From Somniosus microcephalus (lineage: Eukaryota): a stretch of 64,000 nt of DNA. Location of the stretch: contig CM126205.1 in NCBI GenBank assembly GCA_052327205.1, forward strand, positions 19,654,001 to 19,718,000. Direction: 5' to 3'. Of this stretch, positions 1 to 64,000 are shown piece by piece; positions within the stretch are counted from its first letter, which is position 1; each line of letters begins with the position of its first letter. Made by a program: the position numbers and the translations under genes. The notes under the pieces were generated by a model. That model saw nothing but the letters and a program-made list of their open reading frames with translations, was not told the origin of the DNA and made no database searches.

Positions 1-249
1 TGTTCAATTCAGATCATCATTTTAATTTCATGAGGTGCATAATGACAGACATTTAACTGCACTTCGCATAACCATCACAAAATAACTGAATTATCACATG
101 CTTACTCCAAAACGAAGCGACATAAATGTTGCAATATTCACGATTAATTGGACATATAGAGAAATGATTTGGTACATTGTGGGCAGTGGAGATAAAACAC
201 GCATCTATGTAAATAAATAGACGGTCTATAGTTATTAATGACTACCTAC

Positions 250-309
250 TTGGCTCCACTGTTAACTTTGTCCCTTTTCCAAAGATAAGCTTCTTAGCTC
301 CAACATTCA
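250..309 (-). CDS. TRAJ: J1, family A: NVGAKKLIFGKGTKLTVEP
   Basis: GTAGGT donor; RSS CACAGCA-12-GCAACAACT at 310-337. Confidence 0.92.
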
Positions 310-1224
310 CACAGCATTGCGCCCTTTAGCAACAACTCCCTTCAGACTAACTTTAGTACTTTGCTGCTCTGTCTGGCGGTTATATTTGACTACTTCGTAT
401 CATTCAATTCCATTATTATGAAACTATATGTACAAATCGTTTCATATGACCATTGAGAATTATTGAGCAAACATGACATTTTTAAGCCTTCTTATAACCC
501 AAGAATAACTTATTAATTGTACATTAAAAATGTAGGGCAACCATTCATATATCAGTACATCAGGACTCTCTGAAAGCTTGCCAAGTACCTTTGATAGTCA
601 TCCAGTCTCTCTGTACTTCCCCGGATTATCATCTTGGATTATATATTTCTCTAGAGTGTGGATCCATCTCACAACTTTCTAATGCACAGGATGGGCTGTC
701 AGCATTTGAGCCAAATTATTATTTCTGACACATTTCTCTCTAAACTTCGGTCGGTTGGTTCAGCTACCTAGGCAGCAACCTTTGGAAATTCCCTCTCCAA
801 ACCTGTTCACCTCTTTATCCCACTCTCATCCTTTAAGACGCTTCTTAAAACCTTCGTTGTGCACCAAGCTTTTGATCAGCCATTTTAATATTTCTAAGGT
901 GGCTCAGTGTGAAATTTTGTCTGATAATACAAGTTCTTCTTGCACAACATTGTTTGGCAAAATCCAAAAGGTAATCATGTTCAATTCAGATAATCATTTT
1001 AAAATAAGAAGGTGCACAATGGCAGACAATGAACTGCACTGATCAGAACCATCACGCAGATTATCAGAATTATCATTTCCATACTCCAATAAGATGTGGC
1101 ATAAATGGTCCAATATTCAGGAGTACTTGAACATATAGAGAAATGATTTGATACATTGTCAGCAGTTCAGAGAACACACACATATATGTAAGTAAATAGT
1201 CTACAGTTATTAATGAATACCTAC

Positions 1225-1287
1225 TTGGCTCCACAGTTAACTTTGTCCCTTTTCCAAAGATAAGCTTATTGGTACCTCCAACATTCA
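1225..1287 (-). CDS. TRAJ: J2, family A: NVGGTNKLIFGKGTKLTVEP
   Basis: GT donor; RSS CACAGCA-12-ACAAAAACT. Confidence 0.93.
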
Positions 1288-1879
1288 CACAGCATTGAGC
1301 CCTTTAACAAAAACTCCCTTCAGACTAACTTTAGTACATTGCTGCTCTGTCTGGCGGTTATATTTGAATACTTGGGATCACTCAATCCCATTGTTGTGAA
1401 ACTATCTGTACAAATCATTTCTTATGACCATTCGTAATTATTACGCACACATGACTATTTTTAGCCTGTTTATAGCCTAAGCTTCACTTATTTATTTTTT
1501 TCATTAAAAATGTTGGGCTACCATTTATATATCAGTTTTTCAGAATTATCCAATAACTTTCCAAGCACCTCTGAAAGTGGAACCCTTCCTCAGTACTTCC
1601 CTGGGTTATCATCTTGGATTACTTGTTTCATTTCTAAAGTGGGGATCCATCTCACAACTTTTCAACACACAGGATGGGCTGCCAGCAATTGAGACAAGTT
1701 ATGATTTCTGACAATTTTCTGTCCCAATTTCAGTCAGTTGGTCCTGCTACCTCGGCACCAAGGGCTGTCATTCTCCCGCTATCCTCTCCACCCCTGTATT
1801 TCTCTCTCCTCCGTTAAGACGCTCCTTAAGATCTACGTGCTGGAGCAAGCTTTTGATCAGCCATTCTAATATCTCTTTA

Positions 1880-2100
1880 CAAAAGCAAAATACTGCGGAT
1901 GCTGGAAATATGAAGTAAAAACAGAAAAGTCTGGAAATACTCAGCAGGTGAGGCAACATTCGTAGAGAGAGAAACAGAGTTAACGTTTCAGGTGGATGAC
2001 CCTTCCTCAGAATATCGCCAGTTCTGACGAAGTGTCATCGACCTGAAACGTGAACCCTGTTTCTCTCGCTACAGATGCTGCTTGACCTGCTGAGTATTTC
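1880..2100. mobile_element. Palindromic (inverted-arm) insertion, probably Penelope-like element terminus, with a hammerhead-like core in each arm
   Basis: Arms ~1925-2012 and ~2022-2108 are reverse complements; CTGACGA..GAAA at 2024-2048; absent from paralogous units; degenerate flanking duplication ctaatatctcttta/ctagtatttcttta. Confidence 0.65.
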
Positions 2101-2452
2101 TAGTATTTCTTTATGTGGCTCCGTTTGAATTTTTTTTTGATAATGCAAGTTGTTGTTGTTTAATCAACAACATGATTTGACGAAATGGATGGAGGTGATC
2201 CTATTCAATTTAGAGCATCATTTTAGATTAAGAAGATGCATAATGGCAGAAAATTCACTGGACTGATCAGAACCATCACTCATAATGACTGAATTATCAT
2301 ATCCATACTCCAATAAGGAGCGGCATAAATGTTCCACTATTCAGGATTAGTTGGACATTTTGAGAAATGATTTGGTACATTGTAGGCAGTTCAGAGAACA
2401 CACACATATGTTTAAGTAAATAGACAGTCTGTAGTTATTAATGAATACCTAC

Positions 2453-2512
2453 TTGGCTCCACAGTTAACTTTGTCCCTTTTCCAAAGATAAGCTTGTAAG
2501 TTCCATCATTCA
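2453..2512 (-). CDS. TRAJ: J3, family A: NDGTYKLIFGKGTKLTVEP
   Basis: GT donor; RSS CACAGCA-12-ACAAAAACT. Confidence 0.93.
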
Positions 2513-3089
2513 CACAGCATTGCCCCCTTTAACAAAAACTCCCTTCAGACTAACGTTTGTACATTTGCTACTCTGTCTGGCGGTTATATTTTAATATTTG
2601 GTATCAGTCAATCCCATTACTGTGAAACTATCTGTACAAATCGTTTTAAATGACCATTTAGAATTATTAGGCACACGTGACTGTTTTTAGCCTGTTTATA
2701 GCCCAAGAATAAGATATTAATTGTTCATTAAAAGTGTAGGGCTACCATTTATATATCAGTTCATCAGAACTCCGTTGTTGTTGTTGTTTAATACACAACA
2801 TTATTTGGCATTTTCCCAAAGGGAAATGGATCCAAGTAATCGTGTTCAATTCAGATCATCATTTTAAGTTAATGACGTGAACAATCGCAGGCAATTAACT
2901 GCACTTCCCATAACCATCACAAAATAACTGAATTATCATACATACTCCAATAAGAAGCGACATAAATGTTCCAATATTCACGATCATTTGGACATATAGA
3001 GAAATGGTTTGATACATTTTTCGCAGTTCAGAGAACAAACACATATATGTAAGCAAATAGACAGTCTATAGTTATCAATGAATACCTAC

Positions 3090-3149
3090 TTGGCTCCACA
3101 GTTAACTTTGTCCCTTTCCCAAAGATAAGCTTGTTAGTTCCAGCCTTCA
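3090..3149 (-). CDS. TRAJ: J4, family A: KAGTNKLIFGKGTKLTVEP
   Basis: GT donor; RSS CACAGCA-12-ACAAAAACT. Confidence 0.93.
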
Positions 3150-4085
3150 CACAGCATTGCGCCCTTTAACAAAAACTCCCTTCAGACTAAGTTTTGTACA
3201 TTGCTGCCCTGTCTGGTGGTTATATTTGAATACTTGGGAACACTCAATCCCATTATTTTGATACTATCTGTACAAATAATTTTAAATGACCATTGAGAAT
3301 TATTAGGCACACATGACTTTTTAAAGTCTGTTTATAGCCCAAGAATATCTTATTAATTGTTCATTAAAAATGTTGGGCTACCATTTATATATCAGTTCAT
3401 CAGAACTCTCGGAAATATTGCCAAGTACCTCTGAAAGTGCTACAGTCTCTCTGTACTTCTCTGGATTATCATCTTGGATTATATATTTCTCTAGAGTGTG
3501 GATACATCTCACAACCTTCCAACGCAAATGTTGTGCTGACAGCAATTGAGCCAAGCTATGATTTCGGACAATTTGCTCTCCAAACTTCAGTCAGTTGGTC
3601 CACCTACCTAGGCACAACGCTCTGGCATTCTCTCCCTATACCTCTGAACCTCTTTATTTCTCTCTCCTCCTTTAATACTCTCCTTAAGACCTACGTGCTG
3701 ATGCAAACTTTCGAACAGCGATTCTAATATTTTCTTATGTGGTTCGGTGTGAAATTTTGGTTGATAATGCAAGTTGTTGTCATTTAATGCACAACATTAT
3801 TTGGCTTTTTCTAAAGGAAATTGGATCCAGGTAATCATGTTCAATTCAGATCATCATTTTAAGTTAATGAGGTTCACAATGGCAGAAAGTTAACTGCACT
3901 TCGCTTAACCATTACAAAATAACTGAATTATCATATGCTCACACCAATAAGAAGCGGCATAAATGTTGCAAATTCAGGATTAATTGAACATTTAGAGAAA
4001 TGATTTGATACATTGTCAGCAGTGCAGAGAACACGCACATATATGTAAGTAAATAGACAGTCTGTAGTTATTAATGAATACCTAC

Positions 4086-4148
4086 TTGGCTCCACAGTTA
4101 ACTTTGTCCCTTTTCCAAAGGTAAGCTTATTGATACCAGCAGCATTCA
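4086..4148 (-). CDS. TRAJ: J5, family A: NAAGINKLTFGKGTKLTVEP
   Basis: GT donor; RSS CACAGCA-12-GCAAAAACT. Confidence 0.93.
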
Positions 4149-5086
4149 CACAGCATTGTGCCCTTTAGCAAAAACTCCCTTCAGACTAACTTTAGTACAT
4201 TGCTGCTCTGTCTGGCGCTTATATTTGAATACTTGGGATCACTCAATCCCATTATTCTGAAACTATCTGTATAAACAATTTAAAATGACTATTGAGAATT
4301 ATTAGGCACGCAGGACGTTTTTTAAGCCTGTTTAAAACCTAAGAAAAACTTATTTCTTTTTTTCATTAACAATGTAGGGCTACCATTTAAATATCAGTTC
4401 ATCAGAACTCTCCAATAGATTTCCAACTACCTCTGAAAGTGGAACACTCCCTCAGTACTTCCCTGGATTATCATCTTGGATTATATGTTTCATCTCTAGA
4501 GTGGAGATCCACCTCACAACGTTCTAACACACATGCCAGCAATTGAGCCAAGTTATGATATCTGTCACTTTTCTGTCCCAATTTCAGTCAGTTGGTTCAG
4601 CTAGCTAGGCAAAAAGCGCTGTCATTCTCTCCCTAAACCTCTCCACCTCTATGTCTCTCCCCTCTGTTGAGACGCTCCTTTAAGCCTACGTTCTGCACCA
4701 AGTACTTGGTCACCTGTCCTAATATTTATTTATGTGGCTCGTTGTGAAATTGTGTTTGATAATTCAAGTTGTTGTAGTTGTGTAATACACAACATTGTTT
4801 GGCTTTTCCCCAATGGAAAATGGATCCAGGTAATCGTGTTCAATTCAGATCATCATTTAACTTAATGAGGTTCACAATGGCAGACAATGAACTGCACTGA
4901 TCAGAGCCATCGCTCATAATATCTGAATTATTATATCCATATTCCATTAAGAACTGGCATAAATGTTCCAAAAATCAGGATTAATTGAACATATAGAGAA
5001 ATGATTTGGTACATTGTAGGTATTTCAGAGAACACACCCATATATGTAAGTAAATAGACAGTCTATAGTTATTAATGAATACCTAC

Positions 5087-5149
5087 TTGGCTTCACAGTT
5101 AACTTTGTCCCTTTTCCAAAGATAAGCTTATCTCTAGCTCCAACATTCA
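5087..5149 (-). CDS. TRAJ: J6, family A: NVGARDKLIFGKGTKLTVKP
   Basis: GT donor; RSS CACAGCA-12-ACAAAAACT. Confidence 0.93.
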
Positions 5150-5689
5150 CACAGCATTGAGCCCTTTAACAAAAACTCCGTTCAGACTAACTTTAGTACA
5201 TTCCTGCTCTGTCTGGCGGTTATATTTGAATACTTGGTATTGCTCAATCCCATTATTCTGAAACTATCTGTATAAAATTTTTAAATGACTATTGAGAATT
5301 ATTAGGCACACAGGACTTTTTTTAGCCTGTTTATGGCCCAAAAATAACTTATTAATTGTTCATTAAAAATGTAGGGCTACCATTTATATATCAGTTCATC
5401 AGATTGCCAAGTACCTCTGAAAGTGCTACAGTCTCTCTGTACTTCCCTGGATTATCATCTTGGATTATATATTTCTCTCGAGTCTGGATACATCTTAACA
5501 ACAATCTCACGTAAATGTTGAGCTGAGAGCAATTGAGCCAAGTTATTATTTCTGACACATTTCTCTCCAAACTTCAGTTGGTTGGTTCACCTACCCGGGC
5601 TCCAATATCTGGCATTCTCTCCCCAAATCTCTCCACTTCTTTATTTCTCTCTCCTCATTTCATATTCCCCATAAAACCTATGCGCTGGA

Positions 5690-6428
5690 TCATATTGGTG
5701 AGGTATTGGTGAGACCGCACCTGGAATACTGCATACAGTTTTGGTGTCCATACTTAAGAAAAGACATACTTGCTCTCGAGTCAGTACAAAGAAGGTTCAC
5801 TCGGTTAATCCCGGGGATGAGGGGATGGACATATGAGGAGAGGTTGAGTAGATTGGGACTCTACTCATTGGAGTTCAGAAGAATGAGAGGCGATCTTATT
5901 GAAACATATAAGATTGTGAAGGGGTTGGATCGGGTGGATGCAGGGAGGATGATCCAGATGATGGGCGAAACTAGAACTAGGGGGCATAGTCTTAGAATAA
6001 GGGGCCGCTCTTTCAAAACTGAGGTGAGGAGGAACTACTTCACTCAGAGGGTGGTAGGTCCATGGAATATGCTGCCCCAAAAAGCTGTCGAAGCTACATC
6101 ATTACATAAATTTAAAACAGAAATAGACAGTTTCCTAGAAGAAAAGGGAATTAAGGGTTACGGGGAGCGGGCAGGAATTTGGACATGAGTCTAGGTTCGG
6201 ATCGGTCATGGCCCTGTGGTAGCGGAGCGGGCCCAGGGGCCGTGTAGCCTGATCCTGCTCCTGTTTCATGTGTCTAATTCTGTTAGATTCAGGAGATAGT
6301 CCTGTCATAGTGGATTGGCGGTTAGGATCAGATCAGCCATGATCTTATTGAATGGCGGAGCAGGCTCGAGGGGCCAATTGGCCTACTCCTGCTCCTATTT
6401 CTTATGTTCTTATGTTCTTATGTTCTTA
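5690..6428 (+). mobile_element. 5'-truncated CR1-type LINE, young; open C-terminal ORF2 fragment at 5706-6188
   Basis: VRPHLEYCIQFWCP..RRMRGDLIETYKI..RTRGH..FTQRVV..WN motifs; (TTCTTATG)n tail; interrupts gctgga|aaactttcgatcagc, which is intact at ~9370. Confidence 0.92.
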
Positions 6429-6809
6429 AACTTTCGATCAGCTATTCTAATATTTCTTTATGCGGCTCGGTGTGAAATTTTGTTTGATAATACAAGTTGT
6501 TGTTTAATACACAACATTATTTGGTATTTTCCCAAAGGAAAATGGATCCAGGTAATCATGTTCAATTCAAATAATAATTTTCGGTTAATAAGTGGCATGA
6601 TGGCAGACAATTAACTGCACTTCCCATAACTATCGCAAAATAATTGAATTTTCATATGCTCACTCCAATAAGAAGTGATATAAATGTTCCAATATACAGG
6701 TGTTAATTAACATATAGAAACATTATTTGGTACATTGTGGGCAGGGCAGAGAACACACAAAATTGTATATAAGTAAATAGACGGTCTATAGTTATTAATG
6801 AATACCTAC

Positions 6810-6872
6810 TTGGCACCACAGTTAACTTTGTCCCTTTTCCAAAGGTAAGCTTATCGTTAGCTCCATAGTTCA
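6810..6872 (-). CDS. TRAJ: J7, family A: NYGANDKLTFGKGTKLTVVP
   Basis: GT donor; RSS CACAGCA-12-ACAAAAACT. Confidence 0.93.
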
Positions 6873-7765
6873 CACAGCATTGTGTCCTTTAACAAAAACT
6901 CCCTTCAGACTAACTTTTGTACAATGCTGCTCTGTCTGGCGGTTATATTTGAATACTTGGTATTGCTCAATCCCTTTATTCTGAAACTATCTGTAGAAAC
7001 CATTTTAAATGACCATTGATAATTATTGTGCACACATGATTATTTTGTATCCTGTTTGTAGCCTAAGCACGACATATTTCTTTTTTAAATTAAAAATGTT
7101 GGGCTACCATTTATATATCAGTTCATCAGAACCTCCAATAGATTTTCAAGTACCTCTGAAAGTGGAAACCTCCCTCTGTACTTCCCTGGATTATCATCTT
7201 GGATTATATGTTTCATCTCTAGAGTGGGGATCCATCTCACAACTTTCTAACGCACAAAATGGGCTGCCAGCAATTGAGCAAAGTTATTATTTCTGACACT
7301 TTTCTCTCCAAACTTCAGTCGGTTGGCTCAGCTACCGAGGCACCAAGGGCTGTCATTCTCTCCCTAAACCTCTCCACCTCTTTATTGATCTCTCCTCTTT
7401 TAATATTCTGCATAAAACCTACACGCTGGAGTAAGCTCTTGAACAGCCATTCCAATATTTCTTTATGTGGCTCGGTGTCTGATTTTGGTTGATAATACAT
7501 GTTGTTGTTGTTGAATACACAACATTATTTGGCGTTGTCCCAAAGGGAAATGGATGCAGGTAATCGTATTAAATTCAGATCATCATTTCATTTTCACAAG
7601 GTGCGCAATAGCAGACAATTAACTGCACTGATCAGAACCTTCAATCATGATACCTGAATGATCAGATCCATAATCCAATAGGTAGCGACATAAATGTTCC
7701 AATAGTCAGGATTAATTGAACAAGTAGATAAATTATACAGTCTATAGTCATTAATGAATACCTAC

Positions 7766-7825
7766 TTGGCTCAACAGTTAACTTTGTCCCTTGTCCAAAC
7801 GTAAACTTGTTAGCTCCATCATTCA
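7766..7825 (-). CDS. TRAJ: J8, family A: NDGANKFTFGQGTKLTVEP
   Basis: GT donor; RSS CACAGCA-12-ACAAAAACT. Confidence 0.93.
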
Positions 7826-8761
7826 CACAGCATTGCGCCCTTTAACAAAAACTCCCTTCAGACTAACTTTTGTACATTGCTGCTCTGTCTGGCGGTTATA
7901 TTTGAATACTTGGGAACACTCAATCCCATTGTTGTGAAACTCTCTGTACAAAACAATTATAAATGACCATTGAGAATTATTATGCACTCATGACTATTTG
8001 TAGCCTGTTCATAATCTAAACATGACTTATTTATTTTTTTCATTAAAAATATAGGCCTACCATTTATATATCAGTTTATCAGAACTCTGCAATACATTTC
8101 CAAATACCTCTGAATGTGAAACCCTCCCTCTGTACTTCCCTGGATTATCATCTTGGATTATATATTGCATCTCTAGAGTGGGGATCCATCTCACAACTTT
8201 CCAGCGCAGAGGATGCGCGGCCAGCAATTGAGCCAAGTTATGATTTCTGATACTTTTCTCTCCAAACTACAGTCGGTTGGTTCAGCTACCGAGGTACGAA
8301 GGTCGAGCATTCTCTCCCTAAACCTCTCCAGCTCTTTATTTCTCTCTCCTCCTTTAAGACTCTCGTTAAGACCTCCGTGCTGGAGCAAGCTTTTGATCAG
8401 CCGTTCTAATGTTTCTTTATGTGTCTCGGTGTGAAATTTTGTTTGATAATACAAGTTGTTGTTGTTGTTTAATACAGCACTTTATTTGGCGTTAAATGGA
8501 TCCAGGGAATCGTGTTAAATTCAGATCATCATTTTAGGTAATAAGTGCATAATGGTAGACAATTAACTGCACTGATCAAAATCATCACTCATAATACTTG
8601 CATTATCATATCCATACCCGAATAAGAAGCGGCTTAAATGTTCCAATATTCAGGATGAACTGAACATTCAGAGAAATGATTCGATATATTGTAGGCAGTT
8701 CAGAGAACACACATATATATGTAAGTAACTAGACAGTCTATAGTTATTAATGAATACCTAC

Positions 8762-8821
8762 TTGGCTCCACAGTTAACTTTGTCCCTTTTCCAAAGATAA
8801 GCGTGTTAGCTCCAACATTCA
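8762..8821 (-). CDS. TRAJ: J9, family A: NVGANTLIFGKGTKLTVEP
   Basis: GT donor; RSS CACAGCA-12-ACAAAAACT. Confidence 0.93.
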
Positions 8822-9764
8822 CACAGCATTGCGCCCTTTAACAAAAACTCCCTTCAGACTAACTTTTGTACATTGCTGCTCTGTCTGGCGGTTATATTTG
8901 AATACTTGGGATCACTCAATCCCATTATTTTGAAACTATCTGTACAAATAATTTAAAATGACTATTGAGAATTATTAGGCACACATGACTTTTTTAAGCC
9001 TGTTTATAGCCCAAGAATAACTTATTAATTGTTCATTAAAAATGTAGGGCTACCATTTATATATCAGTTCATCAGATCTCTCTGAAAGATTGCCAAGTAC
9101 CTCTGAAAGTGTTACAGTCTCTCTGTTCTTCCTTGGATTATCATCTTGGATTATATGTTTCTCTAGAGTGTGGATACATCTCACAAATTTCCAACGTAAA
9201 TGATGAGCTGACAGCAATTGAGCCAAGTTATTATTTCTGACACTTTTCCCTCCAAACTTCAGTTGGTTGGTCCATCTACCTAGGCAGCAATCTCTGGAAT
9301 TCCCTCCCCAAACCTCTCCACCTCTTTATTTCTCTCTCCTCATTTAATATTCTCCATAAAACCTATCCGCTGGAGCAAACTTTCGATCAGCTATTCTAAT
9401 ATTTATTTATGTGGCTCGTTGTGAAATTTTGGTTGATAATACAAGTTGTTGTTGTTGTTTAATATACAACGTTATTTGGCATTTTCCCAAAGGAAAATGG
9501 ATCCAGGTAATCATGTTAAATTCAAATAATAATTTCCGGTTAATAAGTGGCACAATGGCAGACAATTAACAGCACTTCCCATAACCATCACAAAATAAAT
9601 GAATTTTCATATGCTCACTCCAATAAGAAGTGATATAAATGTTCCAATTTTCAGGAGTTAATTAACATATAGAGAAATGATTTGATACATTGTAGGCAGT
9701 TCAGAGAACACACACATATATGTCTAAGTAAATGGACAGACTATAGTTATTAATGAATACCTAC

Positions 9765-9827
9765 TTGGCTGCACAGTTAACTTTGTCCCTTTCCCAAAGG
9801 TAAGCTTGATGTTAGCTCCAACATTCA
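9765..9827 (-). CDS. TRAJ: J10, family A: NVGANIKLTFGKGTKLTVQP
   Basis: GT donor; RSS CACAGCA-12-ACAAAAACT. Confidence 0.93.
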
Positions 9828-10764
9828 CACAGCATTGCGCCCTTTAACAAAAACTTCCTTCAGACTAACTTTAGTACATTGCTGCTCTGTCTGGCGGTTA
9901 TATTTGAATACTTGGGATCACTCAATCCCATTATTTTGAAACTATCTTTACAAATCGTTTTAAATGACCATTGATAAATATTGGGCACAGATGACATTTT
10001 TAAGTATGTTAATAGCCCAAGAATAACTTATTAGTTGTTCATTAAAAATATAGGCCAACCATTTATGTATCAGTTCACCAGAGCTCTCTGAAAGATTGTC
10101 AAGTACCTCTGAATGTGCTCCAGTCTCTCTGTACTTCCCTGGATTATCATCTTGGATTATATATTTCTCTCGAGTCTGGATACATCTCACAATGTTCTGA
10201 CGCAAATGTTGAGCTGACAGCAATTGAGCCCAGTTATGATTTCTGACATTTTCCTCTCCAAACTTCAGTTGGTTGGTCCACCTACCTAGGCATCGAGGTT
10301 TGGCATTCTCTCCCTAAACCTCCCCAATCTTTATTTCTCTTGCCTCCTTTAATATTCCCCATTAAACCTATGCGATGGAGCAAGCTTTCGGTCAGCCATT
10401 CTAATGTTTCTTTATATGGCTCGGTATGAAATTTTGTTTGATAATACAAGTTGTTGTTGTTGTTTAATACACAACATTATTTGGCGTTTTCCCAAAGGCA
10501 AATGATTGCAGGTGATAATGTTCATTTCAAATAATCATTTTCGCTTAATAGATGGCACAATGGCAGACAATTAAATGCACTACCCATAACCATCACAAAA
10601 TAACTGAATTATCATATCCATATTCCAATAAGCGGCATAAATGTTCCAATAATCAGGATTAATTGATCATATGGAAAAATGATTTGATACATTGTAGGCA
10701 GTTCAGAGAACACACGCATATATCTAAGTAAATAGACAGTCTATAGTTATTAATGAATACCTAC

Positions 10765-10827
10765 TTGGCAACACAGTTAACTTTGTCCCTTTTCCAAATA
10801 TAAGCTTGGTGCCACTTCCAGCATTCA
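10765..10827 (-). CDS. TRAJ: J11, family A: NAGSGTKLIFGKGTKLTVLP
   Basis: GT donor; RSS CACAGCA-12-GCAATAACT. Confidence 0.92.
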
Positions 10828-11349
10828 CACAGCATTGCACCCTTTAGCAATAACTCCTTTCTGACTAACTTTAGTACATTGATGCTCTTTCTGGCAGTTA
10901 TATTTGAATACTTGGTATCACCCAATGACATAATTGTGATACTATCTGTAGAAACCGCTTTCAAATGCCCATTGCTATTTATTAGATATATCTGATTTTT
11001 AAAAATATGCTTTTCATCACTCAAGTAGAACTTACTTTTTTCATTAATATGCTAAGGCTACCATTTTTATATTAGTTCACCAGAACTCGCTGAATACGTC
11101 CCAAGTAGTTCTGAAAGTGGAACCCTCCCTCAGTACTGCACTGGACTATCAACTTGCATTATATGTTTTCGGTATAGAGTGAGGATCCATCTCACAACTT
11201 TCTAACTTGAAGGATGGGCTGCCAGCAACAGGGGAAAGTTATCAGTTCTGATACTTTTTTCATTTGAACCACATTTTAATTAATTTGTTGACCTGCTTCT
11301 CTTTTGTGCTCTGACGCATAAAACAGACATCCTTAAACATCTCACTTAC

Positions 11350-11406
11350 TTGGTATAACATTGAGCCTGGTCCCAGATCCAAAGATCAGCTTATTACCAA
11401 GATTCA
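11350..11406 (-). CDS. TRAJ: J12, family B: NLGNKLIFGSGTRLNVIP
   Basis: GTAAGT donor; RSS CACAGCC-12-ACTAAAACC. Confidence 0.92.
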
Positions 11407-12118
11407 CACAGCCTGATATATTAATACTAAAACCTCCCCCAGCCAGACATTCCCAGACATTACTTCACTTGTTATTTCTTAAAGAATCATCCGTTTTATG
11501 AGTTAAGTTTTGCAATGTTTACATTTCCCTTTGCATTTATGATCTACAAACAGTTAATATCTTCCATACCAAATAACTTTAACATAGAATTACATAGAAT
11601 TGGCAGCACAGAAACAACCCATTCGGCCCAACTGGTCTGTGCCCTTGTTTATGCTCCACACAAGCCTCCTCCCTCCCTACTTTATCGAACCCTCTCTGCA
11701 GATCCTTCTAATCCTTTCTCCCAATGGGCTTATCTTAAGTGCATCTATGCTATTCCCATCAACCACTCCATGTAGAAGCGAGTTCCACATTCTAAACACT
11801 CTCTGGGTAAATACGTTTCTCCTCAATCCATTATTGGATTTTTATGTGCCTATCCCATATTGATGAGCCCTAGCTTTGGTCTTCCCAACAAGTGCGAAGG
11901 TCTTCTCTATGTCTACCCTATCAAGCCCCTTCATACTGTTAATGACCTCGATAAGGTCACCACTCTGCCCTGTCTGGAGAAATGATCCCCAGCCTGATCA
12001 GTCTTTCCTGATAGTTAGTATTTAGCTTTAATTGTAACGAACTGATGATACTTATTAACAAAACAATGTTTGGACTATGATCATCAGAATAAAAGATGCA
12101 GAATTAAACTTCACTTAC

Positions 12119-12175
12119 TTGGTTGCACCATTAGTTTGGTCCCAAAACCAAATGTTAGTTTATTGAAATTATTCA
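12119..12175 (-). CDS. TRAJ: J13, family C (native RSS): NNFNKLTFGFGTKLMVQP
   Basis: GTAAGT donor; RSS CACAGCA-12-GCATAAACC. Confidence 0.92.
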
Positions 12176-12489
12176 CACAGCATTACATGCCACTGCATAA
12201 ACCCTTTTACCTGATGCCAAGCATTTTGACTATCTACGAAATCAAATATATGTTATATTTAAACATGATCAATATTCCAGGTTAAATTATTTCCAAGTGC
12301 CCATACTTGCATTATTCCCACATCACTCATGATACCTGAATTACTATATCCTTACTCCAATAAGTAGCGGTATAAATGTCCAATATTCAGGATTAATTTA
12401 GATATGATTTAATACATTGTAGGCTGTGCAGAGAACACAGACATATATGTAAGTAAATAGACAGTCTATAGTTATTAATGAATACCTAC

Positions 12490-12552
12490 TTGGTTCCACA
12501 GTTAACTTTGTCCCTTTTCCAAAGATAAGCTTGGTGTTACCTCCAAGGTTCA
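12490..12552 (-). CDS. TRAJ: J14, family A: NLGGNTKLIFGKGTKLTVEP
   Basis: GT donor; RSS CACAGCA-12-GCAAAAACT. Confidence 0.93.
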
Positions 12553-13383
12553 CACAGCATTGCACCGTTTAGCAAAAACTCCCTTCAGACAAAGTTTAGT
12601 AGATTATTGCTCTGTCTGGCAGTGACAGTTGAATACTTGGATCACTCAATCACATTATTGTGAAACTATCTGTACAAACCATTTTAATTATTAAGCATAT
12701 ATGACTTTTTAAAGAAAATATTCTGTTAATAACCCAAGCATGACTTATTTCTTGTGCATTATAAAGGTATCCCTGAGTGCTTCCCAAGTACTTCTCAAAG
12801 TGGAACACTCCCTCAGTACCTCGCTGAACTATAAATGTTATTACATGTTTTATATATAGAGCGGGGATGCATCCCAAAACTTTCTAACGCACAGGTTGGG
12901 CTGACAACAACTGAGCAAACCTAGGATTTCTGACACTTCTCTCCCACTTTCAGTCTACTAGTTCATTAATGAAAGCTTAGGTTGTTCTATTACAGTCATG
13001 TGTCTTTATTGTCCGCTAGTTAACGCCAATAGTTGGTCATTAGATTCAAAATGATTGTAGGCATTGTAGTCTTCAATTAAAAATTATAATGCTGGCAATA
13101 ATCCTGAATTATGATATCCATACTCCAATATCATGTTCAACTCAGATAATCATTTAGGTTAATAAGGTGCTTAATGTAGGACAATTAACTGCACTGATCA
13201 GAACCATCACTCATGATACCTGAATTATCATATGCATACTGCAATAAGAAGCAATATAAATGTTCCAATATTCAGGAGTAATTGAACATTTAGAGAAATG
13301 ATTTGATACATTGTAGGCAGTACAGAGAATACACACATATATGTAAGTAAATAGACAGTCTATAGCTATTAATGAATACCTAC

Positions 13384-13446
13384 TTGGCTCAACAGTTAAC
13401 TTTGTCCCTTTTCCAAAGATAAGCTTACTGAACCCCCCAACATTCG
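13384..13446 (-). CDS. TRAJ: J15, family A: NVGGFSKLIFGKGTKLTVEP
   Basis: GT donor; RSS CACAGCA-12-GCAAAAATT. Confidence 0.92.
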
Positions 13447-13970
13447 CACAGCATTGAGCCCTTCAGCAAAAATTCCCTTCAGATTACTTTAGTACATTAC
13501 TACTCCTTCTGGCTGTTATATTTGAATAGTTGGGATCACCCAATGCCATAATTGTGATTCGATCTGTAGAAACCGTTTTCGAATGCCCATTGTTATTTAT
13601 TAGGTATATCTGATTAAAACATTTTTTTTCTGTTGATCAGTCAAGCATAAATTATCTTTTTCATTAATAAGCTAAGGCTACTATTTATATATCAGATCAC
13701 CAGAACTCTCCGAATGCTTCCCAAGTAGTTCTGAAAGTGGAACCCTCCATCAGTACAGCGCTGGACTATCAACTTGCATTACATGTTTTCGGAATAGAGT
13801 GAGAAGCCATCTCACAACTTTCTAACTCGAAGGATGGGCTGCCATCAACATAGCAAAGTTATGATTTCTGTCACTTTTCTCCATTTGATCCATATTTTAA
13901 TTAATTTGTTGACCTGCTTCTCTTCTGTGCTCTAACACATAAAGCCGACATCCTTAAACATCTCACTTAC

Positions 13971-14030
13971 TTGGTATAACATTGAGCCTGGTCCCAGTTC
14001 CAAAGAGCAGTTTAGTACCAGAAAGATCCA
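13971..14030 (-). CDS. TRAJ: J16, family B: DLSGTKLLFGTGTRLNVIP
   Basis: GT donor; RSS CACAGCC-12-ACTAAAACC. Confidence 0.92.
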
Positions 14031-14732
14031 CACAGCCTGATATACTAATACTAAAACCTTCCCCAGCCAGACATTCCCAGACATTACTTCACGTGTTAAT
14101 TCTTAAAGAAGCAACTGTTTTATGAGTTAAGTTTTGGAATGTTTACATTTTCCTTTGAATTTATGATGTGCAAACTGTTAATATCTTCGATACCAAATAA
14201 CGTTTACATAGAATTACATAGAATTGGCAGCACAGAAACAACCCATTCGGCCCAACTGGACTGTGCCTGGGTTTATGCTCCACACAAGCCTCCTCCCTCC
14301 CTACTTTATCGAACCCTCTCTGCATATCCTTCTAATCCTTTCTCCCTCATGTGCTTATCTTAAATGCATCTATGCTATTCCCATAAACTACTCCATGTAG
14401 TAGCGAGTTCCACATTCTAAGCACTCTCTGGGTAAATAACCTTCTCCTGAATTCTTTATTGGATTCATTAGTAACTATATGATACAGATGAGCCCTAGCT
14501 TTGGTCTCCCCAACAAGCGGAAAGATCTTCTATAAGTCTAACGCCTTCATAATGTTGAAGACCTCTATTAAGTCACCCTCCAGCCTTCTCTTTCCTAGAG
14601 AACTGATCCCCAACCTGTTCAGTCTTTGCTGATAGTTACCTTTAATTGTAACGAACTGACGATACTTGTTAACAAAACAATGTTTTGACTGTGATCATCA
14701 CAAAATAAAATACAGAATTAAACTTCTCTTAC

Positions 14733-14792
14733 TTGGCTGCACCATTAGTTTGGTCCCAGATCCAAATATTAGTTTGTAACCTCCAGCAGTCA
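14733..14792 (-). CDS. TRAJ: J17, chimeric C/A: TAGGYKLIFGSGTKLMVQP
   Basis: GT donor; family-A-type RSS CACAGCA-12-GCAAAAACT; orphan signal at 14907-14936. Confidence 0.92.
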
Positions 14793-15214
14793 CACAGCAT
14801 TGCGCCCTTTGGCAAAAACTCCCTTCAGACTAACTTTAATTCATTACTGTTCGCTCTGGCCGTTTTATTTGAATACTTGGTTTGCACATCATAAATTGAG
14901 ATGATGCACAATGCATTACCTGCTAGTACAGAAACCCTTTACCTGATGCCAAGCAGATTGACTATCTACGAAATCAACTGTATGTTATATATATGCATTA
15001 TCAATATTCCAGGTTAAATTATTAACAAATGCCTATTCTTGCATTATTCCCTGAATTATCATATCCATACTCCAAGAAGAAGCTGCATAAATGCGCCAAT
15101 ATTCACCAGTAAGTGAATATTTTGAGAAATGATTTGATACATTGTTAGCAGTTCAGGGAAACCGCACATATATGTAAGTAAATTGACAGTCTATATTTAT
15201 TAATGAATACCTAC

Positions 15215-15277
15215 CTGGCGCCACAGTTAACATTGTCCCTTTTCCAAAGATAAGCTTGCTGCCAATTCCAGCATTCA
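15215..15277 (-). CDS. TRAJ: J18, family A: NAGIGSKLIFGKGTMLTVAP
   Basis: GT donor; RSS CACAGCA-12-ACAAAAACT. Confidence 0.92.
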
Positions 15278-15798
15278 CACAGCATTGCCCCCTTTAACAA
15301 AAACTCCCTTCAGACTAACTTTAGTTCATTGCTGCTCTGTCTGGCGGTTATATTTGATTACTTGATATCACACAATCCCATAATTGTGATACTCTCTGTA
15401 GAAATCGTTTTCAAATGCCCATTGTTATTTTTTAGGCCTGTCTGATTTTATTTTTTTTATTTATATCACCCAAGCAGGACGTACTTTTTTCATTAATACT
15501 CTAAGGCTACCATTTATATATCAGTTCACCAAAACTTCCCAAATGCTTCCCAAGTAGTTCTGAAAGTGGAACCCTCCCTCAGTACTGCGCTGGACTATCA
15601 ACTTGCATTACATGTTTTCGGTATAGAGTGAGGATCCATCTCACAACTTTCTAACTCAAGGATAGGCTGCCAGCAACAGAGCAAAGTTATGATTTCTGAC
15701 ACTTTTCTTCATTTGATCCACATTTTAAATAATTTGTTAACTTTCCTCTCTGTTATGCTCTAACACATAAAACAGACATCCTTAAACATCTCACTTAC

Positions 15799-15858
15799 TT
15801 GGTATAACATTGAGCCTGGTCCCAGACCCAAAGATCAGCTTATCATTACCAAGATTCA
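15799..15858 (-). CDS. TRAJ: J19, family B: NLGNDKLIFGSGTRLNVIP
   Basis: GT donor; RSS CACAGCC-12-GCTAAAACC. Confidence 0.92.
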
Positions 15859-16536
15859 CACAGCCTGATATACTAATGCTAAAACCTTCCCCGGCCAGAC
15901 ATTCCCAGATATTATTTCACTTGTTATTTCTTAAAGAACCATCCGTTTTATGAGTTTTGGAACTTTTATGTTTCCTTTTGAATTTACGATGTGCAAACAG
16001 TTAATATCTTCCATACCAAATAACTTTTACATGGAATTGGCAGCACCGAAACAGGCCATTCAGCTCAACTGGTCTGTGTCCGTGTTTATGCTCCACACAA
16101 GACTCCTCCCTGCCTACTTCATCAAACCTTCTCTGCATATCCGTCTAATCCTTTCTCCCTCATCTGCTTATCTTAAATGCATGTATGCTATTCCCATCAA
16201 CTACTCCATGCAGTAGCGAATTCCACATTCTAACCATTCTCTGGGTGAATAACCTTCTCCTGAATTCTTTATTGGATTGATGAGTAACTATATCATACAG
16301 ATGAGCCCTGTCTCCTCAACAAGTGGAAAGATCTTGCATAAGTCTAACCCCTTCACAATGTTGAAGACCTCTATTAATCACCCTTCAGCCTTGCCTTTCC
16401 GAGAGAACTGATCCCCAGCCTGTTCAGTCTATGCTGATAATTACCTTTAATTGTAACGAACTGACGACACTTATTAACCAAACAATGTTTTGACTGTGAT
16501 CCTCACAATAAAAATATAGGATTAAACTTAACTTAC

Positions 16537-16596
16537 TTGGCTGCACCATTAGTTTGGTCCCAGAACCAAATATTAGCTTGAAACTTCCATCATTCA
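16537..16596 (-). CDS. TRAJ: J20, chimeric C/A: NDGSFKLIFGSGTKLMVQP
   Basis: GT donor; RSS CACAGCA-12-GCAAAAACT. Confidence 0.92.
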
Positions 16597-16956
16597 CACA
16601 GCATTGCGCCCTTTGGCAAAAACTCCCTTCAGACTAACTTTAGTACATTGTTGCTCTGTCTGGCCGTTATGTTTGAATACTTGTTTTGCATATCATAATT
16701 TGAGATTATGCACAATGTATTGCATATCAGTGCAGAAACCCTTAACCTGATGTCAACCATATTGATTATCTATGAAATCAATTGTACTTTATATATATGC
16801 ATTATCAATTATCCAGGTTAAATTATTAACAATCGCCTATTCTTCAATTATTGCATGAATTATCATATCCGTACTCCAGTAAGAAGTGGGCAGTGCAGAG
16901 AACACACTCAGATATGTAAGTAAATAGACAATCTATAGTAATTAATGAATACCTAC

Positions 16957-17019
16957 TTGGCAACACAATTAGCTTTGTCCCTTTTCCAAATATAAGCTTC
17001 GTGTCACCTCCAGCATTCA
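16957..17019 (-). CDS. TRAJ: J21, family A: NAGGDTKLIFGKGTKLIVLP
   Basis: GT donor; RSS CACAGCA-12-GCAAAAACT. Confidence 0.92.
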
Positions 17020-18033
17020 CACAGCATTGCCCCCTTTAGCAAAAACTCCCTTCAGACTAGCTTTAGCGCATTGCTGCTCTTTCTGGTTGTTATATTTGAA
17101 TACTTGGTATCACCCAATCACATAATTTTGATACAATGTGTAGAAACCGTTTTCAAATGGCCATTGTTATTTATTAGGCATCTCTGATTTTTAAAAATAT
17201 ATTCTGTTCATCACTCTAGGATAAGCGTACTTTTTTCATTAATAAGCTAAGGCTACCTTTTATATATTAGTTCACAAGAACTTTCGAATGCTTCCCAAGT
17301 GGTTCTGAAAGTGGAACCCTCCCTCAGTACTGCGCTGGACTATCAACTTGCATTACATGTTTTCGGTATAGAGTGAGGATCCATCTCACAACTTTCTAAC
17401 TCAAGGATGGGTTGCCAGCAACAGAGCAAAGTTATGATTTCTGACACTTCTTTCATTTGATCCACATTTTAATCAATTTGTTGACCTGCTTCTCTTTTGT
17501 GCTTTTACATAGAATTACTTAGAATTGGCAGCACAGAAACAGCCCATTTGGCCCAACTGGTCTGTGCTCGGGTTTATGCTCCACACAAGCCTCCTCCCTC
17601 CCTACTTTATCAAACGCTCTCTGCAGATCCTTCTAATCCTTTCTCCCTCATGTGCTTATCTTAAATGCATCTATGCTATTCCCATCAACTACTCCATGAA
17701 GTAGCAAGTTCCACACTCTAACCACTCTCTGGGTAAGTAACTTTGTTCTGATTTCTTTATTGGATTTATTAGTAACTATATCATACAGATGAGCCCTAGT
17801 TTTGGTCTTCCCCGCAAGTGGAAAGATCGTCTATAGGCCTAACCCCTTCATAATGTTGAAGACCTCTATTAAATCACACTTCAGCCTTGTCTTTCCGAGA
17901 GAACTGATCTCCAGCCCGTTCAGTTTTTGCTGATATTTACCTTTAATTGTAACGAACTGACGATACTTATTAACAAAACAATGTTTTGACTGTGATCATC
18001 ATAACAAAAAATACAGAATTAAACTTCTCTTAC

Positions 18034-18090
18034 TTGGCTGCACCATTAGTTTGGTCCCAGATCCAAATGTTAGTTTTTTGAGATTATTCA
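18034..18090 (-). CDS. TRAJ: J22, family C (native): NNLKKLTFGSGTKLMVQP
   Basis: GT donor; RSS CACAGCA-12-GCATAAACC. Confidence 0.92.
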
Positions 18091-18412
18091 CACAGCATTA
18101 CATACCAGTGCATAAACCCTTTTACCTGATACCAAGCATATTGACTATCTATGAAATGCACGGCATGTTATATTTAAGCATTTTCAATATTCTAGGTTAA
18201 TTATTAACAAGTGCCTATTCTTGCATTAATCCAGCATCACTCATGATACCTGAATTATCATATACATACTGCAATAATAAGCGGCATAAATGTTCCAATA
18301 TTCAGGATGAACTGAACATTTAGAGAAATGATTTGATACATTTTCAGCAGTGCAGAGAACACACACATATATGTAAGTAAATAGACAATCTATAGTTTTA
18401 ATGAATACCTAC

Positions 18413-18475
18413 TTGGCTCCACAGCTAACTTTGTCCCTTTTCCAAAGATAAGCTTGTTGACAACTCCATCATTCA
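18413..18475 (-). CDS. TRAJ: J23, family A: NDGVVNKLIFGKGTKLAVEP
   Basis: GT donor; RSS CACAGCA-12-GCATAAACT. Confidence 0.92.
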
Positions 18476-18996
18476 CACAGCATTGCACCTTTTAGCATAA
18501 ACTCCCTTCAGACTAACTTTAGTTCATTGCTGCTCTGTTTGGCGGTTATATTTGATTCTTGGTGTCACCCAATGCCATAATTGTGATACTATCTGTAGAA
18601 ACCGTTTTCAAATGTCCATTGTTATTTATTAGTTATCTCTGATTAGAAATATATTATGTTTATCACTCAAGCAGGCCTTACTTTTTTCATGAAGAAGCTA
18701 AGGCTACCATTTATATATCAGTTCACCAGAACTCCCTGAAGGCTTCCCAAGTAGTTCTGGAAATGTAACCCTCCCTCAGTACTGTGCTGGACTATCAACT
18801 TGCATTACATGTTTTCGGTATAGAGTGAGGATCCATCTCACAACTTTCTAGCTCGAAGGATGGGCTGCCAGCAACAGAGCAAAGTTATGATTTCTGAAAC
18901 GTCTTTCCCTTTGATCCACATTTTAATTAATTTGTTAACTTTCTTCTCTTTTATGCTCTAACACATAAACCAGACATCCTTAAACATCTCACTTAC

Positions 18997-19056
18997 TTGG
19001 TATAACATTGAGCCTGGTTCCAGATCCAAAGATCAGCTTATTATCAGCAATATTCA
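18997..19056 (-). CDS. TRAJ: J24, family B: NIADNKLIFGSGTRLNVIP (nonamer split by an insertion)
   Basis: GT donor; CACAGCC-12-ACTAAACGA; the rest of the nonamer context (ctaaaaccttcccc) is displaced to ~19207. Confidence 0.85.
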
Positions 19057-19081
19057 CACAGCCTGATATACTAATACTAAA

Positions 19082-19206
19082 CGATAGCAAAATACTGCGG
19101 ATGTTGGAAATCCGAAATAACAACAGAAAATGCTGGAAAAACCCAGCAGGTCAGGCAACATCCGTGGAGAGAAATTTGAGTTGACGTTTTGGGTCGAACC
19201 CTTCTT
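19082..19206. mobile_element. Single-arm copy of the element at 1880-2100, inserted into the J24 nonamer
   Basis: agcaaaatactgcggatg..cagcaggtcaggcaacatc similar to 1884-2000; ctaaa present on both sides. Confidence 0.75.
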
Positions 19207-19872
19207 CTAAAACCTTCCCCAGCCAGACATTCCCAGACATTGCATCACTTGTTATTTCTTAAAGAACCATCCGTATTATCAGTTTTGAAACTTTTATCTT
19301 TCCCTTTGAATTTATGATGTGCAAACAGTTAATATCTTCCATACCAAATAAATTTAAATAGAATTGGCAGCACAGAAACAAACCATTCGGCCCAACTGGT
19401 CTGTTCCCGGGTTTATGCTACACACAAGCCTCCTCCCTGCCTACTTTATCTCACCCCCTCTGCATATCCTTCTAATCCTTTCTCCCTCATTTACTTATCT
19501 TAAATGCATCTATGCTATTCCCATCAATCACTCCATGTAGTAGCGAGTTCCACATTCTAAGCACTCTCTGGGTACATAACTTTCTCCTGAATTCTTTATT
19601 GGATTTATTAATGATTATATCCTACAGAGGAGCCCTAGTTTTGGTCTCCCCAACAAGTGTCAAGATCTTCTACAAGTCTAACCCCTTCATAATGTTGAAG
19701 ACCCCTATTAAATCACCCTTCAGCCTTCTCTTTCCCAGAGAACTGATCCCCAGCCTGTTCAGTCTTTGCTGATAATTTCCTTTAATTGTAACGAACTGAC
19801 GATACTTATTAACAAAACAATGTTCTGACTGTGATCATCATAATATAAAATACAGAATTAAACTTCTCTTAC

Positions 19873-19929
19873 TTGGCTGCACCATTAGTTTGGTCCCAGA
19901 TCCAAATGTCAGTTTATTGAGGTTATTCA
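19873..19929 (-). CDS. TRAJ: J25, family C (native): NNLNKLTFGSGTKLMVQP
   Basis: GT donor; RSS CACAGCA-12-GCACAAACC. Confidence 0.92.
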
Positions 19930-20252
19930 CACAGCATTACATACCAGTGCACAAACCCTTTTCCCTGATGCCAAGCATATTGACTATCTATGAAATGAAC
20001 TGTATGTTGTATTTAAGCATTATCAATATTCCAGGTTAATTATTAACAAGTGCCTATTCTTGCATTAATCCAGCATCAGTCATGACACCTGAATTATCAT
20101 ATCCATACTCCAATAATAAACGGCTTAAATGTTCCAATATTCAGGATGAACTGAACATTCAGAGAAATGATTTGATACATTGTAGGCAGTTCAGAGAACA
20201 TACACATATATGTAAGTAAATGGACAGTCTATAGTTATTAATGAAAACCTAC

Positions 20253-20315
20253 TTGGCTCCACAGTTAACTTTGTCCCTTTTCCAAAGATAAGCTTAACTC
20301 CAGCTCCATCATTCA
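20253..20315 (-). CDS. TRAJ: J26, family A: NDGAGVKLIFGKGTKLTVEP
   Basis: GT donor; RSS CACAGCA-12-ACAAAAACT. Confidence 0.93.
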
Positions 20316-21093
20316 CACAGCATTGCGCCCTTTAACAAAAACTCCCTTCAGACTAACTTTAGTACATTGCTGCTCTGTCTGGCGGTTATATTTGAATACT
20401 TGGGATCACTCAATCCCATTACTTTGAAACTATCTGTACAAACCACTTTAAATGACCGTTGAGACTTATTATGCATAAATGACTTTTTAGAATTTTTATT
20501 CTGTTTATAACCCAAGCATGACTTATTTCTTGTGCATTAAGAAGCTAGTCCACCATTTATATATCAGTTTTAATTATAGAGCGGGATCCACTTCACAACT
20601 TTCTAACTCGAAGGATGGGCTAACAATAGCTGAGCAAACCTAGGATTTCTGACACCTCTCTCCCAATGTCAGTCGGCTGGTTCATTAATGAAAGATTAGA
20701 TTGTTCTATTACAGTCATGTGCCTTTATTGGCCTGTAGTTAACGTCAATAGCTGGCAATTAGTTTCAAGATGATTGTAAGCATTGTAGTGTTTAATTGAA
20801 GATTATAATGCTGGCACTAATCCTGCATTATGATATCCATACTCCAATATCATGTTCAATTCAGATAATCATTTTAGGTTAGTAAGGTGCATAACGGCAG
20901 ACAATTGACTGCACTGATCAGAACCATCACTCATGATACCTGAATGATCATACCCATACTCCAATAAGAAATAATAAATGTTTAGGAGTAATTGACCATT
21001 TAGAGAAATGATTTGATACATTGTATGCAGTGCAGAGAACACACCCATATATGTAAGTAACTAGAGAGTCTATAGTTATTAATGAATACCTAC

Positions 21094-21156
21094 TTGGCTC
21101 CACAGTTAACTTTGTCCCTTTTCCAAAGTTAAGCTTGTTGCCAGCTCCAACATTCA
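21094..21156 (-). CDS. TRAJ: J27, family A: NVGAGNKLNFGKGTKLTVEP (weak RSS)
   Basis: GT donor; RSS CACAACA-12-GCAATAACT. Confidence 0.88.
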
Positions 21157-21676
21157 CACAACATTGCGCCCTGTAGCAATAACTCCCTTCAGACTAAGTT
21201 TAGTGCATTGCTGCTCTGTCTGGCGGTTATATTTGATTCCTGGTATCACCCAATGCCATAATTGTGATACTCTGTGGAGAAACCTTTTTCAAATGCCCAT
21301 TGTTATTTATTAGGTATATATATATTTTTTAAACATTCTGAACATCAATCAAGCTTAAGTTACTTTTTTCATTAATAAGCTAAGGCTACCATTTATACAT
21401 CAGTTAACGAGAACTCTCCAAATGCTTCCGAAGTAGTTCTGAAAATGTAACCCTCTCTCAGTCGTGTGCTGGACTATCAACTTGCATTACATGTTTTCGG
21501 TATGGATTGAGGATCCATCTCACAACTTTCTAACACAAGGATGGGCTGCCAGCAACAGAGCAAAGATATGATTTCTGACACTTTTCTCCATTTGATAAAA
21601 TATCAATTAATTTGTTAACTTTCTTCTCTTTTATGCTCTAGCACATAACACAAACATCCTTAAACATCTAACTTAC

Positions 21677-21736
21677 TTGGTATAACATTGAGCCTGGTCC
21701 CAGAGCCAAAGATCAGCTTATTACCAGCAACATTCA
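21677..21736 (-). CDS. TRAJ: J28, family B: NVAGNKLIFGSGTRLNVIP
   Basis: GT donor; RSS CACAGCC-12-ACTAAAACC. Confidence 0.92.
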
Positions 21737-22436
21737 CACAGCCTGATATGCTAATACTAAAACCTTCCTCAGCCAGACATCCCCAGATATTTCATCACTT
21801 GTTATTTCTTAAAGAACCATCGATTTTTGAGTTAAGTTGTGGAATGTTTACATTTCCCTTCAAACTTATGGTGTGCATACAGTTAATATCTTCCATATCA
21901 AATAGCTTTTACATAGAATTACATAGAATTGGCAGCACAGAAATAACCCATTCGGCCCAACTGGTCTGTGCCCGGGTTTATGCTCGACAAAAGCCTCCTC
22001 CCTCCCTACTTTATCAAACCCTCTCTGCATATCCTGCTAATCCTTTCCCCGTCATGTTGTTATCTTAAATGCATCTATGCTATTCCCATCAACTACTCCA
22101 TGTAGTAGCGAGTTCCACACTCTAAGCACTCGCTGGGTAAATAACTTTCTCCTGAATTCTTTATTGGATTGATTAGTGACTATCTCCTATTGGTGACTCC
22201 TAGTTTTGATCTCCCCAATAAGTGGATAGATCTTCTATAATTCTAACCCCTTCATAAAGTTGAAGACCTCTATTAATTCACCCTTCCGCTTTCTATTTCC
22301 CAGATAACTGATCCCCAGCCTGTTCAGTCTTTGCTGATAGTTACCTTTAATTTTAACGAACTGACGATACTTATTAACAAAACAATGTTTTGACTTTGAT
22401 CATCACAATAAAAATACGGAATTAAACTTCACTTAC

Positions 22437-22496
22437 TTGGCTGCACCATTAGTTTGGTCCCAGATGCAAATGTTAGTTTGTAACCTCCATCATTCA
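22437..22496 (-). CDS. TRAJ: J29, chimeric C/A with FASG variant: NDGGYKLTFASGTKLMVQP
   Basis: GT donor; RSS CACAGCA-12-GCAAAAACT. Confidence 0.88.
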
Positions 22497-22921
22497 CACA
22501 GCATTGCGCCCTTTGGCAAAAACTCCCTTCAGACTAACTTTAGTTCATTACTACTCTTTCTGGCCGTTATGTTTGAATACATGGTTTGCACATCATAAAT
22601 TGAGATGATGCACAATGCATTACCCGCCCGTGCAGAAACCCTTCACCTGATGCCAAGCAGATTGACTATCTACGAAATCAACTGTCCGTTATATATATGC
22701 ATGATGATCAATATTCCAGGTTAAATTAGAAACAAATGCCTATTCTTGCATTATTCCCTGAATGATCATATCCATACTCCAATAAGAAGCTGCAGAAATG
22801 CTCCAATATTCAGGATGAACTGAATATTTAGAGAAATGATTTGATACATTGTGGGCAGTGCAGAGAACACACACACATATATAAGGAAATAGACAGACTA
22901 TAGTTATTAATGAATACCTAC

Positions 22922-22984
22922 TTGGCTCCACAGTTAACTTTGTCCCTTTTCCAAAGGTAAGCTTATAGTTAGCTCCAGCATTCA
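22922..22984 (-). CDS. TRAJ: J30, family A: NAGANYKLTFGKGTKLTVEP
   Basis: GT donor; RSS CACAGCA-12-GCAAAAACT. Confidence 0.93.
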
Positions 22985-23771
22985 CACAGCATTGCGCCCT
23001 TTAGCAAAAACTCCCCTCAGACTAACTTTAGTACATTCCTGCTCTGTCTGACGGTTATATTTGAATACTTGTTATCACTCAATCCCATTATTGTGAAACT
23101 ATCTGGACAAACCATTTTAAATAACCATTGATAATTATTATGCATAAATGACTTTTAAAGTTTTTTATTCTGTTTATAACCCCAGCATGACTTATTTCTT
23201 GTGCATTAAGAAGCTATGTCTACCATTTATATATCAGTTTTAATTATAGAGCGGGATCCACTTCGCAACTTTCTAACTCAAAGAGTGGAGTGACAAAAAC
23301 TGATCAAACCTAGGATTTCTGACACTTCTCTCCCAATGTCAGTCGGTTGGTTCATTAATGAAAGCTTAGGTTGTTCTATTACAGTCATATGTATTTATTG
23401 TCCTGTAGTTAACGTCAATAGCTGGCAATTAGTTTCAAGGTGATTGTAAGCATTAGAGTCTTTAATTAAAGATTATAATGCTGGCAATAATCCTGAATTA
23501 TGATATCCATACTCCAATATCATGTTCAATTCAGATAATCATTTTAGTTTAATAAGGTGCATAATGGCAGACAATTGACTGCACTGATCAGAACCATCAC
23601 TCATGATACCTGAATTATCATATCCTTACTCTAATAATAAATAATAAATGTTCCAATATTTAGGAGTAATTGAACATTTAGAGAAATGATTTGATACATT
23701 GTAGGCAGTTCAGTGAACATACACATACATGTAAGTAAATGGAGAATCTATAGTTATTAATGGATACCTAC

Positions 23772-23834
23772 TTGGCTCCACAGTTAACTTTGTCCCTTTT
23801 CCAAAGATAAGCATTGCACCCTTTAACAAAAACT
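23772..23834 (-). pseudogene. TRAJ: J31, family-A pseudo-J: 5' codons and most of the heptamer deleted (LIFGKGTKLTVEP remains)
   Basis: gataagc is joined directly to attgcaccctttaacaaaaact; AGC microhomology at the join; spacer and nonamer intact. Confidence 0.9.
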
Positions 23835-24333
23835 CCCTTCAGACTATCTTTAGTACATTGCTGCTCTGTCTGGCGGTTTTATTTGAATATTTGCTATCAC
23901 TGAATCCCATTATTGTGAAACTTTCTCTACAAACCATTTTAAATGACCATTGAAAATTATTACGCATATATGACCTTTTAACATTTTTACACTGTTTGTA
24001 ACCCAAACATGAATTATTTCTTGTGCATTAAGAAGCTAAAGCTACCATTTCTATATCAGAACACCAGAACTCGCTGAATGCTTCCCAAGTGGTTCTGAAA
24101 GTGGAACCCTCCCTCAGTGCTGCGCTGGACTATCAACTTGCATTACATGTTTTCGGTATAGAGTGAGGATCCATCTCACAACTTTCTAACTAGAAGGATG
24201 GGCTGACAACAACAGAGCAAAGTTATCAGTTCTGATATCATTTTAATTTGATCTACATTTTAATTAATTTGTTGACCTGCTTCTCTTTTGTGCTCTAACA
24301 CATAAAACAGACATCCTTAAACATCTCACTTAC

Positions 24334-24393
24334 TTGGTATAACATTGAGCCTGGTCCCAGATCCAAAGATAAACTTATTATTACCAGGATTCA
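24334..24393 (-). pseudogene. TRAJ: J32, family B with broken RSS: NPGNNKFIFGSGTRLNVIP
   Basis: Open frame and donor, but the signal reads ttcacaataactaatactaaaacc, about 8 bp shorter than paralogs (at most a 6-bp spacer). Confidence 0.82.
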
Positions 24394-25068
24394 CAATAAC
24401 TAATACTAAAACCTTCCCCAGCCAGACATTCCCAGACATTACATCTCTTGTTATTTCTTAAAGAACCATCCGTTTTTTGAGTTTTGGAACATTTATCTTT
24501 GCCTTTGGATTAATGATGTGCAAGCAGTTAATATCTCCCATACCAAATAACTTTTACATAGAATTACATAGAATTGGCAGCACAGAAACAAACCATTCAG
24601 CCCAACTGGTCTGTGCCCGGGTTTATGCTCCACACAAGCCTCCTCCCTCCCTACTTTATCAAACGCTCTCTCTGAATATCCTTCTAATCCTTTCCCCGTC
24701 ATGTGCTTATCTTAAGTGCATCTATGCTATTCCAATCAACTACTCCATGTAGTAGCGAGTTCCACATTCTAACACTCTCTGGGTGAATAACTTTCTCCTG
24801 AACTCTTTATTGGATTGATTAGTAACTATAGCATACAGATGAGCCCTGTCTCCCCAACAAGGGGAAAGACCTTCTATAAGTCTAACCCCTTTAGAAGACC
24901 TCTATTAATTCACCCTTCAGCCTTCTCTTTCCGAGAGAACTGATCCCCAGCCTGTTCAGTCTTTGCTGATAGTTACCTTTAATTGTAACGAACTGACGGT
25001 ACTTATTAACAAAACAATGTTTTGACTGCGATCATCACAATAAAAATACAGAATTAAACTTCACTTAC

Positions 25069-25128
25069 TTAGCTGCACCATTAGTTTGGTCCCAGAACCA
25101 AATATTAGTTTGTAACCTCCATCATTGA
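25069..25128 (-). CDS. TRAJ: J33, chimeric C/A: NDGGYKLIFGSGTKLMVQL
   Basis: GT donor; RSS CACAGCA-12-GCAAAAACC. Confidence 0.9.
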
Positions 25129-25550
25129 CACAGCATTGCACCCTTTGGCAAAAACCCACTTCAGACTAACTTTAGTTCATTACTGCTCTTTCTGGCCGTT
25201 ATGTTTGAATACTTGGTTTGTACATCATTAATTCAGATTATGCACAATGCATGACCTGCCCGTGCAGAAACCCTTTACCTGATGCCAAGCAGATTCACTG
25301 TCTACGAAATCAACTGTACGTTATATATATGCATTATCAATATTCCAGGTTCAATTAGAAACACATGCCTATTCTTGCATTATTCCCTGAACTATCATAT
25401 CCCTACTCAAATATGACGTGGCATAAATGTTCCAATATTGAGGCATAATTGAATATTTCGAGAAATTATTTTATACATTGTCAGCAGTGCCGAGAATACA
25501 CACATATATGTAAGTAAATAGACAGTCTAGAGTTATTAATGAATACTTAC

Positions 25551-25613
25551 TCGGCTCCACAGTCAACTTTGTGCCATTTCCAAAGGTAAGCTTATTGAAA
25601 CCTCCATCATTCA
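25551..25613 (-). CDS. TRAJ: J34, family A: NDGGFNKLTFGNGTKLTVEP
   Basis: GTAAGT donor; RSS CACAGCA-12-GCAAAAACT. Confidence 0.92.
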
Positions 25614-26132
25614 CACAGCATTGCCCCCTTTAGCAAAAACTCCCTTCAGGCTAACTTTAGTACAGTGCTGCTCTGTCTGGCGGTTATATTTGAATACTTG
25701 GGATCACTCAATGCCATAATTGTGATATTATCTGTAGAAACCGTTTTCAAATGCCCATTGTTATTTATTATGTATCTATGATTTAAAGTATATTATTTTT
25801 ATCACCCAAGCAGAACTTACTTTTTTCATTAATAAGCTAAGGCAACCATTTATATATTAGATCACCAGAACTCGCTGAATACTTCTGAAAGTTCTGAAAG
25901 TGGAACCCTCCCTCAGTAGTGTGCTGAACTATCAACTTGCATTACATGTTTTAGGTATAGAGTGAGGATCCATCTCACAACTTTCGAACTCAAGGATGGG
26001 CTGCCAGCAACAGAGCAAAGTTGTGATTTACGTCACTTTTATCTATTTGATCCAAATTTTCATTAATTTGTTGACCTGCTTCTCTTTTATGCTCTAACAC
26101 ATAAAACAGGCATGTTTAAACATCTCACTTAC

Positions 26133-26192
26133 TTGGTATAACATTGAGCCTGGTCCCAGATCCAAAGATAAGCTTATTATTACCAACATTCA
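26133..26192 (-). CDS. TRAJ: J35, family B: NVGNNKLIFGSGTRLNVIP
   Basis: GT donor; RSS CACAGCC-12-ACTAAAACC. Confidence 0.92.
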
Positions 26193-26888
26193 CACAGCCT
26201 GGTATACTAATACTAAAACCTTCCCAGGCCTGACATTCCCAGACATTACATCACTTGTTATTTCTTAAAGAACCATCCGTTGTTTGAGTTTCGGAACTTT
26301 TATCTTTCCCGTTGAATTCATGATCTGCAAGCAGTTAATATCTTACATACCAAATAACTTTTACATAGAATTACATAGAATTGGCAGCACAGAAACAACC
26401 CATTCGGCCCAAGTGTTCTGTGCCCGGGTTTATGCTCCACAAAAGCCTCCTCCCTGCCTACTTTATGTAACCCTCTCTGCATATCCTCTAATCCTTTCCC
26501 CCCTCATGTGCTTATCTTAAATGCATCTATGCTATTCCCATCAATCACTCCATGTAGTAGCAAGTTCCACATTCTAACATTCTCTGGGTAAAAACATTTT
26601 TCCTGATTTCCTTATTGGATTTATTAATGACTATATCATACAGATGAGCCCTAGTTTTGGTCTCCCCAACAAGTGGAAAGATGTTCTATAAGTCTAACAC
26701 TTTCATAATGTTGAAGACCGCTATTAAGTCACCCTCCAGCCTTCGGTTTCCCAGAGAACTGATCCCCAGCCTGTTCAGTCTTTGCTGCTAGTTACCTTTA
26801 ATTGTAACGAACTGATGATGCTTATTAACAGAACAATGTTTTGACTTTGATCATCAAAATAAAAAGTACAGAATTAAACTTCTCTTAC

Positions 26889-26948
26889 TTGGCTGCACCA
26901 TTAGCTTGGTCCCAGATCCAAATGTTAGTTTGTAACCTCCAGCATTCA
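26889..26948 (-). CDS. TRAJ: J36, chimeric C/A: NAGGYKLTFGSGTKLMVQP
   Basis: GT donor; RSS CACAGCA-12-GCAAAAACT. Confidence 0.92.
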
Positions 26949-27372
26949 CACAGCATTGCGGCCTTTGGCAAAAACTCCCTTCTGACTAACTTTGTTTCAT
27001 TACTGCTCTTTCTGGCCGTTATGTTTGAATACGTGGTTTGCACATCATTAATTGAGATTATGCACAATGCATGTCCTGCCCGTGCAGAAACCCTAAAACT
27101 GATGCCAAGCAGATTGACTGTGTACGAATTCAACTGTACGTTATATATATATGCATTATCAACATTCCGGGTTAAAATAGCAACAATTGCTAAATTTTGC
27201 CTTATTCCCTGAATTATCATATCGATACCACATTACGAAGTGGCATAAATGTTCCAGTATTCAGGAGTAATTGATCATTTAGAGAAATGATTTGGTACAT
27301 TGTAGGCAGCGCAGAGAACGCACGCATATATGTAAGTAAATAGACAGTCTATAGTTATTAATGAATACCTAC

Positions 27373-27435
27373 TTGGCTCAACAGCTAACTTTGTCCCTTT
27401 TCCAAATATAAGCTTGGTGGCACCCCCAACATTCA
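27373..27435 (-). CDS. TRAJ: J37, family A: NVGGATKLIFGKGTKLAVEP
   Basis: GT donor; RSS CACAGCA-12-GCAATAACT. Confidence 0.92.
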
Positions 27436-27957
27436 CACAGCATTGCGGCCTTTAGCAATAACTCTCTTCAGACTAACTTTAGTTCATTTCTGCTCTGTCT
27501 GGCAGTTATATTTGATTCTTGGTATCACCCAATCCCATAATTGTGATGCTATCTGTGGAAACCGTTTCAAATGCCCACTGTTATTTATTAGGCATATCTG
27601 ATTTTAATAAAAATATTCTGTTCATCACTCAAGCTTAACTTACTTTTTTCATTAAAAAGCTAAGACTACCATTTATATATCAGATCACCAGAACTCGCTG
27701 AAGGCTTCCCAAGTAGTTCTAAAAGTGGAGCCCTCCCTCAGTACTGCGCTGGAATATCAACTTGCATTACATGTTTTCGAATAGAGTGAGGATCCATCTC
27801 ACAACTTTCTAACTCGAAGGATGGGCTGCCAGCAACAGAGCAAAGTTATGATTTCTGTCACTTTTCTCTATTTGATCCACATTTGAATTGATTTGTTGCC
27901 CTGCTTCTCTTTTGTGCTCTAACACATGAAACAGACATCCTTAAACATCTCACTTAC

Positions 27958-28017
27958 TTGGGATAACACTGAGCCTGGTCCCAGTTCCAAAGATCAGCTT
28001 AGTATTACCAAGATTCA
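27958..28017 (-). CDS. TRAJ: J38, family B: NLGNTKLIFGTGTRLSVIP
   Basis: GT donor; RSS CACAGCC-12-ACTAAAACC. Confidence 0.92.
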
Positions 28018-28701
28018 CACAGCCTGATATACTAATACTAAAACCTTCCCCAGCCAGACATTCCCAGACATTTCTGCACTTGTTATTCCTTAAAGAACCA
28101 TCCGTTTTATGAGTTTTGGAACTTTTATCTTTCTTTTCAATTTAAGATGAGCAAACAGTTAATATCTTCCATATCAAATAACTTTTACATGTAATTACAA
28201 CTGACATCACAGAAACAGGCCATTCAGCCCAAGTGTTCGCTGTCCGTGTTTATGCTCCACACAAGCCTCCTCCCTCCCTACTTCATCAAACCTTCTCTGC
28301 ATATTCTTCAAATGCTTTCTTCCTCATGTGCTTATCTTAAATAAATCTATTCTATCCCCATCAACTACTGCATGTAGTAGCAAGTTCCACATTCTAACCA
28401 CTCTCTGGGTGAATAACCTTCTCCTGAATTCTTTATTGGATTGATGAGTAACTATATCATACAAATGAGCCCTGTCTTCCCAACTAGTGGAAAGATCTTC
28501 TATAAGTCTAACCCCTTTATAATGTTGAAGACCTCTATTAATCACCCTTCAGCCTTCTCTTTCCCAGAGAACTGATCCCCAGCCTGTTCAGTCTTTGCTG
28601 ATAGTTACCTTTAATTGTAACGAACTGACGATACTTATTAACAAAACAATGATTTGACAGTGATCATCACAATAAAAACTACAGAATTAAACTGCACTTA
28701 C

Positions 28702-28761
28702 TTGGCTGCACCATTAGTTTGGTCCCAGATCCAAATGTTAGTTTGAAACCTCCTTCAGTCA
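28702..28761 (-). CDS. TRAJ: J39, chimeric C/A: TEGGFKLTFGSGTKLMVQP
   Basis: GT donor; RSS CACAGCA-12-GCAAAAACT. Confidence 0.92.
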
Positions 28762-29183
28762 CACAGCATTGCACCCTTTGGCAAAAACTCCTTTCAGAGT
28801 TTCTTTAGTTCATTACTGCTCTTTCTGGCAGTTATATTTCAATACTTGGTTTGCACATCATAAATTGACATTATGCACAATGCATTACCTGCCAGTGTGG
28901 AAACCCTTTACCTGAGGCCAAGCAGATTGACTCTCTACGAAATCAACTGTACGTTATATATATGCATTATCAATATTCCAGGTTCAATTAGAAACAAATG
29001 CATAATCTTGCATTATTCCCTGAAGTATCATATCCCCACTCCAATAAGAAGCAGCATAAATGTTCAAATATTGAGGCATAATTGAACATTTCGAGAAATT
29101 ATTTGATACATTGTCAGCAGTGCCGAGAACACACACATATATGTAAGTAAATAGACAATCCATAGTTATTAATGAATACCTAC

Positions 29184-29246
29184 TCGGTTCCACAGTTAAC
29201 TTTGTCCCTGTTCCAAAGATAAGCTTGTTGCCAATTCCATCATGCA
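29184..29246 (-). CDS. TRAJ: J40, family A: HDGIGNKLIFGTGTKLTVEP
   Basis: GT donor; RSS CACAGCA-12-GCAAAAACT. Confidence 0.92.
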
Positions 29247-29760
29247 CACAGCATTGAACCCTTTAGCAAAAACTCCTTTCAGACTAACATTAGTACATTC
29301 CTGCTCTGTCTGGCGGTTATATTTGAATATAACCCAATCCCAGTCCCATAATTGAGATACTATGTGTAGAAACCGTTTCGAATGCCTACTCTTATTTATT
29401 AGGTATCTCTGATTTAAAAAATATATTCTGTTTATCGCTCAAGCAGGGCTTAGCTTTTTCATTAATAAGCTAAAGCTACCATTTATATATCAGTTCACCC
29501 GAATTCCCTGAATGCTTCCCAAGTAGTTCTGAAAATGTAACCCTCCCTCAGTAGTGCACTGGACTACCAACTTGCATTACATGTTTTCGTTGAGGATCCA
29601 TCTCACAGCTTTCTAACTCAAGGATTGGCTGCCAGCAACAGAGCAAAGTTATGATTTCTGACAATTTTCTCCATTTGATCCACATTTTAAGTAATTTGTG
29701 GACCTGCTCCAGTTTTGTGCTCTAACACATAAAACAGACATCCTTAAACATCTCACTTAC

Positions 29761-29820
29761 TTGGTATAACATTGAGCCTGGTCCCTGTTCCAAAGATCAG
29801 CTTATTATTACCAAGATTCA
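29761..29820 (-). CDS. TRAJ: J41, family B: NLGNNKLIFGTGTRLNVIP
   Basis: GT donor; RSS CACAGCC-12-ACTAAAACC. Confidence 0.92.
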
Positions 29821-30521
29821 CACAGCCTGATATACTAATACTAAAACCTTCCCCAGCCAGACATTCCCAGACATTATGTGACTTGTTGTTTCTTAAAGAA
29901 CCATCTGTTTTTTGAGTTAAGTTGTGGAATGTTTACATTTCCCTTTGAATTTATGATGTGCAAACAGTTAATGTCTTCCATACTAAATAACTTTTACATA
30001 GAATTACATAGAATTGGCAGCACAGAAACAACCCATTCGGCTCAACTGGTCTGTGCTCGACATTATGCTCCACACAAGCCTCCTCCCTCCCTACATTATC
30101 AAAACCTCTCTGCATATTCTTCTAATCCTTTCTCCCTCATGTTGTTATCTTAAATGCATCTATGCTATTCCCATCAACTACTCCATGTAGTAGCGAGTTC
30201 CACTTTCTAAGCACTCTTTGGGTAAATAACTTTGCCCTGAATTCTTTATTGGATTTATTAGTAACTATATCATACAGAGGAGCTCTAGTTTTGGTTTCCT
30301 CAACAAGTGGAAAGATCTTCTATAAGTCTAACCCTTTCATAATGTTGAAGACCTCTATTAATTCACCCGTCAGCCTTCTCTTTCCTAGAGAACTGATCCC
30401 CAGCCTGTTCAGTCTTTGCTAATAGTTACCTTTATTTTAACGAACTGACGATGCTTATTAACAAAACAATGTTTTGACTGTGATCATCATAATAGAAAAT
30501 ACAGAATTAAATTTCTCTTAC

Positions 30522-30581
30522 TTGGCTGCACCATTAGTTTGGTCCCAGATCCAAATGTTACTTTGAAACCTCCATCAGTCA
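30522..30581 (-). CDS. TRAJ: J42, chimeric C/A: TDGGFKVTFGSGTKLMVQP
   Basis: GT donor; RSS CACAGTA-12-GCAAAAACT. Confidence 0.92.
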
Positions 30582-30941
30582 CACAGTATTGCGCCCTTTG
30601 GCAAAAACTCCCTTCAGACTAACTTTAGTTCATTGCTGCTCTTTCTGTCCGCTATGTTTGAATACATGGTTTGTACATTATAATTTGAGATTATGCACAA
30701 TTCATTACATGCCAGTGCAGAAACCCTTTACCTGATGTCCACCATGTTGATTATCTATGAAATCAACTGTACGTTATATATATGCATTATCAATATTCCA
30801 GGTTAAATGATTAACAAATGCCTATTCTTCAATTATTGCATGAATTATCATATCCATACTCCAATAAGAAGTGGGCAGTGCAGAGAACACACTCAGATAT
30901 GTAAGTAAATAGACAATCTACAGTTATTAATGAATACCTAC

Positions 30942-31004
30942 TTGGCAACACAATTAACTTTGTCCCTTTTCCAAATATAGGCTTCGTGGCACCTCCAGCA
31001 TTCA
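30942..31004 (-). CDS. TRAJ: J43, family A: NAGGATKPIFGKGTKLIVLP
   Basis: GT donor; RSS CACAGCA-12-GCAAAAACT. Confidence 0.9.
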
Positions 31005-31614
31005 CACAGCATTGCCCCCTTTAGCAAAAACTCCCTTCAGGCTAACTTTAGAGCATTGATGCACTTTCTGGAGGTTATATTTGAATACTTGGTATCACCC
31101 AATGTGATAATTGTGAGGCTATCTGCAGAATCAGTTTTCAAATGGCCATTGTTACTTATTAGGTATCTCTGATTTTTAAAAATATATTCTGTTCATCACT
31201 CAAGGATAAACGTACTTTTTTCATTAATAAGCTAAGGCTACCATTTATATATCAGACCACCAGAACTCCCCGAATGCTTCCCAGGTAGTTCTGAAAGTGG
31301 AACCCTCCCTCAGTACTGCGCTGGACTATCAACTTGCATTACATGTTTTCGGTATAGAGTGAGGATCCATCTCACAACTTTCCAGCTCAAGGATGGGCTG
31401 CCAGCAACAGAGCAAAGTTATGATTTCTGACACTTCTTTCATTTGATCCAAATTTTAATTAATTTGTTGACCTGCTTCTCTTTTGTGCTTTTACATAGAA
31501 TTACATAGAATTGGCAGCACAGGAACAACCCATTCGGCCCAACTGGCGTGTACCCATGTTTATTTTCCACTCAAGCCTCCTCCCTTCATACTTTATCAAA
31601 CGCTCTCTGCAGAT

Positions 31615-31924
31615 CACAGAATCCCCACAGTGCAGATAGAGGTCATTTCGGCCCATCGAGTCTGCACCGACACATATCCCACCCTATCCCCGTAACCCCA
31701 CGTATTTAATCCCCTAACACTAAGGGTCAATTTATCATAGCCAAATCAACCTAACCCGCACATCTTTGGACTGTGGGAGGAAACCGGAGCACCCGCAGGA
31801 AACCCATGCAGACACAGGGAGAATGTGGAAACTCCACACAGACAGTCGCCAGAGGCCGGATTTGAACCCTGGTCCCTGGCCCTGTGAGGCAACAGTGCTA
31901 ACCACTATGCCACTGTGCACCGTG
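31615..31924 (-). mobile_element. tRNA-derived SINE with V-domain-like core (HE1/V-SINE type), nested in the unit CR1 fragment
   Basis: ggactgtgggaggaaaccggagcaccc..cagacacagggagaatgtggaaactccacacagacag core; tRNA-like head at right end; gatc duplicated at both ends; empty site at ~17626. Confidence 0.85.
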
Positions 31925-32331
31925 GATCCTTCTAATCCTTTCTCCTTCATGTGCTCATCCTAAATTCATCTATGCTATTCCCATCAACTACTCCATGAAG
32001 TAGCGAGTTCCACATTCTAACCACTCTCTGGGTAAATAACCGTTTCCTGAATTCTTTACTGGATTTATTAATGACTATATCATACAGATGAGCCCTAGTT
32101 TTGGTCTCGCCAACAAGTGGAGATATCTTCTATAAATCTAACCCCTTCATAATGTTGAAGACCTCTATTAATCACCCTTCAGCCTTGTCTTTCCCAGAGA
32201 ACTGCTCCCCAGCCTGTTCAGTCTTTACTGATAGTTACCTTTAATTGTAACGAACTGACGATACTTATTAACAAAACAATGTTTTGACTTTGATCATCAC
32301 AATAAAAAATATAGAATTATACTTCACTTAC

Positions 32332-32388
32332 TTGGCTGCACCATTAGTCTGGTCCCAGATCCAAATGTTAGTTTAATGAGATTACTCA
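32332..32388 (-). CDS. TRAJ: J44, family C (native): SNLIKLTFGSGTRLMVQP
   Basis: GT donor; RSS CACAGCA-12-GCATAAACC. Confidence 0.92.
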
Positions 32389-32695
32389 CACAGCATTACA
32401 TACCAGTGCATAAACCATTTTACCCGATGTCAGGCATATTGACTATCTACAAAATCAACTGTATGTTATATTTATGCTTTATCAATATTCCAGGTTATAT
32501 TTTATACAAATGCCCATTTTTGCATTATTGCCTGAATTATCATATCCATACTCCAACAAGCAGCGGCATAAATGTTCCAATATTCAGGATTAATTGAACA
32601 TTTACAGAAATGATTTGATACATTGTGGGCAGTGCAGAGAAAACACCCATATATTAAAGTAAATAGACAGTCTATAGTTATTAATGAACACCTAC

Positions 32696-32758
32696 TTGGC
32701 TCCACCGTTAACTTTGTCCCTTTTCCAAATATAAGCTTATCGTTAGCTCCAGAATTCA
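32696..32758 (-). CDS. TRAJ: J45, family A: NSGANDKLIFGKGTKLTVEP
   Basis: GT donor; RSS CACAGCA-12-GCAAAAACT. Confidence 0.93.
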
Positions 32759-33281
32759 CACAGCATTGCGCCCTGTAGCAAAAACTCCCTTCAGACTAAT
32801 TTTAGTACATTCCTGCTCTGTCTGGCGGATATATTTGAATACTTGGGATCACTCAATCCCATTATTGTGAAACATTCTCTACAACCCATTTTAAATGACC
32901 ATTGATAGTTATTAGGCATATATGGCCTTTTAACATTTTACTCTGCTATAACCCAAAACATGAATTATTGCTTGTGCATCAAGAAGCTAAGGCTTCCATT
33001 TATACATTAGATCACCAGAACTCGCTGAATACTTCTGAAAGTTCTGAAAGTGGAACCCTCCCTCAGTAGTGCGCTGGACTATCAACTTGCATTACATGTT
33101 TTCGGTATAGAGTGAGGATCCATCTCACAACTTTCTAACTCAAGGATGGACTGACAGCAACAGAGCAAAGTTATGATTTCTGACACTTTTTTCATTTGAT
33201 CCACATTTTAATTAATTTGTTGACCTGCTTCTCTTTTGTGCTCTAACACATAAAACAGACATCTTTAAACATCTCACTTAC

Positions 33282-33341
33282 TTGGTATAACATTGAGCCT
33301 GGTCCCAGATGCGAAGCTAAGCTTATTATTACCAAGATTCA
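33282..33341 (-). CDS. TRAJ: J46, family B with FASG variant: NLGNNKLSFASGTRLNVIP
   Basis: GT donor; RSS CACAGCC-12-ACTATAACC (weak nonamer). Confidence 0.82.
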
Positions 33342-34037
33342 CACAGCCTGATATACTATTACTATAACCTTCGCCAGCCAGACATCACCAGACATTTCAT
33401 CTCTTGTTATTTCTTAAAGAACCATCCGTTTTATGAGTTTTGGAACTTTTATCTTTCCCTTTGAATTGATGAGGTGCAAAGAGTTAATATCTTCCATACC
33501 AAATAACTTTTACATAGAATTACATAGAATTGGCAGCACAGAAACAGGCCATTCAGCCCAAGTGTTCTGTGCCCGGGTTTATGCTCCACACAAGCCTCCT
33601 CCCTCCCTACTTTTTCTAACCCTCTCTGCATATCCTTCTAATCCTTTCCCCGTCATGTGCTTATGTTAAATGCATCTATGCTATTCCCATCAACTACTCC
33701 ATGTAGTAGCGAGTTCCACACTCTCAGCACTCTCTGGGTAAAAACATTTTTCCTGATTTCTTTATTGGATTTATTAATGACTATATCATACAGAGGAGCC
33801 CTAGTTTTGGTCTCCCCAACAAGTGGAAAGATCTTCTATAAGTCTAACCCCTTCATAATGTTGAAGACCTCTATTAATCACCCTTCAGCCTTCTCTTTCC
33901 CAGAGAACTGATCCCCAGCCTGTTCAGTCTTTGCTGATAGTTACCTTTAATTGTAACGAACTGACGATACTTATTATCAGAACAATGTTTTGACTGTGAT
34001 CATCATAATAGAAAATACAGAATTAAACTTCTCTTAC

Positions 34038-34097
34038 TTGGCTGCACCATTAGTTTGGTCCCAGATCCAAATGTTAGTTTGTAACCTGCAGCATTCA
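34038..34097 (-). CDS. TRAJ: J47, chimeric C/A: NAAGYKLTFGSGTKLMVQP
   Basis: GT donor; RSS CACAGCA-12-GCAAAATCT. Confidence 0.91.
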
Positions 34098-34514
34098 CAC
34101 AGCATTGCGCTCTTTGGCAAAATCTCCCTTCAGACTAACTTTAGTTGAATGCTGCTGTGTCTGGCCGTTATATTTGAATACTTGGTTTGCACATCATAAA
34201 TTGAAATTATGCACAATGCATTACTTGCACAATGCAGAAAACCTTTACCTGTTGCCAAGCGTATTGATTATCTACAAAATGAACTGTACGTTATATATAT
34301 GCATTATCAATGTTCCAGGTTGAATTATTAACAAATGCCTAATCTTGCATTATTGCCTGAATTATCCTATCCATACTCCAAATAGAATAAATGCTCCAAT
34401 ATTTAGGAGTAATTGAACATTTAGAGAAATGCTTTGGTACATTGTAAGCAGTGCAAAGAACGCACTCAGATATGTAAGTAAATAGACAGTCTGAAGTTAT
34501 TAATGAATACCTAC

Positions 34515-34577
34515 TTGGCTCCACAGTTAACTTGGTCCCTTTTCCAAAGGTAAGCTTATCGGTACCTGCTGCATTCA
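34515..34577 (-). CDS. TRAJ: J48, family A: NAAGTDKLTFGKGTKLTVEP
   Basis: GT donor; RSS CACAGCA-12-ACAAAAACA. Confidence 0.92.
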
Positions 34578-35396
34578 CACAGCATTGCACCCTTTAACAA
34601 AAACACCCTTCAGACTAACCTTAGTACATTGCTGCTCTATCTGGCGGTTATATTTTAAAACTTGGTATCATCGAATCCCATTATTATGGAAATTTCTCGA
34701 CAAATTAATTAAAATAAATATGGATAATTATTAAGCATATATTACTTTAAAGATATTCTGTTGTTAACCCAAGCATGATTTATTCCTTGTGCATTAAAAA
34801 ACTAAGGCTGCCATTTAAATATAAGTTCACCAGGTGTCCTGAAAGTAGAACCCTCCCTCCGTACATCCCTGGACTATCAACTTGCATTACATGTTTTATA
34901 TATAGAGTGGCGATCCACCTCGCAACTATCCAACTGAACAAACCTAGGATTCCTGACACTTCTCTCCCAATGTCAGTTGGTTGGTTCATTAATGAAAGCT
35001 TAGGTTGTTTTATTACAGTCATATGTCTTTATTGTCCTGTCGTTAACGTCAATAGCTGGTAATTAGTTTCAAGATGATTGTAAGCATTATAGTGTTTATT
35101 TGAAGATTATAATGCTGGCAATAATCCTGCATTATGATATCCATACTCCAATATCATGTTCAACTCAGGTAATCATTTTAGGTTAATAAGGTGCATAATG
35201 GCAGACAATTAACTGCACTGATCAGAACCATCACTCATGATACCTGGATGATCATATCCATACTCCAATAAAAAGCTGCATAAATGTTCCAATATTCAGG
35301 AATAATTGATCGTATAGAGAAATGATTTGATACATTGTGGGCAGTACAGAGAACACACACAAATATGTAAGTAAATAGTTATTAATGAATACCTAC

Positions 35397-35459
35397 TTGT
35401 CTCCACCGTTAACTTTGTCCCTTTTCCAAAGAGAAGCTCATAGTTACCTCCAGCATTCA
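35397..35459 (-). CDS. TRAJ: J49, family A: NAGGNYELLFGKGTKLTVET
   Basis: GT donor; RSS CACAGCA-12-GCAAAAACT. Confidence 0.9.
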
Positions 35460-36809
35460 CACAGCAATGCGCTCTTTAGCAAAAACTTCCTTCAGACTAA
35501 CTTTAGTAGATTACTGCTCTTTCTGACGGTTATATTTCAATACTTGGTATCACTCAATCTCATTATTATGAAACTATCTGTCCAAACCATTTATAATAAC
35601 TATTGCTAATTATTAGGCTTATGTGACTATATATTTTATTTATTTATTCTGCTTATAAACCCAAGCCGGACTTATTTCTTGTACATTAAAAAGGTAAGGC
35701 TACCATTTATACATCAGTTCACCAGAACTCTCCAAATGCTTCCCAAGTACTTCTAAAAGTGGAACGCTCCCTCTGTATCTCGCTGGACGATCAACTTGCA
35801 TTACATTTTTTCAGTATAGAATGGAGATGCAGCTCGCAACATTCTAACTCGCAGAATGGAGTGACAACAACTCAGCAAAGCTATGATTTCTGACACTTTT
35901 CTCTCCCAATTTCAGTCGGGTACTTCATCACTGAAAGCTTAGGTTGTTCTATTTCAATCACGTTTCTTTATTTTCCAGCAGTTAATGTCAATAGCTGCAA
36001 TTAGTTTCCAGATTATTGTCAGAATTATAGTATTTAATATAATTGCCACATTATATTAAAGCCTATAATGCTGACAATAATCTGGTAACATTTGGAATTT
36101 GTTACTTGAAAACAAATAACAATAATAATTAGATATTGACATATTTTTCAGCTGTAAATGAGAGTAAGATTTGATCTGATCTCAAATGAGGTGAATATTG
36201 AAAGCACTTTCAGTGTGCAAAGAATGAATTTGAGGCCATTTCACGTGGCCACTTTCTTATGGCACAATTACTTTATTCTTTCTTCCTGATCATTAGCAGA
36301 CAAGGTAAACTATTGCTGACAGGTTGTTAATGCAAAATAATCACATTCACCACTGATACACTGCTAAAATTATGCTACCAGCGTTTAGTTGCTACAAATT
36401 GCCCACTATCGCTACACAACTCGACAAAACAGAAAAATACGCTAATTCCAACTCCATTTTCAATTTATACAGATTATATATGAGGGCTACTTGAATGTAT
36501 TTAATGGACAATTAAGGGCAATGGAAACGATTACGATAGCGTTCAGCTCATCAGCTTGCATCTTCATCGAAGATTTGAAATGTCATTCAGACACTTGTAA
36601 AGTCTTATCTCAGTATTAGCGAACACCCGCATTATTTGGAGAGTCGGAGATGGGTCCAAAGTAGTGTCGGTTGTTTCAAGAAAGTCTGTATTAAGTGTGC
36701 TAAATTTTGAAGATGACTGATTATACGTGGGATGACCAAGAAGAGATTTAATGTGATTTATTTTACAGATAGTCTATTGGAGAGAAAAAAACATGGAGAT
36801 GTAAAGGAA

Positions 36810-37050
36810 CTTTACCCAGAGAGTGGTGAGAATGTGGATCTCGCTACCAGAGGGAGTGGTTGAGGCGCATAGTATCGATGCATTTAAGGGGAGGCTAGAT
36901 AAGCATATGAGGGAGAAAGCAATAGAGGGTTATGCTGATAGAGTTAGACGAGGAAGGATGTAAGGAGGCTCAAGTGGCGCATAAACGCCAGCATGGACTG
37001 GTTGAGCCGAATGGCCTGTTTCTGTGCTGTATATCCTATGTAATCTATGT
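36810..37050 (+). mobile_element. CR1 3'-end fragment inserted a few bp from the J50 splice donor
   Basis: ccagagagtggtgagaatgtgga..gccgaatggcctgtttctgtgctgta..tatgtaatctatgt; absent next to paralog J55. Confidence 0.85.
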
Positions 37051-37057
37051 AACTTAC

Positions 37058-37117
37058 TGGGTTGAACTCTGAGCTTTGTCCCAGCTCCAAATATCACCTT
37101 GTAGGAGTCAGCACTCA
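37058..37117 (-). CDS. TRAJ: J50, family D: SADSYKVIFGAGTKLRVQP
   Basis: GTAAGT donor; RSS CACACTG-12-ACAAAAATC. Confidence 0.9.
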
Positions 37118-37364
37118 CACACTGTTATACCCCTCAACAAAAATCCCTTCCTGAACAATGAGTCATCTCCGTCGCACATCCCCATACAAGTTAAGGACGC
37201 CCCGTTGATATTCTTGAGGTAGATCATTTCCAAATTACACAATGACAGCGTTGTGAGCCAAATTACATAAAAATTAATTTGATCCATAGTTCAAAGAATC
37301 TGATGGGATGCTTCTCTTTTATGTGCTAAGACATAAAACAAACGCCCTTAAACATCTCACTTAC

Positions 37365-37421
37365 TTGGCATAACATGGAGTCTGGTCCCAGATCCAAAGA
37401 TCAGCTTACCAGCAACGTTCA
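37365..37421 (-). CDS. TRAJ: J51, family B: NVAGKLIFGSGTRLHVMP
   Basis: GT donor; RSS CACAGCC-12-ACTAAAACC. Confidence 0.92.
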
Positions 37422-38122
37422 CACAGCCTGATATGTTAATACTAAAACCTTTCCCAGCCAGACATTGCATCGCTTGTTATTTCTTACAGAACCACCTGTT
37501 TATTGAATTAAGTTTTGGAATGTTTGCACTTGCCTTTAAATGTATGGTGTGCTAAAAGTTAATATCTTCCATGCCAAATAACTTTTACATAGAGCTTACA
37601 GCACAGAAAGAGACCATTCGCCCCAACTGGTCTATGCCCGTGTTTATACTCCACACGAGCCTCCCCCCACCTACTTCATCTCACCCTCTCTGCCTATCCT
37701 TCTAATCCTTTCTCCATCGTGTATTTATCTACCTTCTCCTTACATGAATCTTTGTGCTATTCACATCAACTACTTCATGTGGTAGTGAGTTCCACATTTC
37801 TAACCACGCTCTGGGTAAAGACGTTTCTCCTGAATTCTCAATTGGATTTATTAGTGACTATCTCATTTTGATGACCCCTAGTTTTGATCTCCCCCACAAT
37901 TTGAACCATCTTTCCTACGTCTACCCTATCAAACCCCTTCATAATTTTAAAGACCTCAGCCTTCTCTGTTCTAGAGAAATGATGAAATGATCCCAGCCTA
38001 TTCAGTCTTTCCTGACAGTTATTATTTTCTGTTAATTTAACAAACCGACGATACTTATTAACAAAACAGTGGTTTGACTATCATCATCATGACAAAAAGA
38101 TGCAGAATTAAACTTCACTTAC

Positions 38123-38179
38123 TAGGTTGCACGATTAGTTTGGTCCCAGATCCAAATATTAGCTCATTGAGACTATTCA
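38123..38179 (-). CDS. TRAJ: J52, family C (native): NSLNELIFGSGTKLIVQP
   Basis: GT donor; RSS CACAGCA-12-GCATAAACC. Confidence 0.91.
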
Positions 38180-38522
38180 CACAGCATTACATACCAGTGC
38201 ATAAACCCTTTACCTGATGCCAAGCATATAGACTATGTACAAAATCAACTGTATGTTATTTTTATAGATTATCAATATTCCAAGTTAAAATATTAACAAG
38301 TGACTCATCTTGCATTATTCCCAGCTTATTTAAATCAATATTAAGTTCAGTCGGTCACACACATTAATGCCACCTCGTTACGGAATGTAAAACTATAGTT
38401 TAATTCTGGCTAGATTTATTTGGTGTCCATTGGCCATCTGTACATTATTTTGACCAAAATTTATAATTTGCTTGCAAACTAATTTGCCTGATTATTTTGT
38501 GTAACTATGATTGAGTTCTTAC

Positions 38523-38585
38523 CGGGATTAACAATGAGCTTGGTGCCGCTTCCAAATACCATTTTACCATGTCCTCCAGAATCCA
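38523..38585 (-). CDS. TRAJ: J53, family E (single copy): DSGGHGKMVFGSGTKLIVNP
   Basis: GTAAGA donor; RSS CACAGTA-12-ACAAGAACT. Confidence 0.92.
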
Positions 38586-38854
38586 CACAGTAATATATCC
38601 CTTCACAAGAACTCAGGATAGTGCTGCTTCCCTATATACCACTGTTACATAGGGAATATATATATGAAAGACTATAATGCTGACAATAACCCTGAAGTAT
38701 GATATCCCTACTCCAATAAGAAGTGGCATAAATGTTCCAATATTGAGGATTAATTGAACATTTCGAGAAGTGAGTTGATACAATGTAGGCAGTATAGAAA
38801 ACGTATACATATGTTAAGTAGATAGAGAGTGTTTAGTTATTAATGATTACCTAC

Positions 38855-38914
38855 TTGGTTCAACAGTTAACTTGGTCCCTTTTCCAAAGGTAAGCTTGCC
38901 ACCTCCCACATTCA
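38855..38914 (-). CDS. TRAJ: J54, family A: NVGGGKLTFGKGTKLTVEP
   Basis: GT donor; RSS CACAGCA-12-GCAAAAACC. Confidence 0.93.
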
Positions 38915-40272
38915 CACAGCATTTAGTCCTTTAGCAAAAACCCCCTTCAGAACAACTTTAGTACATTGCTGCTCTGTCTGGCGGTTACATTTGAATACTT
39001 GGTATCACTAAATCCCATTATTGTGAAACTATCTGTACAAACCGTTTTAAATGACCATCGATAATCATTAGGCACATATGACTGTTCTTTTTTATTCATA
39101 CTCTTTATAACCCAAACATAAATCATTGCTTGTACATTAAAAAGGTAAGGCTACCATTTATATATCAGTTCACCAGAACTCCCCGAATGCTTCCCAAGTA
39201 GTTCTGTATGTGAAACACTCTCTCAGTACTTCCCTGGACTATCAACTTGCATTCCATGTTTTAGGCAGAGAGTGGAGATCCATCTCACAACTTTCTAACG
39301 CACAGGGTGGGCTGACAGCAACTGAGAGAAGCTATGATTTCTGGCACTTCCCGCCCAATTTCAGTCGGTTACTTCATTAATGAAAGCTTAGGTTGTTCTA
39401 TTGCAGTCATGCGTCTTTATTATCCTGAGGTTAACGTCAATAGCTGGTAAATCGTTTCCAGATTATGTCTATCATTATAGTCTTTTATATAATTGGCATA
39501 TTGTATTAAAGACTATTATGTTGGCAATAACCTGCTAACATTTGGAACTTTCTAAATAAAATGGTACAACTAAGTGATAAAAATTGTTTGACATATTGTT
39601 CATCGGTAAATGAGAGTAACATTTGATCAAACTTCAAGCCTAAATAAGGTGAACATCGTAGGCACTCACTGATTTAAAGCAATAAAGGTGAGACCATGTC
39701 CTGTGGTCAGTTTGTTATGGGTCAATTACTTTATCATTTCTTCCTGATCATTAGCAGACGAGGTAAGCTATTTTTGACAAGTTGCTAATGAAAAATAAGC
39801 ACATTCACCATTGCTAAAATTCTGCTACCACCGTTTAGATTCTATACATTGCACACTATCTCTAAACTACTCAACAAAGTGGTAATATACGTTAATCATA
39901 ACTCCATTTTCAATTGATGCAGATTACGCAAGGGCCACAAAAAATGTTTTATGGAAAATTAGGAGCAATGGAAACTATTTCAATGGCATTCAGGCCATCA
40001 GGTTACATCTTCATCGAAGATTTGAAATATCATTCAGACACTGGTACAGTCTTACTCCAGTACTAACTAACACCCCACAGTCTTTGGAGAGTCAGAGATG
40101 GGTGCAAAGTAGTGCCGGTTGTTTCAAGAAAGTCAGTATTAATTGTGCTAAACATCAGTTTATTTTGAAGATGACTAATCATATGTGGGAAGACTAAAGA
40201 AGAGATTTAATGTGATTTATTTTACAGATAGTCTATTGGAGAGAAATAACGTGGCTATATAAAATAACTTAC

Positions 40273-40332
40273 TGGGTTGTACTCTGAGCTTTGTCCCAGC
40301 TCCAAATATCAGCTTGTAGGTGTTAGCATTCA
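40273..40332 (-). CDS. TRAJ: J55, family D: NANTYKLIFGAGTKLRVQP
   Basis: GT donor; RSS CACACCA-12-ACAAAAATC. Confidence 0.9.
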
Positions 40333-40573
40333 CACACCATTACACCCCGCAACAAAAATCCCTTCCTGAACAATGATTCATCTCCCTCACACAGTCTCGA
40401 TGCAAATTATCGCCATATCTTTAGCATTTTTGAAGGAGGTCAATTCCAAAGTACGTAATCATGAGCCAAAATCACCTGAAACAGGATTTGATTCATATTT
40501 CAAGTCACTCCATGCCATGCTTCTCTTTTCTGGTCTAACACATAAAACGCACACCCTGAAACATCCCACTTAC

Positions 40574-40630
40574 TTGGTATAACTTGGAGCCTGGTCCCAG
40601 GTCCAAAGATCACCTTATCAGCAAAGTTCA
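40574..40630 (-). CDS. TRAJ: J56, family B: NFADKVIFGPGTRLQVIP
   Basis: GT donor; RSS CACAGCC-12-ACTAAAACC. Confidence 0.92.
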
Positions 40631-40933
40631 CACAGCCTGATATGCTGATACTAAAACCTGTCCCAGCCAGACATCGCATCATTAGTTATTTCTTAAAATG
40701 CTGCACTACACTAAATAAGGACAAGTTACTGGGCTAACTGAGAGCAAATCAGATTAATTCAAAGTGGCGTTTCATGAGAAAACTGCGTTTAAAGCAACAT
40801 TAATAGGTTCGGACCGAGTTCAACGGCCATCTTCAATCCCTGACATGAATATACTTTGTTCCCTGAAAGTATAAAATGCTCAGAAATCTTCGAATTGTAG
40901 AAGTTAGTTAAATATGTAAATATTTACATTTAC

Positions 40934-41007
40934 TCAGCCTCACTATGAGTTTAGTCCCTCTTTCAGACATCAGCCTTTACATAGCACTGATTCCTTCAGG
41001 AAAACTC
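40934..41007 (-). pseudogene. Decayed J remnant: RLMSERGTKLIVRL
   Basis: GTKLIV in register with a phase-1 GTAAAT donor; FG replaced by SE; degenerate CATAGCA-12-GGAAAACTC signal. Confidence 0.6.
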
Positions 41008-41204
41008 AAGCAAGGAGTCCTAACTTTACCACAATATAACTCCTGTTTGCCGATATTACTTGCTTCGTTTTGGTTAATGGTTGCTCAGACCCAAATGATC
41101 CAAATTACTCAATAATCGTCAATTCAATTCATTAACCGGACTTCCGATCATCCTAGGGTTATAGGCCGTAACATCGCTAACTTAATACATCTTGTGATAC
41201 TTAC

Positions 41205-41267
41205 TAGGTTCCACAGTCAACTTTGTTCCGCTTCCAAAAGTAAGTTTTCTGTCGCCAGTATAACTCA
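41205..41267 (-). CDS. TRAJ: J57: SYTGDRKLTFGSGTKLTVEP
   Basis: GT donor; RSS CACAGTG-12-ACACAAAGC. Confidence 0.92.
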
Positions 41268-41534
41268 CACAGTGCCATACTGCACAACACAAAGCCTTCG
41301 GTTCGTTCTGGCTAAAATGCCTACCCAACACAACTCACAGTAGCATTCAGATACAAAATCTGGCAGCAAAGCACTATTAATGAGATTTTATCGATCAATT
41401 GCAGCATTACTTTCGAATTCTCGTCCTATATTTCACCTGGCCTATCGTTATATAACCACACTATATCTCACGGCGGCGAATTTAAAGATTCTGTACCTCT
41501 ATCTAATGGTCGAGATAAACAGTCTTATATCTAC

Positions 41535-41596
41535 CTGGTTGTACAGTAACTTTGGTGCCAGATCCGAATATGAGTTTGTAACTGGTAACATCCTCC
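41535..41596 (-). CDS. TRAJ: J58: EDVTSYKLIFGSGTKVTVQP
   Basis: AG|GTAGAT donor; RSS CACGGTG-12-ACAAAAACT. Confidence 0.9.
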
Positions 41597-42081
41597 CACG
41601 GTGACAACCAGATTGACAAAAACTATATTTCTACCGTGAAAGGGATGGGAAGGAATATAATTGAAAGTTTCAGTGCCATTGTTGCCATCGTTCATCGCAA
41701 CATCATATCCAGAAATCCTCCAATTATAGAAACTGATTTAAATTCGTAAAGTGCAGCCCCAGTTTGCTCCTGTCTATGTTTTGTCCCATTACGAAATGCT
41801 ACCTTATCATTTTCAAAACAATGGACTCTTTCTCACGAAAATTGAGGGTGCCAACTGCAAATTCACTTCATTATAATTAGCTGTAGCCAATATTCGTGTT
41901 TGCTTTCTTTCAGTTAATCATTAGTCACACACAGAAAAGGGAATGGATGTAACTTTTTCCCCTTTGTTCATTATCGGGTGCCAATCCTGCCCTATGCAAA
42001 ATGCTCATAAGTCTCAGTAAATGTTATCCCCGGGTTTACGTCCAGTTATATGAATAATGAATGGCCATTTGCGACACTTAC

Positions 42082-42144
42082 TTGGTTCCACAGTTAGTTT
42101 CGTCCCATTTCCAAAAATCAGTTTGCTACCGCTGCTATAACTCA
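42082..42144 (-). CDS. TRAJ: J59: SYSSGSKLIFGNGTKLTVEP (weak RSS)
   Basis: GT donor; RSS CACGCTA-12-ACACAATCC. Confidence 0.87.
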
Positions 42145-42678
42145 CACGCTAACATATTTCATAACACAATCCCTGGCTGCAGTTCCATTTGGCAGCATAC
42201 ACGGTTACAACTTCTAATTTTAGGTGGCCTGAGAATATGTTCTGGTTGCAAAACATTCCAGTCTAACACTATGGGGTCAGTTAAAATCTCCTTTCCTACT
42301 GTCGAATTTAACCTGAGCTAACTTCACATATTATATGAAAGACTGTTCTCTCATCTACACTATAACACTTTCAATCCTAACAGAACCTAGCACAGTTCAT
42401 ATTTAATTAATTTTGCTACAATTGAATTAAGAATTGATTTATGAACTCCTCATGTTCAAGTCTATCACATATGCCAGTTAATGATATGGTCAATACTGTA
42501 ATATAAAATTCTAGCTGTATTTCTCAGTAGTACCCTTTCTTTGCTTCTTAATCGAACTTTTACAATGTTTGATGTTGTTTCTAACCATTCCCATTTGCAC
42601 TTTCAAATTTCGCTGGTCAGTGTAAATTTATCCATCTCTAGCAGCTCCTAATCCAAACATAAACAGTTCCATACTCAC

Positions 42679-42741
42679 TTGGAATTACAGTGAGTTTGGT
42701 CCCGGTTCCGAATATGAGCTTATAACCACTTCCATCCTTCC
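42679..42741 (-). CDS. TRAJ: J60: KDGSGYKLIFGTGTKLTVIP
   Basis: GTGAGT donor; consensus RSS CACAGTG-12-ACAAAAACC. Confidence 0.95.
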
Positions 42742-43419
42742 CACAGTGACAACTTGGTTTACAAAAACCCCTCAAGGGATGTGTCATCACGATGCACACT
42801 ATTAGGCATAGCGTGCAGATACAAAAAAATATCCGTTTTACATTGAGTTGTCTTCATGATAGTGATGGGAACCTCGATCACATTATTAACTGAAGAGATC
42901 ATATTGATAATTTTCGATGTTACAATCATTTTTGCGAAACCTCGCTATACATAACTAACAACTGACGAGTTAGCGTGATTTAACATTAATGAACAACACG
43001 GAACTGGTTTACTTGCAAACGCTAGCCCAGGTGATTGTGCTTGGATATCCGAAGCTCATTAAAGAGAACCTGCCCTTTAACCTAATGTGGTCCACTTTTG
43101 ACGACATTTCAACAATCAGTTACAATAAGAGATGCAATATTTAAACAGTGATGTTAGAATAATTCCAATTACTTAATTTCCTTGTGATTTATCCTCGACA
43201 CTTCACTATACGCATTGTCCGCTGTAACATTGTAACAACCTTTGTTTGAGAAGCAACAGACAGCTATTTTCACCGTACACAGAAATAATATTATATAAAT
43301 TGGTATATTGATGTACCTTTTATTTAAATGCACAAAAGGTAACACCAATATTGAATCAATGGTGTTTCGATTTATTTCCAAATCCCTTTAGAATGTTATT
43401 ATTGAATCTGCTTTCACCG

Positions 43420-44305
43420 CCCTTTCAGGTAGTGCATTCCAGATCATAAGAACTCGCTGCATAAAAATAATTTCTCCTCATTTCTCCTCTGCTTTTTTTT
43501 TTGCCAATTATCTTAAATCCTCTGGTTGCCCACTCTCCTGTCAGTTGAAACAGTTTCTCCTTATTTACTCTGTCAAACCCCTTCATAATTTGGAACAGCT
43601 CTAGTAAATCTACCTTATTTAATGAGAATCCATTAATATAAGTTAAGAACATAAGAAATAGGAGCAGGAGTGGGCCATTTGGCCACACGAGCCTGCTCCG
43701 CTATTCAATCAGATCATGGCTGATCTTCTACCTCAACTTCACTTTCCTGCACTATCCCCATATCCCTTGATTCCCTTAATATCCAAAAATCTATCGATCT
43801 CTGTCTTGAATATACTCAATGACTGAGCCTCCACAGCCCTCTGGGGTAGAGAATTCCAAAGATTCACCACCCTCTGAGAGAAGAAATTTCTCCTCATCTC
43901 AGTCCTAAATGGCCGACCCTTTATTACGAGACTGTGACCCCTGGTTCTAGACTCCCCAGCCAGGGAAAGCATCCTCCCTGCATCTACCCTGTCAAGCCCT
44001 GTAAGAATTGTGCATGTTTCAATGAGATCACCTCTCATTCTTCTAAACTCTAGAGAATATAGGCCTCGTCTACTCAATCTCTCCTCATAGGACAATCCCC
44101 CAGCCCAGGAACCAGTCTGGTGAACCTTCGTTGCACTCCCTCTATGGCAAGTATATCCTTCCTTAGGTAAGGAGACCAAAACTGTACACAGTACTCCAGG
44201 TGTGGTCTCACCAGGGCCCTATATAATTGTAGTAAGACGTCTTTACTCTTATACTCAAATCCTCTTGTAATAAAGGCCAACATACCATTTGCTTTTCTAA
44301 TTGGC
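43420..44305 (-). mobile_element. Two CR1 LINE fragments (old ~43420-43620; younger ~43645-44305)
   Basis: ORFs 43739-44179 and 44074-44283 carry LVRPHLEYCVQFWSP and RRMRGDLIE motifs; (TTCTTATG)-type tail at ~43645. Confidence 0.9.
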
Positions 44306-44404
44306 TAAGTTAACAATATTTTATTAAACCGTGCACCTGTAACTACCACTTGAACAATTGATTGTTACTGTTGATTGTATTCAACAATATGCTCTCTTAC
44401 TTAC

Positions 44405-44467
44405 TGGGTGCTACAGTCAGTCTGGTCCCACCGCCAAATGTCAGTGGAGTTGCTGCCCCTGCATTCA
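44405..44467 (-). CDS. TRAJ: J61: NAGAATPLTFGGGTRLTVAP
   Basis: GT donor; RSS CACAACG-12-ACAAAAACC. Confidence 0.91.
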
Positions 44468-44895
44468 CACAACGCCTAACGCCTGCACAAAAACCTTTCT
44501 AGTCAACGCTTTAGATAGTTACTCAGTCAGTACTTTTTGCTGTCCAACTAAATTGGCAAAATTTCATCAACTTTGCTTGCAACTTCCATCCCTCCCGTAC
44601 ATTCACACCGTCCATCTTCAACTCTTTCCTTCTCTTCCTCGGCTCCTCTATCTCCATTTCTGGGGATAGGATCTCCAGCAATGTTTACTAAAAAAGGCCA
44701 AATCCTCTCCAGAACGCCCTTTATACTTCAACAAACCTGTTTCCTTATGCTTTATGTTTAAAAAAAAATGATTTCAGGAAATATATAGTTATGTTTTGCT
44801 TCGTTTTTCTTGAAGTTTCTGACATGCTTGCAACAAGATCAACAAATTCGACACCAGGTCAAGAATAGTGATGAATTGCGACTTCCAAGACTTAC

Positions 44896-44961
44896 TGGGT
44901 GCCACGATTAACTTGGTTCCTTGTCCAAATGTTAGCTTCCCGAGTCCTCCTCCAGCATTCA
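44896..44961 (-). CDS. TRAJ: J62: NAGGGLGKLTFGQGTKLIVAP
   Basis: GT donor; RSS CACAGTA-12-ACAAAAACT. Confidence 0.94.
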
Positions 44962-45264
44962 CACAGTACCAATCACCGGTACAAAAACTCCTTCCTGCTA
45001 TTTTGATGTCGGGAGGACGTTTCTGCCGTTGATAACTCGGCACTTCTATCGTCTACAACAATTTCAGGACAAAACGATTCAAGTGACTTAATTCTATGTA
45101 TTATCCCGCAACCTATTCCTGTTCTCAAAAGTGCTAACGTCCTCCTTAAAACCCGCATTATAGACAGTTTTTAAAGTTTGCAACATTATTCCAAACCATT
45201 GTTATTGGTCTGCACTTATCAACCCAGCCATTGGCGAAAGGCCACATTATTCCCCTAATAACTT

Positions 45265-46035
45265 GCCCAATTGTAGGAAGAGCAAAACTAGAGGTCATCA
45301 TTATAAGATAGTCACCAAGAAACCCAATAGGGAATTCAGAAGAAACTTCTTTACCGAGAGTGTGGTGAGAATGTGGAACTCGCTACCACAGGGAGTGTTT
45401 GAAGCGAGTAGTATCGATGCATTTAAGGGGTGGTTAGATAAGCATATGAGGGAGAAGGGAATAGAGGGTTATGCCGATAGATTTAGAGGAGGAAAGACGG
45501 GAGGAGCCCCGAGTGAAGCATAAACGCCGGCATGGACTGGTTGGGCCGAATGGCCTGTTTCTGTGCTGTATAACCTATGTAATCCTATGTAACTGTATTT
45601 GCACAACTTGCCAATTAACTTCAAGTAACAATATACCATGTAAACACAACAAAACAGTAAGCATCGAAGATTTCAAGATTTTAAGGGGAACTGGCAGAGC
45701 AGATAGAGAGAAACTATTTCCGCTGGTTGGGGAGTCTAGACTAGGGGACATAGTCCAAAAGCTAGAGCCAGGCGTTTGAATAGTGAAGTTCGGAAACACT
45801 TCTACACGCAAAGGGTGGTAAAAGCTTAGAACTCTCTTCCTCGAACAGCAGGTCATGCTGGGTCAATTGATAATTGTAAATCTGAGATTGATATATCTTT
45901 GTTAACCGAAGGTATTAAAGGGAATGGGGCAAAGGTGGGTATATCGAGTTAGGTCACAGATCAGCCATAATCTCAGTGAATGGCGGAACAGGTTCGAGGG
46001 TCTAAATGACCTCCCCCCGTTCCTATGTTCCTATC
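45265..46035 (+). mobile_element. Two CR1 3' fragments (~45265-45590, ~45670-46035)
   Basis: TRGH..FRRNFFT..WNSLPQ translation; CR1-type 3' UTR and short tail repeats. Confidence 0.85.
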
Positions 46036-46095
46036 TTCATTGTTTTATAGTGAAGGTATCTTATTTGTTAATGTAACAAACGGCAACACACTTAC

Positions 46096-46160
46096 TGGGT
46101 TCTACAAGTAGGCTGGTTCCTTTTCCAAATGTTAGCTTTTCCAGCCCTCCTCCATAATCA
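46096..46160 (-). CDS. TRAJ: J63: DYGGGLEKLTFGKGTSLLVEP
   Basis: GT donor; consensus RSS CACAGTG-12-ACAAAAACC. Confidence 0.95.
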
Positions 46161-47378
46161 CACAGTGTGATATGCCTTAACAAAAACCTGTTGTACTCAA
46201 CTGTATCACCTGTTGAACCACCATGTATCGTCTTTTCTATACCCATCGCGTGCTGCTACTTTTAAGTTACACGCTATTTCTCCCTCAAATTCTAATATAA
46301 TGCCATTCGAATTATGCAATATCTTTGAGTACACAAGTATATGGGGAACAAGCACACTAGATTGTTAAGATGTTGTCAAAATATTTGCAGAGGTTGCCAG
46401 CTACTGTCAAAAAATAATCAATAAGAGTGATATCCTGGAAAAATATTATAATATTAAGTTAGGATGCTTTGACATTGTATCAATATTGAATGGAAGCTGG
46501 AATCCAAGCAAAATATCGATTTCAGTGTTGATTGGCCATAACTACTGTTTATTTCCCCCAAGTCTTGGTTAATGATAGTACGCTTCATATAAAATACAAG
46601 ACAATAATTTAATACAAACCCTCTCTCAGGATTACGAGTTATTGGAGATTGTAGACTTAAAAAAATCCTTCAGATACATGTTTCTGGCAGAAATCGCCAA
46701 GATTCCAAAAATGGTACGTTGTTGAACAATATTTCTACCATTAATTTAGTTCTTATTCCTTATCCGACCTTTCTGATTCCTATTCTAACGCCACACAATA
46801 ATTATTTTTAACAAATATAACCACTCCACAATACGCATGCATAAGATTGTGTTTATGAACAGCTAACCACGAGAATACATGGTGACATGTTGTCAGCCTT
46901 AGAAAATAACAAGGTTTATACATGTTGCAGTGCCAATCAGTATGTCAAATCTACCTCAGAAGCTCCATTTTCAAAGGATATGCATCTCATTATTACCCGC
47001 GACATGCATGCTAACCATTCAACTTTAAAAAATCTAATTGCATTGCATTCTTTTCTTAACGTTGTATCTTTTAGAGGACATATGGTATTAAGATTAACCT
47101 GACTTCAACTCTTTTTGGTGCAAGTTAACGACTCACTGCAAATTCAGCCTGTAGTCCTTCTAAATGGCAATTTATTTCGCTGAATCGTGATGCAAAGGGA
47201 AAATCCACCCCAGCTTCATAAATTCACGTATTCCTTTTTGTTAGATGAATGAACCATCTTATAAGTTATCACAAACCACACAACAGTTTCCGATCAATAA
47301 TATTGCCTTAACTCAGAATCTTGTAATAAAACATTACATGGCATTGTAGATACTTCAATACACTTTGTTGGTACTCAC

Positions 47379-47441
47379 TCGGTGTCACAACGAGTTTAGT
47401 CCCAGTTCCAAAAGTGAGCTTCTGCACTCCTCCAGTATTCA
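47379..47441 (-). CDS. TRAJ: J64: NTGGVQKLTFGTGTKLVVTP
   Basis: GTGAGT donor; RSS CACACCA-12-ACAAAAACT. Confidence 0.91.
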
Positions 47442-47499
47442 CACACCAATAAACATCCTAACAAAAACTCGCCCTCGTTGGAGACACTTATACTTCACA

Positions 47500-48165
47500 C
47501 CCATTCCCTGCCTAAACCTCTCTGCCTCGCTTCCTCTCTTTCCTACTTTAAGACGCTCCTTAAAACCTACCTCTTTAGAATATAGAAACATAGAAAAATA
47601 GGAGCAGGAGCAGACCATTCGGCCCTTCGAGCCTGCCCCGCCATTCAATATGATCATGGCTGATCCTCTATCTCAATACCATATTCCCGCTCTCTCCCCA
47701 TACCCCTTGATACCTTTTGTGTCTAGAAATCTATCTATCTCCTTCTTAAATATATTCAGTGACTTGGCCTCCACAGCCTTCTGTGGTAGAGAATTCCACA
47801 GGTTCACCACCCTCTGAGGGAAGAAATTTCTCCTCATCTCAGTCCAAAATGTCCTACCCCATATCCTGAGACTGTGACCCCTCGTTCTAGACCCCCCCAG
47901 CCAGGGGAAACATCCTCCCTGCATCCAGTCTGTCTAGCCCTGTCAGAATTTTATACGTTTCAATGAGATCCCCTCTCATTCTTCTAAACTCTAGTGAATA
48001 AAGGCCTAGTCGACCTTTGACCAAGCTTTTGGTCACCTGCCCTAATTTATCCTTATGTGGGTCGGTGTCAATTTTCTTTGTCTTAAAATACTCCTCTGCA
48101 GCGACTTGGGACGTTTTACTATTTAAAGGCGCTATATAAATACAAATTGTTCTTGTTGTTGTTGT
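47500..48165. mobile_element. L2-like 3' end (+) interrupted by a minus-strand CR1 (~47578-48012)
   Basis: ttaagacgctccttaaaacctacctcttt | CR1 | acctttgaccaagcttttggtcacc..ggcgctatataaat..(ttg)n. Confidence 0.8.
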
Positions 48166-48983
48166 GTTTATTCTACTGTGAATTCTGCAGTCAGGGAGAG
48201 CAGAATAATATTTTGTCCATATGAGTTATTACTTTATTTCCGAGTATCGGTGCTTTAACTAGAAGTCTTTGAAGATTAATTGTTGGCGTGGCTTTATTAT
48301 ACTATCACAGAAATACACTGCAGACTTTCGTATTATTTTGCCTTGACCAAGATCGATAGATTTTGGGATACTCAGGGAACCGAGAGATATGGGGACAGTG
48401 CGGGAAAGTTGAGCTGAGGTAGAAGATCAGCCATTATCTTATTAAATGGCAGAGCAGGCTCGGATGGACGAATAGGCTAATCCTGCTCCTATTTCTTATG
48501 TTCTTACGATTGAATTCAACAGTTAAATTAGGTGAGATTATTGATTAACATAAGGACAGAAGAAATAGGAGCAGCAGTGGACCATTCGGCCCCTCTAGCC
48601 TGCTCCACCGTTCAATAAGATCAGGGCTGATCATCTACCTCATCTCCACTTTAATGGAGTTAGCACTCCAGAATTATATTGGATACCGTCAAAAGATCTG
48701 CTGTTCATGTACCAAACGGCTTGTTATAAACACTTTCAATGCATGATTGATAGATGTACAAAATGAAAGGACTCCTGTAATTTCTGCTGAAGTAATATAA
48801 CCATTTATATATACTTCTATTTCATTCTACCCTCGTAAGTCAAAATTACACCTCTTCTGAGCTTTGTGATGGGCTATCTGTTTAGGTATTTATCATTCAA
48901 CCCCAATGCAATTAAACCCAGGTTGGATTATTTTGTACTAAAATAATTGTGAGTTTTAGATAAGACAAGAGCAGCAGACTTAC

Positions 48984-49046
48984 TTGGGACTACAGTCAAT
49001 CGAGTTCCACTTCCAAATATTAGCTTGTTCCCTACTGCATTATTCA
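48984..49046 (-). CDS. TRAJ: J65: NNAVGNKLIFGSGTRLTVVP
   Basis: GT donor; RSS CACAGTG-12-ACAAAAACT. Confidence 0.95.
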
Positions 49047-49274
49047 CACAGTGCAATACCTCTCAACAAAAACTATGTATATCCTACCTTTGTCGCCGGT
49101 TACATGAAAGGTATGTCGAGAGTAATTAGAGGGGGAAATAGCTGCAGGTTCTCCTTCCTAGCCCAAGGGAGGAGAGATCAGCCTTTGCGACCGTGACCTA
49201 TCCCCATTTAAGATTGAGAAAGCCAACACCGGCTACCGATATAAGCTGGGAACTTTCTCGCTGACCTATATGGA

Positions 49275-49680
49275 CTCCCGGTCCGGCAACGCTAAAATTC
49301 TCACTCTGGTTTCCAATCCCTCCATGGCCTCACCCTTCCCTATCTCTGTAACCTCCTCCAGCCCTACAACCCTCCAATATCTCTGCGCTCCTCCAATTCT
49401 GGCCTTTTGCACATCCCGATATTAATCGCTCCATTGTTGGCGGCCGTGCCTTCTGCTGTCTGGGTCCTAAGCTCTGGACTTCCCTCCCCAAGCCTCTCCT
49501 CTTCTCTACCTCTCTCTCCTTCTTTAAGACGCTCCTTAAAACCTGCCTCTTTGACCAGTCACCTGTCCTAATACCTCCTTGTATGGCTCGGTGTCAAACC
49601 TCGTTTGTTAACGCTCCTTTGAAGCACCTTGTGTGGTTTTACTGCGTTAATGGTGCTATATAAATACAGGTTCTTGTCCT
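49275..49680 (+). mobile_element. L2-like LINE 3' fragment
   Basis: aaaattctc..ccatggcctc..cctatctctgtaacctcctccagccc..gctatataaatac; same family as 61585-62175 and 63500-63915. Confidence 0.75.
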
Positions 49681-49931
49681 AATAAAAAGCACAGTTTTAA
49701 ACCATTTGAGAACTGGAGAATTGCATCCTTCAGCAAGTGGATGTCGAGATCGATAGAAGCAAAGGGTTGAACACATCTTTTCCTGGCTTCCATCGATCTC
49801 TACAACCAGTTGGATTCTCAACAGATCCAGACAATGTTTCAACTGGGATGTACACACGCTGAGATGTTTCAAAACCTCGTTTACTATACCTAATCAGATA
49901 TTATAACTTCAATGGACATTTCAGTACTCAC

Positions 49932-49997
49932 TGGGTTCGACGAGTAACCTTGTGCCATTTCCAAATGTTAGTTTGTTAGCTCCACCACCAGAAGTCA
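49932..49997 (-). CDS. TRAJ: J66: TSGGGANKLTFGNGTRLLVEP
   Basis: GTGAGT donor; RSS CACAGCG-12-GCAAAAATA. Confidence 0.92.
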
Positions 49998-50141
49998 CAC
50001 AGCGTTACACGCCATTGCAAAAATACCATCGGTCCATCCGGACCTGGGACCTTACCACTGGTGCTGTCCATCCAGACTTTGAAAAGGCATTGTCACATTT
50101 CAGATAATAATTCATTCTTTTGGACTTATAGGGGAGGGGGG

Positions 50142-50305
50142 GGGGTGAAATCGGATATAGACTGCGATGTTATCACACCGATATATGCCCCGTCCGATAT
50201 GAAGTTACCGACTTCAATAGCATTGAATATCGGGCGTTTCGTATAATGTGCGGCAAAAGCGATTTCGAAGGTTTTCGCGTCTCCACCGAGGTCTAATCTC
50301 ACCCC
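50142..50305. mobile_element. Possible short MITE
   Basis: Imperfect terminal inverted repeats GGGGTGAAATCGGA / TCTAATCTCACCCC and an internal hairpin cgtccgatat..atatcgggcg. Confidence 0.45.
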
Positions 50306-50573
50306 AAACTCTTCTGCAGTTAACCCGGGCACCTAATTCAACCTGATCCTGTCAGCGGTTATTAACTTGCAAGCGATGCCCAGAAATAACTCTTGTCTGT
50401 ACATTTTTAATTGACTAACCCTCTTCACGATGCCGTTGTCTATGTTCTACTGGGGTCAAACTGAATCCACTAAGTGGAATATTATATAGCAATTACAATG
50501 GAAAGAGGTCTGGAATTTCTCCCAATGTCGTTGCCAAAGACAGATAGACCATGATTCTGGGCAATAAACTTAC

Positions 50574-50636
50574 TCGGTTCAACAGTAAGTCTGGTCCCAG
50601 GTCCAAATATCAGCTTGAATCCCGTTGCATCTGTCA
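50574..50636 (-). CDS. TRAJ: J67: TDATGFKLIFGPGTRLTVEP
   Basis: GT donor; RSS CACAGCA-12-ACAAAAACC. Confidence 0.94.
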
Positions 50637-51079
50637 CACAGCAATCAGCCTCATGACAAAAACCTCCTCATTTGTGATAAGCTGCCACTTCCGTGTTATT
50701 GTAATAATATAATAAACCCACTCAATATTTGCTTTATAAAAAAAAAGCACTTTAACCTATTCGCATTTCGTATTATTGACAATCTTCATCCTATATGACT
50801 GTTCAGTTCTCTATCGGTCTTGTCTATTATCTCATGTTTTTTCTCTCTCTCCACCATTCTTTCGTGATAGGGATGCAAAAGAATATATAACTGACTTACT
50901 CCCATCTCTTGCTAGTGTTTTGTAGGTTTATGTGTATTTCCTGCAATGTTAAAGATGTACAGGGACGGTTGGAAATGTAGAAGCAGCTATTTCTACTGTA
51001 CAATATATAAGGCAAGCCTCAAGCGATTTCAGCCAATATTAGTCCCATTATTAAATGCATAATACGTTCGGATACTCAC

Positions 51080-51141
51080 TTGGCTCCACTGTCAGTTTTG
51101 TTCCATTCCCAAAGGTTAGCTTGCTAACGCCTGAAGCTACC
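51080..51141 (-). CDS. TRAJ: J68: VASGVSKLTFGNGTKLTVEP
   Basis: GTGAGT donor; RSS CACAGCG-12-ACAAAAACC. Confidence 0.94.
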
Positions 51142-51479
51142 CACAGCGTTGCTCTCCCTAACAAAAACCCCAGCCCCCGATTGCATTAGCAGACGCCAAG
51201 CAATTGCCGTCTCCAAGTTCACAATCACACAATTAATATACTTCATTTGGAAAAGAACCCTAAAAGGTTACACTTAGATATTTATATTTATCTTTATTTA
51301 CATTTATTAATTGATTCGCTTTCTGCTCCCCAAAGTTCGGGTTATCCTTTTCTCCCACCGTTGTTATCGGGGTCAGAATCAAACAGTTTCATGCGAAACC
51401 GAGTAAAGTGCGAAGTAAAGTTGTTTTATTCCCCCGTCTATACATCGGAACGGGGGTAGCTCAATTAACAGAAGAGATG

Positions 51480-51710
51480 GAGAGACTGGAGAAGCTGGGG
51501 TTATTCTCCTTAGAGCAGAGAAGGTTAAGAGGAGATTTGATAGAGGTGTTCACAATTATGAGAGGTTTAGATAGAGTAAATAAGGAGAAACTGTTTCCAA
51601 TGCTGGGAGGGTCAGTAACCAAAGGACACAGATTTAAGGTGATTGGCAAAAGAAACAGAGGCGAGATGAGGAAACTTTTCCTTACCCTGCGAGTTGTTGT
51701 GATCTGCAAT
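51480..51710 (+). mobile_element. CR1 ORF2 C-terminal fragment
   Basis: LGLFSLEQRRLRGDLIEVF..TKGHRFKV translation. Confidence 0.85.
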
Positions 51711-51714
51711 GCAT

Positions 51715-52030
51715 CACCCTCAGTACTGCCCCCTCCGACAGTGCGGCACTCCCTCAGTACTGCCCCCTCCAACAGTGCAGCGCTCCCTCAGTACTGCCCC
51801 TCTGACAGGGCAGCGCTCCTTCAGTACTGCCCCTCTGGCAGTGCAGTGCTCCCTCAGTACTGCCCCTCTGACAGTGCAGCGCTCCCTCAGTACTCCCCGT
51901 CCGACAGTGCAGCGCACCCTCAGTACTGCCCCCCCCGATAGTGCAGCTCTCCCTCAGTACTGCCCCTCTGACAGTGCAGCGCTCCCTCAGTACTGCCCCT
52001 CCGACAGTGTAGCGTTCCCTCAGCACTGCA
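51715..52030. repeat. 33-bp minisatellite, about 9-10 copies (cagtactgcccctctgacagtgcagcgctccct), abutting a minus-strand tRNA-SINE head (~52030-52130)
   Basis: Direct tandem repeats visible; followed by gggacttgaacccataacctactgactcagag (reverse B-box-like). Confidence 0.9.
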
Positions 52031-52450
52031 CTGGATGCCAGCCTGGATTTTTGTGCTCAAGTCTCTGGAGAGGGACTTGAACCCATAACCTACTGACTCA
52101 GAGATGAGAGAATGCTACCATCTGAATGACGGCGGACACTTGTGTACTGTGCAGTTCTGTACTTTGGATTTATCCCGTCCATAAATAAACCTGGCGTTAT
52201 TTATTCAGGTTGTTATACATGAGTTATATCTAAATAATGCAACATTCATTCATTCATTCCGCTCTCTCTTTACTCTATTTTAGTGGAATTGAACTTCCTG
52301 ATTTTGCACCATGTTTGTGCATAATCCTGGAGAATAAAAGGACGTGTATCTGATTATCAACAATTTCCTTAAATATTCTAAGTTCCTGCAGAAAGCTTCT
52401 GCTTCTGCTAGCTTTTCTCTAATTGCAAAAACCCATCTCCCAATACTCAC

Positions 52451-52519
52451 TCGGCTCGACAGTCAGTTTGGTTCCCCTCCCAAATAATAGCTTGTTCAGC
52501 CCGCTTCCGCCATAGTTCA
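52451..52519 (-). CDS. TRAJ: J69: NYGGSGLNKLLFGRGTKLTVEP
   Basis: GTGAGT donor; RSS CACAGCC-12-ACAAAAACT. Confidence 0.94.
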
Positions 52520-53139
52520 CACAGCCTGAGATACCTTTACAAAAACTCAGCTAAGACTGGTGATCCATCGGCAGTTTTTTTTGTTTCAGGACCTCAGCAC
52601 AGTATGCGTGCCCTGAAGCAATTTATGTTCCAATCTCTAACCCCCCTTCTTTCATATCCCTCCATGTATTTCTGTATTTTTCCCCTTATCTCTCTCTCTT
52701 TCGCGAGAAAAAAAAAACCCTTTGGGAATAGTTTTGAAACCGCCGGTCGCGAAACTGAGCAAAGCGGGTCGGCCACCGGTTTTACACTCCGCCCGACTTG
52801 ACTCTATTTTTGCTCACCCGGTGTTACTTGAGATGCCCCAAGCAAGTTACAGCCATTAAAAGGACATGCTCGCATCCTATTAGTTTGGGTTGGTGCCCAA
52901 CCCATTTCTCACAAGAGAAGGGAACTTGTCCAAAACTACGGAACCAGCCAGTGTCCGATCATAGAAGGTATACCTTCGTACCCTGGGTCCAAGGCTGGAG
53001 TTTGAACGCAGGTTCCGTTGTGTGAAAGGACGGCGCTCGACTCAATGCACCAGCTAGGCCCACAGCTGAGCGCGAGCACCTTCATGCCTCTATCTATAAT
53101 GGATTTTGAGACTATAGTTTCTACATAGCTCTACAAAAT

Positions 53140-54390
53140 TCTACATAGTATTTACAGCACAGAAAGAGGCCATTCGGCCCAGCAGGTCCATGCCGGTGTT
53201 TAGGCGCCACACAAGCCTCCTCCCATCCTTCTTCATCTCACCCCATCAACATATCCTTCTATTCCTTTCTCCCTCACGTCTTTATCTAGCTTCCCCTTAA
53301 ATGCTATTCGCCTCAACTACTCCTTGTGGTGGCGAGTTCCACTTTGTAACCACTCTCTGGGTAAAGAAGTTTCTCCTGAATTCAGTATTGGATTGATTAC
53401 TGATAATCTTATATTAGTTCTGGTATCCCCTGCAAGTGGTAAGATCTTCTCTACGTCTGCCCTATCAAGCCCTTTCATAATCTTAAAGACCTCTATCAAG
53501 TCACCCCTTAATCTTCTCTTTTCTAGAGAACTGAGCCCCAGCCTGTTCAATCTTTCCTGATAGGTATAACGTCTCAGCTCTGGTATCATCTCAGTAAATA
53601 CTTTTTGAACCTTCTCCAGTTCCTCTATATTTTGCTTAGAATATGGAGATCAGAACTGTTCACAATCCTCCAAAAGGTCTAACCAAGGTTCTATACCACT
53701 TTAATATACCTTCTCTGCTTTTCAATTCTATCCCTCACGAAATGAACCCCAATGCTTTGTTTGCTTTTTAATTAACCTTATTAGCAACAGTGGCTACGTT
53801 TAGTGATTTGTGAATCTGGTTTCTGATTAACCTGTTATGTTTACATATCTATATTCCTTGATGACCCATTGAACTAAATACTTCAGGAAGGATGTGAAGG
53901 CCCTTGTGAGGGTGCAGTGGAGATTTACCAGAACGGTTCCAGGGATCTTAGCTGCAAGGACAGGTTGGCGAAGCTGGATTTGTTTTCATTAGAGCAGAGG
54001 AGGTTGAGGGGTGATTTGATAGAGGTGTACAAGATTATGACGGGTTTGGATAGGCTAGACGTGGAAAGGCTGTTCCCACTAGTTGATGGTACAAGGACTA
54101 GGGGACACAGAATTAATGTTTTGGGCAAGAGATACAGGGGGGGTGTGAGGAAAAACTTTTTTACGCAGCGAGTGGTGAGGACCTGGAACTCGCTGCCGAC
54201 GGAAGTGGTGGAAGCGGAGACACTCAATGTTTTCAAGGGGGGACTGGATAGGCACTTGAGGGAAATAAACTTGCAGGGCTACGGGGATAGAGTGCGGGAA
54301 TGGGACTGACTGGATTTCTCTACAGAGAGCTGGCACGGACTCGATGGGCCGAATGGCCTCCTTCTGTGTCATTATTACTCTATGACTCCT
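53140..54390. mobile_element. Two CR1 fragments in opposite orientation (~53140-53810 minus; ~53880-54390 plus)
   Basis: ORFs 53317-53589(-) and 53917-54309(+) contain RRLRGDLIEV motifs. Confidence 0.9.
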
Positions 54391-54540
54391 CTATCTATCC
54401 TCCGGACATCTACAGACTATTCCAACTACGGACACCTTAGTTGTACTCCAATGTTCAACATACTGCATAAAGGTATTACATCGGGACAATTAAGTAATTT
54501 CACAATGGAAATAGTCAGAATCCATAGCTAGAAAACTCAC

Positions 54541-54609
54541 TGGGTTCCACAGTTAACTTGGTTCCACTTCCAAATATCAGCTTGCTGATGCCTCCTGCTC
54601 CATAGTTCA
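54541..54609 (-). CDS. TRAJ: J70: NYGAGGISKLIFGSGTKLTVEP
   Basis: GTGAGT donor; RSS CACAGCC-12-ACGAAAACT. Confidence 0.93.
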
Positions 54610-54927
54610 CACAGCCTTTAACACCTTCACGAAAACTATTGCATACAGGCGGAAGCAAAGAGCGGGAAGCTGCTTCTGTTCCGTAGTGGAGCTTCATTTT
54701 GATTCTTTCCTCAGCACTTAGAGAGAAAAGATAAACATACGAAGCTTTCGCCTTGTCTATCAACTCCCTCCCGCCACACAGCCATCCAACTTTTCAGGTT
54801 GAGTTGCAGTGTTCGTGTCAGTGGCGGGTTTTTACTTCGCTAATAGCTAATTTTCTGAAGTTCCTGTCGCTGTTTTGGCATAGTCAATACAAATCGAGTT
54901 TAGAATAACGAGAATAGTGCTCCAATT

Positions 54928-55870
54928 CATAGAATCATAGAAAGTTACAGCACGGAAGGAGGCCACTTTGGCCCATCGTGTCCGCGCCGGTCGACAAAGA
55001 GCTATCCAACCTAATCCCACTTTCCAGCTCTTGGTCCGTAGCCCTGTAGGTTACGGCACTTCAAGTACATATCCAAGTACTTGTTAAATGTGATGAGGGT
55101 TTCTGCCTCTAACACCCTTTGAGGCAATGAGTTCCAGACCCCCACCACCCTCTGGGTGAAAAGATTTCTCCTCAACTCCCATCTAAACCTCCCAATTACT
55201 TTAAATCTGTGACCCCTGGTTATTGACTCATCTGCTAAGGGAAATAAGTCCTTCCTATCCACTCTATCTAGGCCCCTCATAATTTTATATACCGCAATAA
55301 GTTATCCCCTCAACCTCCTCTGTTCCAAAGTAAATAAATCCAGCCTATCCAATCTTTCCTCGTAGCTAAAATTCCCCAGCCTCTGTAAATCTCCTCTGTA
55401 CCCTCTCTAGTGCAATCACACCCTTCCTGTAATGTGGTGACCAGAACTGCACGCAGTATTCTAGCTGAGGCCTCACTTGTGTTTTATACAGTTGAAGCAT
55501 AACCCCCCTGCTCTTATATTCTATGCCTCGCCTAATAAAGTCAAGTATTCCGCATGCCTTCTTAACCACCTTATCTACCTGGCCTGCTACCTTCAGGGAC
55601 CTGTGGACATGCACTCCAAGGTCCCTTTGTTCCTTTACGCTACTCAGTGTCCTACCATTTAATGTGTATTCCCTTTCCTTGTCAGCCCTCCCCAAACGCA
55701 TTACCTCACACTTCTCCGGATTGAATTCCATTTGCCACTGTTCTGCCCGTCTGACCAATTTATTGATATCTTCTTGCAGTCTACAGCTTTCTTCTTCATT
55801 ATCAACCACACAGCCGATTTTAGTATCATCTGTAAACTTCTTAATCATACCCCCTAAATTCAAGTCAATT
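54928..55870 (-). mobile_element. CR1 LINE fragment including the end of the RT domain
   Basis: KFTDDTK (F/YADD-like), WQMEFNPEKC, RDLGV, VRPQLEYCVQFWSP; (TTCTATGA) tail. Confidence 0.92.
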
Positions 55871-56441
55871 CCTTAATGTGACGGTTTAACTTTGATAATT
55901 TATTTATATATATATATATATACAGATAGATAGTCATATACATCTTGTCAGTCTACAATTAGCAAATTAGAAGCGCAGTAATGCAATTCAGACCAGCCTG
56001 TCGTTAGCTTAGAAATATAAATGATTGACCTCATTATATACTTAAAAATATCATTTCTAAAACCATTTGCCAATACGTGTATGCTTTTTCAAATAAAGGT
56101 TTGAATGTCTCATGTTAAGCGATTATTTGATTAATCAAAGACTGTATATGGAGACACGTAACAGTTTTGTTCGTTTTTTTTAAACAACGGTGCCACTAAA
56201 ATATCACGGGAGAGGATTACATGCTAAGTACTAACCCTCACGTACCTATCCCGATTGGCTATCCTTCATGGCTATGACTTTGATTCATTTCATTTCAATT
56301 TTTCCTATTCAGTCACGGGATGTGAGCGTCGCTGGCAAGGCCAGCATTTATGGCCCATCCCTAATTGCCCGAGAATTAATTAAAAAAACCCATTTGCGTT
56401 GACGGAGAGAAATTCTAAAGATATTGCAAATGACAACTTAC

Positions 56442-56504
56442 TTGGCTGGACAGTCAGTCTAGTTCCACTTCCAAATGTGAGTTTCCCTACTGATCCAGTA
56501 TTCA
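56442..56504 (-). CDS. TRAJ: J71: NTGSVGKLTFGSGTRLTVQP
   Basis: GT donor; RSS CACAGTG-12-ACAAAATCT. Confidence 0.93.
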
Positions 56505-56594
56505 CACAGTGCTAAACCGCTTGACAAAATCTATCCCGCAGTAGGTATAAAGGCATCTGCATTAACATTCACTCGCTTAGGGACACCACGCAGC

Positions 56595-56810
56595 ATTTAT
56601 TGCCCATCCCTAATTGCCCTTGTGAAGGTGGTGGTGAGCCGCCTTCTTGAACTGCTGCAGTCTGTGTGGTGAAGGTACTCCCACAATGCTGTTAGGTCGG
56701 GAATGCCAGGATTTTGACCAAGCGACGAAGAAGGAACGGCCGATAAATTTCCAAGTCAGGATGGTGCGTGTGACTTGGAGGAGAATTTGGAGATGGTGGT
56801 GTTCCCATGC
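56595..56810 (-). mobile_element. SINE/LINE 3'-tail fragment, same tail family as ~60670-60740, ~58445-58520 and ~56315-56370
   Basis: gcatttattgcccatccctaattgccctt..aaggtggtggtgagccgccttcttgaa is the reverse complement of the tail at 60667-60725. Confidence 0.7.
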
Positions 56811-56884
56811 GCGCTACAGAATTGGCGAGCAACAGAATTCTATTGTATGGATGCTGATATCACACTATCCTACACATTACTTAC

Positions 56885-56950
56885 TTGGTACCACATCCAA
56901 TGTAGTCCCTGAGCCAAAGATGAGCTTGTTCCCTGCACCTCCATACGCCA
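56885..56950 (-). CDS. TRAJ: J72: AYGGAGNKLIFGSGTTLDVVP
   Basis: GT donor; RSS CACATCG-12-ACAATAACC. Confidence 0.9.
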
Positions 56951-57444
56951 CACATCGATAAACACCCGAACAATAACCTCAACTATACCTCACCTTCGCC
57001 TATCATTGCTCCTCTTGATTTACAACCAAGAACCTCAGCCTTACCATTCTAGTCACTGGCACAACCAATCGCACATTTCACATCTCAGTAATATGGCTAT
57101 CGATTGTATCAGAAATTATAATGGTATCACCTGCAATATACGACTATTAATTCTATCAATGCTACTAAGCACTCAACAGATCGACCTCCAACGCTAAGCA
57201 CTAATTAGATTATTTTGCACCAATCTTTCTTGTTTGATATGCATGTATTTACGTAACTTTCGCCCGCTTAAATCCCAATTGTTGCCAATAAGTCTAAAAC
57301 CGATGAGGGACATTCAGCGCACATTTATCACCATTTTGAATATTCTTCTTCTTCTCCTCGCCATAACTATAACAATAGGTGGAACCTTTACAGGGAAAAT
57401 TTGACGTTTGAATAATTGCCATGAAATTATTTTCCGATACTTAC

Positions 57445-57510
57445 TGGGTTCTACTAATAATTTCGTTCCGTTTCCGAATATTAACTTGGCAGCTACTCCT
57501 CCATACTTCA
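57445..57510 (-). CDS. TRAJ: J73: KYGGVAAKLIFGNGTKLLVEP
   Basis: GT donor; RSS CACAGTG-12-ACAAAAAAC. Confidence 0.93.
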
Positions 57511-57693
57511 CACAGTGTTAAAGATACTTACAAAAAACCCCATCGGCGCGCAGGAAGTTTAATGTAGAACCGTACAGCACAGAAAGAGGCCACGCAGCAC
57601 ATCGTGCCTGTGCTGGCTGTTTCAAAGTGCTGTACAATTAGCCCCACTCAAAGTGGCTTTTCCCCTACACAGTCCCGCAAATGTATAATCCTT

Positions 57694-57767
57694 CAATCGG
57701 TACCAGGATCGAACTCGCGATCTTGGCATCATGGACAACACGCTCTAACCAACTGAGCTAACCGGCC
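57694..57767 (-). pseudogene. tRNA-Ile(AAT)-derived pseudogene or SINE head
   Basis: Minus strand GGCCGGTTAGCTCAGTTGGTTAGAGCGTG..GCCAAGATCGCGAGTTCGATCC matches vertebrate tRNA-Ile(AAT) from memory; anticodon arm and acceptor 3' strand are mutated. Confidence 0.7.
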
Positions 57768-58585
57768 ATATGGGCAATTATAAGCTGCATTCTCCAATAC
57801 GCATATTCGTCTTTTTGTTATTCCTCTCAAGCCATAAAGCTGTAAATTGTAATTCCATGCAACTGGTCCAATATAGGCATTTGGTGAGAGACTGTCCCAT
57901 TTTGAAGTCATTGAGCCATTTAGTACCATATGCCCACTATCGTGTCTGAATTTGACCCCGATTTCAGATCCTTCAGCTACAATGCATCTCCCCTAAAAGA
58001 TAATGATGCATCAGTGCTAACGTTTACATATTTTTTTCCAGTACTGTTGTATGTTAGAATGGTTTGCCACATGACTCAATCATTGTGCAATAAGGAAGAA
58101 GGTTAGAATTATACTTGTATTAATTCCATCTCAATTTAACGGCGCCAAATGCAGTATATGCTTTTATAAAAGTACTTCATCCTGTCCCTGGTTTTTTGTA
58201 TCGCTTGTCAGTCAAGTATCGCTTAATGTTTGAGAAATATATCATGTGATTTCCCTATGGGATCTCTGATATGGGAGACCCAGTTACGATTTCGCTACAC
58301 GTAACACACAAATAAATCTTATTTCAGTATTGTCATAATTGTCAATTGTGTTCATTATGCTATTCTCATCCTTGCTACTGGACACGCGTGGTTTGTTAAG
58401 AATTACAAGCAATAACATTGACTTAATCTGGGCTAAGAAGATGGCTCACCACCACCTTTTCAAGGGCAACTAGAAATGGGCAATAACGGCTGGCCTGGCT
58501 AGCGACGCCCACATCCCCAGAATTAATTAAAAAACATTGGTGTTGAGGGAGCGAAATGCTAAACAAATTGCAAATGCCAACTTAC

Positions 58586-58645
58586 TCGGCTGGACAGTCA
58601 GTCTAGTTCCACTTCCGAACGTGAGTTTCATTGATCCAGTATTCA
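58586..58645 (-). CDS. TRAJ: J74: NTGSMKLTFGSGTRLTVQP (paralog of J71)
   Basis: GT donor; RSS CACAGTG-12-ACAAAATCT. Confidence 0.93.
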
Positions 58646-58842
58646 CACAGTGCTAAGTCGCTTGACAAAATCTATCCCACAGCAGGTATAAAGAAATTTG
58701 CATTAACAGTCACTCGAGTGCTACTCTTTTTTAAAAGGGACTTATTGCCTGCTCTCATTTTTTAATCAGCCTATTGTGTCAGCGTAGAACGCAACAAAAC
58801 GTGTTAAAGCAGTTTTCAACAAGTTCTTGACGCATTACTTAC

Positions 58843-58902
58843 TGGGTTCGACTGATACCTTCGACCCGCTTCCAAACGTTAGCTTACTACCTGCGTAATT
58901 CA
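58843..58902 (-). CDS. TRAJ: J75: NYAGSKLTFGSGSKVSVEP
   Basis: GT donor; RSS CACAGTG-12-AAAAAAACT. Confidence 0.9.
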
Positions 58903-59556
58903 CACAGTGACAAATTCCATGAAAAAAACTATATTGGTGGATAGCTTGTTTACATTTAACGACTTTGGAGCATAGGATCATAAGAACAGGAATGCGCTAC
59001 TTCAGCCCCTTGAGCCTGTTCCACCATTCTATTCGGTGCTGGCTGATCTGTACCTCAACTCAACTTACTACCCTCGCTCCATATCTCTTGGTACCCTTAC
59101 CTAACATAGGAATATAGGAACAGGAGTAGCTCATTCAGCCCCTACCAACTCTAACAACAATCTATCGATCACAGCCATTAAAAGTGAAAATCACCCAGCA
59201 TCTGGTGTCTTTTGGTGAGGAGATTTCTAAATTCCCACTGCCCTTTGTGTGAATAATGTGCTGCCTGGTTTCATTCCGAAAAGGCTTTGCTCTAATTTTA
59301 AGATTATGCCCCCTTGTTCTGGATTTCCCCATCGGAGCAAATAGATTTTTTTTCTGTATCTTTCGAACGCCTTTATGGTTTCAGCACCTCGATTAGATCA
59401 ATCCCTCAACCTTTTGAACTCCAGGGAAGTTTATACCAGCGATATTCGTAACTTACCTCTTTGAGCCCCGATATCATTCTGCTGAATCTGCACTGTACTG
59501 TATTGTAACCCCTCCAAGGTCAATATATCCTTCCTAAGGTGCATTGCCCAAAACGG

Positions 59557-60741
59557 GCACGGTAGCATAGTGGTTATGTTACTGGACTAGTAATCCAGAG
59601 GCCCGAAATAATGATCTGGAGATGTGTAGTTCAAATTCCATAGTGGTTATGACACTGGACTAGTAATCCAGAGGCCTGAACTAATGATCTGGAGTTGTGT
59701 AGCTCAAATCCCATAGTGGTTATGTTACTGGACTAGTGATCCAGAGGCCTGAACTAATGATCTGGAGTTGTGTAGCTCAAATCCCATAGTGGTTATGTTA
59801 CTGGACTAGTAATCCAGAGGCCTGAACTAATGATCTGGAGATGTGTAGTACAAATCCCATAGTGGTTATGTTACTGGACTAGTAATCCAGGGGCCTGAAC
59901 TAATGATCTGGAGTTGTGTAGCTCAAATCCCATAGTGGTTATGTTACTGGACTAGTAATCCAGAGGCCTGAACTAATGATCTGGAGTTGTGTAGCTCAAA
60001 TCCCATAGTGGTTATGACACTGGACTAGTAATCCAGAGGCCCGAAATAATGATCTGGAGATGTGTAGTTCAAATTCCATAGTGGTTATGACACTGGACTA
60101 GTAATCCAGAGGTCTGAACTAATGATCTGGAGATGTGTAGTTCAAATCCCATAGTGTTTATGACGCTGGACTAGTAATCCAGAGGTCTGAACTAATGATC
60201 TGGAGTTGTGTAGCTCAAATCCCATAGTGGTTATGTTACTGGACTAGTAATCCAGAGGTCTGAACTAATGATCTGGAGATGTGTAGTTCAAATCCCATAG
60301 TGGTTATGTTACTGGACTAGTAATCCAGAGGCCTGAACTAATGATCTGGAGTTGTGTAGCTCAAATCCCATAGTGGTTATGACACTGGACTAGTAATCCA
60401 GAGGCCGGAAATAATGATCTGGTTAGACGTGAGTTCAAATCTCACCGCAGGCAGCTGGGGAATTTAAATTCAATTAATTAAATAAATCTGAAATTAAAAT
60501 CTAGTATCGGTAATGGTGACCATTGAAACTACCAGATTGTCCTAAAAACCCATCTGGTTCACTAATGTTCTTCAGGGAAGGAAACCTGCCATCCTTACCT
60601 GGTCTGGTCTATTTGTGACTCCAGACCCACAGCAACGTGGCTGAGTCTTAACTGCTGTTCTGTGATTCAAGAAGGCGGCTTACCACCTCCTTCTCCAAGG
60701 GCAATTAGGGATGGGCAATAAATGCCAGCCTTGCCAGCGAA
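59557..60741 (+). mobile_element. tRNA-derived SINE whose head is amplified 12-fold; flanked by target-site duplication AAAACGG
   Basis: Starts gcacggtagcatagtggt (A-box-like); body 60445-60740; AAAACGG at ~59550 and ~60742. Confidence 0.8.
59566..60443 (+). repeat. 73-bp tandem repeat, 12 copies (catagtggttatgttactggactagtaatccagaggcctgaactaatgatctggagttgtgtagctcaaatcc)
   Basis: Units start at 59566, 59639, 59712 ... 60369 with an exact 73-bp period and no spacers. Confidence 0.95.
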
Positions 60742-61300
60742 AAAACGGAATGCAGTACTCCATATAGGGTCTGACCAAGGCTCAGTATAATTGAAGCATA
60801 AATTTCTTCACGTTTGGGCTTCCAGCCCCTGTGTGATAAAGGCCAACATTCCATACGTCTTCTTGATTACTTTACCCCATCTTAGTCCGGCTAGCTCCCA
60901 TTTCAACTTCCTGCTACCATCCACACAAGTGACCGTGCCCGCGAACACAGTGTCATCTCAAACGTGGAAATGCAATTCTCTATCCTTTCATCCAAGTCAA
61001 CAATATATATGGTAAAACAAAAGTTGAGACGCCAGGACAGAAGTGGTGGTTTCTGTGCATTTTTCTTAGCATGTTCGAATGCATGCTTTTGTCAAATCCT
61101 ATTTCAATTTGTGGTCTGGGAGACAGACAGAAATAAAAGCAATTCAGAGTGCAGATATATCAATAACTGGATAGCTATACCTTCTGTCTGTTGATCGCTC
61201 TCCTTATAATTAACACCATTTACTAACGCTCACCTATTAGTTTTTTTGTTCAAAAGCAAATAAAGCGTCTAAATATTCCCAAATATGAACGGCTACTTAC

Positions 61301-61366
61301 TGGGCTCCACGATCAGTTTGGTCCCGCTGCCAAACCTCTGCCTCCCAGTACCCGATCCAAATCTCA
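61301..61366 (-). CDS. TRAJ: J76: RFGSGTGRQRFGSGTKLIVEP (atypical; doubled FGSGT)
   Basis: GTAAGT donor; RSS CACAGTA-12-ACAGAAACC. Confidence 0.92.
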
Positions 61367-61584
61367 CACAGTAGTTCACAAGGTGACAGAAACCTCCCAC
61401 ACATCGCTCACTGTCCAACAGGAGTTTCCACATGTCCTTCGGCATCGCTTACACGAGCAGATATTTGGGACACATTTTACCTTCATTCACAATGATGGGG
61501 AAGAATTCCTCTGTTCACTATGTGCAGCACGATAAGCAGGCACGCGTCATTCGGCTAAAGTTAGCGACCAGAGCAATCTCCAAC

Positions 61585-62175
61585 AATAACAACAACAGCA
61601 ACTTGCATTTATATAGCGCTTTTAACATAGTAAAACGTCCCAAGGCGCTGCATCTGAGTATTGTAAGACACAAAATTTGACACCGATCCACATAAGGATA
61701 AATTAGGGCAGGTGACCAAAAGCTTGGCCAAAGAGGTAGATTTTAAGGAGCGTCTTCAAGGAGGAAAGCGAGGTAGCGAGGCGGAGAGGTTTAGGGAGGG
61801 AATTCCAGAGCTTAGGGCCTAGGCAACAGAAGGCACGGCCACCAATGCTGGAGCGATTATAATCAGGGCTCCTCAAGAGGGCAGAATTAGAGGAGCGCAG
61901 ATATCTGGCGGGGGGGGGGGGGTTGTGGGGCTAAAGGAGATTACAGAGATAGGAAGGGCGATGCCATGGAGGGATTTGAATACAAAGGATGAGAATTTTG
62001 AAATCAAGGCGCTGCTTAACCGGGAGCCAATATAGGTCAGCGAGCACAGGGGTGATGGGCGAACGGGACTTGGTGCGGGTTAGGACACGGGCAGCAGAGT
62101 TTTGGATGACCTCAAGTTAACGTAGGGTGGAATGTGTGAGGCCAGCCAGGAGTGGGTTGGAGTAGTCAAGTTTAG
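61585..62175 (-). mobile_element. L2-like LINE 3' fragment
   Basis: (aac)n tail, ttgcatttatatagcgc; minus-strand translation includes LDYSNPLLAGL (L2 ORF2-like). Confidence 0.82.
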
Positions 62176-62532
62176 AAATACATTTATGGTGTCGTTTTAT
62201 ATAGCGCTCTGAGATATTGCATAGAATTACACAGAGTCTACAGCACAGGAACAGGCCGGCGTTTTGCCTCCACACGAACCGCCTCCCACCCCTCTTCATT
62301 TAACTCGATTCTTCCTTAGTTATGCTTTAAGCTGAGTGGGAAGACTCGTCGAAAGAATTATGTTGTGTTTTCGAAACGTTTAGGATCGCCTTTAGCGCTT
62401 TCCCTCCGCCCAATTGCATTCATTTATTTTTCTTAGTTTTTACCTGGAACTTTCCAGGATTGCAACTATTTCCCAGTAAAACAAAATCCAACCTGTGGGT
62501 ACATGTTTGCAATATGATAAGGATATACTTAC

Positions 62533-62595
62533 TGGGCAACACAAAGAGTTTAGTTCCATCGCCGAATATAAGCCTGTAGCTCCCGCTTTGAGTCA
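62533..62595 (-). CDS. TRAJ: J77: TQSGSYRLIFGDGTKLFVLP
   Basis: GT donor; RSS CACAGTA-12-ACAAAAACC. Confidence 0.94.
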
Positions 62596-63144
62596 CACAG
62601 TATCACAATACAGGACAAAAACCGCCTCGCCAGATAACTGCATGCAAGCATCCATCTGCATCTCCCCATTATCTACATCGTTCCTTGCATTCATCTATCA
62701 CCGTATTTGTCTTAATTTTGATTTCCAACCTAATTTCGATTTTAGCAAGTCAGTCACGCCGTTTTCATACGCGTTAAGAAATATATTAACTGATGTTTGA
62801 TTTCGAAGTGTTCAAACCTTAATACAAAACTCACGTCCTGTACATTTCAAAATGCAATTCGGTTTTAATTCTAGACAACACAGGAAAGCTACGTTATAAT
62901 TTACCTCAATCAATGCAGTTTTATACACTTTGAATGAATGAGAAGAAATATTAATACGATTGTTATTTGAAGTAAACGTAATAGCAGTAATGCTTCATTG
63001 ACTAAAAGTAACGTTATGCTATAATTTATATACCGTTGAATGGATGATTTTACATCATGTCTATCATCCTATTATTTGTTTGACAAATGTAGGTGCACAT
63101 CGTTCTCTCAACGATTGAGTTGGGACTAAAGATACAACTTCGTG

Positions 63145-63915
63145 TTGATAGAGTGGATACAGAGAGAATGTTTCCACTTGTGAGGAAGAGCATAACTAGA
63201 GGCCATCAATATGAGAGAGTCACCAAGAAATCCAATAGGGAATTCAGAAGAAACTTCTTCACCCAGAGTGGTGAGAATGTGGAACTCGCTACCACAGAGA
63301 GTGGTTGAAGCGAATAGTATCGATGTATTTAAGGGGAGCTTAGATAAGCATATAAGTGAAAAGGGAATAGAGGGTTATGCTGATAGATTTAGATGAGGAA
63401 AGACGAGATGAGGCTCGAGTGGAGCATAAACGCTGGCATGGACTGGTTGGGCCGAATGGCCTGTTTCTGTGCCGTATATCTTTTTAATCCTATGGTCCAG
63501 TTACGGCTCAATTTAAAAATTCTCATCCTTGTTTTCAAACCCCTCCATGGCCTCGCCCCTCGCTATCTCTGTAACCTCCGCCAGCCCTGCAGTCCTCCGA
63601 GATCTCTGAACTCCTCCAATTCTGGCCTCTTGTTTATCCCCCACTTCTTTCTCCCCAACTTTGGCGGCCACGCCTACAGCCTTCTAGGTCCTAACTCTGG
63701 AATTCCCTCCCTAAACCTCTCAGCCTCTCTACTTCTCTTCCTTGAAGACTCTGCTTAAACCCGACCTCTTTGACCAAGCATTGGGCCACCCGCTGCTAAT
63801 ATCGCCTACTTTGGCTCGGTGTTATTTGTTGTCAGATTTCGCTTTCTGTGAAGTGACCTGGGGTGTCTTACTACATTAAAGGCGCTATATAAATGCAAGC
63901 TCTTTATGATGTTGT
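63145..63915 (+). mobile_element. CR1 3' fragment (~63145-63495) followed by an L2-like 3' fragment (~63500-63915)
   Basis: RVDTERMFPLV..TRGH..FRRNFFTQ; then aaaattctcatccttgttttcaaa..ggcgctatataaatgcaag. Confidence 0.82.
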
Positions 63916-63921
63916 ACTTAC

Positions 63922-63984
63922 TGGGTTCTACAGACACTTTGGTCCCGCTTCCAAAGATGAGCCCGTAACCTGTTCCTTGAGTCA
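63922..63984 (-). CDS. TRAJ: J78: TQGTGYGLIFGSGTKVSVEP
   Basis: GT donor; heptamer CACAGTA; nonamer lies beyond the window end. Confidence 0.9.
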
Positions 63985-64000
63985 CACAGTAACTAACACC

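Follow-up and report, generated by a model that had tools for sequence, protein, structure and literature searches.

Organization of the J cluster

The analysed window is a single 64-kb stretch of DNA representing one haplotype, and the work was carried out on its letters. The minus strand carries a T-cell receptor (TCR) J cluster with a total of 78 Js. This number and the motif at the 5′ ends suggest a TCR-alpha J cluster; the best matches of the J peptide in the PDB were TCR alpha chains, followed by delta. The owner of the locus is likely a cartilaginous fish, i.e. a shark or ray. The ORF list of the 64-kb window contained no recognisable C exon, and three FR4 peptide motifs gave no match in four supplements of PMC5931798.

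Positions 250-38914 contain 54 Js: 28 of family A, eight of B1, five of B2, 11 of C and two singletons (38556 and 37091). The 56 Js given for this amplified zone in a preliminary description are reached only by adding the paralogs 40306 and 40607. Self-alignment of the zone revealed blocks of 1-5.5 kb with 73-88% identity (features are summarized in Table 1). The distal sub-array probably extends past the first base of the window, and within the A-B-C array a 4.4-kb block occurs in duplicate, at 13219-17629 and at 27208-31615. Judging by its position and divergence, the proximal region is the likely source of the amplification. Two motif matches (61361 and 55144) were discarded as spurious Js, while 40967 counts at most as a candidate pseudo-J.

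Recombination signal sequences (RSSs) with a 12-nt spacer between nonamer and heptamer were found at 52 of the 54 Js, including 19030, the nonamer of which is damaged. The FGXG motif, an open frame and a GT donor are present, with FAXG replacing FGXG in two cases (22470 and 33315). Only two clearly broken Js had been reported previously; both were recovered (23805 and 24367), and the list of damage also has to include the two FAXG copies, the nonamer of 19030 and, in the array, eight orphan RSS heads that have decayed. The two broken Js, singletons 38556 and 37091, and 40306/40607 were excluded from the rate tests.

Table 1. Features of the J cluster (window coordinates)
Feature	Position	Strand	Remarks
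Amplified zone of putative TCR-alpha Js	250..38942	-	Intact Js: 12-spacer RSS, 5′ CDR3 codons, FGXG FR4, GT donor
Distal sub-array	250..10855	-	Units of ~1 kb with a single family-A J each (11 Js)
Hypervariable CDR3 codons 2-6, example A copy	1268..1282	-	J 1225-1287, RSS 1288-1315; slot found in all 27 intact A copies
Higher-order array	11350..35487	-	A-B-C units of ~1.8 kb; self-alignment
A-derived 119-nt block in B1	14776..14894	-	Upstream flank, RSS, TG, 5′ codons; in 8/8 B1 copies
Orphan decayed B2 RSS and J head	14895..14936	-	Upstream of the insertion; one in each B1 copy
Broken family-A J (23805)	23772..23816	-	28-nt deletion between two GCT triplets; heptamer end and CDR3 codons lost
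Broken family-C J (24367)	24334..24419	-	8-nt deletion, RSS spacer/heptamer
Proximal, more diverged members	36812..40697	-	A 38888, B2 38156, C 37398 and 40607, pair 37091/40306
Mostly single-copy Js (22)	41200..63990	-	Upstream of the array, among CR1-like LINE fragments

Conserved features of the J segments

Purifying selection acts on the RSS, the TG start, the reading phase, K-L and FR4. FR4 is constrained at the codon level, with alpha 0.90 and beta 0.27 when pooled over families, and alpha 1.02 and beta 0.27 for family A in a flank-calibrated codon model. Its F, both G, T, L and V residues are unchanged in 27/27 A copies. Stops and frameshifts are absent from all intact copies; under neutrality, 3.65 stops are expected in the A FR4. 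The RSS phase is identical in 50/50 intact family members (5′ length of 23, 26 or 29 nt), 48 of which start with TG. Just four of 36 gap events in the flanks are multiples of 3; the length changes in the J heads are all in frame.

Diversity of family-A CDR3 codons

Among the 28 family-A Js, 27 are intact, and their 5′ peptides are all distinct, as noted previously; neutral simulation yielded a mean of 17 distinct peptides and a maximum of 25. An identical FR4 peptide is common to 14 of these 27 copies. The claim of a cluster of changes just ahead of AAG CTT, over ~15 nt and denser than in the flanks, was upheld: the mean was 5.3 parsimony steps per site, compared with 1.9 in 260 near-flank columns, and 0/232 flank windows of equal width matched the CDR3 step level, with the same count (0/232) in a spanning-tree, tree-free test. 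The opposite outcome, 5′ codon divergence equal to or below that of the unit flanks, was checked and did not occur. The flank reference was the trimmed 260-column alignment; the untrimmed flank (pi 0.20) contains non-homologous columns, and in a wider alignment including these and subfamily columns 25 of 330 windows matched the CDR3 level. Contrary to what had been supposed, the copies are not near-identical: A flanks are 84.5% identical, with a mean p-distance of 0.155 (range 0.065-0.229).

Variation is unevenly distributed within the A head. The five bases adjoining the heptamer belong to the best-conserved positions (pi 0.07; 1, 0, 1, 0 and 3 steps). Variation begins 6 nt in, and directly adjoining sites (1 nt apart) show several-fold differences (pi 0.55 at position 2). 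One of the five CDR3 codons hardly varies: codon 3 is Gly in 25/27 copies. No stop, Cys, Trp or Pro occurs among the 129 A CDR3 codons. At codon 2, V, A and D are found at intermediate frequency (15 copies versus 7-8 from a simple codon model, p<=0.001); they occur in each of the two A clades and, in part, in B1. This reuse points to shuffling or to a narrow residue preference.

Tests of selection in family A

Codon positions 1 and 2 of the five codons before K-L, which belong to the predicted antigen-contact loop, accumulated 63 steps, about three times the 20.0 +/- 6.3 expected from 4000 GTR+gamma simulations (p=0.0002). Codons 2-4 alone, where there is no indel ambiguity, gave 31 steps versus 13.8 (p=0.004), and their third positions 6 versus 4.9. 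In the flank-calibrated codon model, codons 2-5 had alpha 1.00 and beta 3.02 (p(alpha=beta)=0.0017); when the CDR3 codons were also used to build the tree, beta was still 2.9. Raised replacement was found at codons 2, 4, 5 and 6, and at the I/T codon before F.

A tree-free calculation gave pN 0.385 and pS 0.141 for codons 2-5, with FR4 pS 0.164 and near flank 0.155; since the last three values are similar, the three neutral proxies agree. Long flanks gave 0.173, and A pN was 0.39-0.41 across calculations. In 13 disjoint nearest pairs (26/27 copies), pN was 42.8/130=0.33, pS 9.2/50=0.18 and flank divergence 0.123 (Fisher N>S, p=0.032). The excess was repeated in three sub-arrays (pN 0.33, 0.35 and 0.43 versus flanks of 0.13-0.16); for the 10 copies at 283-9798 of the distal sub-array, pN was 0.33 versus a flank of 0.135-0.15. 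The seven pairs of mixed families in the 4.4-kb block duplication showed an excess of just 0.21 versus 0.11.

The significance of dN>dS depends on the codons included, and the 2-5 split was chosen after raised silent changes had been seen at codon 6. With codon 6 added, silent change is raised as well (alpha 1.9, omega 1.7, p=0.073; third positions 17 versus 8.9, p=0.048), and an alternative tree gave omega 1.5 (p=0.19). The p-values were 0.0017 for codons 2-5, 0.07-0.19 for 2-6, 0.14-0.32 for 2-4 and 0.001-0.005 for pooled families. The trees are star-like, and likelihood tests could be inflated by recombination. The implied strength of selection is modest: by hand calculation (omega = S/(1-e^-S)), an omega of ~3 translates into a scaled selection coefficient of about 3. 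Of the strong diversifying selection proposed earlier, the selection is supported for family A and “strong” is an overstatement.

Families B1, B2 and C

Alignment of the eight B1 and five B2 copies revealed that B1 is a chimera, in which a 119-nt A-derived block with RSS and CDR3 was placed into a B2 J. B1 is clearly a recombination product with its junction inside the CDR3 codons. The relic B2 RSS has a pi of 0.24, versus 0.06 for the functional B1 RSS. The functional B1 head (pi 0.148) is barely more variable than the non-functional relic (0.112).

The pattern of family A had also been attributed to B and C, where it proved weak. Peptides recur at the 5′ end (NDGGY twice in B1, NLGNN twice in C), and in the tree-free test 89/213 windows in B1 and 90/238 in C equalled or exceeded the CDR3 codons. 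The excess in family C disappeared once codon slippage was allowed (beta 1.26, p=0.52); its omega is alignment-dependent and so provides no independent support. The rate test for B2 was not significant. Non-A families pooled, with a conservative C alignment, gave beta 1.74 (p=0.026).

Alternative explanations

Short-tract germline gene conversion and unequal crossover might reshuffle a few old variants and create the peptide combinations without positive selection. The B1 junction within CDR3 codons is evidence of such recombination, and the reuse of V, A and D at codon 2 fits reshuffling. Neighbouring A and B1 copies share five doubly derived states versus 1.9 expected (p=0.02; 2.6 expected and p=0.063 when limited to 10.5-36 kb), but sharing between neighbours in FR4 was not significant (p=0.08-0.29). 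Neighbours 29217 (A) and 29794 (C) have a tract of 17 nt in common that includes a rare ACA codon, yet matches of 17-18 nt were also found with non-neighbours. Of 17 distinct silent changes in FR4, 14 led to the base of another family (10.5 expected, p=0.013), a weak signal, and family-diagnostic silent columns were not more variable than others (0.030 versus 0.026). Six runs of PHI-like tests were all non-significant (p=0.14-0.56), with low power on a star-like tree. The first spacer base is C in 8/8 B1 copies and T in 27/27 A copies. Conversion moves silent and replacement sites together, whereas adjacent A sites differ several-fold; because the excess is limited to first and second codon positions, short-tract conversion alone is insufficient, and we consider it an unlikely source of the excess. 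Direct tests for the conversion put forward in the preliminary description were negative or borderline, although B1 shows that recombination within CDR3 codons has taken place. A long-tract version, between A and B1, was rejected: the B1 upstream flank is not nearest its adjacent A (mean rank 16.8 of 27).

A germline mutator with sequence-context preference (AID-like), striking WGCW/WRC in the J heads, would be a quite improbable cause. AID acts somatically on shark TCR-alpha, producing tandem mutations (PMC5931798). The second positions of codons 2 and 4, when C, lie in TGCT and AGCT, and the C of WGCW in the flanks changes 1.7x faster (1.77 versus 1.03 over 14 sites; p=0.008 in a post hoc Poisson test), but the G of WGCW is cold (0.78) and WRC/GYW sites overall are not enriched (1.09 versus 0.95). 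The hot J sites, at 4.0-5.8, lie far above 1.77, and the hottest (codon 5) is outside WGCW. The silent G of the K-L AGCT is unchanged in 27/27 copies, which is weak evidence (P(0)=0.46 at the baseline rate). Adjacent-base (tandem) changes were in excess in C-family flanks (22 versus 14.2, p=0.01), but not in A flanks (4 versus 4.5) or in B2; for B1, p was 0.057.

The contrast might instead be an artefact of the yardstick, if the CDR3 codons were merely unconstrained and the flanks constrained or homogenised. The flanks are indeed most conserved beside the J (1.2-1.5 steps per site, versus 2.3-2.7 farther out). However, the silent and flank yardsticks agree, and the A codons are not unconstrained, given their restricted residues and near-fixed Gly. 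This reading is largely refuted, and we regard it as very improbable.

Joints made by the RAG recombinase, which cuts and rejoins the RSS/coding border (open-and-shut joints), have been proposed in germ cells for germline-joined shark Ig genes. Receptor genes of that kind exist in cartilaginous fish (PMC2192082), and the variation here does sit at the J 5′ end, but the border bases by the heptamer are conserved and all length changes are in frame, which leaves this origin a negligible chance. Errors made in sequencing or assembling a repeat array would suit the flat flank substitution spectrum (ts/tv 0.7-0.9) and the star-like trees, but random error ignores codons, and the invariant FR4 residues, the intact frames and the CpG sites, which change twice as fast as other G/C, make this origin scarcely credible.

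Interpretation

The family-A excess is probably driven by diversifying selection on germline CDR3-alpha codons of tandem TCR J copies, as judged from the sequence comparisons above. A fresh J duplicate would be useless until its loop changes. Point mutations and 3-nt indels could supply changes within the residue set G, A, N, V, D, T, S, Y, I and F, and modest positive selection for new germline CDR3-alpha sequence may then fix or retain them. Joining at TG microhomology would pass the J codons on to the receptor largely untrimmed. Existing variants could be recombined further by unequal crossover and, from time to time, by short conversion; that recombination shuffles A variants is likely, if unproven.

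As a rule, the age and small size of TRAJ genes preclude asking how their variable 5′ ends arose. Here, alignable non-coding flanks provide a neutral clock for each J, and against it 5′ diversity accrues faster than neutral, not through drift alone. The array also records the making of a new J, whose head comes from one family and whose tail comes from a second. More speculatively, cartilaginous fish may possess a germline CDR3-alpha factory, in which J cassettes multiply in tandem, recombination within the loop codons swaps RSS and CDR3 heads between J families (as in B1), and micro-conversion or a WGCW-biased germline mutator supplies variants to selection, giving an inherited combinatorial library that offsets microhomology-limited junctional diversity; this broader scheme we hold to be possible but doubtful. 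Whether microhomology-limited TCR-alpha joining is offset by germline J diversity becomes a testable question.

Comparison with known systems

Positive selection on the CDRs of Ig V genes was reportedly described by Tanaka and Nei in 1989. In the open-licence PMC and bioRxiv literature, as far as its texts were available, no test of paralogous TRAJ CDR3 codons against flanks was found.

The cluster resembles the vertebrate TRAJ cluster (Giorgetti et al. 2023, PMC10322711) in its 12-RSS, fixed phase, TG start, FGXG and dozens of Js. The joining of TRA in cartilaginous fish is guided by TG microhomology, and in bamboo shark 45.7% of TRA junctions are free of non-templated bases (PMC10322711). 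The starts of bamboo-shark TRAJ_070-095 alternate at ~450 and ~920-1030 nt, which, from these coordinates only, suggests a similar tandem amplification. The available parts of that study address RSS phase and microhomology and include no test of J-paralog CDR3 rates against flanks. Many N/P bases are present in shark alpha junctions (PMC5931798), so the value of germline codons would be diluted.

Somatic hypermutation of shark TCR-alpha (Ott et al. 2018, PMC5931798) matches in locus type, lineage and CDR-focused changes. In the text available it is somatic, affects rearranged V exons and is strongly linked to hot spots (4.3x); here the changes are germline and the linkage is weak or absent.

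CDR3-coding segments are likewise multiplied by cassette duplication in the mammalian IGHD tandem repeat (bioRxiv 10.1101/2022.09.15.507041), and duplicated salmon TRAJ genes (PMC8559430) also arose by tandem cassette duplication. These concern another segment or lineage, and the rate test was not found in the accessible portions of either source.

Germline-joined Ig light-chain clusters of skate (PMC2192082) show, as here, germline differences focused on the CDRs of a cartilaginous-fish multigene family, with replacement exceeding silent change. Those clusters are whole V(J) genes, whereas the Js described here are unjoined, with intact RSSs and CDR3-only variation.

Diversifying selection at paralogous CDR codons has likewise been described for human germline TCR V genes (Mantena et al. 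2026, PMC13396459), and balancing selection near human TRAJ37 involves alleles that differ in CDR3-alpha and antigen binding (PMC13396459). As far as the available text goes, the human codon test concerned V genes and the J signal was allelic, in a single gene; here, J paralogs are compared with one another, and their alignable flanks serve as the neutral control. Such selection is well known for the CDRs of V genes, and what is new is its measurement among J paralogs against a built-in neutral control.

Identity and architecture of the locus

All J-like motifs of the window lie on the minus strand. Of the 81 matches from a motif scan and window-derived probes, 78 are credible Js, two were dismissed as spurious and the last is a candidate pseudo-J; intact Js carry a 12-spacer RSS, FGXG and a GT donor. 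The locus is probably TRAJ, judging from the number of Js and from their TG start, which has been reported for fish TRAJ (PMC10322711). Among PDB matches of one family-A peptide, TCR alpha chains ranked top and delta chains second. No constant exon was recognised in the window. The best vertebrate-named matches of a LINE fragment were shark/ray proteins (Stegostoma, Chiloscyllium, Hypanus; 65-67% identity), with some equal or better matches bearing a bacterial label or no name. The host is therefore probably a cartilaginous fish. Feature coordinates are summarized in the table.

Positions 250-38914 hold 54 Js: 28 of family A, eight B1, five B2, 11 C and two singletons. An A-only repeat with a unit of ~1 kb makes up the distal 11 kb, while 11-35 kb consists of ~1.8-kb A-B-C units plus larger block duplications (73-88% identity). 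The copies had been described as near-identical, which does not hold, as the mean distance between A flanks is 0.155. Flank trees are star-like, with internal branches making up 11% of the length. Whale and zebra sharks are reported to differ by a dS of 0.061-0.111 after about 50 My (PMC13100897); if that clock transfers, the flank divergence would place the amplification ~70-130 My ago. The substitution spectrum of these star-like array flanks is unusually flat (pairwise ts/tv 0.69-0.91; 1.08 in the CR1 fragments of the window). Two Js are clearly broken, as the preliminary description stated, but three more are doubtful.

Positions of additional features in the window
Feature	Position	Remark
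Chimeric J, 119-nt A-type block + orphan RSS	14776-14936	Seven more B1 copies: 16570, 22470, 25102, 26922, 28735, 30555, 34071
Js with FAXG in place of FGXG	22437-22496 and 33282-33341	Different families
J-like remnant	40934-40984	Decayed; no recognisable RSS
Duplicated J pair	56475 and 58619	Among otherwise single-copy Js; CDR3 lengths differ by one codon
CR1-like LINE 3' ends	5556-6188, 43739-44218, 53878-54309, 55366-55872	RVT_1 match below cut-off
Minisatellites, 33-bp and 73-bp	51715-52029 and 59566-60422	

Hypervariability of the CDR3 codons

The 5' peptides of the 27 intact A copies are, as first noticed, all different, and 14 of these copies have one FR4 peptide in common. Neutral evolution at the flank rate yielded 17 distinct 5' peptides on average and 25 at most (1000 simulations). 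Changes are indeed concentrated in the 15 nt before the conserved K-L (codons 2-6), with 5.3 steps per site versus 1.9 in the flanks. This level was reached by none of 232 flank windows, whether tree-based or tree-free; a wider and less strict alignment had 25 such windows among 330. Families B and C, said to behave alike, show a weaker pattern with repeated peptides, and flank windows matched their CDR3 codons in 89 of 213 cases (B1) and 90 of 238 (C), and B2 comprises no more than five copies.

In family A, change is fast at codons 2, 4, 5 and 6 and at the I/T codon preceding F, and slow at codons 1 and 3 and at K-L. For the I/T codon the replacement rate (beta, relative to the flanks) is 2.5 (p=0.016). 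Six alternative states of the FR4 Glu (E of VEP) occur among the 27 copies; one of these, Leu, is found in three copies and took a double change. Length variants are in frame in 50/50 Js, whereas just 4/36 flank gaps are multiples of 3. The CDR3 residue set is narrow and similar to that of single-copy Js.

Probable selection on the CDR3 codons

Selection was tested with a codon model whose mutation rates and branch lengths were taken from the flanks and kept constant. It gave, for codons 2-6 of family A, replacement at 3.25x neutral (CI 2.7-3.8) and silent change at 1.9x, the silent excess being traced to the third base of codon 6, beside an indel-prone spot. Codons 2-5, a post hoc split, gave silent 1.00 and replacement 3.02 (p=0.0017), and FR4 gave 1.02 and 0.27, respectively. 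Simulations with rate heterogeneity predicted 20 steps at codon positions 1+2 (63 observed) and 13.8 when limited to codons 2-4 (31 observed). With CDR3 codons included in the tree, beta was still 2.9, and omega (replacement/silent) was 1.5, not significant. Tree-free comparison of codons 2-5 gave pN 0.385 and pS 0.141 (FR4 pS 0.164, flank 0.155), and 13 disjoint nearest A pairs gave pN 0.33, pS 0.18 and flank 0.12. The excess was repeated in three sub-arrays and was smaller in a 4.4-kb block duplication of mixed families (0.21 vs 0.11). Non-A families pooled had a beta of 1.74 (p=0.026); that of family C falls to 1.26 once a one-codon slip is permitted.

The observation is real and best explained by diversifying selection, which is modest and not strong as originally proposed. 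By hand calculation, omega ~3 implies a scaled selection coefficient of ~3, small per copy. Such selection is plausible at a long-term Ne like the ~710,000 published for another species, the epaulette shark (PMC10587355).

Recombination and mutational alternatives

In B1, a B2 J has received an insertion of 119 nt of A-type sequence (flank, RSS, TG and 5' codons), which separates the old head from K-L; the left junction shows an 8-nt near-match. The old B2 RSS persists upstream as a decaying relic in all eight copies. Recombination within CDR3 codons has therefore made at least one new J. Ongoing conversion among paralogs is not established: sharing between adjacent copies is borderline, one 17-nt tract common to neighbouring A and C copies hints at it, silent changes show a weak enrichment toward the states of other families, and V/A/D reuse at codon 2 is compatible with shuffling and equally with residue preference. 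However, PHI-like tests for mosaicism were null, family-diagnostic columns are not more variable than others, and conversion alone cannot account for variable second positions with mostly invariant adjacent third positions. Separately, the A-family J at 25551-25613 has five clustered FR4/donor differences and a B1-like head, and it matches the single-copy Js at 49965 and 41238 exactly over 16-17 nt; a distant J may have acted as conversion donor here.

AID-like targeting is not supported overall. In a post hoc comparison of flank WGCW motifs (14 sites each), C on the J sense strand changed ~1.7x faster than other G/C, but G did not, and two hot J sites in this context run at 4.0-5.4, well above the WGCW flank rate. 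Given the faster flank C, context may add to these two sites. Substitution at CpG sites runs at double speed, which may play a part at codon 6 and in the RSS spacer. Two further readings were rejected: RAG open-and-shut joints, given that the bases bordering the heptamer are conserved, and assembly error, since the differences follow codon structure.

Proposed mechanism and comparison with known systems

The data show that the array was amplified, that RSS, phase and framework are under purifying selection, that replacement in the loop is faster and that one chimera has formed. The J 5' codons encode the descending half of CDR3-alpha, and PDB alignments of the family-A peptide agree with this. 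Germline J codons would often appear intact in the receptor, since 45.7% of bamboo shark TRA junctions are reported to lack added bases (zebrafish 92.7%, mouse 17.7%; PMC10322711), though N/P bases are frequent in nurse-shark junctions (PMC5931798). A duplicate with an altered loop would then bring new specificities and be retained, while an unaltered one would be redundant.

A 2026 review emphasises germline input to fish CDR3-alpha (PMC13433984). TRAJ duplication has been reported in salmon (PMC8559430) and balancing selection near human TRAJ37 (PMC13396459), while the mouse J-alpha cluster is described as structurally stable between strains (bioRxiv 10.1101/2024.09.05.611428). In the bamboo shark C. 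punctatum, published coordinates of TRAJ_070-095 alternate in spacing between ~450 and ~920-1030 nt (PMC10322711), which suggests a tandem two-J unit, amplified independently of the present array or shared with it. Searches of open-licence literature turned up no study that compared CDR3 codons of J paralogs with their flanks. A replacement excess centred on CDRs has already been documented in V genes of Ig and TCR (PMC2192082; PMC13396459); what is new here is such an excess in J paralogs, measured against their own flanks.

Follow-up and report, generated by a model that had tools for sequence, protein, structure and literature searches.

In tandem gene arrays, chimeric paralogues form by ectopic exchange. 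A 64-kb window, the whole stretch of 64,000 nucleotides analysed here, from Somniosus microcephalus (GCA_052327205.1, CM126205.1, 19,654,001-19,718,000) raises the question of how J genes may come to carry the 5′ codons and recombination signal (RSS) of one family on the framework (FR4) of another, and what becomes of the signal that is displaced. The genes concerned lie on the minus strand, between positions 14733 and 34242 of the window.

The J Array and Its Families

At least 78 J genes occupy the 64-kb window from position 250 to its end, and the array is likely that of a shark T-cell receptor alpha locus. A PDB search with one family-A peptide as the query returned mostly TCR alpha/delta chains among the best 60 of 101 matches, the best with an E-value of 0.0008 and most of them weak. 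The organisation is one of tandem amplification of A-B-C units, with pseudogenes and mosaic copies. An A unit stands directly after a C unit in 12 of 13 cases. Signals were compared as a set of 74, which omits a pseudo-A at 23816, a broken B at 24391, the J at 56950 and a J cut by the window end.

The earlier note had described five native family-C J genes and eight of another form, and all 13 FR4 sites were recovered at their positions. The flanks give the same census: the 13 C-flank matches in the window are five native and eight chimeric, and the 36 A-flank matches comprise 27 A units, one pseudo-A and eight cassettes. The features are listed in Table 1.

Table 1. Chimeric, native and donor-type J genes of the window (positions within the 64-kb stretch).
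Feature	Position	Strand	Parts and remarks
Chimeric J17, TAGGYKLIFGSGTKLMVQP	14733..14792	-	FR4 family C 14733-14775; 5′ codons family A 14776-14792; GT donor 14727-14732
J17 12-RSS, working-type, family A	14793..14820	-	CACAGCA-12-GCAAAAACT as read on +
J17 cassette, family A, 119 nt	14776..14894	-	17 nt codons, 28 nt RSS, ~60 nt flank; origin of the final 14 nt ambiguous
J17 orphan	14895..14936	-	Native C J 5′ end, 14 nt, 14895-14908; heptamer CAATGCA 14909-14915; 12-nt spacer; nonamer 14928-14936
J20 copy	16537..16740	-	J 16537-16596 (NDGSFKLIFGSGTKLMVQP); cassette 16580-16698; orphan 16699-16740
J29 copy	22437..22640	-	J 22437-22496 (FASG, not FGXG); cassette 22480-22598; orphan 22599-22640
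J33 copy	25069..25272	-	J 25069-25128; cassette 25112-25230; orphan 25231-25272
J36 copy	26889..27092	-	J 26889-26948; cassette 26932-27050; orphan 27051-27092
J39 copy	28702..28905	-	J 28702-28761; cassette 28745-28863; orphan 28864-28905 (nonamer decayed further)
J42 copy	30522..30725	-	J 30522-30581; cassette 30565-30683; orphan 30684-30725 (heptamer CAATTCA)
J47 copy	34038..34242	-	J 34038-34097; cassette 34081-34199; orphan 34200-34242 (1-nt insertion, spacer 13)
Native family-C J13 + 12-RSS	12119..12203	-	Array left edge
Native family-C J22 + 12-RSS	18034..18118	-	
Native family-C J25 + 12-RSS	19873..19957	-	
Native family-C J44 + 12-RSS	32332..32416	-	
Native family-C J52 + 12-RSS	38123..38207	-	Array right edge
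Family-A J (NDGGFNKLTFGNGTKLTVEP) + RSS + flank	25551..25705	-	Donor-type representative; best or tied-best cassette match in 6/8 copies

Anatomy of the Chimeric J Genes

Each of the eight chimeric J genes has an open frame and a GT donor, and all but J29 retain the FGXG motif. Each also has a 5′ 12-RSS with a CAC heptamer, scoring 20.0-23.7 on a matrix that was trained on the signals of this window, family A included. One chimeric copy begins with TC, not TG.

Alignment of the chimeric with the native family-C copies opens a gap of 119 columns in the natives, and no C bases are lost. The block that fills this gap is of family-A type, as had been claimed: it averages 83% identity with the 27 A units, whereas native C at matching offsets gives 51%. 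The native context was also correctly said to return about 115 bp to the right: the distance from the start of CACAAT to the J coding end is exactly 115 nt in 8/8 copies. The change had been described as a replacement, a term that does not survive the alignment: the net gain is 119 nt, and the displaced (orphan) signal still carries 14 nt from the 5′ end of the native J. Gene conversion, as an in-register replacement, is rejected because of this net gain and because the recipient tract is kept. The chimeric J family is real, and it arose by insertion, not replacement. The junctions of the J17 cassette are placed to within a few bases of microhomology. The idea that the family-A flank is a relic J intron with its donor was also rejected (shuffle counts of 34-595 of 1000 in six units).

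Tandem arrays of similar units such as this one are open to assembly artefact. That the chimeric form is such an artefact is barely conceivable here: the copies show 13-18 differences from J17 in 159 bases, and the right junction is spanned by a 295-nt contig of run X3, the left one by a 159-nt contig. Contigs from two other organisms match the chimeric form better than they match the A or native units.

The Displaced Signal

Beyond the cassette, the orphan site resembles the native family-C RSS flank, the homology that had been proposed for it: across 130 bp the two are 79% identical, while shuffles reach 48% (40 pairs). The signal had been read as CACAATG followed by a 14-bp spacer. This reading, CACAATG-14 nt-[A/G]CAGAAACC, can be made literally at 14907, 16711, 22611, 25243 and 27063 and in degenerate versions at 28876, 30696 and 34212, as reported. 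The 14-bp spacer itself is an error of register. In seven of the eight copies the orphan CAATGCA-12-GCAGAAACC aligns gap-free to the native CACAGCA-12-GCATAAACC; the eighth, at 34212, has a 1-nt insertion and a 13-nt spacer. The CAC of the 14-bp reading borrows the first two coding bases of the old J. The CA before the heptamer, and hence the same shadow reading of CAC plus 14, is found in 69 of the 74 signals, including 5/5 natives, and it is therefore no special feature of the orphan.

The earlier note held that the orphan breaks the 12-bp rule by its spacer length. The 12-bp spacer is kept, and what was lost instead is the third C of CAC. Appreciable RAG cleavage is reported to need CAC (PMC10536018), and the tolerance of the RSS spacer is given as 12 ± 1 (PMC212687). 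None of the eight orphans combines the two: CAA stands in the 12-bp register, and the CAC register leaves 14 or 15 nt. On the matrix trained on this window, orphans score -14.6 to 10.6 in the 12-bp register, whereas the family medians are 18.5-22.8 and no real signal scores below 10.6.

Of the two fates that had been suggested for the orphan, dead signal or weak decoy, the first appears the likelier, since the heptamer has passed from CACAGCA to CAATGCA and the third C of CAC is gone. A weak live signal would work either through CACAATG with the 14-nt spacer or through nonamer-independent cleavage at CAC, and would divert some V joins to non-productive products, to be rescued by the intact signal 115 nt on. 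CACAAT is unchanged in 8/8 copies, and five of them score 15.9-18.2 on the orphan heptamer and nonamer alone when the spacing is 14; in the mouse, TRBJ1-7 and TRBJ1-2 make use of alternative signals upstream (PMC6857471), and off-target RAG sites are described as all having CAC, often with no clear nonamer (PMC10536018). Against this, the shadow is common to nearly the whole signal set, the score from the shadow CAC falls to between -2 and -13 with a 12- or 13-nt spacer, the CAC+14 reading is partly lost in three of the eight copies, and the seven bases have changed in 1 of 56 cells, too few cells to show constraint. The spacer also decays fast, with 13 changes in 84 positions in the orphan against 4/96 in the new signal (p=0.011, copies not independent). 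A live orphan is thus considered improbable. Joining of V at the orphan with read-through to J, to give a long CDR3, was rejected: two to four stops in the J frame separate the orphan from the chimeric J in every copy.

A Single Origin with Later Amplification

It had been proposed that a family-A 5′ J and RSS entered a family-C J and that the new J was then amplified, and the trees bear this out. The cassettes form one clade (95/90) and so do the orphans (100/99). These two clades and the identical spacing in 8/8 copies show that the eight chimeric J genes have a single origin and were amplified later. The orphan is accordingly one inherited event, and not something that each J left for itself, as the earlier note had put it. 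That note also predicted discordant trees on the two sides of the junction. In the left-side tree the two kinds of copy are indeed intermixed; a clade of chimeric copies is nevertheless not rejected there by the AU test (p=0.093).

Mechanism of the Insertion

The favoured reading, which is held to be probable, is that a 119-nt family-A block was inserted 14 nt inside the 5′ end of a family-C J, likely in one germline, homology-primed copying event, that the product was tandem-duplicated to eight and that the old signal likely died by the change from CAC to CAA. The block of 5′ codons, 12-RSS and flank would have been copied by a template switch during break repair, with the A unit that comes after the C unit as the template. 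On the left the junction would have formed in register, within the homology of C and A FR4; on the right it would be out of register, at an ATTG microhomology in the A flank. These putative junction matches are short, 10-11 of the 14 bases before the junction on the left and ATTG on the right. No sequence was lost at the target site, as is expected of a templated insertion. The best match of the cassette is an A unit directly after a C unit in 6/8 copies, ties included, the A units being too alike to name the donor. The chimeric unit would then have been multiplied by tandem duplication, after which exchanges between units may have mixed the left-hand (intron) parts of native copies with those of chimeric ones.

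Another route, regarded as rather unlikely, runs through two unequal crossovers or deletions in succession. An in-register exchange between a C-J and an A-J would be followed by the joining of the A flank to a different, further diverged C-type J at a shared TACTTGG or ATTG, and the orphan would be the relic of this second J, distinct from the signal of the split J. The closing 14 nt of the cassette, which adjoin the relic, look like the 3′ end of a C-type J (shuffle p=0.007), and their first six bases are identical to those of J13 and J52. The same 14 nt fit the A flank with one small gap, a 3-nt deletion, at a higher raw score (11 vs 2; shuffle p=0.017). Fixed differences between chimeric and native copies also lie on the right side only (0 left, 5 right), and edge-versus-rest sites number 11 on the left and 1 on the right (Fisher p=0.001), the left alignment being counted at columns 200-686 only, with an extra repeat of J44 and deletions of other copies further out. 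Such an asymmetry would also follow if the left side had undergone exchange later. The double exchange requires two or three events, and no reciprocal or intermediate A/C unit is present among the 36 A-flank and 13 C-flank matches of the window. Homology-primed template switching and two unequal exchanges both fit the sequence as it stands.

Germline RAG activity, acting through a hybrid joint or a reinserted signal-ended piece, could in principle have moved a family-A signal into a C gene, and RAG-like activity has been reported in shark germ cells for Ig light chains (PMC2193156). This is very improbable because the breakpoints lie 14 nt inside J and at no heptamer border. The new signal brought along 17 nt of A coding sequence, 14 nt of C coding sequence remained on the old signal, and both signals are 12-RSS. 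The molecular mechanism by which the chimeric J genes originated is an ordinary one.

Constraint and Use

Changes from the consensus of the copies, which are not independent of one another, are fewer in FR4 than in the flanks (10/360 vs 77/1016, Fisher p=0.0009). The same holds for the heptamer and nonamer of the new signal (3/128 vs 77/1016, Fisher p=0.026, same non-independence). Those of the orphan show no significant difference from the flanks (6/128 vs 77/1016, p=0.28, copies again not independent), nor do they vary significantly more than constrained DNA would. All six distinct variants in the 5′ codons of the chimeric J are non-synonymous. Since FR4 and the new signal vary less than the flanks and the 5′ codons vary only non-synonymously, it may be inferred that the chimeric J genes are used. 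RNA runs X14 and X15, read to 24% and 31% respectively, gave 49 and 121 placed reads, the great majority on a short repeat at 15559-15594. They contain no V-J read of any family and none that crosses a J junction, which fails the positive control too, and so are silent on the use of the chimeric J.

A broader and more tentative proposal, possible but doubtful, is that new J genes can arise when the CDR3-coding 5′ end and its signal are shuffled in the germline onto the FR4 of another family. The product, with its better-scoring signal and glycine/aromatic CDR3 codons, would have been favoured and amplified to eight under diversifying selection, and the stranded signal would have been silenced first by selection. 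Of the eight fixed changes, three lie within the heptamer and nonamer, 16 bases in all (Fisher p ~0.05). If the proposal is true, the array records the cause and order of the switching-off of a signal and of an old J lineage giving way to a new one.

Comparison with Known Systems

The TRAJ genes of jawed fishes are described as numerous J segments that bear a 12-RSS, the FGXG motif and a conserved 5′ TG, with the donor at a fixed distance (Giorgetti et al. 2023, PMC10322711), and the same source gives 66 J in 59 kb for the catshark. The present array shares these features, the 5′ TG being found in 69/74 (CA on the plus strand), and sets at least 78 J in 64 kb beside the catshark figure. For annotators, this conserved TG of fish J-alpha produces a false “CAC + 14 bp” reading at nearly every signal. 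The available text of PMC10322711 treats RSS position and microhomology, and not J genes of two families or left-over signals; a 15-nt family-C motif is absent from the 18 of its 19 supplements that were scanned. No description of a chimeric germline J or of a displaced RSS was found in literature titles and abstract openings, in a search that left most subscription papers outside. The locus offers a traceable origin for a new TCR J lineage, to which one family gave the antigen-contact end with its signal and another the framework. Copies of both forms, native and chimeric, adjoin, so that two signals and two CDR3 ends can be compared on the same FR4.

A second signal-like site shortly 5′ of J is also known from mouse TRBJ1-7 and TRBJ1-2 (PMC6857471). 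The mouse sites have CAC at 12 bp and their use has been shown, whereas the orphan is without CAC in that register and its displacement can be traced. In sharks, Ig genes joined in the germline (Lee et al. 2000, PMC2193156) likewise represent a restructuring of antigen-receptor segments, but theirs are RAG-like joins at signal borders, and the breakpoints here lie off the heptamer borders. Template-switch insertions, in the account of Hinch et al. 2023 (PMC7615360), resemble the event proposed here in being copied from related nearby sequence, with short junction homology and an intact target; they come from human meiotic hotspots. Finally, birth-and-death arrays (bioRxiv 10.1101/2024.09.05.611428) share tandem amplification, pseudogenes and mosaic copies with this one. 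The difference from such arrays and from ectopic exchange is that here one end is out of register, which adds 119 nt and strands the old signal, and that the module moved is the CDR3-coding end together with its RSS. The new J lineage is not a matter of duplication and drift alone.

Structure and origin of the chimeric J genes

The window contains 13 copies of the family-C FR4, five in native J genes (J13, J22, J25, J44 and J52) and eight in a cassette-bearing, chimeric form. This chimeric J family is real, and its most striking detail, an orphan signal with a 14-bp spacer, is explained away. In alignment, the cassette form equals the native form with 119 nt added between ...AGTTT and ATTGAG..., and both native sides are whole. 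Fourteen bases of the native J 5′ end are still joined to the displaced family-C signal (the orphan). At the same offsets, the cassette block has a mean identity of 83% to 27 family-A units versus 51% to native C, and the chimeric FR4 shares 93% identity with native C. The homology to A begins with the 5′ codons, takes in the signal and continues to about TACTTGG. The earlier note had described a family-A 5′ J and RSS replacing part of a family-C J. The anatomy holds, but the replacement does not; as the native form has gained 119 nt with both sides intact, the event is an insertion. Homology of the orphan site to the native flanks, a check set in advance, was confirmed at 79% identity, against 48% for shuffles (40 pairs).

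On sequence comparison, all eight chimeric J are of one origin. The spacing from the J coding end to the orphan is identical in 8/8 copies. A branch places the eight cassettes on one side versus 27 A units (95/90), and another places the eight orphans on one side versus the five natives (100/99). Discordance between left and right trees had been predicted. On the left (intron and FR4), natives and chimeras do interleave, with four changes (one change in 0% of 200 bootstrap trees), but a chimeric clade is not rejected there (AU p = 0.093). Site patterns on the left include 11 sites that set the edge natives J13 and J52 apart from all others and none that set chimeras apart from natives. On the right (flank side), the counts are one site for edge natives versus the rest and five for chimeras versus natives (left versus right, Fisher p = 0.001). 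Therefore, either J22, J25 and J44 are mosaics or the orphan stems from a C copy that is more diverged. The inner natives look cassette-like on the left and like J13/J52 on the right; they may be native forms rebuilt via a crossover in FR4. BLAST of the flanks found no reciprocal product or intermediate unit within the window.

The orphan signal

The string CACAATG-14-[A/G]CAGAAACC is readable at all five sites where the 14-bp spacer had been reported. The true spacer is nevertheless in the 12-nt register: native TT-CA-CACAGCA-12-GCATAAACC aligns with orphan TG-CA-CAATGCA-12-GCAGAAACC, without gaps in 7/8 copies, whereas the one at 34212 has 1 nt inserted. The “14-bp” signal is a two-base register shift, in which the heptamer is started two bases too soon, at the CA representing the TG start of the old J. 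Such a CA precedes the heptamer in 69/74 signals, including 5/5 natives. When the background was scanned at spacing 14, 70 of 1529 CAC sites scored high, and the twelve best are all shadows of real signals.

The orphan heptamer is altered from the native at positions 3-4. The available text of PMC10536018 states that appreciable RSS cleavage consistently requires CAC, and that of PMC212687 gives the RSS spacer as 12 ± 1. Scored with a matrix trained on the remaining signals of the window, the orphans reach −14.6 to 10.6 when read in the 12-bp register, and −2 to −13 when the shifted CAC is taken with a spacing of 12 or 13. For real signals the lowest score is 10.6 and the family medians are 18.5-22.8. 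Orphan spacers depart from consensus at 13/84 cells (seven copies, J47 being excluded owing to its insertion), versus 4/96 in the new spacer (p = 0.011). Counting against decay, the orphan heptamer and nonamer are off consensus at 6/128 cells, indistinguishable from the flank rate (p = 0.28), with CACAAT invariant in 8/8 orphans. Heptamer or nonamer positions hold three of the eight fixed orphan changes (p about 0.05), and two of the three are adjacent and may be one event; there is a hint, no more, that selection may have acted against the stranded signal. The changes also create a 5-bp inverted repeat, ATGCA-CAA-TGCAT, over the old coding end and heptamer. Joining of a V at the orphan with read-through to the J was rejected, as the J frame contains 2-4 stops in 8/8 copies.

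Function of the chimeric J genes

All eight chimeric J have an open frame, a GT donor and a 12-RSS. The 12-RSS scores are 20.0-23.7 versus 18.5-20.8 for natives, with family A in the training set favouring the cassette. Changes from consensus number 10/360 in FR4 and 3/128 in the new heptamer and nonamer, both below the flanks (77/1016); p-values for constraint are rough, as the copies share history. The five 5′ codons vary more (13/136), and 6/6 distinct variants are non-synonymous. The sequences suggest working genes, with a CDR3 end shifted from N-N-L-N-K-like to N/T-D/A-G-G-Y/F-K.

Reads from organisms B and C and from RNA

Sequencing runs were searched for query words, and none of those listed contained half of them. 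Reads were then placed on 14645-15990 at 85% likeness, yielding contigs from X3 and X4, runs of organisms B and C. On the two right-hand contig spans, native units are 76-85 and 24-33 letters away from J17, the reference chimeric copy; on the two left-hand ones, the closest A units are 34 and 25 letters away. The X3 contigs span each junction with at least 31 letters on either side. The short sides of the X4 contigs extend just 29 and 16 letters past the junction, so the presence of the chimeric form in organism C is suggestive only. Native-type joints also occur in X3 and X4.

Two RNA runs gave zero V-J reads for every J family alike and are therefore uninformative on the chimeric J. In RNA run X14, four reads sharing one start point span a family-B J, its intron and signal unspliced; they may be germline transcript or DNA carry-over, being too few to tell.

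The J array

At least 78 minus-strand J-like segments lie in the window. Of 74 J signals with a CAC heptamer, 74 have a best nonamer spacing of 12; beyond these are two J with broken signals, the J at 56885-56950 and one J truncated by the window end. The J peptides are FGXG-type, of 18-22 residues, with GT donors. The J number, 12-bp signals and 5′ TG point to a TRAJ cluster; the 5′ TG is described as conserved in J-alpha across fishes, cartilaginous as well as basal and teleost, in the available text of PMC10322711. One family-A peptide compared with the PDB gave mostly TCR alpha/delta chains among the best 60 of 101 matches, most of which were weak (best E 0.0008).

The unit order from 1 to 40.7 kb, leaving out three single J genes, is AAAAAAAAAAABCAABXABXACABCAABXAaBXABXABXABXACABXAABCAB (X, cassette form; a, pseudo-A). 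Beyond this young tandem array, built of A, B and C units, the J genes are single and diverged, and their signals are near consensus; they include a close pair (56442 and 58586). FASG replaces FGXG in two J of different families. In two units (~17460 and ~31480) the family-B J is absent and the A flank abuts the repeat preceding C; both units share this deletion.

Features of the window and contigs placed on it
Feature	Coordinates	Strand	Remarks
X3 contig	14753-15046		32 letters differ; chimeric paralogues vs J17, 22-41
X3 contig	14725-14883		23 letters differ; paralogues, 13-18
X4 contig	14747-14876		15 letters differ; paralogues, 11-16
X4 contig	14879-15025		11 letters differ; paralogues, 10-22
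X14 reads	15680-15904		
Inner natives	18034-18118, 19873-19957, 32332-32416		
Orphan inverted repeat	22608-22620 and paralogues		
FASG J	22437-22496, 33281-33341		
Tandem array	1-40700		
Single diverged J	41200-64000		
Single J (AYGGAGNKLIFGSGTTLDVVP) with 12-RSS	56885-56978	minus	missed by first patterns
Family-A pseudo-J	23763-23840	minus	deletion at short AGC overlap removed 5′ codons and most of heptamer
Family-B signal	19057-19210	minus	~125-bp insert splits nonamer, ACTAAACGA left
Family-B J	24334-24420	minus	~7-nt deletion spanning heptamer and spacer; signal likely dead

Mechanism and comparison with known systems

Germline RAG activity, reported for shark light chains in the available text of PMC2193156, might have moved a family-A signal; this is argued against by both cassette junctions, neither of which is at a heptamer border. 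The left junction is in register within C/A framework homology (10-11/14 bases). The product is one codon shorter than the best-matching A unit; therefore, either a 60-nt A gene served as donor or there was a 3-nt slip at the join. The right junction falls at ATTG, which the A flank has in common with the C coding end. The simplest reading would be a single template-switch insertion, whereby a broken C end primes on a neighbouring A J, 119 nt are copied from it, and the copied strand returns to C at the ATTG microhomology. Two unequal exchanges would yield the same end product, and the cassette's final 14 nt match the A flank or the start of the C J alike.

Chimeric paralogues generated by ectopic exchange are a known class. 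A literature search, with most subscription papers outside its coverage, found no description of J-gene birth by the route seen here, nor is one described in the available text of works including PMC5931798, PMC13433984, PMC12227049, PMC6857471 and bioRxiv 10.1101/2024.09.05.611428. In its proposed copying step, the template-switch insertion would resemble human germline template-switch insertions, as these are presented in the available text of PMC7615360.
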